IMG/VR virus record: IMGVR_UViG_3300036770_006414 | Location: 7,189 to 71,188 of that record | Origin: a virus | Direction: 5' to 3' (one strand) | Length of the DNA stretch: 64,000 nt | Part shown: one piece after another, positions 1 through 64,000 of the stretch | Layout: each line of letters starts with the position of its first letter | Position numbering within the stretch: the stretch's first letter is position 1 | The notes under the pieces: model-generated | Databases searched by the model: none | Told to the model about the DNA's origin: nothing | Seen by the model: the letters and a program-made list of their open reading frames with translations, nothing else | Program-made: the position numbers and the translations under genes

Positions 1-619
1 CCTCCCCAACCCAGTATATTTCAAATCCAGATATCAAAGCATGCTTGAGACCATGATTAAACTTCTCCTTAATATCAAGCTTTTTACTCAAGTATTGAAG
101 AAGCTGATTGCCAAGAGCCTCAACAGGGTCCTGGTATTCACGCCCCAAATACTTTTTTACCTCGTAGGGTAAATCCTGGTCTGGACTCTGGCCAGTCATC
201 ACCGTCTGCATTATAGCCTGCTTGAGCATATCGAACTCCATCTGCTCCCGCCTGGTGGTAGCATCTGGATTGACAGCGACCACCTGATACTCAAAAGGAC
301 GCTTGTATTCAATACCCAATATAGCATTAATCTTCCTGGTGATAATATCCCTGTTCTCAAGGCGGGCAGGCATCTGGCCAACATTCTGACGCCAAGGATT
401 CGTGACGTACATGAAGTCGTCCTCGTTGATCTTATTGCCCATGAGATCATAGTTGATCATCATCCTGTTGCGACGAGAACCAATCTCACGCCACATATCA
501 TCAGTAGCCATAAAGGCCAGGCTATCGTAGTAATCAATGATATTCTTGTACCATTGCTTCCCCTTCGAGTTCTTCTGAGACTGACTGATCCTGTGATCAG
601 TGACATCAAATTTACGCAT
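1..619 (-). CDS. portal protein, crAss-like (N-terminal part; runs off the window)
   Basis: Hand-translated from ATG at 619: MRKFDVTDHRISQSQKNSKGKQWYKNIIDYYD...NRDIITRKINAILGIEYKRPFEYQVVAVNPDATTRRE..., open to the window edge. Directly follows the terminase, as in crAss-like gene order. Confidence 0.8.
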   Translation of the reverse strand, partial: MRKFDVTDHRISQSQKNSKGKQWYKNIIDYYDSLAFMATDDMWREIGSRRNRMMINYDLMGNKINEDDFMYVTNPWRQNVGQMPARLENRDIITRKINAILGIEYKRPFEYQVVAVNPDATTRREQMEFDMLKQAIMQTVMTGQSPDQDLPYEVKKYLGREYQDPVEALGNQLLQYLSKKLDIKEKFNHGLKHALISGFEIYWVGE

Positions 620-2651
620 ACTTCTTTTTGATTAGATCAGCAAACTCGGACATCGTATTACGCTCTTCGTGCGATCCATAGACCTTGCCTTCACTCTCCT
701 CCTGGAGCTGAATCATTACCATACCAAAGGCAAAGACTCTATCGAAGTTACCCTTCTTTGGGTTGTATTTAAGCAACTCCTCCAGCAACCCCTTACTGTA
801 AATATAATCAATGTTAGTGTAAACCCTTCCATCTTCGTCAGCCTCCCGCTCCATTAGTAGCCAATTCTTTATGTATTTAGCCATAGCGTCCTTAATCTGA
901 GCATTCATGTGGACACCGTATTTGCGGGCAACCTTGCTGTTTCTTATAACCCCAGAGAGCACAGCATCAGGCTGAACACATAAAAGATGCTCCTTGCGAC
1001 GTCTGGTAAAGTAACTTATAGCATCCTTTACCATGTTCTCAATCATTACTTGAGCACCGTAATATTCTGCCAATAGCTCTACAATCCTGTGACAATCGTC
1101 AGGAGAGGAAGGGCGACCAATATACTCGGCGACAATCATATCCCGAGTGCCAATCGAGGCCGTAGCCTTGTAAACATACACAGCCCCAAGCGACGTACCA
1201 TTACTAGTATCCTGGACATAAGGGTCGTAGCCCATTTTGTATAAGCCTGGCGGGGCCTGGCGAACAGGATGCTCGTAAATAACGACTGCACCAGTAAGAT
1301 CATCGGTTCGTATAGGATAATCGTTGATAGGCCGTAACTCATTATTCCAGTCAGGAATAGCCTTTACCTCACCATCGATATTTACCAGCGTAACCGCCTG
1401 GCCCGCATTAGCAAGCTTTGGATTGGTCCTGAGCCTGTTTAGCTGCGCATTAAGCTGCTCCGACGGAAAGTCGTTTAAGTCCTTTATCGTAAATGCCTCC
1501 GAAGGCGAGAAGGGGAATTCTATCGCATGAGCGGCCAGGGCCTTGATGCCATTAGGCTGCGAAGCCTTCTTTTTTCTGGCTTCATGCTCAAACAACTTAG
1601 CACCTTCAATATCCGAGTTACCTTGCTCGTCTATGAAGCCAGATAAGTTCTGGTAAACAGGAAAGAAGTGACCGCAAGAAGTACCCTCAGCACCGTCATC
1701 CCATATATTTTCAATGGGAAGAAGCTCGTACGGATCTGGATTGTAAAACAGATCCGAGAAGTCATCAGCCCCCTCGTCCATCTGCGAGCCAGTACCAAAG
1801 ACGATGATAATACCAGAAGATTGCCCCCCCTCGGTAAAGGCTGGGAGTGTCGAGTTGTATGCTTTCTTAAGGACCCCGTTCTTGAAAGCGCCAGCCTCCT
1901 CGAAGAGCATTATTGTCCCGTCCTTGCCACGAACACTGTCTGGATCGTTGTAAAAGGTGCTTCCAACAATAGAGCTCAAGTACCCCTTATCCTTCTTGAC
2001 CCCGTTCTCCATAACGGTATACCCAGACTTAACCTCCATCTGCCTATCGACAATCCGCTTCTTCGCCCAGGCAGTATGTTCGTTTAGGTGGGAGAGATAC
2101 CTATGGACCATAGACATAGTACCGTCGGGAAACAAAAAACTCTCGTCCCAGGCCCCCACAATAGACAAAGACTCGCGGATGGAGTTGTACGTATTCGCAA
2201 CCAAAGCTGCGTTCTTGTAACTAAACCCCTTCCTGCGAGCCTTTGCTATAATCAAATGTTTACCTCCCTCAAGATATAAAGGCGTGACGGATAGCTGAAG
2301 CTCCTTTAACCGCTCGGGGGTTGTACCCCACCTGGCGATCTCAATGAGATGAAAGTAATCATAGTCCCCATCATAGAAGTCTGGAAAGTCAATCCGCTTA
2401 CTTACGGCCCGCTTCCCAGACCTGTCTTTTCGCTTGATTGGCGAGTAGTTGAGGTAAAAGTAATGGTTGCCAGTTATATGAGCACCAGCAACAGTGTATC
2501 CGTTCCTGCAACGATCAAGCTCCTGCTGCCACCAATCAATCCACTCCTGGGAGTTAGGCATCAAGTCGGTGTACCTTCCGTGCTTCTTGTAATAAGAAGC
2601 GGCCTCGCTGAAATACGCCGTATTAACCCATATCCCGTCTGGATTCCTCAT
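612..2651 (-). CDS. terL: terminase large subunit
   Basis: 679 aa. KARRKGFSYKNA Walker-A-like motif typical of crAss-like TerL, FEEAG Walker B, and C-terminal RNase H-like nuclease motifs (GYDPY, NFDRV). Confidence 0.92.
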   Translation of the reverse strand: MRNPDGIWVNTAYFSEAASYYKKHGRYTDLMPNSQEWIDWWQQELDRCRNGYTVAGAHITGNHYFYLNYSPIKRKDRSGKRAVSKRIDFPDFYDGDYDYFHLIEIARWGTTPERLKELQLSVTPLYLEGGKHLIIAKARRKGFSYKNAALVANTYNSIRESLSIVGAWDESFLFPDGTMSMVHRYLSHLNEHTAWAKKRIVDRQMEVKSGYTVMENGVKKDKGYLSSIVGSTFYNDPDSVRGKDGTIMLFEEAGAFKNGVLKKAYNSTLPAFTEGGQSSGIIIVFGTGSQMDEGADDFSDLFYNPDPYELLPIENIWDDGAEGTSCGHFFPVYQNLSGFIDEQGNSDIEGAKLFEHEARKKKASQPNGIKALAAHAIEFPFSPSEAFTIKDLNDFPSEQLNAQLNRLRTNPKLANAGQAVTLVNIDGEVKAIPDWNNELRPINDYPIRTDDLTGAVVIYEHPVRQAPPGLYKMGYDPYVQDTSNGTSLGAVYVYKATASIGTRDMIVAEYIGRPSSPDDCHRIVELLAEYYGAQVMIENMVKDAISYFTRRRKEHLLCVQPDAVLSGVIRNSKVARKYGVHMNAQIKDAMAKYIKNWLLMEREADEDGRVYTNIDYIYSKGLLEELLKYNPKKGNFDRVFAFGMVMIQLQEESEGKVYGSHEERNTMSEFADLIKKKYA

Positions 2652-3130
2652 GTAACATTCATATCTATGTTTACAACCACATCAACTGATAAAGGCGTGC
2701 TCATTTTGGGACCAAGGATTAACGCTGGACCAGACGTGTGAATCGATTGGTCTATCTTTCGTATGTATACACCGTTGTTACAGGAAAACCTGAGAGCAAT
2801 GAAGTCATCCAATATAACAGATTCTATGAAGCAAAAGGTCCTGAGGGGAAAGGGACAGTAATCACTGAGGTTTACTTCGCCATTTGCCGCCTTATAATAC
2901 CCACAGAGCTCGATTCGCTTCGTTAACAGATTGTTCCTAAACATGATCCCCGTCTCGCTTGTGTCGAAAAATAAAAGGCCACACAGGCGATGCCATTGCC
3001 AGTCAAACTTCTCCTCGTCTTTGAATTCATCGAACATGACGTCGACGGACATTCTGTTAGGCGCAAAGCGCAACCCCCAAAGCAGAGGCCTTGATCGTAT
3101 TTCGCCCTGGTCAATCCTAAATTTTTTCAT
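2648..3130 (-). CDS. hypothetical protein
   Basis: 160 aa ORF with 4-nt overlaps to both neighbours in the late operon. Confidence 0.6.
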   Translation of the reverse strand: MKKFRIDQGEIRSRPLLWGLRFAPNRMSVDVMFDEFKDEEKFDWQWHRLCGLLFFDTSETGIMFRNNLLTKRIELCGYYKAANGEVNLSDYCPFPLRTFCFIESVILDDFIALRFSCNNGVYIRKIDQSIHTSGPALILGPKMSTPLSVDVVVNIDMNVT

Positions 3131-3657
3131 TGCTCAAAGTAATTTACCGTTTGCTGGGCCTTCAGCTTGGGAGCAGCAGTAGCCTCCTCCTTGACCTTGG
3201 CCTCCAGTGAACGCAAGTTTGAAGCCATCGCATCAATCTCCTTGATGTAGGCCGAGAACTCCTTAATCGTAAAAGGAGAGTCATCGCCCCAATCAGTCGA
3301 CCGCATTATCGAGCTGAGCTTATCCATGGCCGACTTGGCAGCCTCCCACATTATATACGTAGGGCTCGTCTCCTTGAGCATCTGCTCGTAATAATCGGAA
3401 GCAGCCTGGATCTTTCTGTCTGGCTTAAATTCCTTGCCATAGACCATTACCGCCGCCTTTGATATTCGAGTGCTAGGAGGGTAAACCGATAGACTGCTTC
3501 GCGGGTCCTTGGTAAGGAATATGTACATAAACTCACGCCTGGCCCGCGTTTTTGTGACGGTATCGTCCCGATCAAGGATATCCTTAAAGGGCTTATGCAG
3601 ATGAGCCTCTGGACTCAACTCAACATCTCCATCCCCGTAAAGAACGATATCAATCAT
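3127..3657 (-). CDS. hypothetical helical protein near the terminase (possible terminase small subunit)
   Basis: 176 aa, translationally coupled, coiled-coil C-terminus. Function suggested by position only. Confidence 0.55.
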   Translation of the reverse strand: MIDIVLYGDGDVELSPEAHLHKPFKDILDRDDTVTKTRARREFMYIFLTKDPRSSLSVYPPSTRISKAAVMVYGKEFKPDRKIQAASDYYEQMLKETSPTYIMWEAAKSAMDKLSSIMRSTDWGDDSPFTIKEFSAYIKEIDAMASNLRSLEAKVKEEATAAPKLKAQQTVNYFEQ

Positions 3658-3908
3658 ACCACTTCAGCCTTAAAGGTGAGCACCCTGGTAACACTTCTCG
3701 CATCATCAATCACTGTAATCGTCTTCTGTTGTATGCCAGTAGCAGTAGGCGTAAACACAAACTCAATCCTGTTAGGCTTGAGCGATTTTATGACCGTACA
3801 GCTACCACATCCAACCTGAGCTCTGTAGTTGCCCATATCAAGGCTGAACTCACCAGTAACCGATTGGCCGACCTTTATCTTTCCGAAGTCAAAGACTGAA
3901 TCTTCCAT
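3654..3908 (-). CDS. DUF1573-like Ig-fold small protein
   Basis: FDFGKIK...GCGSCT...IEFVFTP...QKTITV resembles the Bacteroidota DUF1573 pattern. Likely ATG start at 3908. Confidence 0.55.
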   Translation of the reverse strand: MEDSVFDFGKIKVGQSVTGEFSLDMGNYRAQVGCGSCTVIKSLKPNRIEFVFTPTATGIQQKTITVIDDARSVTRVLTFKAEVV

Positions 3909-4225
3909 TCTGCTTTTGTTTTTAGCTTTGGATAACAATTACCATCACAGGCTCGATCGCAAAACAGTAGGTCAGGCATCTTGCAGCCACAATGCTTACA
4001 AGCCCCCTGGGCCAGGCAATAATGATCGGCCAGAATAAAGCGATTGTAAATCTGCTCCTTAATATGATCGCGAAGAAGCCAGCGAGCATTGTTCCAGAGA
4101 AAGTAACGGTACTCCCCCATCAGGTAGCAAGTTACATCACTCCACTTAAAACTCCCGTAGCGTATCTTTAAGATCAGAACCTTGATAGTCGGTGAAGTAA
4201 GAAAGGATTTGATACGGGTGAACAT
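3875..4225 (-). CDS. Cys-rich putative zinc-binding protein
   Basis: C-x4-GACKHCGC...CDRACDGNCYP cluster. Confidence 0.6.
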   Translation of the reverse strand: MFTRIKSFLTSPTIKVLILKIRYGSFKWSDVTCYLMGEYRYFLWNNARWLLRDHIKEQIYNRFILADHYCLAQGACKHCGCKMPDLLFCDRACDGNCYPKLKTKAEWKIQSLTSER

Positions 4226-4568
4226 ACATTAAGAATGGTTTGTTATCGAAATTATCTCCAATAAATTGACTGTCAGGATTTACAATCCATCGGGGACCAG
4301 CATTTGTTTGTGAAATATCGAGCTTATAGAGAAGACTCACCTGACCAAGCCGAACAACAGACCCGACGGGAATCTTAAGATCGTTCTCCGTTAGCACAAT
4401 CGCTCGACCCGTTAGCATCTGCTGTCGCGCTTCCGTCGGAACTTCGATGCCCACCCTGCGGGACTCCAAAGGAGCCACGTAAATCAGCCCAGAAAGAGGT
4501 ATCTCGGAGCGATTGATCAAAGTGGGGAAATGCCTCGCTAAAAACTCCTGCAACTCGTTTTTTGCCAT
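4146..4568 (-). CDS. possible GroES-like co-chaperonin fold protein
   Basis: GLIYVAP...GIEVP.EA...TGRAIV...LKIPVGSVV loosely follows the GroES pattern (VLVKP..GGIILP..G.VVAV..VKVGD.V). Confidence 0.4.
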   Translation of the reverse strand: MAKNELQEFLARHFPTLINRSEIPLSGLIYVAPLESRRVGIEVPTEARQQMLTGRAIVLTENDLKIPVGSVVRLGQVSLLYKLDISQTNAGPRWIVNPDSQFIGDNFDNKPFLMYVHPYQILSYFTDYQGSDLKDTLREF

Positions 4569-4878
4569 GATTTTGTTTCAATATATTAGATAATTTAATC
4601 ATAATAACCTCAATGTCCTTCTCCTCCATAAGACCCATGGAGAACAAAGTACAAAAGCCCTTAGCCTCCTTTATCGAGGTTATTGGCTTTACTCGTATCG
4701 TAGCAAAGTTCTTTAGGGTGATATCAGTAACTTCTGGATCCAACATCGACTCCCTTAAATGCTCAAAGAAAAGCCCCATGACCCTGATCCACTCATTCTT
4801 GTTGTACGGAGTAAGCCCCTCCTCATAAATATCCTCGACCACTTCTCTGATGCCGAACTTGTTACGCAGTGGTTTCAT
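4375..4878 (-). CDS. HU/IHF-like DNA-binding protein (putative)
   Basis: Helix followed by ITLKNFATIRVKP, similar to the HU I-x-L-x-x-FG-x-F motif. The C-terminal tail overlaps the next gene. Confidence 0.4.
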   Translation of the reverse strand: MKPLRNKFGIREVVEDIYEEGLTPYNKNEWIRVMGLFFEHLRESMLDPEVTDITLKNFATIRVKPITSIKEAKGFCTLFSMGLMEEKDIEVIMIKLSNILKQNHGKKRVAGVFSEAFPHFDQSLRDTSFWADLRGSFGVPQGGHRSSDGSATADANGSSDCANGERS

Positions 4879-5221
4879 TGAGAGTTATTTTAAACAAGTA
4901 AGGCCCATCGGCTGGAACAATAAGAGGATTTATCCTCAAGTCTCCAGAATCCTCGACAATAAGGTTTTTTCTCCTCATGCGGCCAAGGTGATTCGATAAT
5001 GCCGACGGTGATAAGCCAAGGCTTCGCTGTATCTTGCCCCTAACACCAGGAGTAAGTACAAACGTAGCCTTATTGTAAACAGCAATGGAAGTCAATATAC
5101 TTACCTCCTTATCGGTAATGGCGTTCTGCTTTGCACCACTGGCAGCCTTAGCAAGCACAGCAACAAGCTCGTAATACGCCCTAACCACTGTTGTTCTGTC
5201 GCCAGAAATTACTTTTTGCAT
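4862..5221 (-). CDS. winged-helix DNA-binding protein (MarR-like)
   Basis: ITDKEVSIL...IQRSLGLSPSALSNHLGRMRRKNLI helix-turn-helix. Confidence 0.65.
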   Translation of the reverse strand: MQKVISGDRTTVVRAYYELVAVLAKAASGAKQNAITDKEVSILTSIAVYNKATFVLTPGVRGKIQRSLGLSPSALSNHLGRMRRKNLIVEDSGDLRINPLIVPADGPYLFKITLNETTA

Positions 5222-5606
5222 AAAAACCCAATATTAGCCCTAAAGCAAATACCAACCAGTTGTTTTTAGTTACAGCCCTGGAAACCAATCCAGGCTTTGT
5301 TCTTAAAATTTTAACGGTATCTCGGACTGTGTCTGTTACGATAATGTCTCGAGGGGGAAGGAGTTTAACAACCCTCCGCTCTAAGTATAGCGTATCAGAT
5401 AGGCCTGGGGGACAAGCTGTGGTATCAACAAACTCAACCACCGTCGAGTCTATTCTAATCGTGCGCTTGACGATTTTTGTCTTAACCTCCTTCTTGGGAG
5501 GCAAAGTCGGCCTGGAGCATCCTATTGTCGAAGCCAGCGCAACCACGCTCGCCAGACACCATAGCCCCAGGCCAATACCAGCAAAACAGATCCTAAACCA
5601 ACCCAT
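5181..5606 (-). CDS. putative lipoprotein with C-terminal TM segment (u-spanin-like topology)
   Basis: N-terminal hydrophobic stretch ending ASTIG-C, a beta-rich middle, and C-terminal NWLVFALGLILG. Confidence 0.45.
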   Translation of the reverse strand: MGWFRICFAGIGLGLWCLASVVALASTIGCSRPTLPPKKEVKTKIVKRTIRIDSTVVEFVDTTACPPGLSDTLYLERRVVKLLPPRDIIVTDTVRDTVKILRTKPGLVSRAVTKNNWLVFALGLILGFYAKSNFWRQNNSG

Positions 5607-5636
5607 CTAAGAAATCTCTTTAGCATGTTTACTAAG

Positions 5637-5924
5637 TTAACGCTTTTTAGCAGATTCTAAAGCTTCTTCTGAAAAAATTACGCCACGGTCCTCTAGGAAC
5701 TTCCTGTGCGCCTCAATAAGAGAGTCGTAATATCTGGTTTTATCTCCGTACTCTACATGGCAACTCCTACAAAGGGCCATAAGGTTTTCAATCACATCTT
5801 TGCTTTTCGAGCCCCCCATGCCCTTGCAATATATATGATGGATATCGGTCGCTGGGGCGTAACAGAACTCGCAGACATGGTTGTCTGGCACATGCTTGAG
5901 ATATACCTTTTTATGGATTACCAT
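5637..5924 (-). CDS. HNH endonuclease-like protein
   Basis: CEFC...DIHHI...ENLMALCRSCH, a zinc-finger HNH pattern. Confidence 0.8.
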   Translation of the reverse strand: MVIHKKVYLKHVPDNHVCEFCYAPATDIHHIYCKGMGGSKSKDVIENLMALCRSCHVEYGDKTRYYDSLIEAHRKFLEDRGVIFSEEALESAKKR

Positions 5925-5954
5925 TTTATTTGAGTTGGTTGATTAATAACAAAG

Positions 5955-5970
5955 CAAAGATACAAATATA
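5955..5970 (-). promoter_or_regulatory. Bacteroidota sigma70-type -7 boxes for the late (minus) arm
   Basis: Reverse complement reads TATATTTG TATCTTTG, two TAnnTTTG boxes ~30 nt upstream of the HNH gene start. Confidence 0.55.
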
Positions 5971-5987
5971 AAATACACAGAGAATGT

Positions 5988-5995
5988 TAACTTTG
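5988..5995 (+). promoter_or_regulatory. Bacteroidota -7 box (divergent promoter)
   Basis: TAACTTTG 19 nt before the ATG at 6015. Confidence 0.5.
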
Positions 5996-6014
5996 CCAAA
6001 ATACATATAACGAA

Positions 6015-6455
6015 ATGAACTGGAGTGTAACATTTGGCTACGGCGGCATGACTGGAGAATTGTTTATTAAAACAGACTTTGGTCCAGCGTTCCTACGGAT
6101 AAGAAAGGTTGATGATAACATCTGGGCCTTCAAAGGAGGAACAATATCAATGGTAAACGGATTGATGTTTGGAGGTATAGAGATAAACTTCCATAGGTAC
6201 TTCCTTCGAAAGGACGGAACGGTAAAAAAGAAAAGCGGAGGGATATCGACGCTCCCCGTATATACCTATTACCAGGAGGGCGAAGATATAATCTTCAGGC
6301 TCTGGGAAAACAGGACCCATAAAATCAAGAAGCCGAGTGGCGATGTATTCGACTATATTGGGGTTGTATACAGTTTGTCGGGAGGGAAGGCAGGAGTTGT
6401 TACACCCATAAAAGGTACATTATCAATAAACAAGAGCGAAAGCGAAGATGGCTAA
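6015..6455 (+). CDS. hypothetical beta-rich protein
   Basis: 146 aa ORF, first gene of the plus arm. Confidence 0.6.
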   Translation: MNWSVTFGYGGMTGELFIKTDFGPAFLRIRKVDDNIWAFKGGTISMVNGLMFGGIEINFHRYFLRKDGTVKKKSGGISTLPVYTYYQEGEDIIFRLWENRTHKIKKPSGDVFDYIGVVYSLSGGKAGVVTPIKGTLSINKSESEDG

Positions 6456-6494
6456 AAAACTTTTTTCAGCCAAATCAACTTTTTTTTGGCCGAA

Positions 6495-6730
6495 TCACAA
6501 CCTTTCTCAGATTTCAATTGTTAGACTGATGTCTACTGTCAACGTCAAGTGTGCTGTGGTTCTTGGTCTGGAGGAGATAAGTTATTCAGTATAGCCTTAA
6601 GGCTTTACAGATAGCCACTAGATTGGAAGTTATTAACATAACTTCTCCCCTCTAGACAAAGACAACCAGTTACTTGTAGACATCTGCTAACAACAGAGTT
6701 GTGAAGCCGAGATCCAAGAATCAGAGAATG
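6495..6730 (+). ncRNA. candidate structured ncRNA (long imperfect hairpin)
   Basis: Nested complementarity: 6518-6536 with 6676-6693, 6557-6585 with 6638-6668, 6504-6513 with 6719-6728. Lies in a 420-bp ORF-free gap. Strand is assumed from the flanking genes. Confidence 0.5.
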
Positions 6731-6769
6731 AGATTATAATCTCATTTTTTTTTCAACTAGATTAAAATA

Positions 6770-6795
6770 TTGCAGGAATTTTATCGTTATATTTG
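6770..6795 (+). promoter_or_regulatory. Bacteroidota sigma70-type promoter upstream of the sliding clamp gene
   Basis: TATATTTG at 6788-6795, with a weak upstream TTG. Confidence 0.55.
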
Positions 6796-6827
6796 CGTGA
6801 GTTTTTTTTCATACAAATGTGGTTTGG

Positions 6828-6857
6828 GAACCGTCAGGCAATGGCGGTTCTTTTTTT
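6828..6857 (+). terminator. intrinsic terminator-like hairpin in the clamp leader
   Basis: GAACCGTCA-ggcaa-TGGCGGTTC followed by T7. Confidence 0.6.
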
Positions 6858-6876
6858 CAACATTTAAAAAAAATAC

Positions 6877-7926
6877 ATGAAATTATTATCAAAGAATTTA
6901 AAAGAATCGCTTGCGATAGTTTCGGCAGCGATTCCAACCAATCCAGTACTCCCCGTATTGGATGGCATTCTTCTTCAGGCATCTGGATCTCAGCTGGTAA
7001 TGACCGCAACAGACCTCACGGTGTCGGTAGTTACAAAGGTATCCTACAGTGGCGGAGACCAATTCGAGGTTGTTGTCCCACGGCTGTTTATCGACACCAT
7101 AAAGTCATCAGCCGCCGAAACTGCTGAGATAAACTTCCACAATAGCGATCACCTGATTGTAAAGCTGGGGGGGGGAACCTTTAAGATTCCAGTGATGCCC
7201 GCCAAGGACTTTCCAGCCCCTCCCTCTCCTGACGGCGAGATGGAGTATATTGGTGTTATCAACCTCGAGAAGGTAAGCTGGGCCGCCGCCAGCGATGAAT
7301 TAAGACCAGTATTGGCAGGCGTTTACTGGCATCAAGAAAACGGGATTCTGAAGCTTGTCGCCACCGATCAATACAAGATGGCGATCGCGGAGCACAACAT
7401 CCACAGCACCGCTTCCCTCTCTTTTGTTATTCCCAAGAGGTCAGTAATAAAGCTTGGAGGCGAACTGGCGGTAACTGCTGACGAAAAGCGGGTGTGGATA
7501 GAAACCCCAGATCGCACGATTATTGCTCAGAAGATTGAGGCAACATATCCTGATTACCAGCGAGTGATTCCTGCACACTTCCCAATATTGCTTACGGCCC
7601 CAATCGGGGAGGTAACTGCCGCTGCTCGGGCCATAGGAGTTTATGCCAATAAGGTGAGCCGATCAATGAAGTTAGAGGTTGTTGGCAGCAAGTTGTCATT
7701 GTCGGCCATTGATCTGGATGGGGGATGCGAGGGCGTGTACGATATAGAATGCGTATCAAACAAGGACTTCGAGATTTATCTCAACAGCTCCTTTTTCGCC
7801 GAGGCGGTTGGACGCCTTGAGAGCTTTAAGATGCATGCTATTTCTCACGACAAGCCCGTGATATTCGAGGACGAGAATTCAAGCCTGAAAGTACTTGTTA
7901 TGCCAATTCAAAACAATCAACCATGA
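6877..7926 (+). CDS. dnaN: DNA polymerase III beta subunit (sliding clamp)
   Basis: 349 aa. PVLPVLDGILL, ATDL, DELRPVLAGVY, VATDQYKMA, YPDYQRVIP and C-terminal LVMPI are all canonical clamp motifs. Confidence 0.93.
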   Translation: MKLLSKNLKESLAIVSAAIPTNPVLPVLDGILLQASGSQLVMTATDLTVSVVTKVSYSGGDQFEVVVPRLFIDTIKSSAAETAEINFHNSDHLIVKLGGGTFKIPVMPAKDFPAPPSPDGEMEYIGVINLEKVSWAAASDELRPVLAGVYWHQENGILKLVATDQYKMAIAEHNIHSTASLSFVIPKRSVIKLGGELAVTADEKRVWIETPDRTIIAQKIEATYPDYQRVIPAHFPILLTAPIGEVTAAARAIGVYANKVSRSMKLEVVGSKLSLSAIDLDGGCEGVYDIECVSNKDFEIYLNSSFFAEAVGRLESFKMHAISHDKPVIFEDENSSLKVLVMPIQNNQP

Positions 7927-8366
7927 TAGAACCAGTTGATGCTGCTAAAAAAATCGTAGATGCCGTCGAGAAGGACGGCATCTATATGGGCGAGAGCAAA
8001 GATTACGAGAACTTCAAAACCGTATGCTCGTACGTCTACAAGATGGGGTCCTTTACCATAAAGAACCTGAACGATGGCAGATTTATGGCCAAAAAGAGAA
8101 TCAACTACACGGACAACCTCAGGCGTGAAATCAAGAGCCCAGGTACTTGGGTCGTCGCATGCGGCAATAGGTACATCATATCTTCGTATATGAATAAGTA
8201 CTGGCCTAACTGGGCCTACGAGATTAACGAGATCGATGGCACTATGTTCGAGATAAAGTTCTTATACCTACGCGATCCAATTCGAGACAAGATCAAGGAT
8301 TTGAATATCAAAGAACTCGAATCGCTGAAGAATTGGATCGAGGGACTAATTCAAAGTAAACTTTAA
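7923..8366 (+). CDS. hypothetical protein
   Basis: 147 aa, ATGA overlap with the clamp gene. Confidence 0.65.
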   Translation: MIEPVDAAKKIVDAVEKDGIYMGESKDYENFKTVCSYVYKMGSFTIKNLNDGRFMAKKRINYTDNLRREIKSPGTWVVACGNRYIISSYMNKYWPNWAYEINEIDGTMFEIKFLYLRDPIRDKIKDLNIKELESLKNWIEGLIQSKL

Positions 8367-8370
8367 TAAA

Positions 8371-8628
8371 ATGAAGATGAAGACAAAAGTAAGGCTTGGA
8401 GTGCGGGTTGTATACCAAGGGCCTTTTCCAGGGACCATAGAGGATACAATTATGTACTCTGTTGAGGTTAACGTACTCTCCCTCCCTCAAGACATGGAAA
8501 AGATCAAGGAGCGCATTATGGCAGACTTGCCAATAACTGAAAACGACATCGTGATCGTACAGCCTATGTTTGTATGCCCTCTCCTTGGGGGCGAGAGAGA
8601 GCTTCCAGAAATAAAAGAAGAGCCATGA
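8371..8628 (+). CDS. hypothetical protein
   Basis: 85 aa ORF in operon. Confidence 0.6.
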   Translation: MKMKTKVRLGVRVVYQGPFPGTIEDTIMYSVEVNVLSLPQDMEKIKERIMADLPITENDIVIVQPMFVCPLLGGERELPEIKEEP

Positions 8629-9443
8629 GAGAAGAGGTAATTACAATAACAGGAATCCTCCTCGTAGCCCTTTCCATGAAAAGCGAGGATGAGCGACTCA
8701 ACGAGATGCGCATAGCCGAGGGCGGCGAGCCAATTCCCCAGGAGGTTGATCAAATGTCTGTAGCCCAGGAGGTGGGCAAGGTTTTCGAGGAGGTTGCCTC
8801 GGATATAGAGATTATCAAAGACCCATGGGAGGAGTACGCTGAAGAGCTTCACGAGGAGCGGGCAAACTTAGGAGAAGGACTTAGTCCTATGGAGAGGGCG
8901 TTTTACCAAAGATTCTATCCTACTGCCATGATGGAGCAGCGGAGGTACGGCATCCCGTTTTCTATCAAGATGGCCCAGGGGGCTCTTGAGGGCAATTGGG
9001 GTAATTCAAAGCTTGCCAGGGAAGCCAATAACCATTTTGGCATCAAGACGAACAGGCCAGGGGGCTATCCGCATCCTGATGACAGGAAGGATGACATGTT
9101 CCGTAGGTATGTCAGCTCCTGGGAGTCTTGGCGTGACCATAGTAAGTTCCTTCGGGAGAATCCAAGGTACGCCCCGCTGTTTGCAGATAAGTTCGATAGG
9201 AGCGCATTTGCGAAGTACAGCAAGAACGAAAAATGCCTTGCCAAGGGATCTTCTGGTTGTATCAGGAGGGGCCTAGATCCAAGGTTTAACGAGAAGCTTA
9301 GGGATCTGGAGCGCAATTGGAATACCCCGTACAAGAGGTTTGCCATTGGCCTTTCGATCCTCAACTACGCTACCGATGTAAATTACGACAGGACTTTGAT
9401 TAATCTTATCGAGAAAAAGCGATTCTATGAAAGCGACATCTGA
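8625..9443 (+). CDS. glucosaminidase/FlgJ-like (GH73) peptidoglycan hydrolase with N-terminal hydrophobic segment
   Basis: YGIPFSIKMAQGALEGNWGNSKLAREANNHFGIK, FRRY.S..ES..DH..FL..NPRY and YATD motifs. Likely ATG at 8625. Confidence 0.88.
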   Translation: MREEVITITGILLVALSMKSEDERLNEMRIAEGGEPIPQEVDQMSVAQEVGKVFEEVASDIEIIKDPWEEYAEELHEERANLGEGLSPMERAFYQRFYPTAMMEQRRYGIPFSIKMAQGALEGNWGNSKLAREANNHFGIKTNRPGGYPHPDDRKDDMFRRYVSSWESWRDHSKFLRENPRYAPLFADKFDRSAFAKYSKNEKCLAKGSSGCIRRGLDPRFNEKLRDLERNWNTPYKRFAIGLSILNYATDVNYDRTLINLIEKKRFYESDI

Positions 9444-10053
9444 ATTTATACTTGGTGATTGTATGTCCAGAGAGGATGGGCTGTACAAATACCCAGATAA
9501 TCACTTTGATCTGGCCATTGTAGACCCGCCGTACGGACTGGGGCAGAGAACCACCAATGGCGGGACTCTTCGCAATTCCCAAGTAAAATTCAAAAACCAG
9601 CTTGCTGAAAAGCGCTGGGATGATGCAATACCCAGCAAGGAGTATTTTAACGAGCTGTTCAGGGTATCGAAGAATCAAATAATCTGGGGGGGCAACTATT
9701 TTGCCCTCCCAGCCCATAGGACGTTTGTTGTATGGGAGAAGATGAATTACCTACCCACAATGTCGCAGGTAGAACTTGCCTGGACTTCATTCGACAAGCC
9801 TGCGCGGATTGTAAAAATAAACAGTAACCAGGCCGATAGGGTGCATCCGACGCAGAAGCCAGTAGAGTTGTATACTTGGCTGCTACGCGAATACTCGACC
9901 CCTGGGGAGCTTATTCTTGATACCCACGTTGGAAGCGGCAGCAGCTTGCTCGCCTGTGCCCTCCAGGGAAACCCGTATGTAGGATATGAAATAGATCCCG
10001 ATTACTATCGAATTGCAAAACAAAGAATCAACTCAAGACCAGTATTGTTATGA
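9427..10053 (+). CDS. DNA N6-A/N4-C methyltransferase, beta class, copy 1
   Basis: DPPY (motif IV) N-terminal, then HPTQKP and DTHVGSGS (motif I), YEID. Confidence 0.92.
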   Translation: MKATSEFILGDCMSREDGLYKYPDNHFDLAIVDPPYGLGQRTTNGGTLRNSQVKFKNQLAEKRWDDAIPSKEYFNELFRVSKNQIIWGGNYFALPAHRTFVVWEKMNYLPTMSQVELAWTSFDKPARIVKINSNQADRVHPTQKPVELYTWLLREYSTPGELILDTHVGSGSSLLACALQGNPYVGYEIDPDYYRIAKQRINSRPVLL

Positions 10054-10721
10054 AATTTATGAATCTCGATTGTATGGATGCCACAAACGGCCTCCCTTCC
10101 CTTCCTGACGGCTTCTTTGATTTAGCGATCGTAGACCCGCCTTATGGAATTGGAGCCGACGTAGCCCAAAACAAAGCGGCACAGCAACGAATTAACGCCC
10201 AAGGAAAGACAAAGGCTGGCCGTGGTTGGAAGATGTACCAGGATACTAACTGGGATAGCGCTATTCCAAGTAAAGAGTACTGGGATGAGCTCTTTAGGGT
10301 ATCGAAGAATCAGGTTGTCTGGGGTGGCAACTACTTCACTGAATTCCTGCCTCCTTCGATGGGATGGATAGTATGGGATAAATGCCAGAGAGATTTTTCT
10401 CTTGCCGACGGGGAGCTTGCCTGGACTTCGTTTAAAAAGGCGCTCCGTATATGTAGCCTCAGCAGGGGGCTTGCCCAGGCCAATAATAACAATACTGGAG
10501 GCAGGGTACATCCTACTCAGAAGCCAGTAAAATTGTACCAATGGATCCTGGATAATTACGCGAACCCTGGGGATGTTATTCTGGATACCCATGTGGGTAG
10601 TGGAAGCAGCCTGGTGGCTTTTAAGTCATCTGGTTATGATTTTTATGGATATGAGATTGATCCCACGTACTATAAAGAAGCAAACAAGCGTTTACTAAGC
10701 GTACAAACCAGACTGCTATGA
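10050..10721 (+). CDS. DNA N6-A/N4-C methyltransferase, beta class, copy 2
   Basis: DPPY, HPTQKP, DTHVGSGS; ATGA-coupled. Confidence 0.92.
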   Translation: MKFMNLDCMDATNGLPSLPDGFFDLAIVDPPYGIGADVAQNKAAQQRINAQGKTKAGRGWKMYQDTNWDSAIPSKEYWDELFRVSKNQVVWGGNYFTEFLPPSMGWIVWDKCQRDFSLADGELAWTSFKKALRICSLSRGLAQANNNNTGGRVHPTQKPVKLYQWILDNYANPGDVILDTHVGSGSSLVAFKSSGYDFYGYEIDPTYYKEANKRLLSVQTRLL

Positions 10722-11341
10722 AATTAGAAAAAAGCATTTTTATCAACGGTGACTGTATGGACCCCAATATTGGGATGCCAGCGTATCCTGATGGTTTTTT
10801 TGACTTAGCGATTGTTGATCCCCCCTATGGGATTAGCATCAATGCTAACATGGGGCTAAAGAAGGGCCAGAAGAAGAAGCACGAAAAGGTACGGTGGGAT
10901 GACGAGATACCTTCCAAGGAGTATTTCGATGAGCTTGTCCGTGTATCTAAAAATCAAATCATTTGGGGCGGCAATTATTTTCCGCTGCCACCAACGAAGC
11001 ATGTGATCTTCTGGGATAAGAAAACCCCCATCGGCATGAGCTTTTCCGACGGAGAAATCGCCTGGACATCATTCGATAGGGCTATCCGCAAGGTTACCCT
11101 TCGAAACACGACTGGCGACAAGATACATCCAACGCAGAAGCCAGTGGCGCTATACCAATGGCTTATCGATAACTATGCGAGCGAAGGAATGACGATCTTG
11201 GATACCCATGTCGGAAGCGGCTCGAGCCTTCTGGCCTTCGAGGCAAACAACCTCAAGTACGTAGGCTACGAGATCAATGCCGACTATTACAAGAAAACAA
11301 GCCTCCGCCTCGCTGGTGGAGTACAAACCAGATTATTCTAA
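10718..11341 (+). CDS. DNA N6-A/N4-C methyltransferase, beta class, copy 3
   Basis: DPPY, HPTQKP, DTHVGSGS; ATGA-coupled. Confidence 0.92.
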   Translation: MKLEKSIFINGDCMDPNIGMPAYPDGFFDLAIVDPPYGISINANMGLKKGQKKKHEKVRWDDEIPSKEYFDELVRVSKNQIIWGGNYFPLPPTKHVIFWDKKTPIGMSFSDGEIAWTSFDRAIRKVTLRNTTGDKIHPTQKPVALYQWLIDNYASEGMTILDTHVGSGSSLLAFEANNLKYVGYEINADYYKKTSLRLAGGVQTRLF

Positions 11342-11955
11342 TGATGTTCATCAACGGAGATTGCATGCACCCGATAACGGGAATGCCTGCGTTCCCAGAT
11401 AAGTTCTTTGATCTGGCGATCGTAGATCCTCCCTACGGGGGTGGCCAACACTTTAACTTCCGCTTTGATGAGGTGTACGAAAACCATGCTCCCAGCAAGG
11501 AGTATTTCGATGAGCTCTTTAGGGTTTCCAAAAACCAGATAATCTGGGGAGGTAACTACTTTACCGACAAGATACCAGTGAGCCGTTGCTGGCTGGTGTG
11601 GCAGAAAGGAAACCCGCTCCCAAGCTTCTCGGACTTTGAACTTGCCTGGACTTCATTCGACAAGGTGAGTATCAATGTAAAGATTGACTCCTACGGGTTT
11701 AGGCATGGTGACAAGGTCGGGAGAGGAGAGAAGACGATACATCCAACGCAGAAGCCAGTAGTTTTGTACCAATGGCTGCTTGACAAGTTTGCGCAGCCTG
11801 GCTTCAAGATCCTGGATACTCATGTGGGCAGCGGGAGCAGCCTGGTGGCGTTCCAGGAGAACGGATACGAGTACGTGGGATATGAGATTAACTCAGATTA
11901 CTACAAGATGGCAAAGAAACGAATTGATAAAACGCAAAAAAGAATAGTCTTTTGA
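11341..11955 (+). CDS. DNA N6-A/N4-C methyltransferase, beta class, copy 4
   Basis: DPPY, HPTQKP, DTHVGSGS; TAATG-coupled. Confidence 0.92.
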   Translation: MMFINGDCMHPITGMPAFPDKFFDLAIVDPPYGGGQHFNFRFDEVYENHAPSKEYFDELFRVSKNQIIWGGNYFTDKIPVSRCWLVWQKGNPLPSFSDFELAWTSFDKVSINVKIDSYGFRHGDKVGRGEKTIHPTQKPVVLYQWLLDKFAQPGFKILDTHVGSGSSLVAFQENGYEYVGYEINSDYYKMAKKRIDKTQKRIVF

Positions 11956-12332
11956 AAGTTGCATGGCTTTTTAGTGGTTGCCTGGTGTTTCTGGGCAGCC
12001 ACCTTTTCTCCCTCCAGGCCCAGGGTATACATCCCCAGGATTTATGTGCTACTCTTTATGGGTACGATGGGCAGCCTGTTGCTACTTCGTTGCACGTAAG
12101 CGAAGAGAATGGATGTATTTTAATAAGGGGGATGCTAGAGTCAGAGCCTCGGACATGGGTATTTGGAACAATATCCAAGAGGGGTAAAGTGTATTTTCAG
12201 GATTGGGAGTACGGGATGCTGGAGTTCACTGTTTCCAGGAATCGAATAACGACATTATTTTACACCAACGACTACTATACTATAACGTATGGGCTAGCCG
12301 TTGACTACACAAAAACAAGAAGATGGGAGTAG
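11952..12332 (+). CDS. hypothetical secreted protein
   Basis: Signal-peptide-like N-terminus ending LQA-Q, the pattern typical of Bacteroidota exported proteins. Confidence 0.55.
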   Translation: MKVAWLFSGCLVFLGSHLFSLQAQGIHPQDLCATLYGYDGQPVATSLHVSEENGCILIRGMLESEPRTWVFGTISKRGKVYFQDWEYGMLEFTVSRNRITTLFYTNDYYTITYGLAVDYTKTRRWE

Positions 12333-13069
12333 AAGTAAAAGCGATTGGCATGACGATGGGCGTCGGCGAGTTTGCTGGCAGGACGCCAGAGGAGATCATT
12401 GTGGCCACGGCTCGGATATCAACCGAGAAGGAAGGCGATGAGTTGTTTGATAAGCCAGAGCGGCTTATTCAGTACACGATTGGCCACGGGCATTGGTCGC
12501 CTTTCGACATGGTTGATGTAATGTTCTCTATAAAGGGAATATCCATGGTCACCAGTCTCCACTTGATACGGCATTGGTCGTTTAAGCCACAGCAATTCAG
12601 CCAGCGGTATTCCAGGGTTTCCGACGGAGTTATTGAGGTAGAACTCAGGAATGCCAACAAAAACAATCGGCAATCGAGTACTGATGTGTCTGACAATTGG
12701 CTACAGGAGATTGCTCGCCGAAGCAACTATAGAGCCATGACTGAATACGAGACCCTTGTATCGAATGGCGTGGCCCCAGAAACTGCCAGAATGATACTGC
12801 CAATGGCTACCAGGACCAGAATGAATTACAAGGGGAGCGTTCGATCGATTATAACCTTTCTGGACCAGCGATTGAGCAAGCATACCCAAAAGGAGACCAG
12901 GCTGGTGGCTGAGGCAATGAGGGACATCCTTATCGAGCACTTTCCGATAATCTCGGGTGCGTTAAACAACTTCCAAGGAGCTGATCAGATTCCGATACTG
13001 GATCAGCTTGCGGTAATAAGGAATTTGCAAAACATTGAAAAAATCAAAGAACTATGGAAGGCGGCATGA
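12323..13069 (+). CDS. thyX: flavin-dependent thymidylate synthase ThyX
   Basis: GHWSPF, RHWSFKPQQFSQRY (RH-x7-S-x-R-like), ETARMILP, HTQKETR. Confidence 0.9.
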   Translation: MGVEVKAIGMTMGVGEFAGRTPEEIIVATARISTEKEGDELFDKPERLIQYTIGHGHWSPFDMVDVMFSIKGISMVTSLHLIRHWSFKPQQFSQRYSRVSDGVIEVELRNANKNNRQSSTDVSDNWLQEIARRSNYRAMTEYETLVSNGVAPETARMILPMATRTRMNYKGSVRSIITFLDQRLSKHTQKETRLVAEAMRDILIEHFPIISGALNNFQGADQIPILDQLAVIRNLQNIEKIKELWKAA

Positions 13070-13224
13070 CGGAACAACAAAAGGCGCTTCTGAGCCTGTT
13101 TTCAATTCCTGTGGTAAGCGTGTTTACCGCAGAGCTCTGGCAGCAATCGGAGGTGCTCTTTGCTGCTGGCGGGGCGATTCTGTTGATATTTATTTACATC
13201 AAAATTTTAACCAAGCGATTATGA
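13066..13224 (+). CDS. small membrane protein (52 aa, below the ORF track cutoff)
   Basis: Hand-translated MTEQQKALLSLFSIPVVSVFTAELWQQSEVLFAAGGAILLIFIYIKILTKRL; ATGA overlaps at both ends. Confidence 0.6.
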   Translation: MTEQQKALLSLFSIPVVSVFTAELWQQSEVLFAAGGAILLIFIYIKILTKRL

Positions 13225-13652
13225 TTGACGAAGTGATGAAATGGAGAACGGATTTTAGCATCCAAACCACCAAGGCTGGAGCTATGCTTGGCCTGTCAGA
13301 GGAATACATAGAACTCAAGGAAGCGTACGATAATTACATCAACAGCCTGCGCGTCGACGGCAATCCAGATGCCGAGTCGGTAAATGGCCTCAAGAAGGAG
13401 TGGGCCGACGTATTTTTTACGCTGGTGCAATTTGCCCATGTCTTTGGAATAAACATGGAGCAAAGCATCAAGGCGGTGCTCGAATCGAACTACACGAAAC
13501 GGATGACGGTAGAGGAATACAAGCAGCTGTATCCCGATGGGAACTCGGATGCTTTCCCAGTAACAAAGGATGGGTATGTGTACCTATACGACGCAGACTT
13601 TAAGCTCCTCAAGGGGCCAAAGTACAAGCCAGTAGACTGGTTTAAGATATGA
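13221..13652 (+). CDS. MazG-like nucleotide pyrophosphohydrolase
   Basis: EEYIEL...KEWAD..F...SNYTK...KLLKGPKYKP. True start is likely ATG 13221. Confidence 0.75.
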   Translation: MIDEVMKWRTDFSIQTTKAGAMLGLSEEYIELKEAYDNYINSLRVDGNPDAESVNGLKKEWADVFFTLVQFAHVFGINMEQSIKAVLESNYTKRMTVEEYKQLYPDGNSDAFPVTKDGYVYLYDADFKLLKGPKYKPVDWFKI

Positions 13653-13753
13653 GAGATAAGATTGTATTTATAGCGCTGGCAGTCCTGGCTTTTTTGCTGG
13701 GCCTGCTGGCAGGCTACGAGTTCTACAACTACTTACCAAATTTACTACCATGA
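13649..13753 (+). CDS. small membrane peptide (34 aa)
   Basis: MRDKIVFIALAVLAFLLGLLAGYEFYNYLPNLLP; ATGA overlaps at both ends. Confidence 0.5.
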   Translation: MRDKIVFIALAVLAFLLGLLAGYEFYNYLPNLLP

Positions 13754-14004
13754 CAGATCCAGAGCCTTTGGTTTTTGTAGCGCTCCCCAAGATGGGACAC
13801 AAAGTCGATATTGTTCCAGCGATCAAGATCGGGGAGAAGGGAGATCACTTTATACTCGTTACGACCGACGGGATTATAGAGTACCACAAGGAGAGTGTTT
13901 TTTATACGCTCCAAGAGGCCCTGGATAGATTCAGGGAGTCTATCCTTAGGGATGCTTGGTATCTTTACAGCAATAGAAAAGTTATTCTCGATGGCGTATC
14001 ATGA
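13750..14004 (+). CDS. hypothetical protein
   Basis: 84 aa, translationally coupled. Confidence 0.6.
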   Translation: MTDPEPLVFVALPKMGHKVDIVPAIKIGEKGDHFILVTTDGIIEYHKESVFYTLQEALDRFRESILRDAWYLYSNRKVILDGVS

Positions 14005-14230
14005 TGAAATCGCGGAGACCCTTTCTCGGGAGCTGGGCAATAGCTCAGCCCCCGTCATAGGGGCAAAGGAATGGCCGCAGGAGGTTGCCCAGGCTGTGCT
14101 TGCCACCATGGAAAAAACGGGGGCTACCGCCAGGCTGATGGCCGAATTACTTAAAGTACCAGAATCAAGAATATGGAGATGGAAAGATCGGATACAATTC
14201 ACAGATACAAAATATTTGCAATCCGTATAA
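13991..14230 (+). CDS. HTH DNA-binding protein
   Basis: ATARLMAELLKVPESRIWRW helix-turn-helix. Likely ATG at 13991. Confidence 0.65.
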   Translation: MAYHDEIAETLSRELGNSSAPVIGAKEWPQEVAQAVLATMEKTGATARLMAELLKVPESRIWRWKDRIQFTDTKYLQSV

Positions 14231-14393
14231 GTTGCCTTGAGCTGTTGTTTGAAAATGCTTACATTGGCTTCGGACAGCGATACGGTCATCTCGGGTTTCT
14301 ATGATAATACAATTTATTTTCTCTGTAGTTATCGTGGTGGCTTTTTGGGAGATAATTGATCGCCTTTTTGACAAGTAATCTCCCTTTCCCCTC

Positions 14394-14693
14394 ATGACGG
14401 AACAAGATATATATAATATACTCCACAGGGAGCGAGTAACCTATAAAGAACTCATGAAAGCAATAGATACCGCTGGTAATATGTTCTATGAAGAAGGCAA
14501 GCTTGTGGTAAGGAGTCTGGGGGAGAAAAGGCCCAGGAAGGCCACAGTTCGCCCAGGATCGATCATTAGAACTGGCAATATAGCATTGATCGGTTTCTCT
14601 TATGCGTTGAGCGTAAGCAAGACTACGAGGACCAGCCGAGTGTTCAACCGAACATTTTATGACGGCCCGAGCCAATTGATAGGGTTCTTGTAG
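14394..14693 (+). CDS. hypothetical protein
   Basis: 99 aa ATG ORF. Confidence 0.55.
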   Translation: MTEQDIYNILHRERVTYKELMKAIDTAGNMFYEEGKLVVRSLGEKRPRKATVRPGSIIRTGNIALIGFSYALSVSKTTRTSRVFNRTFYDGPSQLIGFL

Positions 14694-14803
14694 CCTTATC
14701 TCTGGGTTGTTTTCAAAAAAAACAAAATAATTTTAATACAAGCGCAATATGCCGCGCTGCCACTCCGTTACAATGGGGTATTTTTTAACCAAAACAAATC
14801 AAG

Positions 14804-15175
14804 ATGAGGTACTTAATTGTATTTGCCATCCTCATGATGGTCACAGCTGCACAGGGCCAGGTTTTTACCAGCAAAGCCAAAGACGGAGAACTTCAGGTGA
14901 CATCCTGGGAACGCCTGGTCTACTGCCAGGAAGTTGAAAACAGGACAATCTCCATCAACGAGTCGGAGACTCACTTCTGGGTGGTAATCGACTCCAAGGA
15001 GAGTGTATTCCTCGACAAAAGCCTCCTTCGGCAATCCGCCAACCAAGAAGACCAGATCCAGATGGTTACAAACAACGGATCGACTCTTGGGTTGCGACGC
15101 CAGGGCAGTTATGTTAAAGGGATCGCTTTTAAGACTGGTGATATTTCTATCACCTGGGGAGTATCTATTATCTGA
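14804..15175 (+). CDS. hypothetical secreted protein
   Basis: MRYLIVFAILMMVTAAQG-Q signal peptide. Confidence 0.65.
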   Translation: MRYLIVFAILMMVTAAQGQVFTSKAKDGELQVTSWERLVYCQEVENRTISINESETHFWVVIDSKESVFLDKSLLRQSANQEDQIQMVTNNGSTLGLRRQGSYVKGIAFKTGDISITWGVSII

Positions 15176-15179
15176 ACAA

Positions 15180-15217
15180 GCCTGGAGGGTAGAGGAATTG
15201 CCCTTTCCCCTCCAGAC
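15180..15217 (+). repeat. family-B start-linked hairpin
   Basis: GCCTGGAGGG...CCCCTCCAGAC, then an A-tract; 14 nt to ATG 15232. Confidence 0.75.
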
Positions 15218-15231
15218 CAAAAAAAAACAGC

Positions 15232-15570
15232 ATGGAATACGCAGTATCAGCATTTTTGACATTAACCCCAATGCTTGGATGGTGGACCTTCGAACAGCCC
15301 ATGCATGCTACAATGATCTGTGGAGAGGCCACCTCGGAGATCATAGATGTACGAATTGAATGCGACGGAAAGACCATCACGGTTGAGTACGACAACAGAA
15401 TACAGGAGTTTGTTGCACCACCTGTAACTAATTTCAGGGATAAGACATACGGCTTCTTGCAAAACGGCCAGGCCACGGCCACGATAGGATTCGATGGGAG
15501 AATCGTAGACTTTCAAATGTATGTCCAGAATTCAGACGAGATTAACTGGACAATAAATCAACGAAGATGA
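15232..15570 (+). CDS. hypothetical protein (possibly exported)
   Basis: 112 aa with a hydrophobic N-terminus. Confidence 0.6.
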   Translation: MEYAVSAFLTLTPMLGWWTFEQPMHATMICGEATSEIIDVRIECDGKTITVEYDNRIQEFVAPPVTNFRDKTYGFLQNGQATATIGFDGRIVDFQMYVQNSDEINWTINQRR

Positions 15571-15896
15571 TATTTATATCAAGCCCCTATAGCCACCAGG
15601 AGCAGCTTGTTAGGCAAAAGCGCTACGAGGCAGTAAGCAATTACGCCGCAAAGCTAATCAAGGACGGAGAGGTTGCTTTCTCTCCTATTACGTACGGGCA
15701 TATAATTGTCGAGTTCGACAATACGCTGCCCACCGACTGGCTGTTTTGGGAGAAGTTCTGCTTCGACTTTCTTAGGTATTCAACCTCTATGCATGTGCTC
15801 ATGCTTGACGGATGGGAGGCCTCCAAGGGAGTAGATACCGAAATCACAATGGCCAAGCTTCTCAATATTCCAATCACTTACGTAATGCCGAAGTAA
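15567..15896 (+). CDS. DUF1937-like / nucleoside deoxyribosyltransferase-fold protein
   Basis: IFISSPYSH...FSPITYGH...W.FW...LMLDGWEASKGVDTEI..AK.LNIPI. Confidence 0.75.
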   Translation: MIFISSPYSHQEQLVRQKRYEAVSNYAAKLIKDGEVAFSPITYGHIIVEFDNTLPTDWLFWEKFCFDFLRYSTSMHVLMLDGWEASKGVDTEITMAKLLNIPITYVMPK

Positions 15897-16423
15897 TGAA
15901 AAATGTATTTTTGCTGAAAGGAGATAGAATTGTTGCTGACAGAGCAATCATAACGTTCGAAGAGGGGAAGAGGGTCTATTCCTTCGAGAACTTTATACCC
16001 CACAGTACTTTCCATGAGACAGGTCTTGAGGATATGGGCGTGATTGTTTTCGAGAGTTTCGAAGAGTGTGTCGAATACATCAACGAAAAGATCGACGAGC
16101 ATACGCGGGCTGCCGAAGCTCTCAAGGTTGCCAAGCAGCAGGCCGACTTCACAAAGATGTTTTCCTGGAACGGCGCTGTGGCCGAGTACTTTATTCCCAA
16201 GTACAACCCATCACGGCCAGGCTGCGCCGATAGGCCACCGACGGCAAAAAACGTCATCAAGCTCAAATCCGACGGCGATCATTTTGCTATTGAAGATCTG
16301 CTTGACCTGACGCTGGTAGCCCTTCGGGAATCTGTAGCCAGTCGCGACGAGAGCGATTACGACAGTAAACTAGATTTGGCTGTCCGAATGTTGGAGGAAG
16401 CCCGCGAAAACATCAAGCTATGA
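15896..16423 (+). CDS. hypothetical protein
   Basis: TAATG-coupled start at 15896. Confidence 0.6.
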   Translation: MKNVFLLKGDRIVADRAIITFEEGKRVYSFENFIPHSTFHETGLEDMGVIVFESFEECVEYINEKIDEHTRAAEALKVAKQQADFTKMFSWNGAVAEYFIPKYNPSRPGCADRPPTAKNVIKLKSDGDHFAIEDLLDLTLVALRESVASRDESDYDSKLDLAVRMLEEARENIKL

Positions 16424-16905
16424 GTTGGGCCTCAGAAAAAGCGTGGAGCGTACTCGCTGACCACGCCCACAACGTATCCTGGTGGTGGTACAAGTATCTT
16501 TCCTACTCTAACGGCCTGTGGCTACTCTTTAAGCATAGACCAGAGCCTGGGGAAACCTGGGGGGCATTGATTCTACATAACGAGCGATCAAGCGCCCCGC
16601 GGGAGCAAGAAGTTTTTAACCTCAAAAATGTAATGGCCATGGCGGTTTCTGTGGGTTCTTTTATTACGACTTCACATATCCTCAAAGAGTTTATCTCCGA
16701 GACCCAAAAATCCCTCGAGGACTCTACTCTGACGGATACAAAACGAGCAGAGCTCGAACTGAATTTAAAAGCTCTTAATCATGCGTACAGCGTAGTTATG
16801 TTGTACGCCATGGACATGGAGATATTACCTAAAAGCGAGGTGCTTGCCGAAGATAATCAGCTGGACCTCTTTAACTCTGAAGAATATGCTAGTCAACAAG
16901 ATTGA
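16420..16905 (+). CDS. hypothetical protein
   Basis: 161 aa, ATGA-coupled. Confidence 0.6.
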   Translation: MSWASEKAWSVLADHAHNVSWWWYKYLSYSNGLWLLFKHRPEPGETWGALILHNERSSAPREQEVFNLKNVMAMAVSVGSFITTSHILKEFISETQKSLEDSTLTDTKRAELELNLKALNHAYSVVMLYAMDMEILPKSEVLAEDNQLDLFNSEEYASQQD

Positions 16906-17197
16906 GTCATTATTGAACCTTCTCCCTCAAGACGTCCTAGAGGAGAACAAAGAGCGTATTGAAAGGGCTCTGGATGTACTATCTGGGAAGAAGAGCAAGT
17001 TTGAGGTCGGAGACTCCGTATGTCACTACCTGGTCGGAACGGTAACAGAGGTGGATGAGAACATGATCTTTGGGGTTAGCGTAAAGTTCATGGCGACCAA
17101 CACACAGGTGACGTTTACCCATGATGGAAAACTCTGGGATACCGACGAGGAGCAAAGCCTCTGGCATACTCAAGACTTTATTGAAAAATTCTCCTAG
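16886..17197 (+). CDS. hypothetical protein (KOW/SH3-like C-terminus)
   Basis: KFEVGDSV...GTVTEVD...VSVKF. Confidence 0.55.
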   Translation: MLVNKIESLLNLLPQDVLEENKERIERALDVLSGKKSKFEVGDSVCHYLVGTVTEVDENMIFGVSVKFMATNTQVTFTHDGKLWDTDEEQSLWHTQDFIEKFS

Positions 17198-17271
17198 CGG
17201 AGTAATTGTGCGGATGGGTGGGGCCAGGATTTTTGCTCAGTAAATGGCTCTGCCCATACCGTATAAAAAAA

Positions 17272-17739
17272 ATGAAAATGCAGAATCTAGAGATCGTTTT
17301 AAAATTCGTTGGTGACGTCTACGGCCATACCTATGCACTTCCTTTATCTCTTGTTGATCAGTTTCGCGACGACAACAGGAATGTGTACACCGAGGAGTAC
17401 AAGAAAGTACCAACGAAGTATCTAAAGTACAGGGTAGACCTTAACAAGGAATACAGACTGGTTGTGCCCATAGAGGAGGTAAACAGGGTACTTGTCCTGG
17501 CGAGGCCCTGGCTCAACAAAGATATGCCATACAGAGCTATAGACATGTCTGGAGAGGATTGGTACTTCCCAGAAAAGCCCTTTATGAATAAAAAATGGTG
17601 GATGCTTAACGACGATATGCTAGCCTGGGAATCTACCGATGGGGATATCTCCGAATCGTGGGCCAAGATGTACTGGGAGCAAAGCCTTCAGAGCTTCGAG
17701 GAGTACTCCGAAATCAGCCAAAAAGTAATTATCAAGTAA
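17272..17739 (+). CDS. RPW-domain family protein 1 (start 17272 or 17278)
   Basis: RPWLNKDMPYRAIDMSGEDWYFPEKP...WAKMYWEQSLQ. Confidence 0.7.
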   Translation: MKMQNLEIVLKFVGDVYGHTYALPLSLVDQFRDDNRNVYTEEYKKVPTKYLKYRVDLNKEYRLVVPIEEVNRVLVLARPWLNKDMPYRAIDMSGEDWYFPEKPFMNKKWWMLNDDMLAWESTDGDISESWAKMYWEQSLQSFEEYSEISQKVIIK

Positions 17740-18200
17740 TGGAGCGGACTAGCTTTTTTATCAGGCCCTGGCAATTTGCTGGCTGGCAGTACCGAGCGGT
17801 TGACAAAAGCGGCAACGTTTACTACTTTAGGGAGTTACCGATGTTGAGTAATGGCGCTTGGTTTCCCGCCAAGCATTACCTACAGTGCGAGTACGGAGGC
17901 AGGTACAACAAGGAATGGTCCGAGCGCAACTTTGATAGAAGCATGCATACCATGGATATTTACAACGAGGCCGTCGCCAGTCATCTGGATTTGCTAAAGA
18001 AAGACCTTTCTCCTCCTGACGGATACATTCAATGTGAGCATTACTGTATACACGGCATGAATTACGCGATACCCGATACCCTGGCTGGAGAGTTTAGGAA
18101 AGACGTAAAAGAACTCGCATCGATGGACCTATACGACAAGTACAACCAGTATTTTCTGGAGGAAGGCAATATCATCTATATTAAAGCCGTTAAGCAATAA
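17739..18200 (+). CDS. RPW-domain family protein 2
   Basis: RPWQFAGWQYRAVDKSGNVYYFRELP; TAATG-coupled. Confidence 0.7.
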   Translation: MERTSFFIRPWQFAGWQYRAVDKSGNVYYFRELPMLSNGAWFPAKHYLQCEYGGRYNKEWSERNFDRSMHTMDIYNEAVASHLDLLKKDLSPPDGYIQCEHYCIHGMNYAIPDTLAGEFRKDVKELASMDLYDKYNQYFLEEGNIIYIKAVKQ

Positions 18201-18211
18201 AAAACAAGATC

Positions 18212-18439
18212 ATGACAAGAAACGATTTGCTGGAGCTCATTATCCCTCAGAAAGAGGCATCGATTACTTTCTCCTTCAAAGAAGGCGATAATGGTGTAAT
18301 TACGGATGCCAAAGGAAACTCGGAGGACATCAAGAAAGTGATCCTCTGCGTTCTGTTGGGCAACCCAACGATGCTGGATATCTTTACCAAGGCCGCTACC
18401 CTGGTTACTGAAATCATGGGCGAAGGGATGGAAGATTAG
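18212..18439 (+). CDS. hypothetical protein
   Basis: 75 aa with an A-rich leader. Confidence 0.6.
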   Translation: MTRNDLLELIIPQKEASITFSFKEGDNGVITDAKGNSEDIKKVILCVLLGNPTMLDIFTKAATLVTEIMGEGMED

Positions 18440-18445
18440 TGAAAC

Positions 18446-18484
18446 GTCGGGAGGGAGAGAGTTGATTGCCCTTTCCCTCCAGAC
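18446..18484 (+). repeat. family-B start-linked hairpin
   Basis: GTCGGGAGGG...CCCTCCAGAC; 14 nt to in-frame TTG 18499. Confidence 0.75.
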
Positions 18485-18498
18485 CAAAAAACCAACCA

Positions 18499-18726
18499 TT
18501 GAATAAGCACGAGTTCTTAGCCCGCCCCTGGCAGTACCCAGCCTTTGATTACAGAGCTGTAGACGAGGATGGTACGGAGTACTACTTTACACGAACCCCA
18601 GAGATTGTTGGTGGGGCCTGGATACAGGAATACTTGCGTGGCAAGAAGTTCTGGAGAGTAGAGGTATCAGAATTATGGAGGGAAAGTCTACAGAGTAAAG
18701 AGGATTACAAATTATTAATCAACTAG
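18499..18726 (+). CDS. RPW-domain family protein 3
   Basis: RPWQYPAFDYRAVDEDGTEYYFTRTP...WRESLQ. Confidence 0.7.
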   Translation: MNKHEFLARPWQYPAFDYRAVDEDGTEYYFTRTPEIVGGAWIQEYLRGKKFWRVEVSELWRESLQSKEDYKLLIN

Positions 18727-18730
18727 CACA

Positions 18731-18982
18731 ATGGAAAACGATATCAGGATTAGACCATGGGAGCACCCAGAACTCCCGTACAGGGCCCTCGACCAGGATG
18801 GGGCTGATTACTACTATGCCGACGAGCCATATACCAGTATCGGCGTATGGCGTACTACCGACTGGCAGTACCGCGGTTCTAATGCAACTGTAAAACAGGC
18901 ACAGATGGAGTGGGCTGCCGAAAACTGGAAAAACAGCCTTCAAACATGGGCTGAGTATCTGAAAGCAATAAACCAATTATGA
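18731..18982 (+). CDS. RPW-domain family protein 4
   Basis: RPWEHPELPYRALDQDGADYYYADEP...WAAENWKNSLQ. Confidence 0.75.
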   Translation: MENDIRIRPWEHPELPYRALDQDGADYYYADEPYTSIGVWRTTDWQYRGSNATVKQAQMEWAAENWKNSLQTWAEYLKAINQL

Positions 18983-19365
18983 ATATAAACGATGTTTTGC
19001 TAAGGCCGTGGAAGTTTCCAGAGTATCCGTACAGGGCGATCGATCAAGATGGATGCGACTATTACCATCGGCACAAGCCCAAGAGACTCGATGAGGAAGA
19101 GTGGATTGCTGATCTTCGGGGTTGGAACCAAAACAAGTGCCTGGAATACGGTGGCAAAGTCTCCAGCGACTGGGCAAAAGAATGGGAGGAGAGCCTCCAA
19201 ACTCGTGAGGATTACTTAAAAATTAAAATCAAATCAATGAATATCGGAGACAGCGTAGAGTTAGTCTACAGGGGAGAAAAGGTACAAGGGGTAATAACAG
19301 AGATTGCCTCGACCTATTACGTGGTTACCGACTCGCTCGGTAAGGAAACATACGTCGAGATATGA
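18979..19365 (+). CDS. RPW-domain family protein 5
   Basis: RPWKFPEYPYRAIDQDGCDYYHRHKP...WAKEWEESLQ plus an SH3/KOW-like tail. Confidence 0.75.
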   Translation: MNINDVLLRPWKFPEYPYRAIDQDGCDYYHRHKPKRLDEEEWIADLRGWNQNKCLEYGGKVSSDWAKEWEESLQTREDYLKIKIKSMNIGDSVELVYRGEKVQGVITEIASTYYVVTDSLGKETYVEI

Positions 19366-19580
19366 TTTCATTGGCCCTCCTTCTCATACTTGTTCCAATG
19401 GCAGCCATGGAGATGTACGCCGTTATTCTGGGGATCGTTTGTATCGCCTCTCTCCTCGAGACGTTACACCAAACACAGAGCGATCGACACACTCCTTGGC
19501 TGCTTTTATTACTAGTATCGCTGGCAAAGCACGGATTAATAGCGCTAATAGCTATACTTACTTGCGGAGACATACAATAA
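19362..19580 (+). CDS. small membrane protein
   Basis: Highly hydrophobic 72 aa. Confidence 0.55.
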   Translation: MISLALLLILVPMAAMEMYAVILGIVCIASLLETLHQTQSDRHTPWLLLLLVSLAKHGLIALIAILTCGDIQ

Positions 19581-19619
19581 CAGCCAACCAGTACCGTTAT
19601 ACTGTAAAACAACAAGACC

Positions 19620-19883
19620 ATGAAAAGCGAAATCCACGAGAAAGTTTACGGCCAAATAGAATGGAAGCATCCTCGCCTTGAATACAGAGCTGCTGATAAA
19701 AATGGCTACATTTGGTATTACGAATCTCTGCCAGTTCGCGACTTCGATAAGTGCGAGTGGAAAAGTTACGGAACCTCAGATTTCCAGATACACACAGGAG
19801 AAACTGCCAACAGCCAAGACCTCTGGAAGGATTCGCTTCAGACTTTCCAACAGTATCAAGAATCAAAAAAAACAATATCATGA
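19620..19883 (+). CDS. RPW-domain family protein 6
   Basis: EWKHPRLEYRAADKNGYIWYYESLP...LWKDSLQ. Confidence 0.75.
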   Translation: MKSEIHEKVYGQIEWKHPRLEYRAADKNGYIWYYESLPVRDFDKCEWKSYGTSDFQIHTGETANSQDLWKDSLQTFQQYQESKKTIS

Positions 19884-20311
19884 AGAGCAACCACAAGGAC
19901 ATTTACGGCAACATGCCCTGGAAGTATCCAAACCTCAAGTATCGCGCTGTCGACAAGAACGGAAGCGTCTTTTACTATGAAAAGCGCCCAGTAATACGAT
20001 TCGATCACTGGGACCGCATAGAAGATGACTTCGAATTCGTAGAGGATATTGAAGGCATTATCCAAGACGTCATCGGTCGCACCCTCTGGGAACTCAGCCT
20101 GCAGACTTACGATCAGTACTGCCTGGAAAAAGAAGGGTACGAGAGCGAGTATGAGCGCGAGCGCAGGCTCTGGGTCGAGCAGACGATGAGCCGCTTGGTT
20201 GAAATTGTGCCTCCAGTTGCAGCTGATGCCTATTGCCTGTATTACGATCAGATGCGCGATGCGATCAAGCAGTACGCTATTGAGCAACGAAACCTGAATC
20301 AAGAAATCTGA
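19880..20311 (+). CDS. RPW-domain family protein 7
   Basis: MPWKYPNLKYRAVDKNGSVFYYEKRP...LWELSLQ; ATGA-coupled start at 19880. Confidence 0.75.
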   Translation: MKSNHKDIYGNMPWKYPNLKYRAVDKNGSVFYYEKRPVIRFDHWDRIEDDFEFVEDIEGIIQDVIGRTLWELSLQTYDQYCLEKEGYESEYERERRLWVEQTMSRLVEIVPPVAADAYCLYYDQMRDAIKQYAIEQRNLNQEI

Positions 20312-20317
20312 TAACAG

Positions 20318-20350
20318 GTCTGGAGGAGATAAGCCCTTTCCCCTCCAGAC
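20318..20350 (+). repeat. family-B start-linked hairpin
   Basis: GTCTGGAGGAG...CCCCTCCAGAC; 16 nt to ATG 20367. Confidence 0.75.
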
Positions 20351-20366
20351 GCAAAAAAAGTATAGA

Positions 20367-20549
20367 ATGATAATCTTAGCCGTTTTATTATCGCCCCTTA
20401 TTGGCATTCTTCTATACACCGCTGCATACAGATACATGTACAAAGAAACCGAGGACTTGTTATTGTCGACTTGGTTCGGCATAGTAGCCATCTGGTTTTT
20501 GATCGTAATATCGTGTTTGATCTTTTCGATTCCATGGAAAATAAACTAA
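20367..20549 (+). CDS. small membrane protein
   Basis: Two hydrophobic segments. Confidence 0.6.
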   Translation: MIILAVLLSPLIGILLYTAAYRYMYKETEDLLLSTWFGIVAIWFLIVISCLIFSIPWKIN

Positions 20550-20753
20550 TTGCCAATGTCAATATTACTAGGAGTACTCATAGGTTCGATGGTTGGCTTC
20601 CAGGCTGCCGACAAGATTCATGAAGACGCCCTCGATTACGGATACAGCAGAAGCACGGCTTTAGTAGCCGCCATGACTGTGTATGCCCTAATCATAGCAT
20701 GGATAGCCACACTGTTTTGGGCATTTGTTGAAACCATCAAATACATATTTTAA
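20550..20753 (+). CDS. small membrane protein
   Basis: Two hydrophobic segments. Confidence 0.6.
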   Translation: MPMSILLGVLIGSMVGFQAADKIHEDALDYGYSRSTALVAAMTVYALIIAWIATLFWAFVETIKYIF

Positions 20754-20755
20754 TC

Positions 20756-20935
20756 ATGGCAATATTATTGTCTTTGTTCATAATTATTGGATCCTGGTTA
20801 TTGTTAAATGCAGCTGGAGAGGCACTGGAAGAGTCTGGCATCTTAAACATAACCTCGATTGCCCTAGTTATCGCAGGAGCATTGCTTACGTTAATCAACA
20901 TCACTTACTTGGCCAAGGGATTGGCAACAAATTAA
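20756..20935 (+). CDS. small membrane protein (59 aa, below the ORF track cutoff)
   Basis: Hand-translated MAILLSLFIIIGSWLLLNAAGEALEESGILNITSIALVIAGALLTLINITYLAKGLATN. Confidence 0.55.
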   Translation: MAILLSLFIIIGSWLLLNAAGEALEESGILNITSIALVIAGALLTLINITYLAKGLATN

Positions 20936-20944
20936 TAACAGCTA

Positions 20945-21733
20945 ATGAATAACAACAGCAAGGTGTCACCTTTGAAAAGACCATGGTTGCATCCAGAGTA
21001 CCCATGGCGGGCCGTAGACAAAGGATCGCGATTCTTCTACTACAAGCGAAAACCAGAAAAAGGCACAGTATGTTGGTGGGGCAGCAGCGAGTTTATAGAA
21101 ACATCCCCAACTGATGTAAATTGGGCCGAACAACACTGGGAATACAGCCTGCAGTCGATCGAAGACTGGAAGCGAATGAGGCTAGACGGCAAAAACGTTC
21201 TCGAAAGACCATGGGAAGAAGATCCTCAAGTGTGCCCGTACCGCGCAGTCGATCGTAACGGAAGGACGTATTACTACGAGCACGAACCTTGGATTATGGC
21301 AGAAGAAGGCCTCTTCGCAGAGTCTAAATCGGGAGTCATAACCGATGGCTTGCCAATCGATGAATACTGGGCTGCCGAAAACTGGCAGTTTTCCATGCAG
21401 AATTACCAAGAGTACCTTAATCTTATTCAAACCTCTCCTCTCGAGACAAAAAACAATATCATGAATGACGCAAGAAGAAAGTACTTCCAACACCCAATGT
21501 GGGGAGTGCTATTGAAAGGGAAAGACGGGATGTTGTACAACACCAACAACGACGAAGTGTATATCGACGATCCAGAAAATCTCGAAACCGTCTACCAGTA
21601 CGAGCGCCGCCTGTTTGTCGAAGAGGCCATACTTCGAATAATTGGCAACGGAGACAAGCCAGGACTCAACGACGCCAGAGTCTTGTCAGACCTTTACGAT
21701 AACCTCCAGGAGGTACTCAAAGAAAAGCCATGA
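20945..21733 (+). CDS. RPW-domain family protein 8 (two tandem domains)
   Basis: RPWLHPEYPWRAVDK...WAEQHWEYSLQ and RPWEEDPQVCPYRAVDRNGRTYYYEHEP...WAAENWQFSMQ. Confidence 0.8.
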   Translation: MNNNSKVSPLKRPWLHPEYPWRAVDKGSRFFYYKRKPEKGTVCWWGSSEFIETSPTDVNWAEQHWEYSLQSIEDWKRMRLDGKNVLERPWEEDPQVCPYRAVDRNGRTYYYEHEPWIMAEEGLFAESKSGVITDGLPIDEYWAAENWQFSMQNYQEYLNLIQTSPLETKNNIMNDARRKYFQHPMWGVLLKGKDGMLYNTNNDEVYIDDPENLETVYQYERRLFVEEAILRIIGNGDKPGLNDARVLSDLYDNLQEVLKEKP

Positions 21734-21924
21734 AGCGAATCATCAAGCTGATATTCACCATCAAGTACGTACTCCGCGGCAAAGACCCTGGAGACTGCCT
21801 AATACGGGTGCGTAACGCCCACTACCTTTTTGAGGCGATGTGGGACGAGATATGGACAGAGAAACCTCCTATTCCTCAACAAAAACTATATCAAGATGTC
21901 TTTAGTAATTCGCGTAATCCTTAA
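21730..21924 (+). CDS. hypothetical protein
   Basis: 64 aa, ATGA-coupled. Confidence 0.5.
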   Translation: MKRIIKLIFTIKYVLRGKDPGDCLIRVRNAHYLFEAMWDEIWTEKPPIPQQKLYQDVFSNSRNP

Positions 21925-22282
21925 GGTCGTTCTGGTCGCCATGCTCGTTTACGGCCTGTTTGCCTGCCAGCCCGACCACACCAGAGACATGCCCAAGCGG
22001 GCCATGTTTCTGGACTCCCTCAAAGTCGCCAGAGAGGAGAGCAATAAGACCAGGCGACGACTTGATTCACTCCAACAACAAATCGATGACCAAGACGATT
22101 TTATTGATAGCTATAATAGCGGCATCATGCCAAAAAGACGCTATGGAAGTAGTAGAAGTAGCTACCCAACAAGCACAACAAATTACTCGCGTCCAAGAGA
22201 TGCGTCGCCAAGTACGAGCCGATATGGAACGACGATCTCAACTTCGAGCAGAAGTAGCCGCCGCGCTGGCCGCCACCGATAG
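21896..22282 (+). CDS. putative lipoprotein
   Basis: VILKVVLVAMLVYGLFA-C lipobox followed by a coiled-coil; likely ATG 21896. Confidence 0.5.
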   Translation: MSLVIRVILKVVLVAMLVYGLFACQPDHTRDMPKRAMFLDSLKVAREESNKTRRRLDSLQQQIDDQDDFIDSYNSGIMPKRRYGSSRSSYPTSTTNYSRPRDASPSTSRYGTTISTSSRSSRRAGRHR

Positions 22283-22421
22283 CCTCACGAGATTCATCAT
22301 GGGCATAGACCACCCCAGCTTCAGAAAGTACGACTGGCATAAAACCTTCATAGATCCATTTTACGAACCACTGCACAGGGCCCTCGACGAGAGGGTTCCT
22401 GGTATAATCATAAAACAATGA
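22086..22421 (+). CDS. putative lipoprotein
   Basis: MTKTILLIAIIAAS-C lipobox followed by a coiled-coil; likely ATG 22086. Confidence 0.6.
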   Translation: MTKTILLIAIIAASCQKDAMEVVEVATQQAQQITRVQEMRRQVRADMERRSQLRAEVAAALAATDSLTRFIMGIDHPSFRKYDWHKTFIDPFYEPLHRALDERVPGIIIKQ

Positions 22422-23002
22422 AAGACAGACCCTGGCTTTACCCCCAGTACAGATACCGCGGGATACAACCCTGCGGCACACAGTTCTACACAAACACAAT
22501 GCCCACGAAACTCGAAAGCATGTGGGGACTCGATATCCATACCACCATCATAACCGATAACACCGAACCCGAACTCAACTGGCTGAGAATCCAGCAAGCT
22601 ACCCCCGAGCAACTGTCACAATTCTTCGAGTCACAGATAAAAGCCAAAGTAGTCACCCAGCACCAGAAAACATCCATCAAGGTGGATTGTATCGTCACCG
22701 CCAACCTCGAAGTGTTTATCCGTAGCCACCAAAACGCATTCCCAGATATCAACATAACCTACGGATCATACCACAGATGCCAAGGCCTCGATATCGAGGT
22801 CAACGACCCCGTACTCGAAGCCATGCAATGGGTCCTGAGAGGAGAATACCGAGTACGCCAAGTAAACCTGATCACCCACGGAATCCTGGCCGTAACCGAA
22901 GGATGGATACTCAAAGAAACACACCTCTTCAAAGTCGAACAGTACAAGCTGCGAACCCTGGACAAAGGAGTACCAGTAGAAAAAGGACTTATCTGGGACT
23001 AA
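22418..23002 (+). CDS. RPW-domain family protein 9 (divergent)
   Basis: RPWLYPQYRYRGIQPCGTQFYTNTMP at the N-terminus. Confidence 0.65.
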   Translation: MKDRPWLYPQYRYRGIQPCGTQFYTNTMPTKLESMWGLDIHTTIITDNTEPELNWLRIQQATPEQLSQFFESQIKAKVVTQHQKTSIKVDCIVTANLEVFIRSHQNAFPDINITYGSYHRCQGLDIEVNDPVLEAMQWVLRGEYRVRQVNLITHGILAVTEGWILKETHLFKVEQYKLRTLDKGVPVEKGLIWD

Positions 23003-23079
23003 AAACACGCAATAAACACCAACAGACCCACGTTATACAGTAAACAATCATTTATTTTACCTCCTCAAGACGAAAGACA

Positions 23080-23337
23080 ATGCAAGAAGAAGTTAAAATC
23101 GCAGTAAACCAGTTGAAAGAGGCCGCCATCAGCCAAGCCCTCCGCCCAAAAAACCAATGCCTGATCCGCATGCAATACGACGGCGAAAAAGGCGAATTTG
23201 AACTCGATGGCAACGGGGAAGACGTCGTCAAGATTCTATCAAGAAGCATCCTATCAAGCTCAGACTTCGAAGCCATGATAGAAAGCGCCTGCAGACTCGC
23301 CCAGGTCGTCCGCGAAGCAACCAAAGAACTAGAGTAG
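23080..23337 (+). CDS. hypothetical protein
   Basis: 85 aa, last gene before the terminator. Confidence 0.6.
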   Translation: MQEEVKIAVNQLKEAAISQALRPKNQCLIRMQYDGEKGEFELDGNGEDVVKILSRSILSSSDFEAMIESACRLAQVVREATKELE

Positions 23338-23359
23338 CATGATTCTGATTTGTGTTTTC

Positions 23360-23390
23360 AGGGGACTCCACACCAGGGTCCCCCTTTTTT
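23360..23390 (+). terminator. intrinsic terminator
   Basis: GGGGAC(T)-loop-(G)GTCCCC followed by T6. Confidence 0.7.
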
Positions 23391-23474
23391 ATTACCCCCC
23401 CATAATACCCCAAGGAGAAAATACCCCCCCCCCAAAGGTAGCGAATCCGCCACCTTTAAAACTGCTAGCAATAG

Positions 23475-23542
23475 AGTGAGTTACGTGCCCACATAATGTT
23501 GAGTGAGTTGCGAGCTTGTGTATTATATAGTGAGTTACGTGC
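23475..23542. repeat. three 14-bp direct repeats with 27-bp period (iteron-like)
   Basis: AGTGAGTTACGTGC at 23475 and 23529; AGTGAGTTGCGAGC at 23502. Confidence 0.8.
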
Positions 23543-23825
23543 GGGGGACTCGTAACTGGCGACCGTCCCCCCGTTTCCCGTTTGGGAAACAGCCCCCCCC
23601 GAATTTCAAACGAAAAGTTTTTTTTGGCCCTATAATTAAAACTGTTTGTATCGCTTGTTGTTTTTGGCCGTTTATTTTGGCTGTGTTGCCTTTTTCCTGT
23701 TGGCAGGTATTTTGGTATTGTTTTGTAATTAAAAGCCCACACAACGGCTGCAATTGGGTAAATAAAACGTTTGTATATTGCGCGGTTGTTGTAATTAAAA
23801 ACGTTTGAAAATAATTTAAAAAATA

Positions 23826-23856
23826 TTTGGAAATATAAAAAACGTTTGTACCTTTG
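23826..23856 (+). promoter_or_regulatory. Bacteroidota sigma70 promoter (consensus match)
   Basis: TTTG (23826-29), 19-nt spacer, TACCTTTG (23849-56). Confidence 0.8.
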
Positions 23857-23933
23857 TACCGTTGCAAACAACAAACGGCAAAAGCGCCGTTTCCCAATTA
23901 GGCAAAAATATTTCAAAAATTTTTTGAAAAAAG

Positions 23934-23965
23934 CTTGCACAATTGGGGAAACGTTTGTACCTTTG
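23934..23965 (+). promoter_or_regulatory. second tandem Bacteroidota sigma70 promoter
   Basis: CTTG, 20-nt spacer, TACCTTTG (23958-65). Shares AAACGTTTGTACCTTTGT with the first promoter. Confidence 0.75.
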
Positions 23966-23989
23966 TTTCAACAACAAAATGAAAAAACG

Positions 23990-24250
23990 ATGAAAAAATT
24001 TTACAACTTTTTGCTTAACATCCCTACGGGGATGGCTTTCGGCAAGCTCGCTACCTACATAGCCAGCTACCACCAGCAGGCAGATAGCCTGCAATCATTT
24101 TTAACGTTTTTGGCCGTAGTTGCCTGTTTAGCGTTATTAGCAGCTCCCTTCTGTACTCCGTTTATTACGGATTGCGAAGACGAAGACTACCCAACAACGC
24201 AGGCCATTGCAGCCTTCGTTTTGGCTGCAGCCGTAGTTGTTGCCCTGTAA
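23990..24250 (+). CDS. membrane protein, first gene after the tandem promoters
   Basis: ATG 23990; hydrophobic segments. Confidence 0.65.
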   Translation: MKKFYNFLLNIPTGMAFGKLATYIASYHQQADSLQSFLTFLAVVACLALLAAPFCTPFITDCEDEDYPTTQAIAAFVLAAAVVVAL

Positions 24251-24288
24251 GGTAAGCGCTGGGTTCGACTCCCAGCCAGGGCTCTAAA
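24242..24288 (+). ncRNA. family-A tRNA-elbow-like element 1
   Basis: GCCCTG-taaggtaagc-GCTGGG-TTCGACT-CCCAGC-CAGGGC-tCTAAA. Confidence 0.8.
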
Positions 24289-24297
24289 TTTTTGAGT

Positions 24298-24549
24298 ATG
24301 AAAAAGAGGATACCCATGCCATCTCACCAGTACTGGAAGGACTGGTTTGATGACCTGCAAGAGCGGACTGGATTCAGGCTTATGCCTAGAGCTCTGGCAG
24401 TTATTATCAACATCGCGGAGGAGATAGACCCTCCGCATGAGGACTTCGAGCTTCTGTATAATATGCACACCATTGGGGGAGACCTCGATGGGGAGCTATA
24501 TACAATAGATAATGACGAGTACCACCAATGGTGGCTCGTTAGCCGATAG
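24298..24549 (+). CDS. hypothetical protein (paralog of 24617-24940)
   Basis: MPS..YW..WF..GFRLMPRA...MHTIGG. Confidence 0.7.
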   Translation: MKKRIPMPSHQYWKDWFDDLQERTGFRLMPRALAVIINIAEEIDPPHEDFELLYNMHTIGGDLDGELYTIDNDEYHQWWLVSR

Positions 24550-24557
24550 CCCCTCTC

Positions 24558-24606
24558 CTCTCCCGACGGTCCTAGTAGGGGTTCGATTCCTCTAGGGAGA
24601 GCTAAA
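24558..24606 (+). ncRNA. family-A tRNA-elbow-like element 2
   Basis: CTCTCCC-gacggtcctag-TAGGGG-TTCGATT-CCTCTA-GGGAGAG-CTAAA. Confidence 0.85.
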
Positions 24607-24616
24607 TATTAATGAT

Positions 24617-24940
24617 ATGGCAGTTGTGAACATACGCGAAAGCGGCTTGTCCAGCCGCCTTGAGCGAATGCCATCCGTAGACAAATGGATAGCATACTTC
24701 TCCAAGCGGAGAGAGGAGGACGGCTTTGAGCTGACCCCTCGAGCCAAGGACAAGCTGCAATTTCTGCTCATCGAGGCTGACGAGCAGGATTTCGACTACT
24801 ACTTGGATGATCTGATAAGCCTCCATTGCATAGGCGGCACAACCGAGAAGGATTACCTTCTAATTGTCGACGAGGAGGAATTAGGTATATATATATGCGA
24901 CCTAGACTCCTACATGGCTACCTATCACTACAAACGATAG
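24617..24940 (+). CDS. hypothetical protein (paralog of 24298-24549)
   Basis: MPS..KW..YF..GFELTPRA...LHCIGG. Confidence 0.7.
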   Translation: MAVVNIRESGLSSRLERMPSVDKWIAYFSKRREEDGFELTPRAKDKLQFLLIEADEQDFDYYLDDLISLHCIGGTTEKDYLLIVDEEELGIYICDLDSYMATYHYKR

Positions 24941-24948
24941 GCTGCCCA

Positions 24949-24996
24949 CCACCTCAACGGTTCCTCGCGGGTTCGATTCCCGCGGAGGTGGCTAAA
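24949..24996 (+). ncRNA. family-A tRNA-elbow-like element 3
   Basis: CCACCTC-aacggttcct-CGCGGG-TTCGATT-CCCGCG-GAGGTGG-CTAAA. Confidence 0.85.
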
Positions 24997-25006
24997 TTTT
25001 ACCGAT

Positions 25007-25285
25007 ATGGAACAAATTGTCAAGATGCCCGACCTAGTGCATCAATGGAGAAACTTTATCTACTTCGGGACGACTTCGAGCATGAAATTTCTGCCGATAG
25101 CGAGGCAGTGGTTGGACCAGCTGAATGACTCGGAGCGATTGGAACCAGTAAAAAAGGTGGCCGCACAAGCCGAGGCTATCATGAAACTACATGGCCTGCC
25201 TGCCATCTGTTTCGACGACGACGGCGTATACAGGCTAGTTGCCTACGAGGCAGGCTTTGGCCTCGAGCGCCTGACAAGGGTATAA
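25007..25285 (+). CDS. hypothetical protein
   Basis: 92 aa between two family-A elements. Confidence 0.7.
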   Translation: MEQIVKMPDLVHQWRNFIYFGTTSSMKFLPIARQWLDQLNDSERLEPVKKVAAQAEAIMKLHGLPAICFDDDGVYRLVAYEAGFGLERLTRV

Positions 25286-25292
25286 ACCCTTC

Positions 25293-25341
25293 CTCTCCCG
25301 ACGGTCTACACGTAGGTTCGACTCCTACGGGGAGAGCTAAA
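25293..25341 (+). ncRNA. family-A tRNA-elbow-like element 4
   Basis: CTCTCCC-gacggtctaca-CGTAGG-TTCGACT-CCTACG-GGGAGAG-CTAAA. Confidence 0.85.
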
Positions 25342-25351
25342 CAATACTGAT

Positions 25352-25723
25352 ATGACAATATTCCTTGGTGGCAGCTGGCCAGAGGCTGCCCAGAACTTGG
25401 TACGGGGGGCGTGGTGTGGCCTCTACGAAATACACTACCTTACTAAGAACGACGTCGTCGACCTTTCGTTCTGCCAGTACGACGACCCGAGCCCTAGGCT
25501 GGTCAAGAAACTAACCAACAGGTTACGCATTGTCAAGGCAGGCCAGCAATGGTTCAGCCTGAGACAAAACGGGAACGCGGTATTTTTATACCCGACGCCC
25601 GATTATAAATTCCTTTGCGAGTACCTCGATATGACGTTTGAAAGCTACGAGGATGCCCAAAAACACTTTCAAAGCGTGGAGGTGGCGGTCGAGCGGGGAG
25701 ATCTCGTCCCCATTGAAGATTAA
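25352..25723 (+). CDS. hypothetical protein
   Basis: 123 aa between two family-A elements. Confidence 0.7.
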   Translation: MTIFLGGSWPEAAQNLVRGAWCGLYEIHYLTKNDVVDLSFCQYDDPSPRLVKKLTNRLRIVKAGQQWFSLRQNGNAVFLYPTPDYKFLCEYLDMTFESYEDAQKHFQSVEVAVERGDLVPIED

Positions 25724-25733
25724 GTAGCCTGTT

Positions 25734-25780
25734 TTCCCCGACGGTCTTTGCGCGGGTTCGACTCCCGCGGGGGAGCTAAA
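25734..25780 (+). ncRNA. family-A tRNA-elbow-like element 5
   Basis: TTCCCC-gacggtctttg-CGCGGG-TTCGACT-CCCGCG-GGGGAG-CTAAA. Confidence 0.85.
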
Positions 25781-25790
25781 CTTTACCGAT

Positions 25791-26159
25791 ATGGAAAAAT
25801 GGAAAGCGTCGGACTACTTTGCCGACAACAGGGGCATCGTCCCTATGAAGGGAATGTTCCTATACAGACCAATGGGCGACGGATGTACCGAGTATAGGTA
25901 CATCAACAGCGTACAAGAAAGGGGTCTGCGCCCCAGAAAATACCTCGTAACCGTCGCAATAGACGACGAGGAACTATACGACCACCTAGACAGCTCCGAG
26001 ATGGAGGTGACAGGCGACGGACTCGAAAAAAACGTGGTGCGCGACTTGCAGGAGTACTTCCTCCGCAAGCGAGTAATTTACGCCGACGAACCCCACCCCA
26101 TGGAGGAATTCGAAGGGCTGTTTTTTACCCACGACGTGACCGAAATACCCTGCGAATAA
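25791..26159 (+). CDS. hypothetical protein
   Basis: 122 aa, acidic. Confidence 0.7.
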   Translation: MEKWKASDYFADNRGIVPMKGMFLYRPMGDGCTEYRYINSVQERGLRPRKYLVTVAIDDEELYDHLDSSEMEVTGDGLEKNVVRDLQEYFLRKRVIYADEPHPMEEFEGLFFTHDVTEIPCE

Positions 26160-26184
26160 CAAGCTGACATACAAGTTAAACAAC

Positions 26185-26231
26185 GTCTGGAGGGGATAGG
26201 CCTGCCAACGGGACACCCTTCCTCTCCAGAC
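26185..26231 (+). repeat. family-B start-linked hairpin
   Basis: GTCTGGAGGGGA...TCCTCTCCAGAC; 17 nt to ATG 26249. Confidence 0.75.
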
Positions 26232-26248
26232 CCAAAAACAACGCAGAT

Positions 26249-26785
26249 ATGAAACACGCATTTATTTGGGCTGACAAAAACGGCCTCAGCGGCAACCCTT
26301 GGGCTGATGGCTCACACGCATTGATAACCAAGGCAGCAACAACCAAAAAGGTAAAGGTAAACCCCAAGGCAATACACGACCTGATAACCCTTGCCTATTC
26401 AATAGACGAGGAGGCCGAGGTAGAAGCCCGAGCCTACCTTATGGATCGAGACTGGGTATTCAAAGAAGGCGGCAAAAAGTATTATATCGACCAGGACAAG
26501 GACGGTACAATATGGGCAGTAGAAGTAGGGAGGTTCCTCAACGAACCAGACCCCAACCGCCCTTGGGAATACAAAGACCTGGCCTTCCGATATATCGACG
26601 AGCAGGGGCGTGAATGGTACTCCAAGGCAGCACCAGTACGGTTCACAAAGTACAACCTCTGGACACACCACGAGGAGCGGCCAATGTTGCGCCAGTCAAC
26701 AGCAAAGCCTATACCAATGGGAGCACGCTGGACAGCAGCCAATTGGGCAAACAGCCTCCAGCACATACCAATAGAACTCGAATAA
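26249..26785 (+). CDS. RPW-domain family protein 10, fused to a 29613/29894-like domain
   Basis: C-terminal RPWEYKDLAFRYIDEQGREWYSKAAP...WTAANWANSLQ; N-terminal KVKVNPKAIHDL...RDWVF. Confidence 0.7.
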   Translation: MKHAFIWADKNGLSGNPWADGSHALITKAATTKKVKVNPKAIHDLITLAYSIDEEAEVEARAYLMDRDWVFKEGGKKYYIDQDKDGTIWAVEVGRFLNEPDPNRPWEYKDLAFRYIDEQGREWYSKAAPVRFTKYNLWTHHEERPMLRQSTAKPIPMGARWTAANWANSLQHIPIELE

Positions 26786-26792
26786 CCGAACC

Positions 26793-26829
26793 GTCGGGAG
26801 GCGAGAGGCGACCCCTTTACCCTCCCGAC
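26793..26829 (+). repeat. family-B start-linked hairpin
   Basis: GTCGGGAGG...CCTCCCGAC with a compensatory G-C pair; 14 nt to ATG 26844. Confidence 0.8.
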
Positions 26830-26843
26830 AAAAAACAAAGACC

Positions 26844-27116
26844 ATGTATATAGACTATTGGCCAACAGAAACAACAGAGCCAAACGAGGATGAACGTTGG
26901 CTACCATTTGCCGATACTTGGCTAGATGCTTGCGAAGAGATTGCAAGCAAGCGCAGATACTCCGCAGAAGCCCGCAAGATAGCAAAGGCCTATTTAATGG
27001 CGTCGAGCGACGAGCGAGAGAAGGAGCTGACAGACGAATTAGAGCTATTGCCAGACATAGGTACAGGCAGACGCCTTCGGGGAGGGTTGTTTGAAATTGA
27101 ATATCAAGCTGTTTAA
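26844..27116 (+). CDS. hypothetical protein
   Basis: 90 aa. Confidence 0.65.
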   Translation: MYIDYWPTETTEPNEDERWLPFADTWLDACEEIASKRRYSAEARKIAKAYLMASSDEREKELTDELELLPDIGTGRRLRGGLFEIEYQAV

Positions 27117-27126
27117 AAATACCGCC

Positions 27127-27540
27127 ATGAGTGTAATAGATGCCAGCAGCCTTGGGCTGCGCTGGACAGAGCTGGAGCTGCCGTTCTCTTTGAAATACGG
27201 CCTCGTATATACGGAGGAGCCAGTGACCCTCTATATATACGACGGGGACTTTGTACAGCGGGTAAAACCGCGGAGGTACGAGCTGGAGGCTGCAATAACA
27301 GCCGACAAGGCTAATGTTGAGGCTGGCCTCGGGGTAAGCCTTGAGAACCTGTTTGCCTACAGTTCAGACCTTGAGCTGGTACAGGTATTACAATACAACA
27401 AGCCGCTGGATTGGTTCTGGCGGGTTACGAAGGGGGAAGGGTGTCCGTTTATTTATACTTGGCCGATGGTACTCGGGGAATTTTGCCACCAATTTAAAAT
27501 AGACCCACAATGGATCGAAGAGTTAATGCGGGAGGCATAG
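27127..27540 (+). CDS. hypothetical protein
   Basis: Likely ATG 27127. Confidence 0.65.
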   Translation: MSVIDASSLGLRWTELELPFSLKYGLVYTEEPVTLYIYDGDFVQRVKPRRYELEAAITADKANVEAGLGVSLENLFAYSSDLELVQVLQYNKPLDWFWRVTKGEGCPFIYTWPMVLGEFCHQFKIDPQWIEELMREA

Positions 27541-27689
27541 CCCTCGCTGTATTGGCCTTTGCTTTGGCCTCGGCTGGTACGTTTAGGTACTGGCTGGTAG
27601 ATAGCAGGGCATATTTGCTCTGCACGATAGTACAACTGGTGGCAGCTTTTGTCGCCATAGTACTCGCTGAGGTACACGAAAGCAAATAA
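27510..27689 (+). CDS. small membrane protein (59 aa, below the ORF track cutoff)
   Basis: Hand-translated MDRRVNAGGIALAVLAFALASAGTFRYWLVDSRAYLLCTIVQLVAAFVAIVLAEVHESK. Confidence 0.55.
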   Translation: MDRRVNAGGIALAVLAFALASAGTFRYWLVDSRAYLLCTIVQLVAAFVAIVLAEVHESK

Positions 27690-28059
27690 TATACGGGGTT
27701 CGGGTAGCGATACAGTCAACTCGCAAGTATCCGCTCGGACCCCCTCGAAACAAAATTCTAAAACAGGTATTCTATGGCGTGAAAATTACTCGTATTGTAT
27801 TCTGTTTGCAAGCATAAGCCGTTGTTACTGCGGCGCTTGCGCAGATCTACTGGCTCAACAGGGGTTAATTGGAGGGGGTTATTGGTTGTGGGTGCTGTTG
27901 GTTGGGCTGTGGGTTGTGTTAATTGGTCTAGAGGGTAAAGGTGCTGGGTCTATTCGGGGTACTTTGGAAGCCTCGGGTTGTACCAACAGGCCGAAATACC
28001 CAGCGACAGGGGCAATAAGCCTGCCCACATGTCGTTATGTATAAGAAAAAAATATAATT

Positions 28060-28302
28060 ATGAATATCACAGAGCGTTTATTGGGGCTAATTAGCCCCGC
28101 TCCCAGCAAGGACTTGAGTGTCCTTGTTGACAGGCAGTACCTAGCCGAGCGTGCTGCTGAAGCAATTGCCAACGGGGAGGACTTTGTTGTGCCCCATTAC
28201 TACCGTTATGCCTCGGGGTCTTTCCATCGGAGGAAGAAGGACGCCCAACACAACGCGAAGCGGATACAGATTGGTAAATTCAAATACTACTACGCGCAAT
28301 GA
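28060..28302 (+). CDS. hypothetical protein
   Basis: 80 aa with an A-rich leader. Confidence 0.6.
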   Translation: MNITERLLGLISPAPSKDLSVLVDRQYLAERAAEAIANGEDFVVPHYYRYASGSFHRRKKDAQHNAKRIQIGKFKYYYAQ

Positions 28303-28736
28303 GAACAGAAGCAGAAGTGCGCAGGTTCCTGCGCGATCAAGGCATTACCAAAGAGGTAATCCAAGGTATATATGGGCAGAAGCAAGCCCACTTGGCTGGG
28401 TCGGACAGGCCTGTATACCTTGTTGCTATGGGAGCGGTTGTTGATCTCGTAATGAACGACCCTCAGAAGCTCTCGGACTTTATGCATTATTGCTCCGAGC
28501 TTTTGATCGAGTCGTATACTGAATGGCCGCTTGGTATTATACAGCACCTTATGACCAGCGATGCTGGCAGGATAGCTGTTACTGACGCCTTGAGAGAAAA
28601 GGGCGAGCTTGGCGGGCTCATTGATTATTACCTGACCATGGAGGGCGTGGAGATGCTCTTCGATGGGGAGTACTACGGGGAGGTCACAATTGCTTCATCA
28701 GGTGGGGCATATATTTACCACGTCTTTATTCAATAA
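28299..28736 (+). CDS. hypothetical protein (paralog of 28740-29186)
   Basis: TEWPLGIIQHLMTSDAG...FDGEYYGEV. Confidence 0.7.
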   Translation: MRTEAEVRRFLRDQGITKEVIQGIYGQKQAHLAGSDRPVYLVAMGAVVDLVMNDPQKLSDFMHYCSELLIESYTEWPLGIIQHLMTSDAGRIAVTDALREKGELGGLIDYYLTMEGVEMLFDGEYYGEVTIASSGGAYIYHVFIQ

Positions 28737-28739
28737 ACT

Positions 28740-29186
28740 ATGACGACATCAGAAAAGCATGCCCGCGGGCTCATCAAAAAGTGGGGCTTAGACCCAGACG
28801 AGGTTGTCGAACGCTTGCACGGCGAGCGTGAGGCTCGCATCAAGGCGGGCGATACAGAACTGTATTTTATTCGGTACTCCGAGTTGCGCAACCGACTGTT
28901 TTGCAGGCCTAACTGGCTGCCTAAATTAATAGAGGACGCGGGCGAGGATGTGGTATCTTATGTGACCAAATGGCCTATTGAGGTGGTTACCTACCTCCTC
29001 TCGACGGAGGAAGGCATCGCGGTTGCTGCCAAGGGTATAAAGAGGCTGAGTTGTCATTATGCTTTGTATGACGCCCTTGTCAATCGGGGCAGGCATTTGA
29101 AGTACTTTGATGGATTGGCCGCTGGCGAGGTATGGGGTATTGACAGGCATTTAATGTTCCTAGACGTAGATGCCGTTAATATTTGA
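28740..29186 (+). CDS. hypothetical protein (paralog of 28299-28736)
   Basis: TKWPIEVVTYLLSTEEG...FDGLAAGEV. Confidence 0.7.
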   Translation: MTTSEKHARGLIKKWGLDPDEVVERLHGEREARIKAGDTELYFIRYSELRNRLFCRPNWLPKLIEDAGEDVVSYVTKWPIEVVTYLLSTEEGIAVAAKGIKRLSCHYALYDALVNRGRHLKYFDGLAAGEVWGIDRHLMFLDVDAVNI

Positions 29187-29300
29187 TAGGGGCAATTGTA
29201 GGGTCCTTGACGGGGATAAACCCTACGCTGCAAAGAAAAACCAATACAGCCCAATTGTGCGCTGGATTCGTACTATACTGGGGCTTGGTATTTAAATAAC

Positions 29301-29332
29301 GTCGGGAGGGAAAGGGTGCGAGTACCTCCCGC
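29301..29332 (+). repeat. family-B start-linked hairpin (degenerate)
   Basis: GTCGGGAGG...CCTCCCGC; 14 nt to ATG 29347. Confidence 0.65.
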
Positions 29333-29346
29333 TAAAAAATTACGCA

Positions 29347-29616
29347 ATGAAAGACGCAATCACAGACGCAATAATGAATCGGAGGTGGATACATTCCGAC
29401 TGGCCTTGGAGAGCCATTGACAAAAATGGGCATGATTGTTACTTTAAGGAAAGGCCTCTTAAAGGCGATATAGTATGGCTGCCAGCTCATCGGGGCGGTA
29501 ACTTTGTCACCGCGTCTCGCATCAGGGGTCGCTATGAAAACGAAGAGCAATGGCTGGCCGAAAACTGGGACAAAACAGTACAACACATCAACGAATTCAA
29601 CAACAATAATAAATGA
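29347..29616 (+). CDS. RPW-domain family protein 11
   Basis: RRWIHSDWPWRAIDKNGHDCYFKERP...WLAENWDKTVQ. Confidence 0.75.
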   Translation: MKDAITDAIMNRRWIHSDWPWRAIDKNGHDCYFKERPLKGDIVWLPAHRGGNFVTASRIRGRYENEEQWLAENWDKTVQHINEFNNNNK

Positions 29617-29897
29617 AAAAATACGTAATTAAGAAATCCGTAGAGTTCGCTATGCGTGCTGTTGTACGGGACCTGATCCAAGACTCTTGGAAGGGAAGAT
29701 TGTCTCTCAATGACGATATCATCTCGAGTATGAATGCCATTATCTGGGAGGCAACCAATGAAACCAGAGAGGCGGCGGTTAACAAGTTATTTTACGACAA
29801 GGAGCGCCCATGGGTGTTCCAAGAAAATTTCAATTACTTCCGCTTGGGGGTTGAAGATGGCAATATTGTCGCAATACCAGCAAACAAAGAACAATGA
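29613..29897 (+). CDS. hypothetical protein (paralog of 29894-30178)
   Basis: GRLSLNDDII...LFYDKERPWVF. Confidence 0.7.
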   Translation: MKKYVIKKSVEFAMRAVVRDLIQDSWKGRLSLNDDIISSMNAIIWEATNETREAAVNKLFYDKERPWVFQENFNYFRLGVEDGNIVAIPANKEQ

Positions 29898-30178
29898 AAT
29901 ACTTACTGACGACCTACGAGCAGGGTCGTAACAACTGGGCTGCCGTAGCCAACATGCTGCTCGAGCAGAACGACGCTGGAAAGATAAGGCTTAACCCCGA
30001 GGTAATCCTGGAGCTGGATACCCTGGCTAACGACCAGGACATCTACTCGGACGAGTTCTTGGAGACGGTCGACACCATCTTTGCTAACAAGAACCGCCCA
30101 TGGGTGTTTTCGCTCAACGACAACAAGTATAAACTAACCCTCGACACTGACGGCTTCTGCGCCGTTGTTGTCGAATAA
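29894..30178 (+). CDS. hypothetical protein (paralog of 29613-29897)
   Basis: GKIRLNPEVI...IFANKNRPWVF. Confidence 0.7.
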   Translation: MKYLLTTYEQGRNNWAAVANMLLEQNDAGKIRLNPEVILELDTLANDQDIYSDEFLETVDTIFANKNRPWVFSLNDNKYKLTLDTDGFCAVVVE

Positions 30179-30189
30179 AACAACAGCCA

Positions 30190-30627
30190 ATGAACGCATA
30201 TATTTTGCGAGAGAAGTACGGTGTGCCAGAGGACTTCGATGGTCTCGGCAGCTACATCGCAGAGAACCACGCGGTATCCTTCAAAATAGAGATGCTCTCC
30301 GAAAACATCGACAGCCGTATGGGCACAATGCCTAACTACCTTGTCAGCTCTCCCAAGGAGCGGGTAAGCTGGCTCAAGGCAGAAAACGACTTCGATGCAT
30401 GGCTCATGGCTCGCGCTGCAACTGGCGACGATACAGTTCTAAAGGTCGGGGACCGAGTGATTGACATACGGCTTGTACATGGCAGAGTCGTTGCGGAGGA
30501 GTTCGAGGACGGTAAGATGTGGGTCGTTATACAGCCCGACGGTGCAGAGCGAGTGACCAAGGTCCTTATCGACGGGCGTATTACCCCTACCTGTAACTAC
30601 AGACGCTGGAGAAAAGTAATCCAATAA
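30190..30627 (+). CDS. hypothetical protein (KOW/SH3-like C-terminus)
   Basis: LKVGDRVID...GRVV. Confidence 0.6.
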   Translation: MNAYILREKYGVPEDFDGLGSYIAENHAVSFKIEMLSENIDSRMGTMPNYLVSSPKERVSWLKAENDFDAWLMARAATGDDTVLKVGDRVIDIRLVHGRVVAEEFEDGKMWVVIQPDGAERVTKVLIDGRITPTCNYRRWRKVIQ

Positions 30628-30629
30628 CC

Positions 30630-30666
30630 GTCTGGAGGGGAAAGGTTGGTCCTCTCTCCTCCAGAC
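30630..30666 (+). repeat. family-B start-linked hairpin
   Basis: GTCTGGAGGGGA...TCTCCTCCAGAC; 15 nt to ATG 30682. Confidence 0.8.
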
Positions 30667-30681
30667 CTAAATTCATTTAAC

Positions 30682-31143
30682 ATGTTTAGCAAGAATTCAT
30701 TGATCTACACAATTCCATCCAACGGTCGCAAATCAGCCCTGTATGGCAAGATCATCGACGAGGATGGAGACAAGTTTACCGCCGAGCTAGTCGACGGGTC
30801 TGTTATATCTTTCTGCGGAGAAGGCCGAGAGTACATTAACGGCAACGTCTGGGAGGATACCCAGCCAACCGTCAGGCCAGCAACGGATGCCGAGAATCGG
30901 TATTTTATTGGTGGTCCTCTTGTATTCTTATCTGGGTTCATCACTCCCCTTCAACTTCACGCAATATATGTAGCATCCGACAGCGACTCACCTCTTGGAG
31001 AATCCCTGAAGTGCTTAACAACAATCCCAGATCCTGTAGAGGTTATTAACAGGATCATACTACAAATCGACGATGAATACCCAGAGGAACAAATAGCCCT
31101 AAAGCTACTTGAGCTGGCAGCTTCATTACTCACACGCAAATAA
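30682..31143 (+). CDS. hypothetical protein
   Basis: Likely ATG 30682. Confidence 0.65.
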   Translation: MFSKNSLIYTIPSNGRKSALYGKIIDEDGDKFTAELVDGSVISFCGEGREYINGNVWEDTQPTVRPATDAENRYFIGGPLVFLSGFITPLQLHAIYVASDSDSPLGESLKCLTTIPDPVEVINRIILQIDDEYPEEQIALKLLELAASLLTRK

Positions 31144-31153
31144 CATACACAAC

Positions 31154-31513
31154 ATGTTCTTTATCGTAAAGCCTACGGGCGTATATCAAGCTAGAATAGT
31201 AGACTCTGGGCTCAGGCACTTCGAGGTTGTTAAAATCATCAAGGGCAAGGAGGTTGGTCCCCCCGAAAAGGTAACGAAGTTGTACAGCCTCGAGGAGGCT
31301 TGCAATAGCTGGTGGCTTCGTTATGCTGAGCGCTCGGTTGTTTATTGGAGGGGAAATCTGGTGGCTTACATGCAGCTCGGCTATTTGGAGTCTGGTCGCT
31401 TCGAAGCCCACCTGTTAACCGAGGCGGGGATCGACGTGATACTCGACGAGAGCGAAGTTATATCTTCGAAGCAGGACCTTTTCACTAGGCTCACGAACGA
31501 ATTATTTTTCTAA
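31154..31513 (+). CDS. hypothetical protein (paralog of 31533-31892)
   Basis: FIVKPTG...KLYSLEEACNSWW...AHLLTEAGID. Confidence 0.7.
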   Translation: MFFIVKPTGVYQARIVDSGLRHFEVVKIIKGKEVGPPEKVTKLYSLEEACNSWWLRYAERSVVYWRGNLVAYMQLGYLESGRFEAHLLTEAGIDVILDESEVISSKQDLFTRLTNELFF

Positions 31514-31532
31514 ACGCACTAAATCAAATCGT

Positions 31533-31892
31533 ATGTTTATTGTGCATCCGAACGGCATCTTCAAAGCCAAGTTAAAGGAGTCGACTCCAGAGGGACTTGT
31601 TGTTGAAACAGAAAAAAAAGACGGTCCTTATTACGGTGGCCGCTATCTGGTACAAAAGGTTTACTGTCTCGAAGAGGCTTGCTACCAGTGGTGGCGCTTA
31701 TTCGCAGCGCACGAAGTTGTCATTATTGATGGGAAAATTGTGGAATACATGCGGCTATCGGAGTCTCATTCTGGCGAATTTTTTGCCCACCTGCTTACAT
31801 CTAGTGGAATCGATACCACTTTAAAAGACGAGGATACCATTAACTCTGCTGCGGTTCTTTTTCAAAAACTCAAAAAAATATTTTTCGCATGA
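31533..31892 (+). CDS. hypothetical protein (paralog of 31154-31513)
   Basis: FIVHPNG...KVYCLEEACYQWW...AHLLTSSGID. Confidence 0.7.
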   Translation: MFIVHPNGIFKAKLKESTPEGLVVETEKKDGPYYGGRYLVQKVYCLEEACYQWWRLFAAHEVVIIDGKIVEYMRLSESHSGEFFAHLLTSSGIDTTLKDEDTINSAAVLFQKLKKIFFA

Positions 31893-32200
31893 AACAAATG
31901 ATTTTTGTCGCAATCTTTGCATCACTGACAGCTTCCGCGCAGTATAGCGTCATTCAAATTTGCGGATACACTCAGCCAATTGTTAGCCTTGACAACTGCG
32001 AGGTAAACACGCTGCCCACCGAGATAACGATCCCCTGCTTAGGGTTGGTTATTTGCGACTTGGTCTCCGACAGCCAAGTAATCGATGGGGCGCTGTATAC
32101 TACATGGAATGGCGACGGCGTTACAGCTACACAGACCCGCAGCGAAGGGGGATTCAAAATGCTGATCGACGACAACGGCTGCAGGATTGTTATTCAATAA
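31889..32200 (+). CDS. hypothetical secreted protein
   Basis: MKQMIFVAIFASLTASA-Q signal peptide. Confidence 0.65.
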   Translation: MKQMIFVAIFASLTASAQYSVIQICGYTQPIVSLDNCEVNTLPTEITIPCLGLVICDLVSDSQVIDGALYTTWNGDGVTATQTRSEGGFKMLIDDNGCRIVIQ

Positions 32201-32211
32201 TCGCAAAAACC

Positions 32212-32415
32212 ATGGAAGGTAAAAGATTGTATAACCACCCATGTAATAGCAGGTGGGTAATGGATATCGATGAATTCCAAGAGCTTGTCGAAGAAGGGAC
32301 AATAACCGACGAAGACGGCCAAGGGTACTGGACAAAGGGTGCGCTTTCATCTAGGGACGACGTATTCGATACCCCACAAGAGGACGCAGACGGGGTTGTT
32401 TGGTTTAACAAGTAA
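32212..32415 (+). CDS. hypothetical acidic protein
   Basis: Likely ATG 32212; DEDGQGYW...VVWFNK. Confidence 0.6.
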   Translation: MEGKRLYNHPCNSRWVMDIDEFQELVEEGTITDEDGQGYWTKGALSSRDDVFDTPQEDADGVVWFNK

Positions 32416-32421
32416 CCCACA

Positions 32422-32467
32422 CCCAGCGATGGTCGCAGGCTGGTTCGACTCCAGCCGCTGGGCTAAA
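32422..32467 (+). ncRNA. family-A tRNA-elbow-like element 6
   Basis: CCCAGC-gatggtcgca-GGCTGG-TTCGACT-CCAGCC-GCTGGG-CTAAA. Confidence 0.85.
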
Positions 32468-32476
32468 TAAATTTTC

Positions 32477-33418
32477 ATGAATTACACAAAGATCAACATG
32501 GCCGACCACAACGGGGTAGAGGTAGAGGACCTCCCGAGCTGGGGGGCTATCGACACCTCGGGGTTCACGAAGTTCAGGAGAGCCCCGTTCTCTAACGGCA
32601 GGTTCTATTTCAACTCCGTCGATCCGTTCTTTTACAGCGGCCTTACTAACCCGTTGGGGAGGGTAATGGACAAACGACACCTGCATGCTGCAGCCATCAG
32701 AGCTGCCTACGAGGGAAGGGATACTCAATTCGAGTGGGAGGTGGCGGCCAACTATGGGACGATGTTCCATCTATTGGTTGGACTCCACGAGGAGGGAGCG
32801 CTTCAGTTCTCCTTCGAAAACGCGGACTGGGAGGGGGTGCTTGACTCGTTTGTTGAGGAGTACCGTTACTATGACTTCAGAAGGGTCTGGAGGGATCAGG
32901 TGCGCAATGACTTTGCCGCCTACTTCCAATGGAAAAAAGACTTTTCGGTCAGAGTACTCAGCACCGAGGTCATGGTAAGCGACAGACAGAATGCTGTCGC
33001 GACTCCGCTTGACATAATCTGCGAGATGATGTTTGGTAGGAAGAAGATCTATGCCAACGTGAACATCAAAACAGGGGACCATGCGTTCACGGAGGATAAC
33101 CTCCTCCAGATTGCGTGCGAAGCCCACCTCTGGAACAAGACCGAGGGAAAGCCCTTTAGCTTGTCTGGATCCTTCTGTTGGAGGCCAAAGAAAAGGAACC
33201 GAACGCCAGGTGCGTACGAGATGAGCAAGAATATGTGCTTAAAAACGGATACAGAGCTAACCGCCAGAATAGAATATGTCTTATATTCGGCCAAGCTGCT
33301 CGGGCTCAACAAGCCCAGCGGCAATATTGTAAGATACCATGGCGACCAAAACGAGTGGCGGGTAGAGAAACTCACCCCCGCGCAATGGTTGCAAGAATGG
33401 CAGAGCCTAGGTTTGTAA
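32477..33418 (+). CDS. PD-(D/E)XK-like exonuclease (putative)
   Basis: GTMFH, STEVMV, TPLDII, NIKTG, LQI follow the lambda-exo/Cas4-like motif order; the D/E of (D/E)xK is replaced by N. Confidence 0.55.
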   Translation: MNYTKINMADHNGVEVEDLPSWGAIDTSGFTKFRRAPFSNGRFYFNSVDPFFYSGLTNPLGRVMDKRHLHAAAIRAAYEGRDTQFEWEVAANYGTMFHLLVGLHEEGALQFSFENADWEGVLDSFVEEYRYYDFRRVWRDQVRNDFAAYFQWKKDFSVRVLSTEVMVSDRQNAVATPLDIICEMMFGRKKIYANVNIKTGDHAFTEDNLLQIACEAHLWNKTEGKPFSLSGSFCWRPKKRNRTPGAYEMSKNMCLKTDTELTARIEYVLYSAKLLGLNKPSGNIVRYHGDQNEWRVEKLTPAQWLQEWQSLGL

Positions 33419-33849
33419 TGAGCTACTTAAAAGGAAAACAGGCGGAGGCGGACTTTGCGGTTCGCTTTCCCCTTGTACGGTGGGCAACTACCGAGGAAGA
33501 TACGAGACTCCATTTCGATGGGGTCTTTTTAATATGGGATCGGGAGGTTCGGGTTGATATAAAGAGCCATCGATCTACCAATCGCGGTGAGGGTCCTGGT
33601 GAGTTCGCCTGGGTAGAGCTTATCAATGTTCGGGGCGAACGGGGGTGGCTCTTTGGGCAGGCCGATGTTATTGCCTTCCAATACAATGACCTGTGGCTTC
33701 TCGTCGAGAGGGAAAGGCTGGTTGATCTGGTCCTAGGTACTATCGAGGCGAAGATATCCAAGGAGCCTTTTTGCTTATACAGGCGCAATAACAGGAAGGA
33801 CCTCATCGTTATGCTCCCGTATGATGAAATTAAAAAAATCGCAACATGA
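33418..33849 (+). CDS. PD-(D/E)XK-family endonuclease-like phage protein
   Basis: GKQAE..F...HFDG...VDIKS...WVEL.NV.G..GWLFG.AD; TAATG-coupled start at 33418. Confidence 0.6.
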   Translation: MSYLKGKQAEADFAVRFPLVRWATTEEDTRLHFDGVFLIWDREVRVDIKSHRSTNRGEGPGEFAWVELINVRGERGWLFGQADVIAFQYNDLWLLVERERLVDLVLGTIEAKISKEPFCLYRRNNRKDLIVMLPYDEIKKIAT

Positions 33850-34310
33850 TGACCATCAAAAAAGCTAAGGAGTTATACGGCGACAAGACTGTTGCTGTGT
33901 ATCAGTTTGCTCTTTCGATTGGAGCAGATATGTCGATCTTCAAAGAGGAGATTGACATACTACCGCCGCCGAAGATCGATGACGCCTTCGTTCGATCGTT
34001 CCTTTCCAAATGGCCTACGCCCAAGGTTACGGGGCTGAGCTACGCCGTGGGCGGACAGAAGGCCGAGGTGAAGGCTAGGTTTGTTAATCTGCTCAAGAAG
34101 TGGGGTAAGATAACGGACACAGAGTTCAGTGAGGAGCTGGCGCTTTCTGCTACCGACATGTACCTAGCCCAACAGAAGAAGGAGGGATGGAAGTATACGC
34201 AGAAGGCATACAACTTTGTCCTGCGGGGGGAGGTAAGCATGCTTGCTTCCTACATGGAGCAAATTGCCAACGGGGAGGATACCACACAAAAACGGGGGTT
34301 CTATATATGA
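33846..34310 (+). CDS. hypothetical protein in the replication module (possible initiator/helicase loader)
   Basis: 154 aa; F...WP...Y..Q...W pattern; located near the DnaB-like gene. Confidence 0.45.
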   Translation: MMTIKKAKELYGDKTVAVYQFALSIGADMSIFKEEIDILPPPKIDDAFVRSFLSKWPTPKVTGLSYAVGGQKAEVKARFVNLLKKWGKITDTEFSEELALSATDMYLAQQKKEGWKYTQKAYNFVLRGEVSMLASYMEQIANGEDTTQKRGFYI

Positions 34311-34693
34311 TGAACGAAGAGTATTTTATGCGCATAGCCTGGGCTGTTGCTTCTGGTTCTCAATGCAAGCGAGCCCAGGTTGGTGCTGTCATTGTCGACG
34401 AGCAGAGGAGAATAGTGAGCACTGGCTTTAACGGCCAGCCCCGCGGGGTTGATAACAACTGCGAGGACTGCGAAGGTAATACGCTGCCAACGGTTATCCA
34501 TGCCGAGATGAATGCCATACTCTTCGCCTCCAGACCTTTGACTGGTTGCACCATGTATGTAACACACAGTCCTTGCAGCCGATGTTCTGCATTCATTATG
34601 CAGACGGGCCTCAAGGAGGTTGTTTACGATATTCCTTACAAACAAAACAGTATACTGACCAATGCTAGAAGAATTGATAGACCACATGCATAG
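34307..34693 (+). CDS. dCMP deaminase
   Basis: QVGAVIV, TGFNG, HAEMNA and SPCSRC zinc motifs. Confidence 0.9.
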   Translation: MMNEEYFMRIAWAVASGSQCKRAQVGAVIVDEQRRIVSTGFNGQPRGVDNNCEDCEGNTLPTVIHAEMNAILFASRPLTGCTMYVTHSPCSRCSAFIMQTGLKEVVYDIPYKQNSILTNARRIDRPHA

Positions 34694-35840
34694 GGTCAAG
34701 AGGGGAGAGGAGAGAGGTATGGTCCTCTACGATCACCCCGTTGGCGCTGTGAGCAAGCTACAGAAGATGATCAGCTTCGGACCAGGCAGGTATCTAATTA
34801 TGGCGGGGCCTCCTGGTACTGGTAAGACCAGCTATATAGATACCCAGTTCGTACTAAAGCCTATACTGGCATGGATACACAGGGGCGCAGCCTGCCCCAA
34901 CTATATTTATAGGAGCATGGAAAGATCGCCCCTCGATAAGATAGCAAAGCTGGTGAGCGCTATCATCCAGGTGGACCAAAAGATTGTGCTTGACCCAAAG
35001 ATACTGCTTGGCTTTAGTAATGCCAGCAGATTGGTTACAGACGACGACATAGCTTTGGTATCGCATTACAGGGATTACTTCGAGGTAATAAAAAAGAACC
35101 TGGATATAATCCCAGGCAGTGCGAGTCCCAAGCAGGTCCTCGACTATGCTGTGCGCAAGGCTCAGTCGCGGGGTAAGCTGTGGAGTACCAAGGGGCGCAG
35201 TGCTCTTGTAAACAACCAGGTCGCGGGAGAGCTGAACCTCAGCGAGGTAATTGGGGGTGTCGAGAAGTACTACATGGAAACCCCGTGGGGTAAACTTTAC
35301 GAGGGGGCAAGCGTATTTATTCCTGACGACAAGAGCATCTACATCCACATTACCGACCATATTGGCAAGCTTGTCAGTGGGAACGAAAAGACTGTCCTTG
35401 ATGAGCATTCCAACAATATGGCTGGAACGCTCCGCGATATTTATAGGTACGGTGTAATCGATGTGTCTCAGCTTAACAGAGGCTTGTATGATACATACAG
35501 GGCTAAGAATACCCTGCTGACCATCACGATGTCGGATCTTAAAGGAACGAATACGACGGCAGAAAATGCCGACATTGTACTCGGGGTAATAAACCCTGCG
35601 GCGCATCAGATTGAGGACTACGAGGGCTACAATGTTGGCTCGTTTATTAATCCAGAAACCAATGCGAGCCACTTGAGGGTTATTGTATGTGCCAAGAACT
35701 CCCAGGGTCCTTCTGACTTTAAGATAGGGGTTGCTTTCTGGGGAGAGAATGGGATGACCTACGAATTGCCATCGCCATTACATACAACAAATGTAGATGC
35801 GGAAAATACTATCCGCGGGACCTATTGCGTTAAAATATAA
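34662..35840 (+). CDS. dnaB: DnaB-like replicative helicase (SF4)
   Basis: GPPGTGKTS, SMER, ITDHI, SQLNR, SDLKGT...ENADIV. Confidence 0.8.
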   Translation: MLEELIDHMHRVKRGEERGMVLYDHPVGAVSKLQKMISFGPGRYLIMAGPPGTGKTSYIDTQFVLKPILAWIHRGAACPNYIYRSMERSPLDKIAKLVSAIIQVDQKIVLDPKILLGFSNASRLVTDDDIALVSHYRDYFEVIKKNLDIIPGSASPKQVLDYAVRKAQSRGKLWSTKGRSALVNNQVAGELNLSEVIGGVEKYYMETPWGKLYEGASVFIPDDKSIYIHITDHIGKLVSGNEKTVLDEHSNNMAGTLRDIYRYGVIDVSQLNRGLYDTYRAKNTLLTITMSDLKGTNTTAENADIVLGVINPAAHQIEDYEGYNVGSFINPETNASHLRVIVCAKNSQGPSDFKIGVAFWGENGMTYELPSPLHTTNVDAENTIRGTYCVKI

Positions 35841-35849
35841 AATTCGACT

Positions 35850-36530
35850 ATGTCTAAGTATTCTGTTTTCGGCCTCAATGTTGGGGCCAAGGTCCTGGGC
35901 CTAGAGCTCGGCCAAAGCGAGAAGGCCGTATGGCTGAAGGGTGAGTTTGGTGTTGGAGTGGACAAGTATGCAAAAAAGTTGTTCCTCTTCTACCCTAACA
36001 AGGTGGTAGAGTGGGCGGGGCGCAAGCCTGTTACCCACACCGAAGGCGACAAGGTTAACGCTGCCCGCAAGCGCTGGCGGGAGGATGTTATCACTGTTAT
36101 TGCTTCTGCTTCCAAGCAGAGCAGTTCCGACCTTCTCAACAAGGTGCTTGCCTTGCACCCCAAGAGCCCCCAAGACTTTATTCGTATGGCCTTGGAATCG
36201 GCAGGAAAGTACGAGGGTAATCTGGTCGATGTTTTCCTGGAGTGGCAGGCGAAGGACGGCAAAACGTTTCTCGGATTCCCCCGCGATAGCAGCGATGGCC
36301 TGTTTATCTGCCCAACGACCACCGACGGATGGCGCAGGGACGAGGACCGCAAGGGGCTGGTATACGTTAAAGACGGGCGACAGCATCCTTTTACCCGCGG
36401 TATTGGGTACATGAAGAGCAAGCGGGCGCAGAAGCCAGACTTTGTAGCCGAGCCACGCGCAGAGCGGCCAGCACCCCCAAAATACACTCCGCCAGTCGAT
36501 GACTATACGGAGGAGGATTTACCTTTCTGA
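35850..36530 (+). CDS. putative single-stranded DNA-binding protein
   Basis: Pro-rich linker and acidic EEDLPF C-terminus; sits between helicase and primase. Confidence 0.55.
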   Translation: MSKYSVFGLNVGAKVLGLELGQSEKAVWLKGEFGVGVDKYAKKLFLFYPNKVVEWAGRKPVTHTEGDKVNAARKRWREDVITVIASASKQSSSDLLNKVLALHPKSPQDFIRMALESAGKYEGNLVDVFLEWQAKDGKTFLGFPRDSSDGLFICPTTTDGWRRDEDRKGLVYVKDGRQHPFTRGIGYMKSKRAQKPDFVAEPRAERPAPPKYTPPVDDYTEEDLPF

Positions 36531-36551
36531 ATGTTTTACGGTTTTTGTTGC

Positions 36552-36581
36552 GGGAGGCTCCTCTGGGGTCTCCCTTTTTTT
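36552..36581 (+). terminator. intrinsic terminator
   Basis: GGGAGGCTCC-tct-GGGGTCTCCC followed by T7. Confidence 0.75.
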
Positions 36582-36600
36582 AACTCACGCATGAAAAAAA

Positions 36601-36858
36601 ATGGTTAGTAAAATTGCAAAACAGATTACTTCAGTCAGACATTGTGACCTTAGCTTTGTGGGTACTAAATGTGTGGTCTTTACTTGCTCCTGCTCTCTGC
36701 TGGACGCCAAGGACAACCTAAACGAAACAGGGATGGCAGTTCAGGAGATCGTCCCGAGGGGATGGGCGTTAATCGTTGGGGAGAATTATTCCCACAGGAT
36801 TCAAAAGGAAGCAAATGAAAGATCATTACCAAATTTGGGAAAGGGCTATCGGGTTTAG
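36601..36858 (+). CDS. hypothetical protein
   Basis: 85 aa. Confidence 0.45.
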   Translation: MVSKIAKQITSVRHCDLSFVGTKCVVFTCSCSLLDAKDNLNETGMAVQEIVPRGWALIVGENYSHRIQKEANERSLPNLGKGYRV

Positions 36859-37762
36859 GCCTGAACTCAAGAAAAAGTACCCCAACCCATTCAGGGCCGA
36901 CCGCCATGGGGACTGTTATTTCGAGTGGGTTGGTAATTACCTACGGCTCAAGGACTGGGGTAATTCGTACTACAACGGCATTAATTGCTTTGATGCGGTA
37001 TCTATTCGGGTGCTTGGTCACAAGATTGACGAGGCTGGCGATCCGAAGGAAAACTGGAATACCGTCATGGACTTTGTTAGCGGGGTGGACAGGTTTGATA
37101 AGGCCAATATTGTGGCTTCCGACGATTTTAAATACAGCCTGATCGCTTCCCCTCGGGACATGACCGACGAGGAGCTTATCTTTTATAGGCAGTTTGGAAT
37201 AAAGGAAACCCATCTAAGTGACGATCATGTGACGGGATGTGATTGGTATAAATACAACTCAAGGCAGCACCCAGAGAGTTTTACTGTTAGATACCCATCG
37301 GACCTGGCCTATATACTCTGGATGGATAACGATCGCAAGAAAGTCTACCGACCAAGGAACAAGGATCTGAAATTTACCACCGATACAGTATCTGATGATG
37401 TTTGGTCTTTTGGCAGCGGTGGGTTGGCGCTTGTTTTTGAAGGACACAAGGATGCCAGGGTGGCTTACAATCTGGGCTTTGGCAGCATCGGCCTACAGTC
37501 TTGTACTATTGCCCCCACGAAATTTACCGTTATGGCCCTCAAGCAGCGCTTCAGTCGAATCGTTTATGTTGGCGACTGGGATAATGCGGGCATAATAAAC
37601 GGAGCGAAGGTGGCCGAAGCTATGGGTATAGAACAGCGCGTGTTTCCAGAGTACGTTAGGGACAAACTGATATCCAGGGGGCTGAGCGACCTGAGCGACT
37701 TGTATATAGAGATCGGAAGGGAGAGATGTATTAAAGCATTGAATTATTTGATGAGCCTATGA
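36815..37762 (+). CDS. DNA primase (DnaG-like, TOPRIM)
   Basis: NPFRADRH..C N-terminal motif; FEGHKDA and DWDNAG TOPRIM motifs. Likely ATG 36815. Confidence 0.8.
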   Translation: MKDHYQIWERAIGFRPELKKKYPNPFRADRHGDCYFEWVGNYLRLKDWGNSYYNGINCFDAVSIRVLGHKIDEAGDPKENWNTVMDFVSGVDRFDKANIVASDDFKYSLIASPRDMTDEELIFYRQFGIKETHLSDDHVTGCDWYKYNSRQHPESFTVRYPSDLAYILWMDNDRKKVYRPRNKDLKFTTDTVSDDVWSFGSGGLALVFEGHKDARVAYNLGFGSIGLQSCTIAPTKFTVMALKQRFSRIVYVGDWDNAGIINGAKVAEAMGIEQRVFPEYVRDKLISRGLSDLSDLYIEIGRERCIKALNYLMSL

Positions 37763-38103
37763 TAATCAGAAAGAGAGGGGGTGTGTACGTGGTAGATGGG
37801 GACCCCATGGAGCTTGATAAACTCGTGGACTTGGAGCTAACGCTGGAGGTCAAGGGGGGAAAGGTTCGCCCCAAGTCGGTGTCGGCTCAATACCGCCGCC
37901 TGCTATACCTCCAATGGATGCACAACCCAGTACTGCAAGAACTATTTGAGGACTTCGATGAATACTACCTCGCGGAGTTCAGTATTATTATTCACGAACA
38001 ACTAGAAAACATCAATGATCTACGCTTTAACGGGATTGACCTACACGGGCAAGACGACAGTTGCAGAAATGATATCCAAGGAAACTGGCTACAGGATGGC
38101 TAG
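37759..38103 (+). CDS. hypothetical protein
   Basis: ATGA-coupled. Confidence 0.55.
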   Translation: MIIRKRGGVYVVDGDPMELDKLVDLELTLEVKGGKVRPKSVSAQYRRLLYLQWMHNPVLQELFEDFDEYYLAEFSIIIHEQLENINDLRFNGIDLHGQDDSCRNDIQGNWLQDG

Positions 38104-38554
38104 CTTTGGCCAGGGGCCTCGCGATATTGTTACCTTCATTACGGGCGTCAGCAATCTGAGGGTAAACAAAAACTATCCTCTCCCAGACGCCTGGCAGGGG
38201 GGCAATGCCAAGCTTGGCCGCGATGCTATTATCATGGTCGCCGAGTCAATGAAGGAGATCTTTGGGGCCGATGTGTGGGCGAAATACTTGCTGCTGAGTA
38301 CAAACAGCTACCAGAACATCGTCATCGACGACTTGCGGTTCTTGTCGGAGTACGATGTGATAAAGCATTTTCCACATAAAATTATACGGGTAATTTGCGA
38401 GGATGAAGATCGTATCAGCAGGGCCGCCAAGCATAGTGATTATCCGTTGGCCCTTATAAGGGCATCGGAAATCGGCGATGCCGAGGTAAAACTTATTCCC
38501 GCTGAATGTACTATAAACACCTCTTTCCCCGTTGATATAAAAAAGATATTATGA
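38015..38554 (+). CDS. deoxynucleoside monophosphate kinase
   Basis: GLTYTGKTT P-loop, SF, VIDDLRFLSE. Confidence 0.8.
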   Translation: MIYALTGLTYTGKTTVAEMISKETGYRMASFGQGPRDIVTFITGVSNLRVNKNYPLPDAWQGGNAKLGRDAIIMVAESMKEIFGADVWAKYLLLSTNSYQNIVIDDLRFLSEYDVIKHFPHKIIRVICEDEDRISRAAKHSDYPLALIRASEIGDAEVKLIPAECTINTSFPVDIKKIL

Positions 38555-38916
38555 AGCTACTGTATCGCAACAGGGTCTTTGCCGTAACCATTGGGGCTAG
38601 GACGCTGGCTATCGAGTTTAGGACGATAAACTTTACTGTCTGGTATGGCCACACCATCTACAAAGAAATCGATGACGAGTTTATTGTCGACACCTGCAGG
38701 GTTGTTATATTCAATATATGGCAGCCCATCGAAAAATTTAATGAAGCCATGTGGCTCTTGCTGACCCCCATAGACTGGGGTACACCTACACCGCTTCTTC
38801 TCGATGGGGGTGAGGGTAAAAGACCCGTCAGGAACCAGAAGATGTTTTGGGTGAACCTGTATGGTGTTATTTTCTATACTGCAATTTTAATCACGGCATG
38901 GAATTTATTGCAATAG
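38551..38916 (+). CDS. hypothetical protein with C-terminal TM segment
   Basis: 121 aa, ATGA-coupled. Confidence 0.55.
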   Translation: MKLLYRNRVFAVTIGARTLAIEFRTINFTVWYGHTIYKEIDDEFIVDTCRVVIFNIWQPIEKFNEAMWLLLTPIDWGTPTPLLLDGGEGKRPVRNQKMFWVNLYGVIFYTAILITAWNLLQ

Positions 38917-39323
38917 ATACCGCAAGGACCCAGGGTGGTATTGTCGTCTCGAGGGAGGAGGGGGACAGAATTTACAAGATCTCAAAACTCACTCTCGCCC
39001 AGTACGGGAGGCTCCTCATCGACGAGGGGCTTCCCATTTATGCTGAGGCGGTCCAGGCTTTTGCTTTCGGGAAGGCGGCGTACGCTGCCAAGTTCGAGGC
39101 GAAGGGCAGGCTCGAGGCTATAGCCGCAATTGCTGGGGTGGAGATCGAGTACATATACCCACAGACTTGGCTGGCTTTCTATAAGTTTAAGAAGGTTGGG
39201 AACGACTACCAGTGGAAGAAGTACCTCCGCGAGGAGGCCAAGAAGTACAATTCAATGGCAGACACGGAGACTGCCGACGCCATACTTATTGCTAATTTCG
39301 TAAAAGAGAAAAAACGATGTTAA
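38898..39323 (+). CDS. RuvC-like Holliday junction resolvase
   Basis: FIAID, YAE, PQTW, ADAILIA. Likely ATG 38898. Confidence 0.7.
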   Translation: MEFIAIDTARTQGGIVVSREEGDRIYKISKLTLAQYGRLLIDEGLPIYAEAVQAFAFGKAAYAAKFEAKGRLEAIAAIAGVEIEYIYPQTWLAFYKFKKVGNDYQWKKYLREEAKKYNSMADTETADAILIANFVKEKKRC

Positions 39324-40588
39324 GAGATTATCAGGTTGATGCGGTAAACGACTGTATCAAATGGCTTGACGACTACGAGGGACCAGGAATTGCCATCCTC
39401 CCGACGGCTGCTGGCAAGAGCTACGTGATTGCCGCTTTGGCAAATCACTATGGGAAGGTGCTGGTACTACAGCCCTCCAAGGAACTCCTGGAGCAGAACT
39501 TCTCCAAGTACCAGTTGTACAACGATAACGCCAAGATCTTTTCTGCCTCCATGAACAAGAAGGAGATCGGCGAGGTAACGTTTGCTACCCTGGGTTCTAT
39601 CGTAGGGCTTCCCCATTTGTTTGGCAATGTCGAAGTCATCATCTGTGATGAGGCGCACCTGTACCCTACGGAGAACAGCATGTTTTCCCGCTTCAAAAAG
39701 AACCTTCGCAACGCAAAGATCCTGGGCCTTACGGCGACGCCCTTCCGAATGGAGCGCATGATAATGGGTACGAAGCTGAAGATGCTAGCTTCGCGCAATT
39801 ACGATTGGTACGGGTATGCCCACGTAATGGAGATCGCCGACGTAAGAAAATGGTGGTCTTCGGTAAACTACGATATTATCGATGTCAACGAAGACGACCT
39901 GGAGGTAAACTCCACGGGCTCTGAATATACCGAGGATTCGGTTATCGAGTTCGCCAAGACTACTTCCGAGCTTATCAGGGAGTCTATCGACAAGTATCGC
40001 GGGCAGCAAATGCTTGTATTTGTACCTTCGATCGCGCAGGCCGAAAACTTTGCAAAAGATTACAACGGGGTGGCTGTATCATCGAAAACGAAGAAGAAGT
40101 ACCGCAAGGAGATCATCGACGGATTTAAGAGTATGGACATCGATATCGTATTTAACGTCGATGTGCTGGGTGTCGGATTCGATCACCCCAAGCTTCCTGT
40201 GCTACTCGATGCCAACCCGACGCTTTCCTTGGCAAGGTATTACCAGCGCTACGGAAGGCTTACCAGGCCAGCAGAAGGCGTAGAGAAAACGTATGTGGAC
40301 CTGTGTGGCAACACTGGTCGATTTGGAAGGGTCGAGGATATCCAGTTTAAGAAGGTAGGCAAATCGATGAAGACCCTGCAATGCTTTAACGGGGATACCC
40401 AGGTGACCGATGTTTACCTACACCTACTCCACAAGGCTAAGGAGATCGTCATGCCGTTTGGCAAATACCAGGGAGAGAGCCTTAGTTCTATTCCTACGGA
40501 TTACCTCCAATGGTGCGCCAAGAAAGTAACGAACAACAAGAAGATTGTCTTCCATATCAACAGAGAACTCGCAAACCGCTGGCAATAA
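39317..40588 (+). CDS. SF2 helicase (ResIII/RadD-like) with C-terminal MPFGKY domain
   Basis: LRDYQ, PTAAGKS, DEAH, LTATP, GFDHP, QRYGR..R; C-terminal MPFGKYQG...PTDYLQW. Confidence 0.9.
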   Translation: MLRDYQVDAVNDCIKWLDDYEGPGIAILPTAAGKSYVIAALANHYGKVLVLQPSKELLEQNFSKYQLYNDNAKIFSASMNKKEIGEVTFATLGSIVGLPHLFGNVEVIICDEAHLYPTENSMFSRFKKNLRNAKILGLTATPFRMERMIMGTKLKMLASRNYDWYGYAHVMEIADVRKWWSSVNYDIIDVNEDDLEVNSTGSEYTEDSVIEFAKTTSELIRESIDKYRGQQMLVFVPSIAQAENFAKDYNGVAVSSKTKKKYRKEIIDGFKSMDIDIVFNVDVLGVGFDHPKLPVLLDANPTLSLARYYQRYGRLTRPAEGVEKTYVDLCGNTGRFGRVEDIQFKKVGKSMKTLQCFNGDTQVTDVYLHLLHKAKEIVMPFGKYQGESLSSIPTDYLQWCAKKVTNNKKIVFHINRELANRWQ

Positions 40589-40911
40589 TGAGAGCACTAG
40601 TGTTTGAATTTCCCAACCTGGGCGTAGCATTGATTGCACCCTGGGACGATTTCGTTAAAGACCCAGAACTTATCAAGCTGTATGTATTTGGGGGTATCCC
40701 AACGGCTGATCTAATCATAAAATACGATGAGACAGCGTTCTATAAGAGGTTGATACAGGAACAGATTGCTACGGCGTTCAACAAGCTAAATACCTTTCAC
40801 GAGCAAACGGCCTTTATTAAGCTTGTTCCTGAGTTAAAGGTCTCGGGGAAAAGGGTTTATTTCGAGGATAATAATTTAAAACTCAATGATTTATGGGTAA
40901 GTCTAAATTAG
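40588..40911 (+). CDS. hypothetical protein
   Basis: TAATG-coupled start at 40588. Confidence 0.6.
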   Translation: MRALVFEFPNLGVALIAPWDDFVKDPELIKLYVFGGIPTADLIIKYDETAFYKRLIQEQIATAFNKLNTFHEQTAFIKLVPELKVSGKRVYFEDNNLKLNDLWVSLN

Positions 40912-41513
40912 TAGCCATTGATGCAGGACACGGAGGCATCAACAGGTTCGGGCAGTATACTACTGCTCCGCGCAAAATGTTCGATCACGGTCCATCGTTT
41001 GAGTTCCATAACGGAGGGATATTTTACGAGGGAGTGAGCAACAGGCGAATTGCGAATGCGCTGGCTGCCATGCTCCTAAAGGAGGGTATTCCCCACATGA
41101 TGGTATCGCACCAGAGCCTGGATACGCCCCTCAAGCGAAGGGTGGCCCAGGCCAATGCTGTAAGGGCAGCGCTGTACGTAAGCATTCACTCCAACGCCTC
41201 GCCCAATCACAACGCTCGTGGGTGGGAAGTATTTACCTCCCCAGGAAAGACGGCCTCCGACGAGGCTGCCACCATGCTCTACGAGGAGATGAAGGAGCTG
41301 TTTGGGGTGGAGATCGATTACAGGACCGTATGGACCGATCGCGACCCTGACAAGGAGGAGAACTTCTATGTACTCAGGGCCACCAAGATGCCAGCCATCC
41401 TTGTGGAGAACCTGTTTTTCGACAACCACCAAGATGCACTCAAGCTCCACCTGAAAAGCACCGTCGAGCGTATGGCGGAGGCTAAACTCAGGATGATAAA
41501 GCGCTTTCTATGA
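40893..41513 (+). CDS. N-acetylmuramoyl-L-alanine amidase (Amidase_3), endolysin candidate
   Basis: IDAGHGG, E..N, SIHSNA, FYVLR..KMPAILVE. Confidence 0.92.
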   Translation: MGKSKLVAIDAGHGGINRFGQYTTAPRKMFDHGPSFEFHNGGIFYEGVSNRRIANALAAMLLKEGIPHMMVSHQSLDTPLKRRVAQANAVRAALYVSIHSNASPNHNARGWEVFTSPGKTASDEAATMLYEEMKELFGVEIDYRTVWTDRDPDKEENFYVLRATKMPAILVENLFFDNHQDALKLHLKSTVERMAEAKLRMIKRFL

Positions 41514-42172
41514 AGCAATACATTGAAGCTTTTGTAGAGGCATACAAGAACGCTCCTCCCTTCCCGACGGTCAGTGTTGATTACTACGGGTTTCCCTGGG
41601 AGCTAGGCTTTACTCAGCACGCACGCATACTATTCTGGGATGGCAAAGCCAGCAGGCCCGCGTTTATTCCAGAGGCTCCAGCGACAGTCGGCCAGTATTG
41701 GTATTATTGCGCCCAGGAAGGCCACAAGTTGCCCGTGTTGCAAAATATACCGATACAGGAAAACACACCCGACTATCCAATTACAAACGTTTCTGCCGCA
41801 GATGTGGCAAGATATTACAACTGGCTCAACCGCTGGTACGGTTTCAAAGAGCCGTACAAGGTAAAAGCACGGGTAAAAGACGACAAGATATCCATACTCC
41901 AGGACGACCTGGGATTCTTTATTCCCAACGAGGTGGAGCAAAAATGGATAACCCACGGACTGGAAAGCCTATCGCTCGACAAGCTTTCAGAGTATTGCTG
42001 GCTGCTCAACAATAGCGGTGGCCAGATAAAGCCTGTAAAGACCGAAGCCAGGCGGTATATCAACAAGTACCAGCATGGAACATTACTGCCAGACGGAACC
42101 TACCTGGACAAAAGCATTGGAATGCTTGGTCCCGCGGGGAACGTATACTGGATGGCATACGATAGAAGATAA
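41510..42172 (+). CDS. FGE-sulfatase-like (C-type lectin fold) protein
   Basis: TVGQY, PITNVS..D...Y.NWL, IPNEVE, GNVYW. Confidence 0.6.
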   Translation: MKQYIEAFVEAYKNAPPFPTVSVDYYGFPWELGFTQHARILFWDGKASRPAFIPEAPATVGQYWYYCAQEGHKLPVLQNIPIQENTPDYPITNVSAADVARYYNWLNRWYGFKEPYKVKARVKDDKISILQDDLGFFIPNEVEQKWITHGLESLSLDKLSEYCWLLNNSGGQIKPVKTEARRYINKYQHGTLLPDGTYLDKSIGMLGPAGNVYWMAYDRR

Positions 42173-42190
42173 TCGTTAAACAAAATACCA

Positions 42191-42454
42191 ATGAAAAAAC
42201 TAGCTGTAATCAAGAGCCCCTATTCTCCAGAGTCTCCACTGGTTTTCAATCGGGCCGTAAAAAAGCCTATCGAGGTCGAGTTCTGTAGGATCGATGAGGA
42301 CTTCGTTGTAGAACAGGGTCAGGAGGGGGAAGGCAACAGGCCATCGGTAACATTCGGCAAAGCTGGCGACTACCTGATGAAGGGGATCGCTGGCGAGCTG
42401 TACGTATGCCCCAAAGAAATCTTTGAGGCCACCTACGACTTGCTGTCAGAGTGA
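42191..42454 (+). CDS. PGDYG-like small phage protein
   Basis: KKPIEVE...GKAGDYLMKGIAGELYVCPKEIFEATY. Confidence 0.65.
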   Translation: MKKLAVIKSPYSPESPLVFNRAVKKPIEVEFCRIDEDFVVEQGQEGEGNRPSVTFGKAGDYLMKGIAGELYVCPKEIFEATYDLLSE

Positions 42455-42464
42455 TCAAAATGAA

Positions 42465-42487
42465 GAGTGGGGCCAAACGCCCCACTC
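42465..42487. terminator. hairpin between convergent operons
   Basis: GAGTGGGGC-caaac-GCCCCACTC, a perfect 9-bp stem in the 39-bp gap. Confidence 0.6.
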
Positions 42488-42493
42488 TCCTGG

Positions 42494-45400
42494 TCATGGC
42501 TGAATCTCTAAAACTCTCGCTATCTCATCAGGATGCATTCCCGCCGTAAGCATCTTCGCTACAATATCCCTACTCTTGCGGTGCATCTTATCCATATACT
42601 TCTCGAACAAATCGTCGGGCATAGTCCTGTAAGATTGGGCAGTCTGATCTAGCTGCTTCTTAAAGAATCGCTGCGACAATTTAAAGAACTCGTAGTAAAG
42701 AACGGGGTCGTCGGCAAGCTTCACTCCCCCGATTTCCGTCTGCCGAGAAACCTGCGGAGTGTAGTAGTTCTTATCCATAAACAACTTCTCGACGGGGTCG
42801 AGTTCAGTCTCTGGCCTGTAAAAACGCTTGGTCCCTATCGTATGATACCAAACATTGTGAAGGATGCCTTCCTGGACCTGCTTGCTTATTGGGCGGCCAA
42901 AATGGTCGAGCGCAGGCTTGTCGCTTGCTATTTGTCGAACAAACGGAACGCTCTTAAGCAACGACGACCACCCGAGCAACTCAGGCTGATCGTAGCCCAT
43001 CGAGGCCTCCGCATTGTTGAGTATGGCGCTTAGCGGTATGTACTTAGACATCACTCGGCTTATAGCCTCGTTCATCTTTTCTAAACTCGTATACCGCTCT
43101 GAGTTCGATATAGTTTGAATAAGGTCCGAGAGGCTAGACAAGAAGGCAATATCTAGCATGTATGCTGGGAATCCCGCAACCGCTGCCGCCCAAGCCATAT
43201 CTTTTTGCTTCTCGTTACCATAACGCTCAACATCGAAGAGGTTGCCAACAAACGAAAGGGCAAGCCCTATGGGAAGCATACTGTAGGATACGTACCCAAT
43301 CCCTGGAACACGGATGGAATGCCATTTAACGCCGCGAGCCTCAAGCTCCTTCTTCTTCTTGTAATCACTTGGCCCCTGGCCAGTCATTATTGGATAGCCC
43401 TCCTCGTCCTCTCCGCCAAGCGTCATTCCCGCAATAGTCATAAAGATAAGCCCAACAGCACCCCGCCAGATAAGTTCATTACGACGAAGTATCTGCTCAT
43501 CAACATCCCGAAGGAAACCTCCGCCCCCACGTATATTCGTAGTGGGTAGGGACTTTCCAAACATCTTGTTACTGGCCGTCGTGAGGGTAAAGCCGTAATA
43601 CCTAGCCATAGCAACTGGCGGCAAGTAATCCAACCAAGTGTTGAACAGGTTAGCCAGCAGGTTGGTAAACGGCACAACGTTGTTACCAAACGGAAGCTTT
43701 CTAATAAAATCATTGAGCGATACCGCAATAGCCCCAACGGTCCCCTCGGGTGGGAATCTGAAGACCGCCCTATTCGCCCTGCGCTCGGCGATGTCCTTGA
43801 CCCTGAAGTCCGACGGAAACCTCTCCATTGCACCGTTGATGACGTCCTGCTCACTAAACGGAAGGCCGCTCGCCTGCAAGTCGTTCCTCGTCTGATCCAT
43901 TAGCTGCTTCCAGGTCGTATCGATATCACCTATTGCCCAGCCACGAAGGCGATCAGCAATTGCCGCCCGTATCTTTTCCCTGTTCTTTTTGTTGTTCGGG
44001 TCGCCAGTTATATCCCCTCGAGACTGAAGATCGTTGAGAACCTCTTGATACAAGTCTCCCTTCTCTGTTACCTCCCTCGAAGCCAACTGCTCACTGGCGG
44101 TAACATAATAGGATACCATCGTAGGGGTTCTGAATATAGCGTCCTCGGCATCCATCAGCCGCGAGTTGTACTTGGCCATCAGCGCATACCCACCAAAGAA
44201 AGCCTTGAGTATATCATTGAGCGCCGCCGCAGGCTTGCCCCGCTTGAGGTTGGGAAGAACCTGTGATAGGTGCGCCATAACGTCGGAAGCAAAGCGGTAG
44301 CGCTCCTGGAGGTTAGGTATTTCGTACTTCTGTCCCTGGATCTGAGTGAGTCGGCCAGTCTTGATAATGTCCCGTGCATTCTTGAGCCCCAGCTTGAGGC
44401 CAAACTTGGCAGCCCTAAGCTTCTCGCCAGTGCTGAACCTGTACTGGGGTGCTACCTTCATCTCTGCCGATCCCGTTATTGCGCGAACCCCAGGGAGGTC
44501 AAGTATCGGAGCAAACAACGTCGATGCCGTATCACCAAGCGTCTGGAACAGGTTGCCCATAATGTTGGCAAGGTGAGTACCTGGAGAGGAGAGCATATTG
44601 TAATACATCATCATGCTCACATACTCCCCAATTGGCTCTCTGCCAACCTTGCGAAAAGCCAACGCCATCAGGTCCTTGATAGCGGCCTCTTTCATTGCGT
44701 ACGTGGGACTCTTGGTGAGTATCTCGTTGGTCTTATCGATAAGGTCCTGGAGTTCCTGGTCGAGCCCCTGGAAGCCTGCACCAGCGGCCCACGTCCTTGT
44801 TATCAAGTCCGTCGCTGCAGCCTCGTCGCCCCAGTCTAGGGCCTGAACAAAGGCCTTCTCACCCTTCGTGGCATTCTTGTTGAACTCCTCGCGGGCATCC
44901 CGCTTGAAGGAGTTGTATATCCGCTTTGCCAGAACTGCCGAAGAGTAAATACCGTAATTCTCAAGAACCGCCTTAACAGCCTCCTCGCTCCAGGCGAATG
45001 TATCTACGTTTGAAATGAAGGCTGCATTGTTGCCAATCTCCCGAACGCTAAACACACCGTTAACGGGGCGGTGATCCCATATCTCCAGGGCCTGTGCATC
45101 GGTAAGGCCGAAGCGTGCACGCATCTTTGTAGCCCACGTCTTAAACTCGGTATTACCCTCCAAGGCCGTATATATCCCGTATTCAACCATCAGCGGGACC
45201 ATCTTGGGGTCCAGGCCCGTGGGCGTAAAGCGCGTCTGGAAGCGAGTGCTCCCTCCCTTCTGCTCCGCAAGCCTCCGCTCGACGTCGGCCTTGGCCTCCT
45301 TGAGCCATTCCTTATCGCGAAGAGTAGAACTCTGCGCACTGCGCCCAGCGGCAGCCTTGGCGGCCTTGTACTTGTCAATGCTTCGGCTGATCCTATTCTG

Positions 45401-48400
45401 GTACTTTTTCCTGAGTCCATCGTAAGCCTTCTCGATAATCCTGGAAACAGCAATTTGTATACCCTCGGGAGTCAAAAAAGTGAGCGCCTTAAATGCGTTT
45501 ACCCCACGGCCAAGCGATGTGCCAAGCCTGGCCAAATGTACAGCCACCTGGGCAGCGTCACCGAACTTAGACAACCCGTTGAGCCTCTTCAATAGCTCTA
45601 TGCCAAGGAAAGCCTGCAAATGGTACGGAAGCTCCGTCTCGTTGGTAAGAAAAGCCTTTGTAGCCTCGTCAGTGCCAATAGCGTCGAGCCACATGAGTAT
45701 CTGTTGCTCAGACTGATTCATTGGCTCGGCAAAGTATCGGATGCCCTTCTTGGTTACCTCGTCCTTTACGGCCTGATCAACAGCCGTCTTGTCGACGATC
45801 GACCGACCGCCCTTGCTCTGCTTGTTACCAAAGCTGGCCTCAGCCTGCCCCTCAGCACGCTCCCTGCGCATATCGCGGACCTTAGAATACCCTGGCGTCC
45901 CCTCGAACAACTGCTTGACCTGATCCTTGTCCATCTGGCGCTGCACCTTCGCGGGGAGGCTGTTCCAAAAGCGGGTAAACGAAAGCGACTGGTTCAAAGA
46001 TATCCAACTGTCGGCGTATTTGGATATCGCAGACTTCACATGCTCGTTAGGCTCGAAAGGCTCATCGGCGTCGGCAGTCTGAAAGAGTATCTGCGAAGGC
46101 CTGGCGATATCCTCCGTGGAAGCCATAGACTTGTTGCGACGCTGCTCGGCAGTCATGCCTCGGCGGCGCTCAACATTACGAGCCTCGACCTCTCCGCCCA
46201 AGCGCAAGTATAGCTTATGGGCTACTCCATCGGGAAGGGACCTGAAAAGAATGCTGTCCCTGTCTATCCCTGGACCATTAACTAGAGTCTTTATTTCTGA
46301 CTGTAGCTCCCTCTTGCGAAACTCCCACTCACCGATGGTCTTCGATACGATATCCTTCCATACGTAATCGAGATCGAAGTCGTCCATCTTTCCGAGCTTC
46401 TCGAGAAGGCCCACGTTCTTTTCGTGAAAATCGTCGTTATTGAAGTCGTAGGTTTCCGACGGGTAGTCATCAAGACCCAAAGTCATGAGGTTGTCAACAA
46501 AGTCAATGACCGCCTGGGAATAAGCATCCTTGGCTTCCACTAGTTTATTCATGGCTGCCTTACCCCCATCAACCAGGCGCTTGTATGTCTTTGAACTAGA
46601 TACGATCGCTCTTATCTTGTCACGCAACTCTACCAAAGCAGGTCTGGAGGGGACAGGTAGCTTCTTGTATTCTTCGATACTATCTGATATCCTCGTGACC
46701 GCCCGCTGGCGGCCATCAACATATTGATTCACCAAAGCATCTTTCTCCGCCTTTGGCATTTTCGCAAGGGCCGAAAGCTGATTGCCACCCTCAGTAAATC
46801 CTTCGATCTTCTGTATAAGGTGGGCCAGCTCGTGGGCAAGGGTAGCATCTACATTGGTGTTATCCGAGGATACACCGATCGTGTTGGTAAAACTCAGGTA
46901 GTACCCAGCGGTATCAGAAAGATCGGGCCTGGTAGCATCGCTATACTTGTGGAACATAACGCCCCGAAGCTGCGGGTATTTATCAAAAAGGCCTTTATCG
47001 TCCTTGACTATAGCTCCAAGCGTAGTAAAGCCGTCAGACATTTTGTTGAAGGTATCCATATCAACCTCTACGTCATCTAGCTCGTAGCGCCATTTACCGT
47101 CTGCCCCTCGCTCCCAGTTAGTCATCCGCTTGATGATGTTCTGGTCGACGCCAGCCTGGTCCATTAGGTTGGCCTTATCGTACCAAGCCGCCATATCTGG
47201 GTCCATATTGGCATTAGCCCCCGCAATCTGGAAGAGAGTCCGCGAAGCCTCCTGGTCGTTTTCGAAGTTTATACGTTCGTTGATCTGAATAGCCTCGTCA
47301 TCAAATATCACATAATTGTGATGATCGTCTGACCTTGTTCTCATTAGGGCATTGGTTGGGTACTTCACCCCGTCGTAGCCGTTGGCCTGGAGAAACTCGG
47401 AAGCAAAACGAGGACCGCCAAGCCATATACTAAGAAACTTGTAAAGCCTCTCGTTGGTAGGAAGATTGCCGTAAGCTTTTGAATTTAAAAAATTATCATG
47501 GGCAGGCTTAAATTCGTCGTAGGCTTCTTTGATATCCATCGAAAGCTCATTAATAGCCTCTTCGTACCAACGCCCCCGCGGAGGATTTATCTCTCCAGAC
47601 TGTATCTTACGAGCCTTCTCGTCGAGGTAATCCGATATCTCCTGGGTCTTGGCATCGAGCATCTCCTTGAGGGCCTGCTTCTTCCGAGGATCGGCCTCCT
47701 GCATGTACTCGAACCTGATATTAATACGCTCGGAAGATAGCCTGGTGGCCTCGTCGTCTAATTTGTCCTCTAACTTATCGCGGAGCTTCTGTTTAAAAGT
47801 ATTCCTAGCCTGATCAACCCGCTCCTCGTACTTCCTGACCTCGTTTTCGTAATCCTGGCGCTGCCCCTCCATAGCATCAAAAGCTTCTTTAGCCTCGGCC
47901 AGGAATTGCTCTGGGGTGTCTGGATCCCATACATTAGAAGGAGGATCTGGGGGAAGCTTTGAAAGCAAGTCGGCAAGCGTGCTGTAGTTTACTGGCTCGA
48001 ACCACCTAAACCATTTATGCTCTATATCCTTCTTGCCATTATGTACCGTTACCCTGTAAAGAGCAGAAGGTGGCTGGGTTATCTTTACATCCTTTCCAGC
48101 GAGCTTGCGTATGGTCATGTGATTGATAGCAGCTCGCTGTTCATCGATTATATACTCCTTGTGGAGTACAACTAAGTCGTTTATTTGATATCCAAGGTAA
48201 CGATGCTGTGTTTTTGCGCCAGGAGGTAAAGGGGGCAGGTTCTTTTCCAGATACTCTTGCCTGGCCTTGTTAGCTGCTATCTCAGCACGAGATCCATTCT
48301 CGAGCTTATACTTTCTTTGGGCATCCTCTATCGCTTCTTCATAATCCTCCTTGTACTTCTTCTGATTCTCCTCGAGTGAAATAAAATCTCCTTTGGTAGG

Positions 48401-51400
48401 ATAAGGTCCATTTTCTAGCTTGAAAAGATCGCCAGCCTTTTCTACCGCATCTATGTATCCAGTCATCCACTTTTCATGAGCCTCTCTACCAACTTCATCG
48501 GCGGCATCGAAAACAGGCTGACTGGCGAGTCTGTAATTCAATGCATTCTCGACATCCTCCATCTCTTCTATTAACTCGATGCGATGCTTATACTCCCTTT
48601 CAGCAAGAGATAACAGATCCTCATCTGGAGTTTTACTGTTGACAATCCAGTAGTTAATCTTTCCAATTACATCGCTCCTGTTTTGTTCTGGAATAGCCAA
48701 GACATCTGGATCCTCCTCGAAGGATTTGCCATCGACAGTAAGAACTGCTGTGTTCCTACTGTTTCTATATCCAGTAGCAACCTTGGGGTCCGTGGAAACA
48801 TACAGGCCCCACCCGTAAACCTGCGCCCCTTCGCCAGTCCCTATAGCATGAAGCTTGAATTTGTCGAATATGTACGGAGATCCGTGCCATGCGTTGACCT
48901 GAAAGAGAATAGCCCGCGGGTAGGCCCCAGGGACCGATACCCCAACAATACGCTCAAGCTCAGCCCGCGCCTTATCGAAGCGATCACGCAGCTTGTTCAT
49001 CTCCTTGGCCGCATCGAGCATCTTCCTGTTGAGAGCATTGTCCTCAACCCGTATCTTCTGCGTGGGCGTCGACAAGGTTATCTTGCCACCAGCAAAAGAA
49101 ACAGTAGCCTGGACGCCATCATAAAAAACCGTATCCCCCTCGCGGGCGGGTGTATAATTGATGTCTAGGACATCAATGTCCTCCATGTTTACCCCCGTAA
49201 TGCGCTCCTTCATGTTGGCCGATACCAATACCCCAGGAGCTACAACAAACCACCGCTTGCCCTTGTATTGCACATAATCGCCAACCGTAGGGTCCCTATC
49301 AACAACTTTTAAGTCCCCACCAAGGTAATGGCCAGCAGGAAGCTGCTCGGCAGCCTTGTTGATGCGTATGAAGTCCTCGCCCTCGGAAAGTATGCGGCCA
49401 AAGATCTCCTCCATCTGGGGACTCAAGTTCCTTACAATAGAGGCATAAGTATTGATCCAACGGGCAAACTTGTCGAAAATATCACGCAGCTTCGCTGGTA
49501 CTCCCGTCCTCCCACGCCTCAGATAAGCCTCGAAAGCCTCAGCGAAAGCCTCACTTGTATCCCTGCTCCAGCGCTTGGTCCCAGCGTACTCCATAATAAC
49601 ACGACGCTCCGCTGGAGTAAGCCATTGCTCAAAAACGTGAGCCAGCTCGTGGAGCGGTGTACTTACATCTGGATTCGTTAAGGCAGCAACAATCGTCCTG
49701 GCCTGGTCGATAAATACCGTAGCCCCCTTAGCTGTCTTTGGTACAGGCATGCCAGCCTGCTGGGCAGTAAGAGAATCCTGCCAGGCTATAGATAAGTAAG
49801 CATCCTCCAAGGTCATGCCCCGACGTAAAGCCATCGTCGCAATAATCCTGTCAGCAACCTCCGCAACTGCCCTAGCCTGGGCCTTGCTGAGCTTAAAGAA
49901 GTTCTCAATTACAACGGCAAGCTCGTCCTTGTTTCTGGGATTGGCAACAGTAGGCTCCCTCTCTCCAGACGGTGTTCTGCCCTCCGTAGGAGTTGCTGTC
50001 GGCCTAGCCCCTGGGGTTGTACCAGTAGGAGTAGCCTCTGAAGGAGTAGCGGTATCGACAGGCGTAGCCTCGGCAGCACGTCTGGCATCCTCCCTGGCCC
50101 TAGCCTCAGCTATCTTTGGCTCGTACTCCCTCCGAGCCTCCTCCTTCATCCTGTTCCAATCATTGATATCGTTCTGGGCATCAATCTCTATCCTGGCCTT
50201 CCTTGCATCGTAGTCAGTCCATTCCTCGATAGGATCGGTATCTGGCCTCTCTCCAAGCTCATCGATTCGAGCGGCAGCCTTCTGATTGGCCGCTTCAATG
50301 CCAAAGTCCAGGCGAGCAATCTCTTTATCTAGCTCGTCAGTTAACTCCTTAACGGTTGGTCCGTCAGGAGGAGAAGGGGCTGCCGTAGGAGTTGCTGCGG
50401 GAGTAGCCGCGGGCGCTTCGGTCCTCCTGGTTGGCGGGGCATTCTCTTCGAGCAGGCGCTCCTCGACCTGATTGGCAAAGTCCTCGTACCAAGGATCCTC
50501 GGGGTCGGCCTCCAGGCCTCGCTCGGCCTGCTGCTGTTCGTAATCCCCAAGAGCCTGCTGCTCATCGGGCGTTAGGCGGCCCTGCCCCGCCATCTCGTTA
50601 ATATAGTCCCTTGGCGCTTTATCCCCAATACTCAGAGCCTGCTGAGCCTGGTTCTGAGCCACGTACTGATCAAAAACATCCCTGTTCTCCTGGACCACAC
50701 GCTCCCCCGTAACTTCCTCCCCCTGGGCCTGGCGGCGAGCAAGATCCCTAAGCTGATCATCGACGGTATCAGCGCCGAACAAATCGTCGATAGACTTACC
50801 AACCCCTCCCTCTTCGGGGCTATCGGCATCTGCCAGGCTTACCCAATCCTGCTTTGTTCCATCTTCGTACGTCCCGCGAACCATCTCCTTTCCGTCGGGA
50901 GAGGTAAGGCGATCGGTTACCGTTAACTCCCTGCCGTTGTATACAACCTTGTTATTAAGAGCACGCTCAGCTGCCGCAGCCTCTGGGGTATTACCCTGCA
51001 AGGCCTGCTCGGCCTGGCGAGTCGGGTTGGTGAGGTTGTCGACATACTTGCCAATCTTTACGGCGTCCTCCTTGGTAATATCTCCCCTCCCGACGGCATC
51101 CTGCACAAACTTAAGGAAGGCAGGCTTGTTATCCCGAATGTAACGGGCGTACTCAAGCTGCTGCCCCATCTCCCTGGACCGCTCAGAGCTTCCAGTAAGA
51201 GCACCCAATATCCCCACCGAAGCGCCAGTGGTAAGTATTGTGCTGATTACCTCTTCGCTGCTCATCTCGGTCTCAAAGTCAGAGCCGAAGGCATTGTTTG
51301 CCACTATATTTGCACCCTTCTCGGCTATCATAGCAAACATCTCCTCAGCAATATTCTGAGGGATCTCTTTTACCATGTAGCTAAAAGTGTTACGGGCGTT

Positions 51401-52939
51401 GAGCGAACCGTCCTTGATAGCATCGATGGCTCTGGCAAACGTAGGAGCGTCGAGAGCCTTTCTACCAGCTCCAAATACAGGAGGGGCAAATATCTCCAAA
51501 AGAGCCTGAAGGGTTGCCGAAGAATTTGCGTATTGTGCCGCCTCCTGTGGCGTCAGTCCCCTTTTTCTTGCATCCTCGTAGAAGTCGTTAACCGAGAAAA
51601 CATATCCCGACACGAGGCCACCAATTGTTGCTGAAGCCCCAGAGCCTGCCCCCAACGCACGTGCACCCTTGGCAAGGGCTCCTGAAGCAACAGCCATACC
51701 AGCAAGGTTTACACCAGCATTGGTTATAGCTGTCCCTATATTCTGCGGCTGGAAGTTACCCTTGTCGTCAAATAGCGAAGAATCAATATATGATCGCCAG
51801 TTGTTATCGTACCAGTTGCTAAGGTTCCTCATGTTGTCCTCGAGCCCCAGCGAAGCAATAGCACGCTCCCCGCGCTCCTGATCGCCAAGTACTATCCCAG
51901 CAGCCATCTTTGTAAGCCCGTACGTCTGGCCAGCGAGGCCAACAACAGCATCCTTGGCAGCAAGAACATTGCGCCAGACCTGCTTGCCCCTATTCCCAAG
52001 AAACGTTCCATCGAGCCTGTTGTTATCCGCTGCCGTCTGTTTGTTTGTACGGAGAGCAGCCGCAGCCTCGGGAAACTTCTCCAGGTAGGTTGAAATCGAC
52101 TGAGAAGCAGCCTCGTAATTATCAAACAACTCGAGGAGCTGCGGAACCTTTGATCGCATACTGTATGGAATAGCCTGCATCAGCTCATCCATATTGATCT
52201 CAACGCCCTGCCTGGCTGCCTCCCGAAGGCCGTCGTAAAGCTCATAAAAATCATCCTGCTCACCAGGCGACAAGGTCTGCATAACCTTATCGATATTCTC
52301 TTTAGCCTGTTGCCCTTTCCAGACAATAGCATTGCCAACAAGCTCTGCCTTCGCCTGCTCATCCCAATACCTACTTCCATCGGGGCGCATAATGCCAAGA
52401 GCCTGAGCCGACTGGTAATTCCAATGGTCAGACAAATAACTCTCCACCTCTGGCAAAAACTCCTCGGGAACTCCAATGCGCTGGCCTGTAGCAACAGCCT
52501 CAAACCGCTGCTTCTCCTGCCGCTGCTGTCGCGTTTGGGCAATACCCTGCTCTACATCCATGCCGTACTGCCTGGCAACACTCTGAGCCACTGGATCACG
52601 CTGAGCCAATTGCTGCGGAGTCTGCGTCTGCCTTCCAGTAACATCCGTAGGTAATTGCTGAACAGGAGCCTGCTGCTCCCTGCGCTGACGCTCCATAGCC
52701 AACAGGGGGTCCTGGGGAATAACCCCCGAAGGCGCACGCGAAGGACCAAACAAGCCCCTAGCAAAGTCATCGTAATTGTCGGGGAGGTTGTTGATGAGGC
52801 GCTCGCTCTTGACGAACTCGTAAATCTTTCGACTACGAACAGGGTCCATCATACTATCCCTGAACTCATCAAGCCCTGGGAGATTGTTGATGACAGGACG
52901 CACAATATCGTAGAGCTTCTTAATCTTATCGTCGTTCAT
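42494..52939 (-). CDS. giant polyvalent virion protein (two HExxH peptidase-like motifs, ADP-ribosyltransferase-like domain, LPD23-like segment)
   Basis: 3481 aa. STPLHELAH; AWHGSP...GTGEGAQVYGWGLY...GYDGVKY...NYVIFD; WERGADGKWRYELDD; TLAHELAH.IQ.IEGF; GEVEARNV. Confidence 0.75.
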   Translation of the reverse strand: MNDDKIKKLYDIVRPVINNLPGLDEFRDSMMDPVRSRKIYEFVKSERLINNLPDNYDDFARGLFGPSRAPSGVIPQDPLLAMERQRREQQAPVQQLPTDVTGRQTQTPQQLAQRDPVAQSVARQYGMDVEQGIAQTRQQRQEKQRFEAVATGQRIGVPEEFLPEVESYLSDHWNYQSAQALGIMRPDGSRYWDEQAKAELVGNAIVWKGQQAKENIDKVMQTLSPGEQDDFYELYDGLREAARQGVEINMDELMQAIPYSMRSKVPQLLELFDNYEAASQSISTYLEKFPEAAAALRTNKQTAADNNRLDGTFLGNRGKQVWRNVLAAKDAVVGLAGQTYGLTKMAAGIVLGDQERGERAIASLGLEDNMRNLSNWYDNNWRSYIDSSLFDDKGNFQPQNIGTAITNAGVNLAGMAVASGALAKGARALGAGSGASATIGGLVSGYVFSVNDFYEDARKRGLTPQEAAQYANSSATLQALLEIFAPPVFGAGRKALDAPTFARAIDAIKDGSLNARNTFSYMVKEIPQNIAEEMFAMIAEKGANIVANNAFGSDFETEMSSEEVISTILTTGASVGILGALTGSSERSREMGQQLEYARYIRDNKPAFLKFVQDAVGRGDITKEDAVKIGKYVDNLTNPTRQAEQALQGNTPEAAAAERALNNKVVYNGRELTVTDRLTSPDGKEMVRGTYEDGTKQDWVSLADADSPEEGGVGKSIDDLFGADTVDDQLRDLARRQAQGEEVTGERVVQENRDVFDQYVAQNQAQQALSIGDKAPRDYINEMAGQGRLTPDEQQALGDYEQQQAERGLEADPEDPWYEDFANQVEERLLEENAPPTRRTEAPAATPAATPTAAPSPPDGPTVKELTDELDKEIARLDFGIEAANQKAAARIDELGERPDTDPIEEWTDYDARKARIEIDAQNDINDWNRMKEEARREYEPKIAEARAREDARRAAEATPVDTATPSEATPTGTTPGARPTATPTEGRTPSGEREPTVANPRNKDELAVVIENFFKLSKAQARAVAEVADRIIATMALRRGMTLEDAYLSIAWQDSLTAQQAGMPVPKTAKGATVFIDQARTIVAALTNPDVSTPLHELAHVFEQWLTPAERRVIMEYAGTKRWSRDTSEAFAEAFEAYLRRGRTGVPAKLRDIFDKFARWINTYASIVRNLSPQMEEIFGRILSEGEDFIRINKAAEQLPAGHYLGGDLKVVDRDPTVGDYVQYKGKRWFVVAPGVLVSANMKERITGVNMEDIDVLDINYTPAREGDTVFYDGVQATVSFAGGKITLSTPTQKIRVEDNALNRKMLDAAKEMNKLRDRFDKARAELERIVGVSVPGAYPRAILFQVNAWHGSPYIFDKFKLHAIGTGEGAQVYGWGLYVSTDPKVATGYRNSRNTAVLTVDGKSFEEDPDVLAIPEQNRSDVIGKINYWIVNSKTPDEDLLSLAEREYKHRIELIEEMEDVENALNYRLASQPVFDAADEVGREAHEKWMTGYIDAVEKAGDLFKLENGPYPTKGDFISLEENQKKYKEDYEEAIEDAQRKYKLENGSRAEIAANKARQEYLEKNLPPLPPGAKTQHRYLGYQINDLVVLHKEYIIDEQRAAINHMTIRKLAGKDVKITQPPSALYRVTVHNGKKDIEHKWFRWFEPVNYSTLADLLSKLPPDPPSNVWDPDTPEQFLAEAKEAFDAMEGQRQDYENEVRKYEERVDQARNTFKQKLRDKLEDKLDDEATRLSSERINIRFEYMQEADPRKKQALKEMLDAKTQEISDYLDEKARKIQSGEINPPRGRWYEEAINELSMDIKEAYDEFKPAHDNFLNSKAYGNLPTNERLYKFLSIWLGGPRFASEFLQANGYDGVKYPTNALMRTRSDDHHNYVIFDDEAIQINERINFENDQEASRTLFQIAGANANMDPDMAAWYDKANLMDQAGVDQNIIKRMTNWERGADGKWRYELDDVEVDMDTFNKMSDGFTTLGAIVKDDKGLFDKYPQLRGVMFHKYSDATRPDLSDTAGYYLSFTNTIGVSSDNTNVDATLAHELAHLIQKIEGFTEGGNQLSALAKMPKAEKDALVNQYVDGRQRAVTRISDSIEEYKKLPVPSRPALVELRDKIRAIVSSSKTYKRLVDGGKAAMNKLVEAKDAYSQAVIDFVDNLMTLGLDDYPSETYDFNNDDFHEKNVGLLEKLGKMDDFDLDYVWKDIVSKTIGEWEFRKRELQSEIKTLVNGPGIDRDSILFRSLPDGVAHKLYLRLGGEVEARNVERRRGMTAEQRRNKSMASTEDIARPSQILFQTADADEPFEPNEHVKSAISKYADSWISLNQSLSFTRFWNSLPAKVQRQMDKDQVKQLFEGTPGYSKVRDMRRERAEGQAEASFGNKQSKGGRSIVDKTAVDQAVKDEVTKKGIRYFAEPMNQSEQQILMWLDAIGTDEATKAFLTNETELPYHLQAFLGIELLKRLNGLSKFGDAAQVAVHLARLGTSLGRGVNAFKALTFLTPEGIQIAVSRIIEKAYDGLRKKYQNRISRSIDKYKAAKAAAGRSAQSSTLRDKEWLKEAKADVERRLAEQKGGSTRFQTRFTPTGLDPKMVPLMVEYGIYTALEGNTEFKTWATKMRARFGLTDAQALEIWDHRPVNGVFSVREIGNNAAFISNVDTFAWSEEAVKAVLENYGIYSSAVLAKRIYNSFKRDAREEFNKNATKGEKAFVQALDWGDEAAATDLITRTWAAGAGFQGLDQELQDLIDKTNEILTKSPTYAMKEAAIKDLMALAFRKVGREPIGEYVSMMMYYNMLSSPGTHLANIMGNLFQTLGDTASTLFAPILDLPGVRAITGSAEMKVAPQYRFSTGEKLRAAKFGLKLGLKNARDIIKTGRLTQIQGQKYEIPNLQERYRFASDVMAHLSQVLPNLKRGKPAAALNDILKAFFGGYALMAKYNSRLMDAEDAIFRTPTMVSYYVTASEQLASREVTEKGDLYQEVLNDLQSRGDITGDPNNKKNREKIRAAIADRLRGWAIGDIDTTWKQLMDQTRNDLQASGLPFSEQDVINGAMERFPSDFRVKDIAERRANRAVFRFPPEGTVGAIAVSLNDFIRKLPFGNNVVPFTNLLANLFNTWLDYLPPVAMARYYGFTLTTASNKMFGKSLPTTNIRGGGGFLRDVDEQILRRNELIWRGAVGLIFMTIAGMTLGGEDEEGYPIMTGQGPSDYKKKKELEARGVKWHSIRVPGIGYVSYSMLPIGLALSFVGNLFDVERYGNEKQKDMAWAAAVAGFPAYMLDIAFLSSLSDLIQTISNSERYTSLEKMNEAISRVMSKYIPLSAILNNAEASMGYDQPELLGWSSLLKSVPFVRQIASDKPALDHFGRPISKQVQEGILHNVWYHTIGTKRFYRPETELDPVEKLFMDKNYYTPQVSRQTEIGGVKLADDPVLYYEFFKLSQRFFKKQLDQTAQSYRTMPDDLFEKYMDKMHRKSRDIVAKMLTAGMHPDEIARVLEIQP

Positions 52940-52954
52940 AAAAGAACCGTTATA

Positions 52955-54397
52955 TTATTGAAAATCCTCATTCCAATCAACCTGCCTTCTTGAGCCTTGG
53001 CCATCAGCTGGTGGCTGACGAGGGCCAATCATTTCATCTGGTTCGCCCTCCCGAGCTCTCCGAGGCTGCTCGCCTGCTGCTCTGCGCTGTTCCTCTACAG
53101 TTGGACGCCTAGCCTCAAAGCGCTCGCCAGTCCTGCTGTAGTTAGGCTTGCTCTGAGAGTATACACCAATCTGACCAGCAAACTGAGGACTGAACCCAAG
53201 CTGTGGCAGGAACTCGATGTTAAGTGGGACCTTCTTGGTACGTATGCTAGCACGCCAGTCAGAAAGAAGCCTATCTTTAACGTCTTGAGGAAGGAAGGCA
53301 TCAATTTCAGGCTTGGGCGGCGTAAGCCGAAGGAACACCTCTGGTTCGCCCGTAGAGGCGTTGATTTCGACGTTCTCAACAACATATCCATCTTCAGTTG
53401 TTGCCCCCTGGAGCATCGAAGATATCTCCCTTGCAACCGCTGTACTGCGAGACCTGGCCATATCAGTGCCCCTGTTATCCCAGACAGCGGACAACTTATC
53501 TGACCACCAAGACGCTGGCTGGTTAGCCATTCGGCTTCGCATAGCCTCAACGCGACCCTCGTCCTCGTCGACCGTGCGCCAGTTCTTGAGGCTCTCCCTC
53601 GTGACGGACTCTACCGCGGAGTTCAAAAGCCTGCCTATGGTAGTATTTAAATTCAAACGCCCCTGGGAGTCGATAAAGTTAGTCTCTGGATCGCCAGCAA
53701 GGCCGTAATAACGGCGGCGCTGCTCCTCGGCCTTTATCATATCTGGGGTGATGGCCGTTGCAAATATCTCTGTCGCACGCTTCTTTAAAACCCCTTCGAG
53801 TTCGCCCCTTGTATGAAGCTTGGTGTATTTATCAAGCTCCTCGACATTACTGAGTTCTTGCAGCAGAGTGTTCTCTACGATCCCAGCCCGCGACGTAGTC
53901 CATTTGGTCCAGTCCTCCTGCGTTAGCGGCTTGGCCACCTCCATAGGATTTATCTGGTTGTACATCTTTGTCTGTGGATCGAAATTAAGAGGAGGAATAT
54001 TAGCCCTGTAATCCTCCATAGCCTTGGCGGCAAGAACAGGATCACTCTCCAGGTTCTCCAGGATTCCCTTCTGGTTGGCGACATCCTGGTTGTATCGATC
54101 CTCGATAGCTTTTAACGGTCCAGTCTGCCTGTCGGCAGCCATCCGCTGGCGTAGGTTCGCGATACGAGGCTCAAGCGCACGCATACCCCGCGGGTTAGCC
54201 TGCAACTCCTGGGTCATAGCATTTATCTCTTCCTCGTACCCAGATAGGATGTTTGAAAGCAGCTCCCTATCTTGCGGGATAGCCTTTACATCTGCAAAGG
54301 CCGAAGATACATCTGTTGCACCCGCCGCCCCAGAACTTTCAGGCTCCTGAAGGTAGTCGATAAAGTCGGCAGAGCTGGTCTTGTAAAATCTTGCCAT
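52955..54397 (-). CDS. putative virion/ejected protein
   Basis: 480 aa helical protein between the cargo-like gene and the giant protein. Confidence 0.55.
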   Translation of the reverse strand: MARFYKTSSADFIDYLQEPESSGAAGATDVSSAFADVKAIPQDRELLSNILSGYEEEINAMTQELQANPRGMRALEPRIANLRQRMAADRQTGPLKAIEDRYNQDVANQKGILENLESDPVLAAKAMEDYRANIPPLNFDPQTKMYNQINPMEVAKPLTQEDWTKWTTSRAGIVENTLLQELSNVEELDKYTKLHTRGELEGVLKKRATEIFATAITPDMIKAEEQRRRYYGLAGDPETNFIDSQGRLNLNTTIGRLLNSAVESVTRESLKNWRTVDEDEGRVEAMRSRMANQPASWWSDKLSAVWDNRGTDMARSRSTAVAREISSMLQGATTEDGYVVENVEINASTGEPEVFLRLTPPKPEIDAFLPQDVKDRLLSDWRASIRTKKVPLNIEFLPQLGFSPQFAGQIGVYSQSKPNYSRTGERFEARRPTVEEQRRAAGEQPRRAREGEPDEMIGPRQPPADGQGSRRQVDWNEDFQ

Positions 54398-54403
54398 AAT
54401 GTA

Positions 54404-56737
54404 TTACCCCCCGAGTATTTTAGCATTTATCTTCTGTGCAGCCGTCTGAGCTGGCTTCCTGTTCTTGGCTGCATACATCATACCAGTACCTAGGTTGGTG
54501 AGGTTCTGTGCCAAATTAGTGTAGAACTGATCGCGATCCTCTACGTTTGCAACATCAGCGGCCTGTCGAGCATCCATAATAACTCTGTCCCTGCTGTCAA
54601 GAAGGGAAGCACGCTGCCCCATTAATCCAGACTGGTTCGTTACGGCCTGCTGGTTGGCTACCGTCGAGGCCCGCATAGCCTGAGAACCAGAAAGCTGCTG
54701 TATACCCCTGGCGGCATTCATAGATCGAGATCCGCGAGCCTGGGCGGCAGCATCTGCCCGCTGCATGTTTATATCCTCAATAGCCTGCTGGCGACCAGCC
54801 TCAACGCCTCGCATTGCCCTGGCGTTAGCAGCAAGCCCCTGGCGGCCAAAGTCCTCATAAAAAGACTCGTTGGTTTTATCACCCAGCCTGTTTACTATCG
54901 TAGCAGCCAACGGTCCCAGCGTTGATACTGCTACTCCCAAAGGCCCCATGTTTGCTCCTACAAACTGCGATACATTGCTTATAGCGTTACCCACGCGAGT
55001 TCCAAAACGAGTGGGAGACTCTGGTCGCTGTCCCTGCATCCAAGTGGTGTTGGTAGGAACAGTGCCAGAAGTCGGGAGGGTAGAGATCAAAGGCGATCCA
55101 AGCGTTACAGGCGCACCCAAGCTGGGGTTGACTGTATTATCGCCAACCCGAGGGTCAGCAAATTGATTGTAAGTCGTTCGCTGGTTGGCTGGAGCCTGCT
55201 GGGCTGGCATCATCGTCAAGAGCTCTTCTTCCGTAAATGGCATCATGGCCGAAGATACTCCAGCCGAATAAAAAGGAACAGAACCCATGCCAGGAATGCC
55301 TATCCTGTTTTGAGGTACGGTGTATTCAAAAGGAACACCACCCACAGGATCTGGAATAGCAGCCATTGGGGTGGCCGTAGCTTGCCTGACGAGCTGTTGC
55401 TGCGGCACTCCTGGAGTCCCATTCTGATACATTGGTATCTCTCCCCCGTTCTCCCACGTTTTGCGGGCGTATACCCTAAATGCCTTGGCCCTCGGCGAAT
55501 CGCCCTGGAGGTTCTTCTTGTGGCGTGAATAGAAAGCCTCGCGACGCTTTTCGCTCTTGTGGGTTCGGTAGTCCTCCATACTAGAGTCCCCGAAATGATG
55601 CCATTTGCCATCCATATAGACGGCCATCTTCTTGCCCTTGCGGTCACTGCGCTTGGTAGCGCCGTCCCGAACAGTCCCGCCTTCAGCCATCTTATCTTCG
55701 GCCTCAATCTTGCGCTCCTGCTCAAGCATCTCCTTGGTAGGCTTCTTGCCAGAACCTCGGTTGGCCCGTATATTATCCCAGAGGCCGCGACGCGAATAAG
55801 AGCCATCGGCCCTGCGTATCATCCCGCCGCCAGCCATCTTCTTGAGCTTGCCGCCGTACATCATTGGCATATCTTCCATGGGCATCTCCTCCATGGGAGG
55901 CTCCTCCGTTGGGGGGCCTTCCATAGCCATATCTTCAGGCATAGGCCCAGCCTCCATGCCTTGGGGAGGAGCGCCCTCCATAGCAGGCTCCATCGGTGCT
56001 CCTGGAGCCTGCCCCATAGCCTCGGCCAAGCGGGCGTCGATCATCTGATTGATGACATCTTCTAATTCAATGCCCTCCACCTCGCCGCCTTCCTCCATGG
56101 TATACCCCATAACACGACCACCGTAAGCCATCGCAAAGTTGCGGGCGAAGTTTGCCTTCTTGCGCATCTTCGGGGAAAACTCATCAGGGTTGGCAAGTAT
56201 GTACTCGGCGGCCTGGCCGATGCTCATACCCATACGAGTAGCCTGGGCTTTGAAAGTTCCTTTTTTAGCAGGGTCGATTTCTATTTTGCCGCCCTTGGCG
56301 TACTTCTTTACCCTGCCACCACACTTCATCTTAGTCTTACCACCGTATCCCATCTGGTCGGGAGAGGAAAGGGCATCCATCTCACCCATAGCCATTTCGG
56401 CTTCCTTCTTTGCCTGTGCTTTCTCCATTGTATTCATATCATCGGCTTCACCAAGTGCGTAAGACCCCATAATCCTGCGCATAGCAGCCTCGGAAGGGGC
56501 ATCAAAAGGATTGTCCATGACGTTATCAACAGCCCTGCGAAGGTCGCGATCCCGCTTCTCCTTCCTCTTGGCCATTGAAACACCGTCTTTTTTTATGCGC
56601 TTTGAGTATACACGAGTCCCCACTGGCAGCTCTATGGGTATGCCACCATTCTCATGTGAAGGACCCTCGGCCATGAAGCTCTGCCCGTTGGGCATCATTA
56701 CCGCCTCATTGCCTTCTATTTCTACCTTTCGCTTCAT
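54404..56737 (-). CDS. putative virion cargo polyprotein with repeated [M/Y/W]-x-x-GG motifs
   Basis: 777 aa. N-terminal EIEGNE...GPSHENGGI, nine GG motifs separating small basic modules. Confidence 0.65.
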   Translation of the reverse strand: MKRKVEIEGNEAVMMPNGQSFMAEGPSHENGGIPIELPVGTRVYSKRIKKDGVSMAKRKEKRDRDLRRAVDNVMDNPFDAPSEAAMRRIMGSYALGEADDMNTMEKAQAKKEAEMAMGEMDALSSPDQMGYGGKTKMKCGGRVKKYAKGGKIEIDPAKKGTFKAQATRMGMSIGQAAEYILANPDEFSPKMRKKANFARNFAMAYGGRVMGYTMEEGGEVEGIELEDVINQMIDARLAEAMGQAPGAPMEPAMEGAPPQGMEAGPMPEDMAMEGPPTEEPPMEEMPMEDMPMMYGGKLKKMAGGGMIRRADGSYSRRGLWDNIRANRGSGKKPTKEMLEQERKIEAEDKMAEGGTVRDGATKRSDRKGKKMAVYMDGKWHHFGDSSMEDYRTHKSEKRREAFYSRHKKNLQGDSPRAKAFRVYARKTWENGGEIPMYQNGTPGVPQQQLVRQATATPMAAIPDPVGGVPFEYTVPQNRIGIPGMGSVPFYSAGVSSAMMPFTEEELLTMMPAQQAPANQRTTYNQFADPRVGDNTVNPSLGAPVTLGSPLISTLPTSGTVPTNTTWMQGQRPESPTRFGTRVGNAISNVSQFVGANMGPLGVAVSTLGPLAATIVNRLGDKTNESFYEDFGRQGLAANARAMRGVEAGRQQAIEDINMQRADAAAQARGSRSMNAARGIQQLSGSQAMRASTVANQQAVTNQSGLMGQRASLLDSRDRVIMDARQAADVANVEDRDQFYTNLAQNLTNLGTGMMYAAKNRKPAQTAAQKINAKILGG

Positions 56738-59700
56738 CGAGAACCTGAAAGATTAAGCTGGCAAGTCTCACCTTGGGATGGGGGGTAAAAAACAGGCGCA
56801 CCTGTACGTAGTTATCGGTAAACGGCTGTCTTTCAAACCAGTCCTTGCCAGTGAAGGCCAGCGGGTTTAGTAATTTGTTGTTTCTCCTCAGATCAACGCA
56901 TTCCTCGATAAATACTGGAGTCTCGTAATTGCCGACTTCATCTCGGAAGCCGTTTATATAAAAAGACTCTTCGTAAGTGTCCAGAAGATACGATTGCAAT
57001 GCCGTGTTTTGCAAATAGAACTCCCCCTCCAGGTTGTTCTTGCTCAGCAGAACACGCTCCGTAGTAGCCTGGTAGGAGTTGTATACAACAGCCCTATCAA
57101 AGGTTTTCCAACGGTCCTGCCTTCCATCAACGGTGGCATAAGTAATAAAGGAAACACTATCTATTCCCTTGGTCTTAAACACCTGCTCGAGAGCGTGGGC
57201 GTACTCGACACCGTAATATACGCAATAATCTCCTGAGTTATGACGGTAAAGGTGATTATTGTTAACAGCCATTAGTAACTTTCTGCCACCAAGGTATATC
57301 TGAGGGGTGTAGGAATGGTATCCTACCCATCCGTCCTGAAGGGAAAGGGATACAGTAAACGACCTGTCGCAGAAGTACTGGCTAGAGTCAAGGCTTATAT
57401 CTAACGGCCCGAACCCCTGAATAACAACGTAAAAACCAGAAGTTTGCGAATCGTAGTAGATTCTATCCAGCTCTGTTCCCGTCTTGCCATCAGTAACACC
57501 CCCAAGCGGAATCAGGGGATCGTAATCTTTATGTGTAAATATTACACGCTGATACTCATCATCGTATACAGTCTGCGTGCCAAGCCTGTAACTAGACCTT
57601 ATGCCAAGCCTCTCAGCCAGTGTTGTCCCCATGATACGCCTAAGCTCACTCTCGATCCCAAGAACTGGCTCAGCCTGCTTGGCTACCGAGTAAACCCTGC
57701 CAAACAAACTATCAACAAGGATAACCCCCGATGGAGTGCTCACAGTTGCCCACTTTTCAATCCTTCCGACCCTCTCAATAACAACCCTTGGCGGCAGGGC
57801 AAAAAACTCGCCTGAGCCAAGATATGAAACAATCCCCGCATCACTGACTCGCTCCTGGACATTACTGGGCAGATACCAAACCGAGTCGGATGTCATCACC
57901 AACAGTTCCTCGCCCATCCGATGTATGTCGGTTATCTGCCCAGTATTGCCTTCGATATCTCTATAGTTGTTAGCAAGGAACACCCTGAAGTTATCAGCAT
58001 CCTCCTCCTGGAAACTCTGCTGCGAATACACAATCCTAAAAGGACTTCGGCCCATACACGAGTCACAACAATCATACAGCGGAGGTAAGGGAAAGTACTC
58101 CTTTATCCTATACGTAACAGACATGTCGTCATTGAAGTCGTAAACATACTCCCCCAATTCCCTCAAGACCCTTTCTCCTTCATCGTTCAAATTGAGGGCA
58201 TAGTCCCTAACAAAAGACTCCCCCTCGGCAATACTAAACTGAGGTAAATCCAATACCCCCATACTAGCCTCAAAGTAATCGTCGGTCCTGTAATTAAGAG
58301 AAGTATTGAATCGGGACTCGAAGTACACAAAGCTTAGTAGAGTTCCCTTCCAAGTAACCCTGTTGATAGCATTAAACAAGTTCCTTCGGGTATCTACATC
58401 GGCAACATTAAAAACACTGACCGCCGATATAAATGTATCTCCCCCGTAAGCATCAAGAGAAGGCTGAGACACAAACGGGCTTATCCTAACATAGGACAAA
58501 TCACTCAGGGAAGGATACGGATCAACAGAACTCTTCATGGCCGCGTATACCATGGAAAAAGTCTGATTATTAGATGTCATCCCAGTACCGAAATAAGAAA
58601 TATCGATCGGATGATTGAGCCTGCTTACCTCATAAGAGATTGTATTAGAGTAGTTCTTGTACCTCTGAGCACCGACGTTCAACTCTATCCTTGGGTCTAG
58701 CCTAAAGTTATCGACAAGACCAAAGTTCCTGTATGGAATAGAAGAGAAGTCATTATCTGTTCTGGCGTAATAAAAATCAGTAACAAAGTCTGGAGTTGTA
58801 CCATACGCAATAACGTCCTCAATTGTTTGCTGTGAACGACCGCCCTCGTGTCGGGCCAATTGATACTGAGTTATGTACTCGTACGACAGCGGCAAATTAA
58901 ACAGGGTTTTAGGCGTTAAGCTGTATATGCCCTGACTAACAGATAAAGAAGATCCATATAACTCCTGAGTGTAATACAAAAGATCTCCAACAGAAAGCTC
59001 TGCGCCCCCAGATACCGTTGGGTTTGTGTACGTCGGGAGGAGATAGGCCGTATCAACAACCGTCGGATTAGATATCTTCGCCCGCACGAAAAAATGACCA
59101 ACAATATCTGGATCAGGATAGGCTACGTTGTCGAAATTTACCCCCAACACATAAGCCTCATCGTAATTCACATGAGGGATAATATCCCTGGAAGGAAACC
59201 TATGGCCGCGTATCGGCTGCCCCGCAAGGCTACCCCATACCAAATTGCCGTCGCAGTCGGTGTCCATTGGGTATAGATCGCTTCCCTGCCAATACCCAAA
59301 CCGATCAACAGTACCACTATTGCGAACTCTCCAGGAGTCGACCGTATCTCCCTCCTCAAGACCTAAATGAGAAACCTCGTAGGCCGATATCTGCTGAGGA
59401 GTATTAGCTTCCGTCACCACGTTAAGTACCGTATCCTCGGCAACCTTGCCGCGCCCAGGAATATGAAACACAGGGCTTTGAGATCCATCCTCGAAAACAT
59501 AAACAATGCCAAACATGTAGACCTCGTCACCCATGTATCCAGCCCTGGACTGATCATAGTGCCTGGCGTTACCATCGGCAAGTATAACCGTAGGAACCGT
59601 TCTCACCACTGGCTTTGTCACAATCTGGTTGGCGAAGCCTTGATAGGCGCAGTACTTCCTCTCGGACTCTGTAATATTGGCAAGGATAAGCCTGTTTTCC

Positions 59701-60569
59701 AGCTGATCAATATGGGTAGCCCTTGCGATCATTGCACGGTCAACAAACACATCCTCAATAGCCCCTGGAGTCCAGGATGAAAAGTTGCCATCGATAATAG
59801 TAACTCCATCAACAGGCGTGGGCCTAGATAGGTAAACCAAATCTATACTCCCCGACGAGGAGGTACTTGCTGCCAAAGCAATCTGGTAAAGAGGCTTTTC
59901 GTTACTCTGTACCGATACCCTTATACTCTTGTTAGAAGATCCTATGTTGTCGGCAGGCCTGCTGGCTGGATTATACTCCCCATTGGCTGTGGTAAAGTTG
60001 CTGCCAGAGTAAATAACGTATGGGCCAGCAAAGAAGGACCAATTCGATGGATTCTGATTTGAATCCATATACCTAATAGCAAGCTGATAAGACCCCTGGG
60101 TAAGCGAGCCGCCAGCGACAACCGTAGCCAAGGCCTCGATGGGCTGGTCGGATGGGATGAGCATGTCGCATTTAGGATCCTCGAGATTGATAACCCTCGG
60201 AGGGTTGTACCCATCGGTATAATAAATAATGCGATCACATCCTCGGACCCTGAAGGTCGCATCCACTGGGTGGGTTGGACTGAAGTTAAGGCAATCGTCC
60301 CTGAGTACCCTCTGATAGGAACAATCCTTTACAACTCCAATCTCGTTCGATGCCAGAAAAACCACAAACTCGTTCTCGCTAATATAAAGGCCACCAATTG
60401 GCTCTCCGCCAAGATCAATGTTACATGGGACAGTTCCCCGCTCGTTAATAACAAGCGACCTGTCGCCCCCATCCATTTCCCTGACGGCATTTAAAGCGTA
60501 CCTATAAGAATTTTCTGGCTGTTCCATGGGATGAACATCAGTCACCCAGCCCTTGGGAGCATTTACCAT
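56706..60569 (-). CDS. tail stabilization protein (P22 gp10-like, crAss-like)
   Basis: 1287 aa. KGWVTD...QPENSYRYALNA and IYYTDGYNPPRVIN are typical of this crAss-like family; follows the tail tubular gene. Confidence 0.8.
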   Translation of the reverse strand: MVNAPKGWVTDVHPMEQPENSYRYALNAVREMDGGDRSLVINERGTVPCNIDLGGEPIGGLYISENEFVVFLASNEIGVVKDCSYQRVLRDDCLNFSPTHPVDATFRVRGCDRIIYYTDGYNPPRVINLEDPKCDMLIPSDQPIEALATVVAGGSLTQGSYQLAIRYMDSNQNPSNWSFFAGPYVIYSGSNFTTANGEYNPASRPADNIGSSNKSIRVSVQSNEKPLYQIALAASTSSSGSIDLVYLSRPTPVDGVTIIDGNFSSWTPGAIEDVFVDRAMIARATHIDQLENRLILANITESERKYCAYQGFANQIVTKPVVRTVPTVILADGNARHYDQSRAGYMGDEVYMFGIVYVFEDGSQSPVFHIPGRGKVAEDTVLNVVTEANTPQQISAYEVSHLGLEEGDTVDSWRVRNSGTVDRFGYWQGSDLYPMDTDCDGNLVWGSLAGQPIRGHRFPSRDIIPHVNYDEAYVLGVNFDNVAYPDPDIVGHFFVRAKISNPTVVDTAYLLPTYTNPTVSGGAELSVGDLLYYTQELYGSSLSVSQGIYSLTPKTLFNLPLSYEYITQYQLARHEGGRSQQTIEDVIAYGTTPDFVTDFYYARTDNDFSSIPYRNFGLVDNFRLDPRIELNVGAQRYKNYSNTISYEVSRLNHPIDISYFGTGMTSNNQTFSMVYAAMKSSVDPYPSLSDLSYVRISPFVSQPSLDAYGGDTFISAVSVFNVADVDTRRNLFNAINRVTWKGTLLSFVYFESRFNTSLNYRTDDYFEASMGVLDLPQFSIAEGESFVRDYALNLNDEGERVLRELGEYVYDFNDDMSVTYRIKEYFPLPPLYDCCDSCMGRSPFRIVYSQQSFQEEDADNFRVFLANNYRDIEGNTGQITDIHRMGEELLVMTSDSVWYLPSNVQERVSDAGIVSYLGSGEFFALPPRVVIERVGRIEKWATVSTPSGVILVDSLFGRVYSVAKQAEPVLGIESELRRIMGTTLAERLGIRSSYRLGTQTVYDDEYQRVIFTHKDYDPLIPLGGVTDGKTGTELDRIYYDSQTSGFYVVIQGFGPLDISLDSSQYFCDRSFTVSLSLQDGWVGYHSYTPQIYLGGRKLLMAVNNNHLYRHNSGDYCVYYGVEYAHALEQVFKTKGIDSVSFITYATVDGRQDRWKTFDRAVVYNSYQATTERVLLSKNNLEGEFYLQNTALQSYLLDTYEESFYINGFRDEVGNYETPVFIEECVDLRRNNKLLNPLAFTGKDWFERQPFTDNYVQVRLFFTPHPKVRLASLIFQVLDEAKGRNRRQ

Positions 60570-61456
60570 TCCTTGTATGTTTGTCGGTAAGGCTGATTTA
60601 GCGTACCAAAATAACTTGAGAAAGAGTGTATGTTAGGCAGCTGGTGGAGACTCTGCTGTAGCTTGTTCTCCCATTCCCCAACCCCCTTGTGCATAGTCAT
60701 TTCGTTGCTCGCCTGTTTGCAATACCAGTGCCAGTCCTGCTCATACTTGGTAAGCAGATTCATAGCCACCTGGTCGCCCATATCTATCTTGCGCTGCGTT
60801 AGCTTAAGCCTAACGTAACGGGTTATCGCCTCCCTGTAAGACTCCAAGTCTGGTATCATAGGAAATCCGTCGGCATCGACCCGAGCCCTGGTGTACGATA
60901 TTGCTACGTATCCATCCTGGAAAGAGAACTGGATATAAGGGTACATTACCTTGTACTCCCCATCGTTATCTGGGTGCAAGTTGTTCTGGTTGGGAACAGG
61001 ATTTGGAAGCGATGAAAAGTAGCTGCCCGTAGCTACCCGCAAAGGAGCGTAGCATGTTGCATACCCATCGCTTCTCGACCATGCGAAATATGCATCCATC
61101 GTATAAGAAGAAGAGTACCTGCCCCAATCACATGGGTTGATGATATTCCCGTTACAATCCCTTACTATAACCTCACTCTCAGCCTCCGCAGGAACAATAG
61201 CCGATGGGCATACATAGGCAGGGTCTCCGTCGTAGCAAGTGTTTATAGCTATCTGTTTGATCGTCTTGAAGGAAGAGGGTAATAACACCCTGTAATTTTC
61301 AACCTTTACAAAAGACACGACCTCCTCCCACGAGTTTGGGGCATCAATATGCCCCAATGCCTCGCCAGCCCATTCAATAGCCTCGCTCTCCTCGAAGCTG
61401 GATCCAATATCTCGACTCAGCTTGCTGAGGACGTTGTAAATAGATATAAAATTCAT
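60563..61456 (-). CDS. tail tubular/ring protein (P22 gp4-like, crAss-like)
   Basis: IEW.GEAL..I, SF.DG...ISY....D.DGFP.IPD..SY.EAI..Y, W.WYC.QA. Confidence 0.7.
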   Translation of the reverse strand: MNFISIYNVLSKLSRDIGSSFEESEAIEWAGEALGHIDAPNSWEEVVSFVKVENYRVLLPSSFKTIKQIAINTCYDGDPAYVCPSAIVPAEAESEVIVRDCNGNIINPCDWGRYSSSYTMDAYFAWSRSDGYATCYAPLRVATGSYFSSLPNPVPNQNNLHPDNDGEYKVMYPYIQFSFQDGYVAISYTRARVDADGFPMIPDLESYREAITRYVRLKLTQRKIDMGDQVAMNLLTKYEQDWHWYCKQASNEMTMHKGVGEWENKLQQSLHQLPNIHSFSSYFGTLNQPYRQTYKEW

Positions 61457-61887
61457 AAGTACTCAGCTTGGTTTTCATCAATCTCCTTGTGTAGCTTTTG
61501 CCTCCAGGCCTCGCAGGCCCGAAGCCTGTACATGCGCTTTGGAAAGAATCTATTAAGCCTTCCGCGGGACCAGATGAAAGTATATATCAAATTTTCATCA
61601 AGGTAGTAGACAAGTTGCTTCTTTTCCCTGAGGTCAGGATAATCCTTCCACATCTTGTTGGTAGCACCCCAGTCTACAAACCTTTTATGCCTGGCAGAAG
61701 ATCCTATGTAGATAGATCCAAGGTTGCCCATCTGGAACTTCTCCCCCTTGGCGAGCCTCTCTATAACCTTGGCAAAGAAAAGCTCGTATATCTTCATAAA
61801 GTTCTTGCGCGACATGGGCACATTACCCTTGCCTTTCATTCGGTACATTACCTGGTACGCTGTCGTCTTTTTGGTTGTTTGCGCCAT
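61453..61887 (-). CDS. HU/IHF-like protein (crAss-like)
   Basis: LAKGEKFQMGNLGSIYI...VDWGAT; position next to the tail tubular gene. Confidence 0.6.
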   Translation of the reverse strand: MAQTTKKTTAYQVMYRMKGKGNVPMSRKNFMKIYELFFAKVIERLAKGEKFQMGNLGSIYIGSSARHKRFVDWGATNKMWKDYPDLREKKQLVYYLDENLIYTFIWSRGRLNRFFPKRMYRLRACEAWRQKLHKEIDENQAEYL

Positions 61888-62527
61888 CGTTCTGTGTATT
61901 TAATGTGAAAAGCTGTCGGATAGCCAATTCCTTAACGGCATCGAAAAGCTTACGATCCAAGTTAAACTCCCTATCCATGGGATTGCAACCGCCACCAGGG
62001 ACTGGAGAATCCCCGCATATAGAGCAACCAGTATCCGAAGGGTCCTCAGCCATGAGCCTGATTGTAATCATCTTCAGGCGCTCTGGGACATTGATTAGAT
62101 ACAAATATCGGTTTCTTATATAGTACAAAGGCTGTTTAGATGTATACCTATTGTGACCTATGTACTTAACCTGGCCGAAATCGATGCGAGAGAAGCGGAT
62201 TGACCCGTCGTATGTAGTGACATCCTGGATCAATCCGTCTCCCTCGCCCAAGGGTATAGGAATTTGACACTCCGTCCTTAAATTGTAACACCCAGCAATT
62301 GGAACACATGGACAATCACTCATCGAGGCATCAACAATCGGAACGCATGGAAGCGTCGTATAATTCTGATCGTTAGCCATACGAGTAAGGCCACGCTTGT
62401 GAAGTACAACCGCACGAGCGTTCAGAAGTGCCGCATATACCCGCCTGTTACGAAGTCTGGAGTCATCCGTAGGAACACCCCGAGAATAGTCATGCGTAAT
62501 TAGTTGAATTGCCTCCCGTATTGTCAT
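61823..62527 (-). CDS. conserved crAss-like structural (ring) protein
   Basis: DDSRL.NR, LPCVPI, Y....RYT...P.YYI.N.YLY. Confidence 0.6.
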   Translation of the reverse strand: MTIREAIQLITHDYSRGVPTDDSRLRNRRVYAALLNARAVVLHKRGLTRMANDQNYTTLPCVPIVDASMSDCPCVPIAGCYNLRTECQIPIPLGEGDGLIQDVTTYDGSIRFSRIDFGQVKYIGHNRYTSKQPLYYIRNRYLYLINVPERLKMITIRLMAEDPSDTGCSICGDSPVPGGGCNPMDREFNLDRKLFDAVKELAIRQLFTLNTQNDGANNQKDDSVPGNVPNERQG

Positions 62528-62895
62528 TAGTCCTTCTTGCTACTTTTGATGATAATAGTTACGATGGAAAACAAAGCACTTGCAGCCATAACCCAGTTGC
62601 CGCTCTCTACTGCCGACTTCAGCTTATCGACATCTCCTGTAATAAGCGGAAAGAACTCTACCAAGCTCGCAATGATAGCGACCAGGTAGGGGATGTAATT
62701 AATCTCTTTTAGGCGCTCAAGCGTCGGCAGTTTAGCCTGCTTGATCTCGATTCGGGCAACACCTACGAAGCCTACTAAGCCAGCTACCATAGCCCAGCTT
62801 TGAGATACAAAGTCCGTCGAGAGGGAAAAGATCGTCCCCAGGACAAGTACAATTTGCAGCGCAAAGTTGCTGCTCAACAATTTACTCTTGTTCAT
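62527..62895 (-). CDS. multi-pass membrane protein (holin candidate)
   Basis: 122 aa with 3-4 hydrophobic segments and a basic C-terminus. Confidence 0.5.
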   Translation of the reverse strand: MNKSKLLSSNFALQIVLVLGTIFSLSTDFVSQSWAMVAGLVGFVGVARIEIKQAKLPTLERLKEINYIPYLVAIIASLVEFFPLITGDVDKLKSAVESGNWVMAASALFSIVTIIIKSSKKD

Positions 62896-63002
62896 TACCA
62901 GTTTTTTGTGCCTTATGGCGTGTTAACAAAATAGCCGCGCAAAGCTTTAGCTTGGCAAGCTTTATCATTATCTCTCGGAGTTTACACTCCATGATTGCAT
63001 AC

Positions 63003-63314
63003 TTATCCATGAGCGAGCGCATTGCGGAGGCGCTCGATCTCTAGCCGCAACTCGCCAATCTCTCTGAGTAGCCGCTCGTTCTCTGATCGCAATTCCAGAT
63101 TTTCCTTTCGGCTGGCTGCAATATCTTCGTGCAGATTCTCTACCTCTTTACTCAGTTTCCTTAAGTCTGCCACGTACTCCTGCACCAGCTTGCTGACATC
63201 TTGGTATTCAGTGGAAGCCAGCTTAGCCTTCTCTGTATTGTTACGCTGTTGGAAAAGCATAGCCCCAGCCCCGAGAGCCAGAATAGCAGGAATCCACTCA
63301 AACAATTTTTCCAT
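63003..63314 (-). CDS. membrane-anchored coiled-coil protein
   Basis: N-terminal TM segment and a long heptad repeat. Confidence 0.55.
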   Translation of the reverse strand: MEKLFEWIPAILALGAGAMLFQQRNNTEKAKLASTEYQDVSKLVQEYVADLRKLSKEVENLHEDIAASRKENLELRSENERLLREIGELRLEIERLRNALAHG

Positions 63315-63783
63315 TTCTTATTATTGGCATTAGGCTTTTGCCTAACATTTGTTCTTCATCAAGTATGTGGCTTAACTCGGTTTTTAAGGGTTTTGCGCCA
63401 TAGATGTGAAAATCTACATCTGATAGCTTGCCTCTTTTAATCAAGTGCCTCTTGTAGACTACATCCATATCATTCATACAGTATCCCCCATCTGCAAAAG
63501 AGCCTGTCAGATCAGCATCTTGAACCCCTAGACTGATTAGCTCATCAATTGCTGGTTGTAGTCTGGTTTTTACGTCAGGAGGGAAAAGGGCAAAGCTGTC
63601 GACCTTCCTTCCTCTTGACCACTCATGATACTTGTCCCAGTCCTCTTTCGTAGGGCCCTGTATATATTCATGCTTAACAACAGGCTGCGCAAGCATGATC
63701 TCATACCACTTCTCCCGATCTTCGCTATATGGCAGAGGATGGTCGGGGTATCTCTCTTTGAATTTCCCGAATGTTATGGACAT
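63298..63783 (-). CDS. hypothetical protein, possible minimal nucleotidyltransferase fold
   Basis: LTGSFADG...SDVDF matches the hG[GS]...DxD signature. Confidence 0.4.
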   Translation of the reverse strand: MSITFGKFKERYPDHPLPYSEDREKWYEIMLAQPVVKHEYIQGPTKEDWDKYHEWSRGRKVDSFALFPPDVKTRLQPAIDELISLGVQDADLTGSFADGGYCMNDMDVVYKRHLIKRGKLSDVDFHIYGAKPLKTELSHILDEEQMLGKSLMPIIRNGKIV

Positions 63784-63998
63784 AGATCATCACTTCCTAT
63801 TGGTACAACATTATTAGAACCTTCTCCACTGTTCCCTCCGCACGAATAATTAGGAAAGGCATTGGTTCCGATTAACCCTCCAGAGACAGTCACAACGCCA
63901 TTCGCACAGGCGAATGTAGTTAGAGATGCTGGCGACGGAATCGCGAAAGCATCTGGTCCAGTGCTAACCACGAATGACCAGTCAACACAAGTAGGTAC
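63774..63998 (-). CDS. C-terminal fragment of an upstream (structural?) gene
   Basis: Frame is open to the window edge: VPTCVDWSFVVSTGPDAFAIPSP...DDLCP. Confidence 0.55.
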   Translation of the reverse strand, partial: VPTCVDWSFVVSTGPDAFAIPSPASLTTFACANGVVTVSGGLIGTNAFPNYSCGGNSGEGSNNVVPIGSDDLCP

Positions 63999-64000
63999 TT

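Follow-up and report, generated by a model that had tools for sequence, protein, structure and literature searches.

The window, a 64,000-nucleotide stretch of viral DNA, comes from an incomplete 71-kb record; the virus is an uncultured crAss-like phage whose host belongs to the Bacteroidota. By sequence search, its TerL is 41% identical to that of Flavobacterium FpV-type phages, and further matches are to Bacteroides and Cellulophaga crAss-like phages. Among small ORFs between 15.1 and 30.7 kb lie all seven copies of a hairpin, designated family B (consensus GTCKGGAGG...CCTCCMGAC, 33–47 nt each), every one of them on the plus strand, co-oriented with the genes and in a spacer of 51–89 nt (Table 1). 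Of the 26 ORFs scanned in this region, just one passed a Pfam cut-off, as DUF1937, and all 26 lack a known function. Three of the downstream genes (18499, 26249, and 29347), grouped as RPW genes in the initial annotation, are indeed paralogues (blastp, E 2e-5 to 2e-4), while the other four are unrelated. A sister element, family A, occupies the same slot in front of other genes and consists of tRNA-like minihelices that have an acceptor-like stem and whose T-loop, GGTTCGAYTC, is invariant; one copy matches the tmRNA T-arm in an Rfam search.

Table 1. Family-B hairpins, their flanking stop and start codons, and possible degenerate copies.
Feature	Position	Strand	Length (nt)	E value	Predicted pairs	Preceding stop and gap	Leader and start codon	Remarks
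Hairpin 1	15180..15217	+	38	6.8e-13	13	TGA of ORF 14804-15175, 4 nt	15218-15231 (14 nt, A-rich); ATG 15232	
Hairpin 2	18446..18484	+	39	1.4e-12	15	TAG of ORF 18212-18439, 6 nt	14 nt; TTG 18499 (RPW-family gene)	G/A mismatch at basal pair 4
Hairpin 3	20318..20350	+	33	4.1e-12	11	TGA, 6 nt	16 nt; ATG 20367	
Hairpin 4	26185..26231	+	47	4.3e-12	18	TAA, 25 nt	17 nt; ATG 26249 (RPW-family gene)	Branched tip
Hairpin 5	26793..26829	+	37	5.1e-13	14	TAA, 7 nt	14 nt; ATG 26844	Basal pair 4 is G-C for T-A
Hairpin 6	29301..29333	+	33	1.6e-9	8	5 nt	13-15 nt; ATG 29347 (RPW-family gene)	Weakest copy; basal pair 4 is G-C
Hairpin 7	30630..30666	+	37	1.3e-13	15	TAA, 2 nt	15 nt (CTAAAT...); ATG 30682	
Possible degenerate eighth copy	6566..6657	+						Arms GTCTGGAGG / CCTCTAGAC, ~74 nt apart
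Possible 3'-arm relic	14382..14398	+						CCCTTTCCCCTCATGAC; 2 mismatches to the arm common to copies 15180 and 20318

Fold and sequence conservation of family B

A covariance model (R2) searched across both strands of the 71-kb record returned the seven hairpins of the initial annotation as its sole strong matches (E 1.3e-13 to 1.6e-9), the next-best matches in the plus sense being far weaker. The candidate eighth copy is not significant by covariance models (E 0.08–0.5), adjoins no start codon and is located upstream of a canonical terminator (6727–6754), and the possible relic overlaps the ATG of ORF 14394-14693, with no matching 5' arm seen for it. In the alignment of the seven copies (A2) the structure comprises 16 pairs, and standard pairs occupy 86.1% of cells, a proportion that falls to 46–60% when the 3' partner is slid by 1–3 columns. 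Six pairs, all within the basal 9 bp, are invariant, and most basal pairs, since they never vary, are therefore uninformative on structure; changes on both sides are seen in three pairs only (5 cells). The compensatory T-A to G-C change that had been claimed for copy 26793 is real and falls in column pair 6/46, which is UA in four copies, GC in two (26793 and also 29301) and a G/A mismatch in 18446. Among related contigs from four other metagenomes (runs X5, X7, X10, and X13), the X5 relative carries a T at 18449 that restores this mismatched pair. Covariation across the copies is modest, and the shuffle controls were not extreme (29/500 for the covariation score and 72/500 for percent paired).

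The predicted folds have energies of -13 to -27.5 kcal/mol and are mostly one continuous helix, whose unpaired tips differ in length and sequence among the copies. Between the arms lie anywhere from 15 to 29 nt, as would suit a folded hairpin better than a dimer site on duplex DNA. In predicted energy the sense fold hardly differs from the antisense one, so that the stem neither reveals the RNA strand nor excludes a DNA hairpin; the purine-rich 5' and pyrimidine-rich 3' sides are likewise uninformative on the strand, since reverse complementation preserves this pattern. Rfam gave no matches at gathering thresholds across the whole window and only chance-level matches to family B at E values up to 10 in the 13000–33000 interval, and none of the collections searched yielded a homologous element outside this phage lineage. 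Unrelated bacteria do have REP-like repeats whose outer arms are the same.

The initiation region and gene cassettes downstream of the hairpins

The initial annotation placed a start codon after every copy, which holds, although that of copy 18446 is TTG and not ATG, and gave spacings of 14, 14, 16, 17, 14, 14, and 15 nt, all of which stand except the sixth; this gap measures 13 nt, or 13–15 nt depending on where the weak basal pairs end. Shine-Dalgarno motifs are nearly absent from this phage, being found upstream of 0/7 family-B genes, 1/6 family-A genes and 5/54 genes preceded by neither element. Adenine occupies positions -13/-12/-11 in all seven family-B genes and in 67/100/100% of family-A genes (n = 6), compared with 50/67/70% of the 54 others, and C is found at -15 in 86% of family-B and 67% of family-A genes vs 9% of the other genes. 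The predicted unpaired probability across -14 to +5 is higher in family-B genes than in the 54 others (0.71 vs 0.58; one-sided Mann-Whitney p = 0.013). The A-tract thus combines A-enrichment at -11 to -14, lack of a Shine-Dalgarno motif and low structure at the start, as in the SD-less initiation of Bacteroidia; in Flavobacterium johnsoniae an A motif lies at -11 to -14, and -12 to -15 is the proposed contact of bS1 (Baez 2019). The A-tract 3' of the hairpins is the A-rich initiation motif used generally in this phage and in Bacteroidia, and the hairpin-to-start spacing is fixed because the hairpin abuts this ribosome-binding region. The spacing is shared with family A, as had been proposed, but does not belong to the hairpin alone.

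In relatives, gene gain or loss occurs immediately 3' of the hairpins, and the leader keeps a length of 14–15 nt. Rearrangement joints were found at 20356>20554, 26839>27124, 30672>31154, and 15221>26844 across the four runs, with leaders of 15, 15, 14, and 14 nt at the rearranged junctions, so that conservation of position relative to the start codon, which the annotation had made a point of, extends to the relatives. In X7 and X13 the gene at 20367–20549 is absent and the leader of copy 20318 is joined to the ATG at 20556; X5 lacks gene 26844–27116 downstream of a retained hairpin 26793, and X10 and X7 lack gene 30682–31143 downstream of a retained hairpin 30630. In X5 and X10 only 26179/26182–26270 is held in common, both flanks being unlike, which leaves a conserved island made up of the hairpin at 26185, its leader and the first 22 nt of the ORF. 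The arrangement in these contigs suggests that the hairpins most likely mark places where accessory genes are swapped.

Transcription signals and possible functions

A terminator scan of 13500–33000 returned 28 terminator-like sites, none of which is a family-B hairpin. The hairpins are G+C-rich as a terminator would be, but an A-rich tract rather than a T/U run lies 3' of the stem in all seven, bearing out the earlier view that they are not canonical terminators on either strand. Canonical hairpin-plus-T-run terminators on the plus strand are found at 13675–13689 and 23361–23383, and the genes following them carry neither an A nor a B element, which suggests that the elements lie inside transcription units and not at their heads. 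No TAnnTTTG (-7) element lies within or adjoining any of the seven copies, and no sigma-70-like match overlaps the spacer of any copy. A 9/12 sigma-70-like match starts at ATG 29347, downstream of copy 29301. In phage phi14:2 the virion RNA polymerase gp66 makes the entire rightward replicative module, which is early; this enzyme transcribes denatured DNA and has no known promoter motif, and the early 5' ends share no common motif. By analogy, a virion RNA polymerase may also transcribe the rightward module here; a 3481-aa virion-type protein has a DFDLD motif at residue 2187, and no BLAST match was obtained between it and part of phi14:2 g065/g066.

The account that we favor, plausible though held with some reserve, is that the hairpins act in the sense RNA as intercistronic punctuation that serves processing and stability and presents the initiation region, and also serve as a conserved island for cassette shuffling. 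They would be elements of long rightward, probably early, polycistronic transcripts, each taking up the space that separates a stop codon from the A-rich initiation region of the next gene. The stable, self-contained stem could mark where an endonuclease cuts the single-stranded leader next to it, or form a 3' or 5' protective cap at that cut, and would keep the 13–17-nt A-rich leader unpaired for 30S binding. The near-invariance of the basal 9 bp suggests that a sequence-specific factor acting in trans may read the hairpin. Family-A minihelices, placed in the same slot, would have an equivalent role, presumably via RNase P and RNase Z, and their tRNA-like features in an identical position point to RNA-level recognition. 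Because the module is repeated and conserved, it could furnish an island between variable genes at which accessory ORFs are gained and lost. Weighing against this account are the modest covariation, the near-equal stability of the fold on either strand, stems short for RNase III, the possible use of a virion RNA polymerase, and the want of recognised RNase, RNA-binding or recombinase domains among the proteins scanned and of a homologous element outside the lineage in the collections searched.

Conservation of the basal 9 bp in sequence beyond pairing would also suit an operator at which a phage or host RNA-binding protein represses or activates translation of an accessory regulon, in the manner of T4 RegA or coat-protein operators and with no need of cleavage. 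The element stops precisely at the 5' border of what a 30S subunit covers, and paralogy of three of the seven downstream genes is what a regulon would lead one to expect. Such an operator is nevertheless unlikely, given that the other four genes are unrelated, that an operator for the same protein does not readily account for the tRNA-like family A in this slot, and that Pfam and PHROGs revealed no RNA-binding domain, nor any RNase or recombinase domain, among ~50 plus-strand proteins. About as likely as the operator, and still a serious competitor, is a role at the DNA level, in which an extruded hairpin or single-stranded template would form an N4-like promoter for the virion RNA polymerase, with transcription starting in the C-N-AAA past the stem. 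Here the analogy with the early, gp66-dependent module of phi14:2, the DFDLD motif, the equal stability of the stem on both strands and the enrichment of C at -15 are set against the genes that follow both canonical terminators, where the lack of either element means that another start signal must exist. Moreover, family A mimics a tRNA T-arm and acceptor stem, an RNA-level signal, the early 5' ends of phi14:2 lack a common motif, the 3481-aa protein lacks a match to part of g065/g066, and the variable loops and stems of 8–18 pairs are unlike N4 promoters.

Alternatively, a REP- or MITE-like palindromic repeat, selfish or neutral, or else a scar of recombination could have become dispersed among the spacers of this plastic stretch, tolerated only where initiation is unblocked. 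This would account for the confinement of the family to this lineage, for the possible degenerate copies at 6566–6657 and 14382–14398, for the indel breakpoints adjoining copies and for the outer arms shared with REP-like repeats of unrelated bacteria. We regard it as quite improbable, however, since all seven copies occupy one narrow slot 13–17 nt from the start with AAA at -13 to -11, the 14–15-nt spacing is restored after rearrangement in relatives, the hairpin is kept where both flanks differ, and the slot is shared with another structured family unrelated to this one. More improbable still are U-less terminators or attenuators that would grade operon expression by host or phage RNA polymerase. 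The G+C-rich stem does lie 2–7 nt past the stop codon in six of seven copies, and the stem-loops of T4-type PeSL cassettes act as terminators, but the T-run is lacking throughout, the same genome has canonical terminators at 13675 and 23361, and no promoter-like element fits into the 13–17 nt, such that efficient termination would silence the downstream genes.

Comparison with known intercistronic elements

In the T7 early mRNA, intercistronic RNase III hairpins split a long transcript into units of one to several genes and leave a hairpin at the transcript end, and RNase III substrates usually span about two helical turns, roughly 20 bp. Family-B hairpins lie between genes and, as the gene layout and the flanking canonical terminators suggest, may be part of a long early transcript, but their stems of 8–18 pairs are too short for two turns and their basal sequence is conserved. 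Punctuation by tRNAs is known from mitochondrial transcripts, and it is family A, tRNA-shaped and between cistrons, that resembles it and might be a substrate of RNase P and RNase Z. In family B, neither a T-loop nor acceptor mimicry is present, and Rfam gives no match above chance level. Coliphage N4 has three hairpin promoters with 5–7-bp stems and 3-nt loops. In family B, by contrast, at least seven long stems carry loops that vary, neither the 5–7-bp stem nor the 3-nt loop of defined sequence is present, and the units that contain the hairpins appear to be delimited by canonical terminators. The likeness to N4 (cf. PMC4496689) would lie in a giant virion-packaged RNA polymerase, early genes on one strand and conserved hairpins upstream of them.

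In Clostridium operons with selective RNA processing and stabilisation (SRPS; PMC4423207, PMC8219983), intercistronic stem-loops are, like REP elements, found directly past a stop codon inside an operon and would shield the upstream segment from 3' exonucleases once cleavage has occurred; family B shares this position, but forms a single conserved sequence family and keeps a fixed distance to the next start, neither of which is known of SRPS or REP stem-loops. The closest parallel may be the promoter-early stem-loop (PeSL) cassettes of T4-type phages (PMC2839356, Arbiol et al. 2010; PMC4122927, Comeau et al. 2014). PeSLs are likewise short repeated intergenic cassettes with a stable stem-loop. 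They are concentrated where the genome is plastic and its small genes have no known function (PMC2839356), each sits after the stop codon of one ORF and before the ribosome-binding site and start codon of the next, and indels between close relatives map to them. A PeSL, however, is defined by a strong sigma-70-type early promoter, none of which fits in family B, and its stem-loop is a demonstrated terminator, whereas family-B stems have no T-run; it ends in a Shine-Dalgarno sequence where family B ends in the SD-less A-rich motif of Bacteroidia. PeSL breakpoints fall between two cassettes, and those observed for family B in the leader 3' of a single hairpin.

Structure and setting of the family-B hairpins

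All seven hairpins claimed in the initial annotation (family B, GTCKGGAGG...CCTCCMGAC; copies 15180, 18446, 20318, 26185, 26793, 29301 and 30630, named by their start) are present in the window. In the correct register of their alignment 86.1% of cells pair, versus 46–60% in slid controls, and among the 16 pairs of the structure, as aligned in seven paralogous copies of one genome, six are invariant and three vary on both sides. The T-A to G-C change noted earlier was borne out at basal pair 4, where four copies have T-A, two have G-C and copy 18446 has a G/A mismatch that is repaired in a relative by a T at 18449. A covariance model of the family recovers the seven copies with E values of 1.3e-13 to 1.6e-9, all on the + strand (7/7); strand asymmetry judged by G-U pairs or folding energy was uninformative. 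Each copy lies 2–25 nt past a stop codon and 13–17 nt ahead of a start codon, in a spacer of 51–89 nt. No start codon stands at the expected spacing from the next-best match of the model, which could have arisen by chance or represent an internal element, and two further sequences, one with widely spaced arms and one resembling a 3′ arm, may be decayed members of the family (see table).

The hairpins come from a single 71,188-base IMG/VR virus record, rated 75% complete, of which the window is bases 7189-71188. The record is that of an uncultured crAss-like phage with a probable Bacteroidota host: in a comparison with 161 phage records, its large terminase (TerL) shares ∼41% identity with the terminases of Flavobacterium psychrophilum FpV-type phages and also matches those of Bacteroides crAss001-type and Cellulophaga phages. 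CrAss-like phages rank among the most abundant of all known phages; to our knowledge, the means by which their early genes are started, separated and translated, with a virion-packaged RNA polymerase and in hosts that ignore the Shine-Dalgarno (SD) sequence, are not understood. In a gene model from a simple ORF caller, genes run leftward over 1-6000, rightward over 6000-42450 and leftward again from 42494. The rightward block encodes a sliding clamp, thymidylate synthase, primase, helicases and dCMP deaminase and is also rich in small ORFs without known domains; in searches of ∼50 + strand proteins with Pfam and PHROGs, none was recognised as an RNase, RNA-binding protein or recombinase. The leftward gene at 42494-52939 encodes a very large virion-type protein containing one DFDLD motif, DFDxD being reported as the catalytic signature of crAss-like virion RNA polymerases. 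BLAST similarity between this protein and the compared part of g065/g066 of phi14:2, a comparison phage, was not found.

Features of the window and, among the joints listed, rearrangements in contigs of relatives from public sequencing runs X5, X7, X10 and X13
Feature	Position	Strand	Details
Candidate decayed family-B copy	6566-6657		∼74 nt between arms
Four tandem paralogous N6/N4 DNA methyltransferase genes	9427-11955	+	208, 223, 207 and 204 aa; neighbours overlap or abut
Candidate 3′-arm relic of family B	14382-14398		
Non-coding stretch, 600 bp	23384-23990		After terminator 23361-23383; C-rich and G-rich runs
Family A	24250-24297	+	Upstream of 24298
Family A	24558-24601	+	Upstream of 24617
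Family A	24949-24991	+	Upstream of 25007
Family A	25293-25336	+	Upstream of 25352
Family A	25735-25776	+	Upstream of 25791
Family A	32422-32462	+	Upstream of 32477
Polyvalent virion-type protein, 3481 aa	42494-52939	-	LPD23 domain; weak ART-PolyVal match; single DFDLD motif, residue 2187
Next-best model match, family-B-like hairpin then GTAAAAAC	63566-63621	-	E ∼2e-6; inside plausible 161-aa ORF 63298-63783 (-)
Joint, X7 and X13	20356>20554		Gene 20367-20549 dropped; leader 15 nt; hairpin kept
Joint, X5	26839>27124		Gene 26844-27116 dropped; leader 15 nt; hairpin kept
Joint, X10 and X7	30672>31154		Gene 30682-31143 dropped; leader 14 nt; hairpin kept
Joint, X5	15221>26844		No gene dropped; putative 15180-like hairpin before gene 26844; leader 14 nt

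A-rich leaders and the tRNA-like sister family

The stretch between the end of each family-B hairpin and the start codon (the leader) is A-rich. At positions -13, -12 and -11, A is present in 100%, 100% and 100% of the seven family-B genes, in 67%, 100% and 100% of the six genes preceded by the tRNA-like elements of family A, and in 50%, 67% and 70% of the 54 other rightward genes, and G is almost missing from -15 to -6. SD-like motifs are scarce, with 0/7, 1/6 and 5/54 in the three groups. A study of Flavobacterium johnsoniae places an A-rich motif at -11 to -14, where A-12 and A-13 increase translation and contact with ribosomal protein bS1 is proposed at -12 to -15 (Baez 2019). The A enrichment seen here is this motif. 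The A-tract of family B is therefore the host's ordinary ribosome-landing signal, with the hairpin directly abutting its 5′ edge, which accounts for the fixed spacing. The predicted openness of -14 to +5 is 0.71 for family-B genes versus 0.58 for the 54 others (p = 0.013). A split or bridged SD role for the GGAGG of the 5′ arm was dropped, since this sequence is paired and lies ∼40 nt from the start; the reported blindness of Bacteroidia ribosomes to SD sequences also counts against it.

Family A occupies the same slot, its six elements lying 6–11 nt past a stop codon and 14–15 nt ahead of a start, followed by CTAAA. The spacing rule proposed as common to both families therefore stands, at 14–15 nt for A and 13–17 nt for B. 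Each element folds into a 7-bp acceptor-like stem, a short linker in which ACGGT is conserved, and a T-arm whose GGTTCGAYTC is invariant; one copy matches the T-arm of tmRNA, and the window yielded no ARAGORN tRNA call. RNase P and RNase Z naturally act on tRNA-shaped minihelices, and the family-A elements resemble punctuation signals for RNase P/Z set between early genes. Since such a minihelix suits both enzymes, RNA processing is the simplest function common to the two families.

Candidate functions

The best-supported reading, adopted tentatively and at somewhat less than even chances, is that family B represents a sense-RNA intercistronic punctuation module. The stable stem would cap, or direct, a cut beside the hairpin and would keep the A-rich leader free, a sequence-specific factor would read the hairpin, and the hairpin would double as a conserved island for accessory-gene exchange. 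The closest analogue is the promoter-early stem-loop (PeSL) cassette of T4-type phages (PMC2839356, PMC4122927), although family B is not a member because the promoter that defines PeSL is absent from it. The family-B hairpins also fall short of the length usual for RNase III sites.

The placement of the hairpins bears on what they might do. The + strand carries canonical hairpin-plus-T-run terminators at 13675-13689 and 23361-23383, and genes after both of these are without a family-A or family-B element, so the hairpins would lie inside transcription units and not at their heads; a role on the transcript is therefore argued. A promoter for the virion polymerase is a live rival of low probability, made more interesting by phi14:2, in which the whole rightward module is early and made by gp66 and the 5′ ends of early transcripts are without a common upstream motif. 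A translational operator, in which the hairpin would control translation, is a rival of similarly low probability. None of the hairpins (0/7) qualified in a terminator scan, the T-run test having failed, in agreement with the earlier view that they are not terminators; action as an attenuator lacking the U-run is less likely and the least probable of the readings considered, and a neutral palindromic repeat is also less likely and decidedly improbable. A dimeric protein site on duplex DNA was dropped, as arm spacing varies by 14 nt, as was mimicry of a CRISPR repeat, the length being variable.

A more specific proposal, which we regard as doubtful, holds that the two families are interchangeable parts of portable expression cassettes, in which a tRNA-like minihelix or a GGAGG/CCUCC hairpin is fused to an SD-less, A-rich ribosome-landing site and would be cut from virion-polymerase early transcripts, A by host RNase P and RNase Z and B by a sequence-specific, possibly phage-encoded endoribonuclease. 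If true, this would amount to a phage counterpart of the tRNA punctuation of mitochondria, and the early 5′ ends of phi14:2 would be processed ends, hence the lack of a shared promoter motif. In a bolder variant, the family-B hairpins would be the long-sought signals at which the crAss-like virion RNA polymerase initiates.

The non-coding stretch after the second terminator contains four AAAACGTTTG repeats, spread over 23764-23957, and, at 23849 and 23958, two TACCTTTG elements in agreement with the Bacteroidota -7 promoter consensus; the stretch may represent a cluster of promoters or an origin of replication. A contig of X13 departs from the window at 23808, and its unaligned sequence before 23808 has GGTTCGAATCC, a T-loop-like string.

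Gene exchange in relatives and elements elsewhere

Public runs of eight studies carry parts of the region, and contigs from four of these (one an RNA library) were compared with 14000-33000; the contigs, including those of the RNA library, carry no RNA ends. Position relative to the start codon, expected earlier to be conserved, is kept in relatives, with leaders of 14–15 nt, counting inserted letters, at four rearranged joints among those listed, the presence of the hairpin being documented at three of them and not at 15221>26844. Sharing in X5 and X10 is limited to 26179/26182-26270, which spans the hairpin, its leader and 22 nt at the start of the ORF, and the sequence on either side is unlike. 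Duplications and deletions also affect family-A cassettes (26160>25735, 24305>24555 and 24620>24964, among the joints listed). Two compact, sequence-defined modules sit at the exact edge of the ribosome-binding region in positions that survive gene gain and loss, providing concrete mutable targets. The concept that regulatory cassettes act as recombination islands is extended beyond T4-type phages to Crassvirales. Should the modules act as insulators, they could become expression parts for Bacteroidota engineering.

Several small + strand proteins share a (R/D)PW...D.DG..(Y/F) segment (18499-18726, 22418-23002, 26249-26785, 29347-29616, 29613-29897 and 29894-30178), and further paralogue pairs are 31154/31533 (41% identity) and 24298/24617; this plastic region evolves by local duplication.

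At the sensitivities used, the phage collection, IMG/VR and JGI metagenome contigs yielded no related element. Nothing was matched when 14000-32000 was compared by megablast with 50,697 phage records, or by blastn (word 11) of copy 30630 with its flanks at E up to 10; each of the 62 loci from an exact-arm scan of IMG/VR had a single copy and none had family-B inner arms, and a pattern scan of JGI metagenome contigs returned 58, none family-B-like. A TerL protein search for relatives gave only two short contigs (5.7 and 8.2 kb), and nothing was found for ORFs 26249 and 34662 in IMG/VR or for ORF 22418 in metagenome contigs. A genome-contig scan for a host carrying the repeat gave, among the at least 120 matches listed, only unrelated REP-like repeats, mostly in Chloroflexota and Actinomycetota genomes with two single matches in Bacteroidota, and no host lead.

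The IMG/VR scan also uncovered a recurrent 53-nt structured element at ∼35 loci of aquatic viral contigs (L003, L010-L012, L017, L022 and about 30 more). It has outer arms as in family B (GTCTGGAGG...CCCTCCAGAC), an inner GGGGTCTGGAACCCC hairpin followed by AAAGGGACAGAAATG, and a similar layout before a start codon; its inner sequence is unrelated to family B, and an Rfam match was absent at the 6/62 loci checked. A separate hairpin, GTCTGGAGGCCGGCAAAACGGCCTCCAGAC, with GGGCCGAAGTGT before it and ACAAAA after it, recurs at metagenome loci L074, L076-L078, L081, L085 and about 15 others, again with an inner sequence unrelated to family B. Folding of 14 long spacers from the first 50 kb of phi14:2 gave no repeated hairpin family; one hairpin there ends 15 nt ahead of g036.
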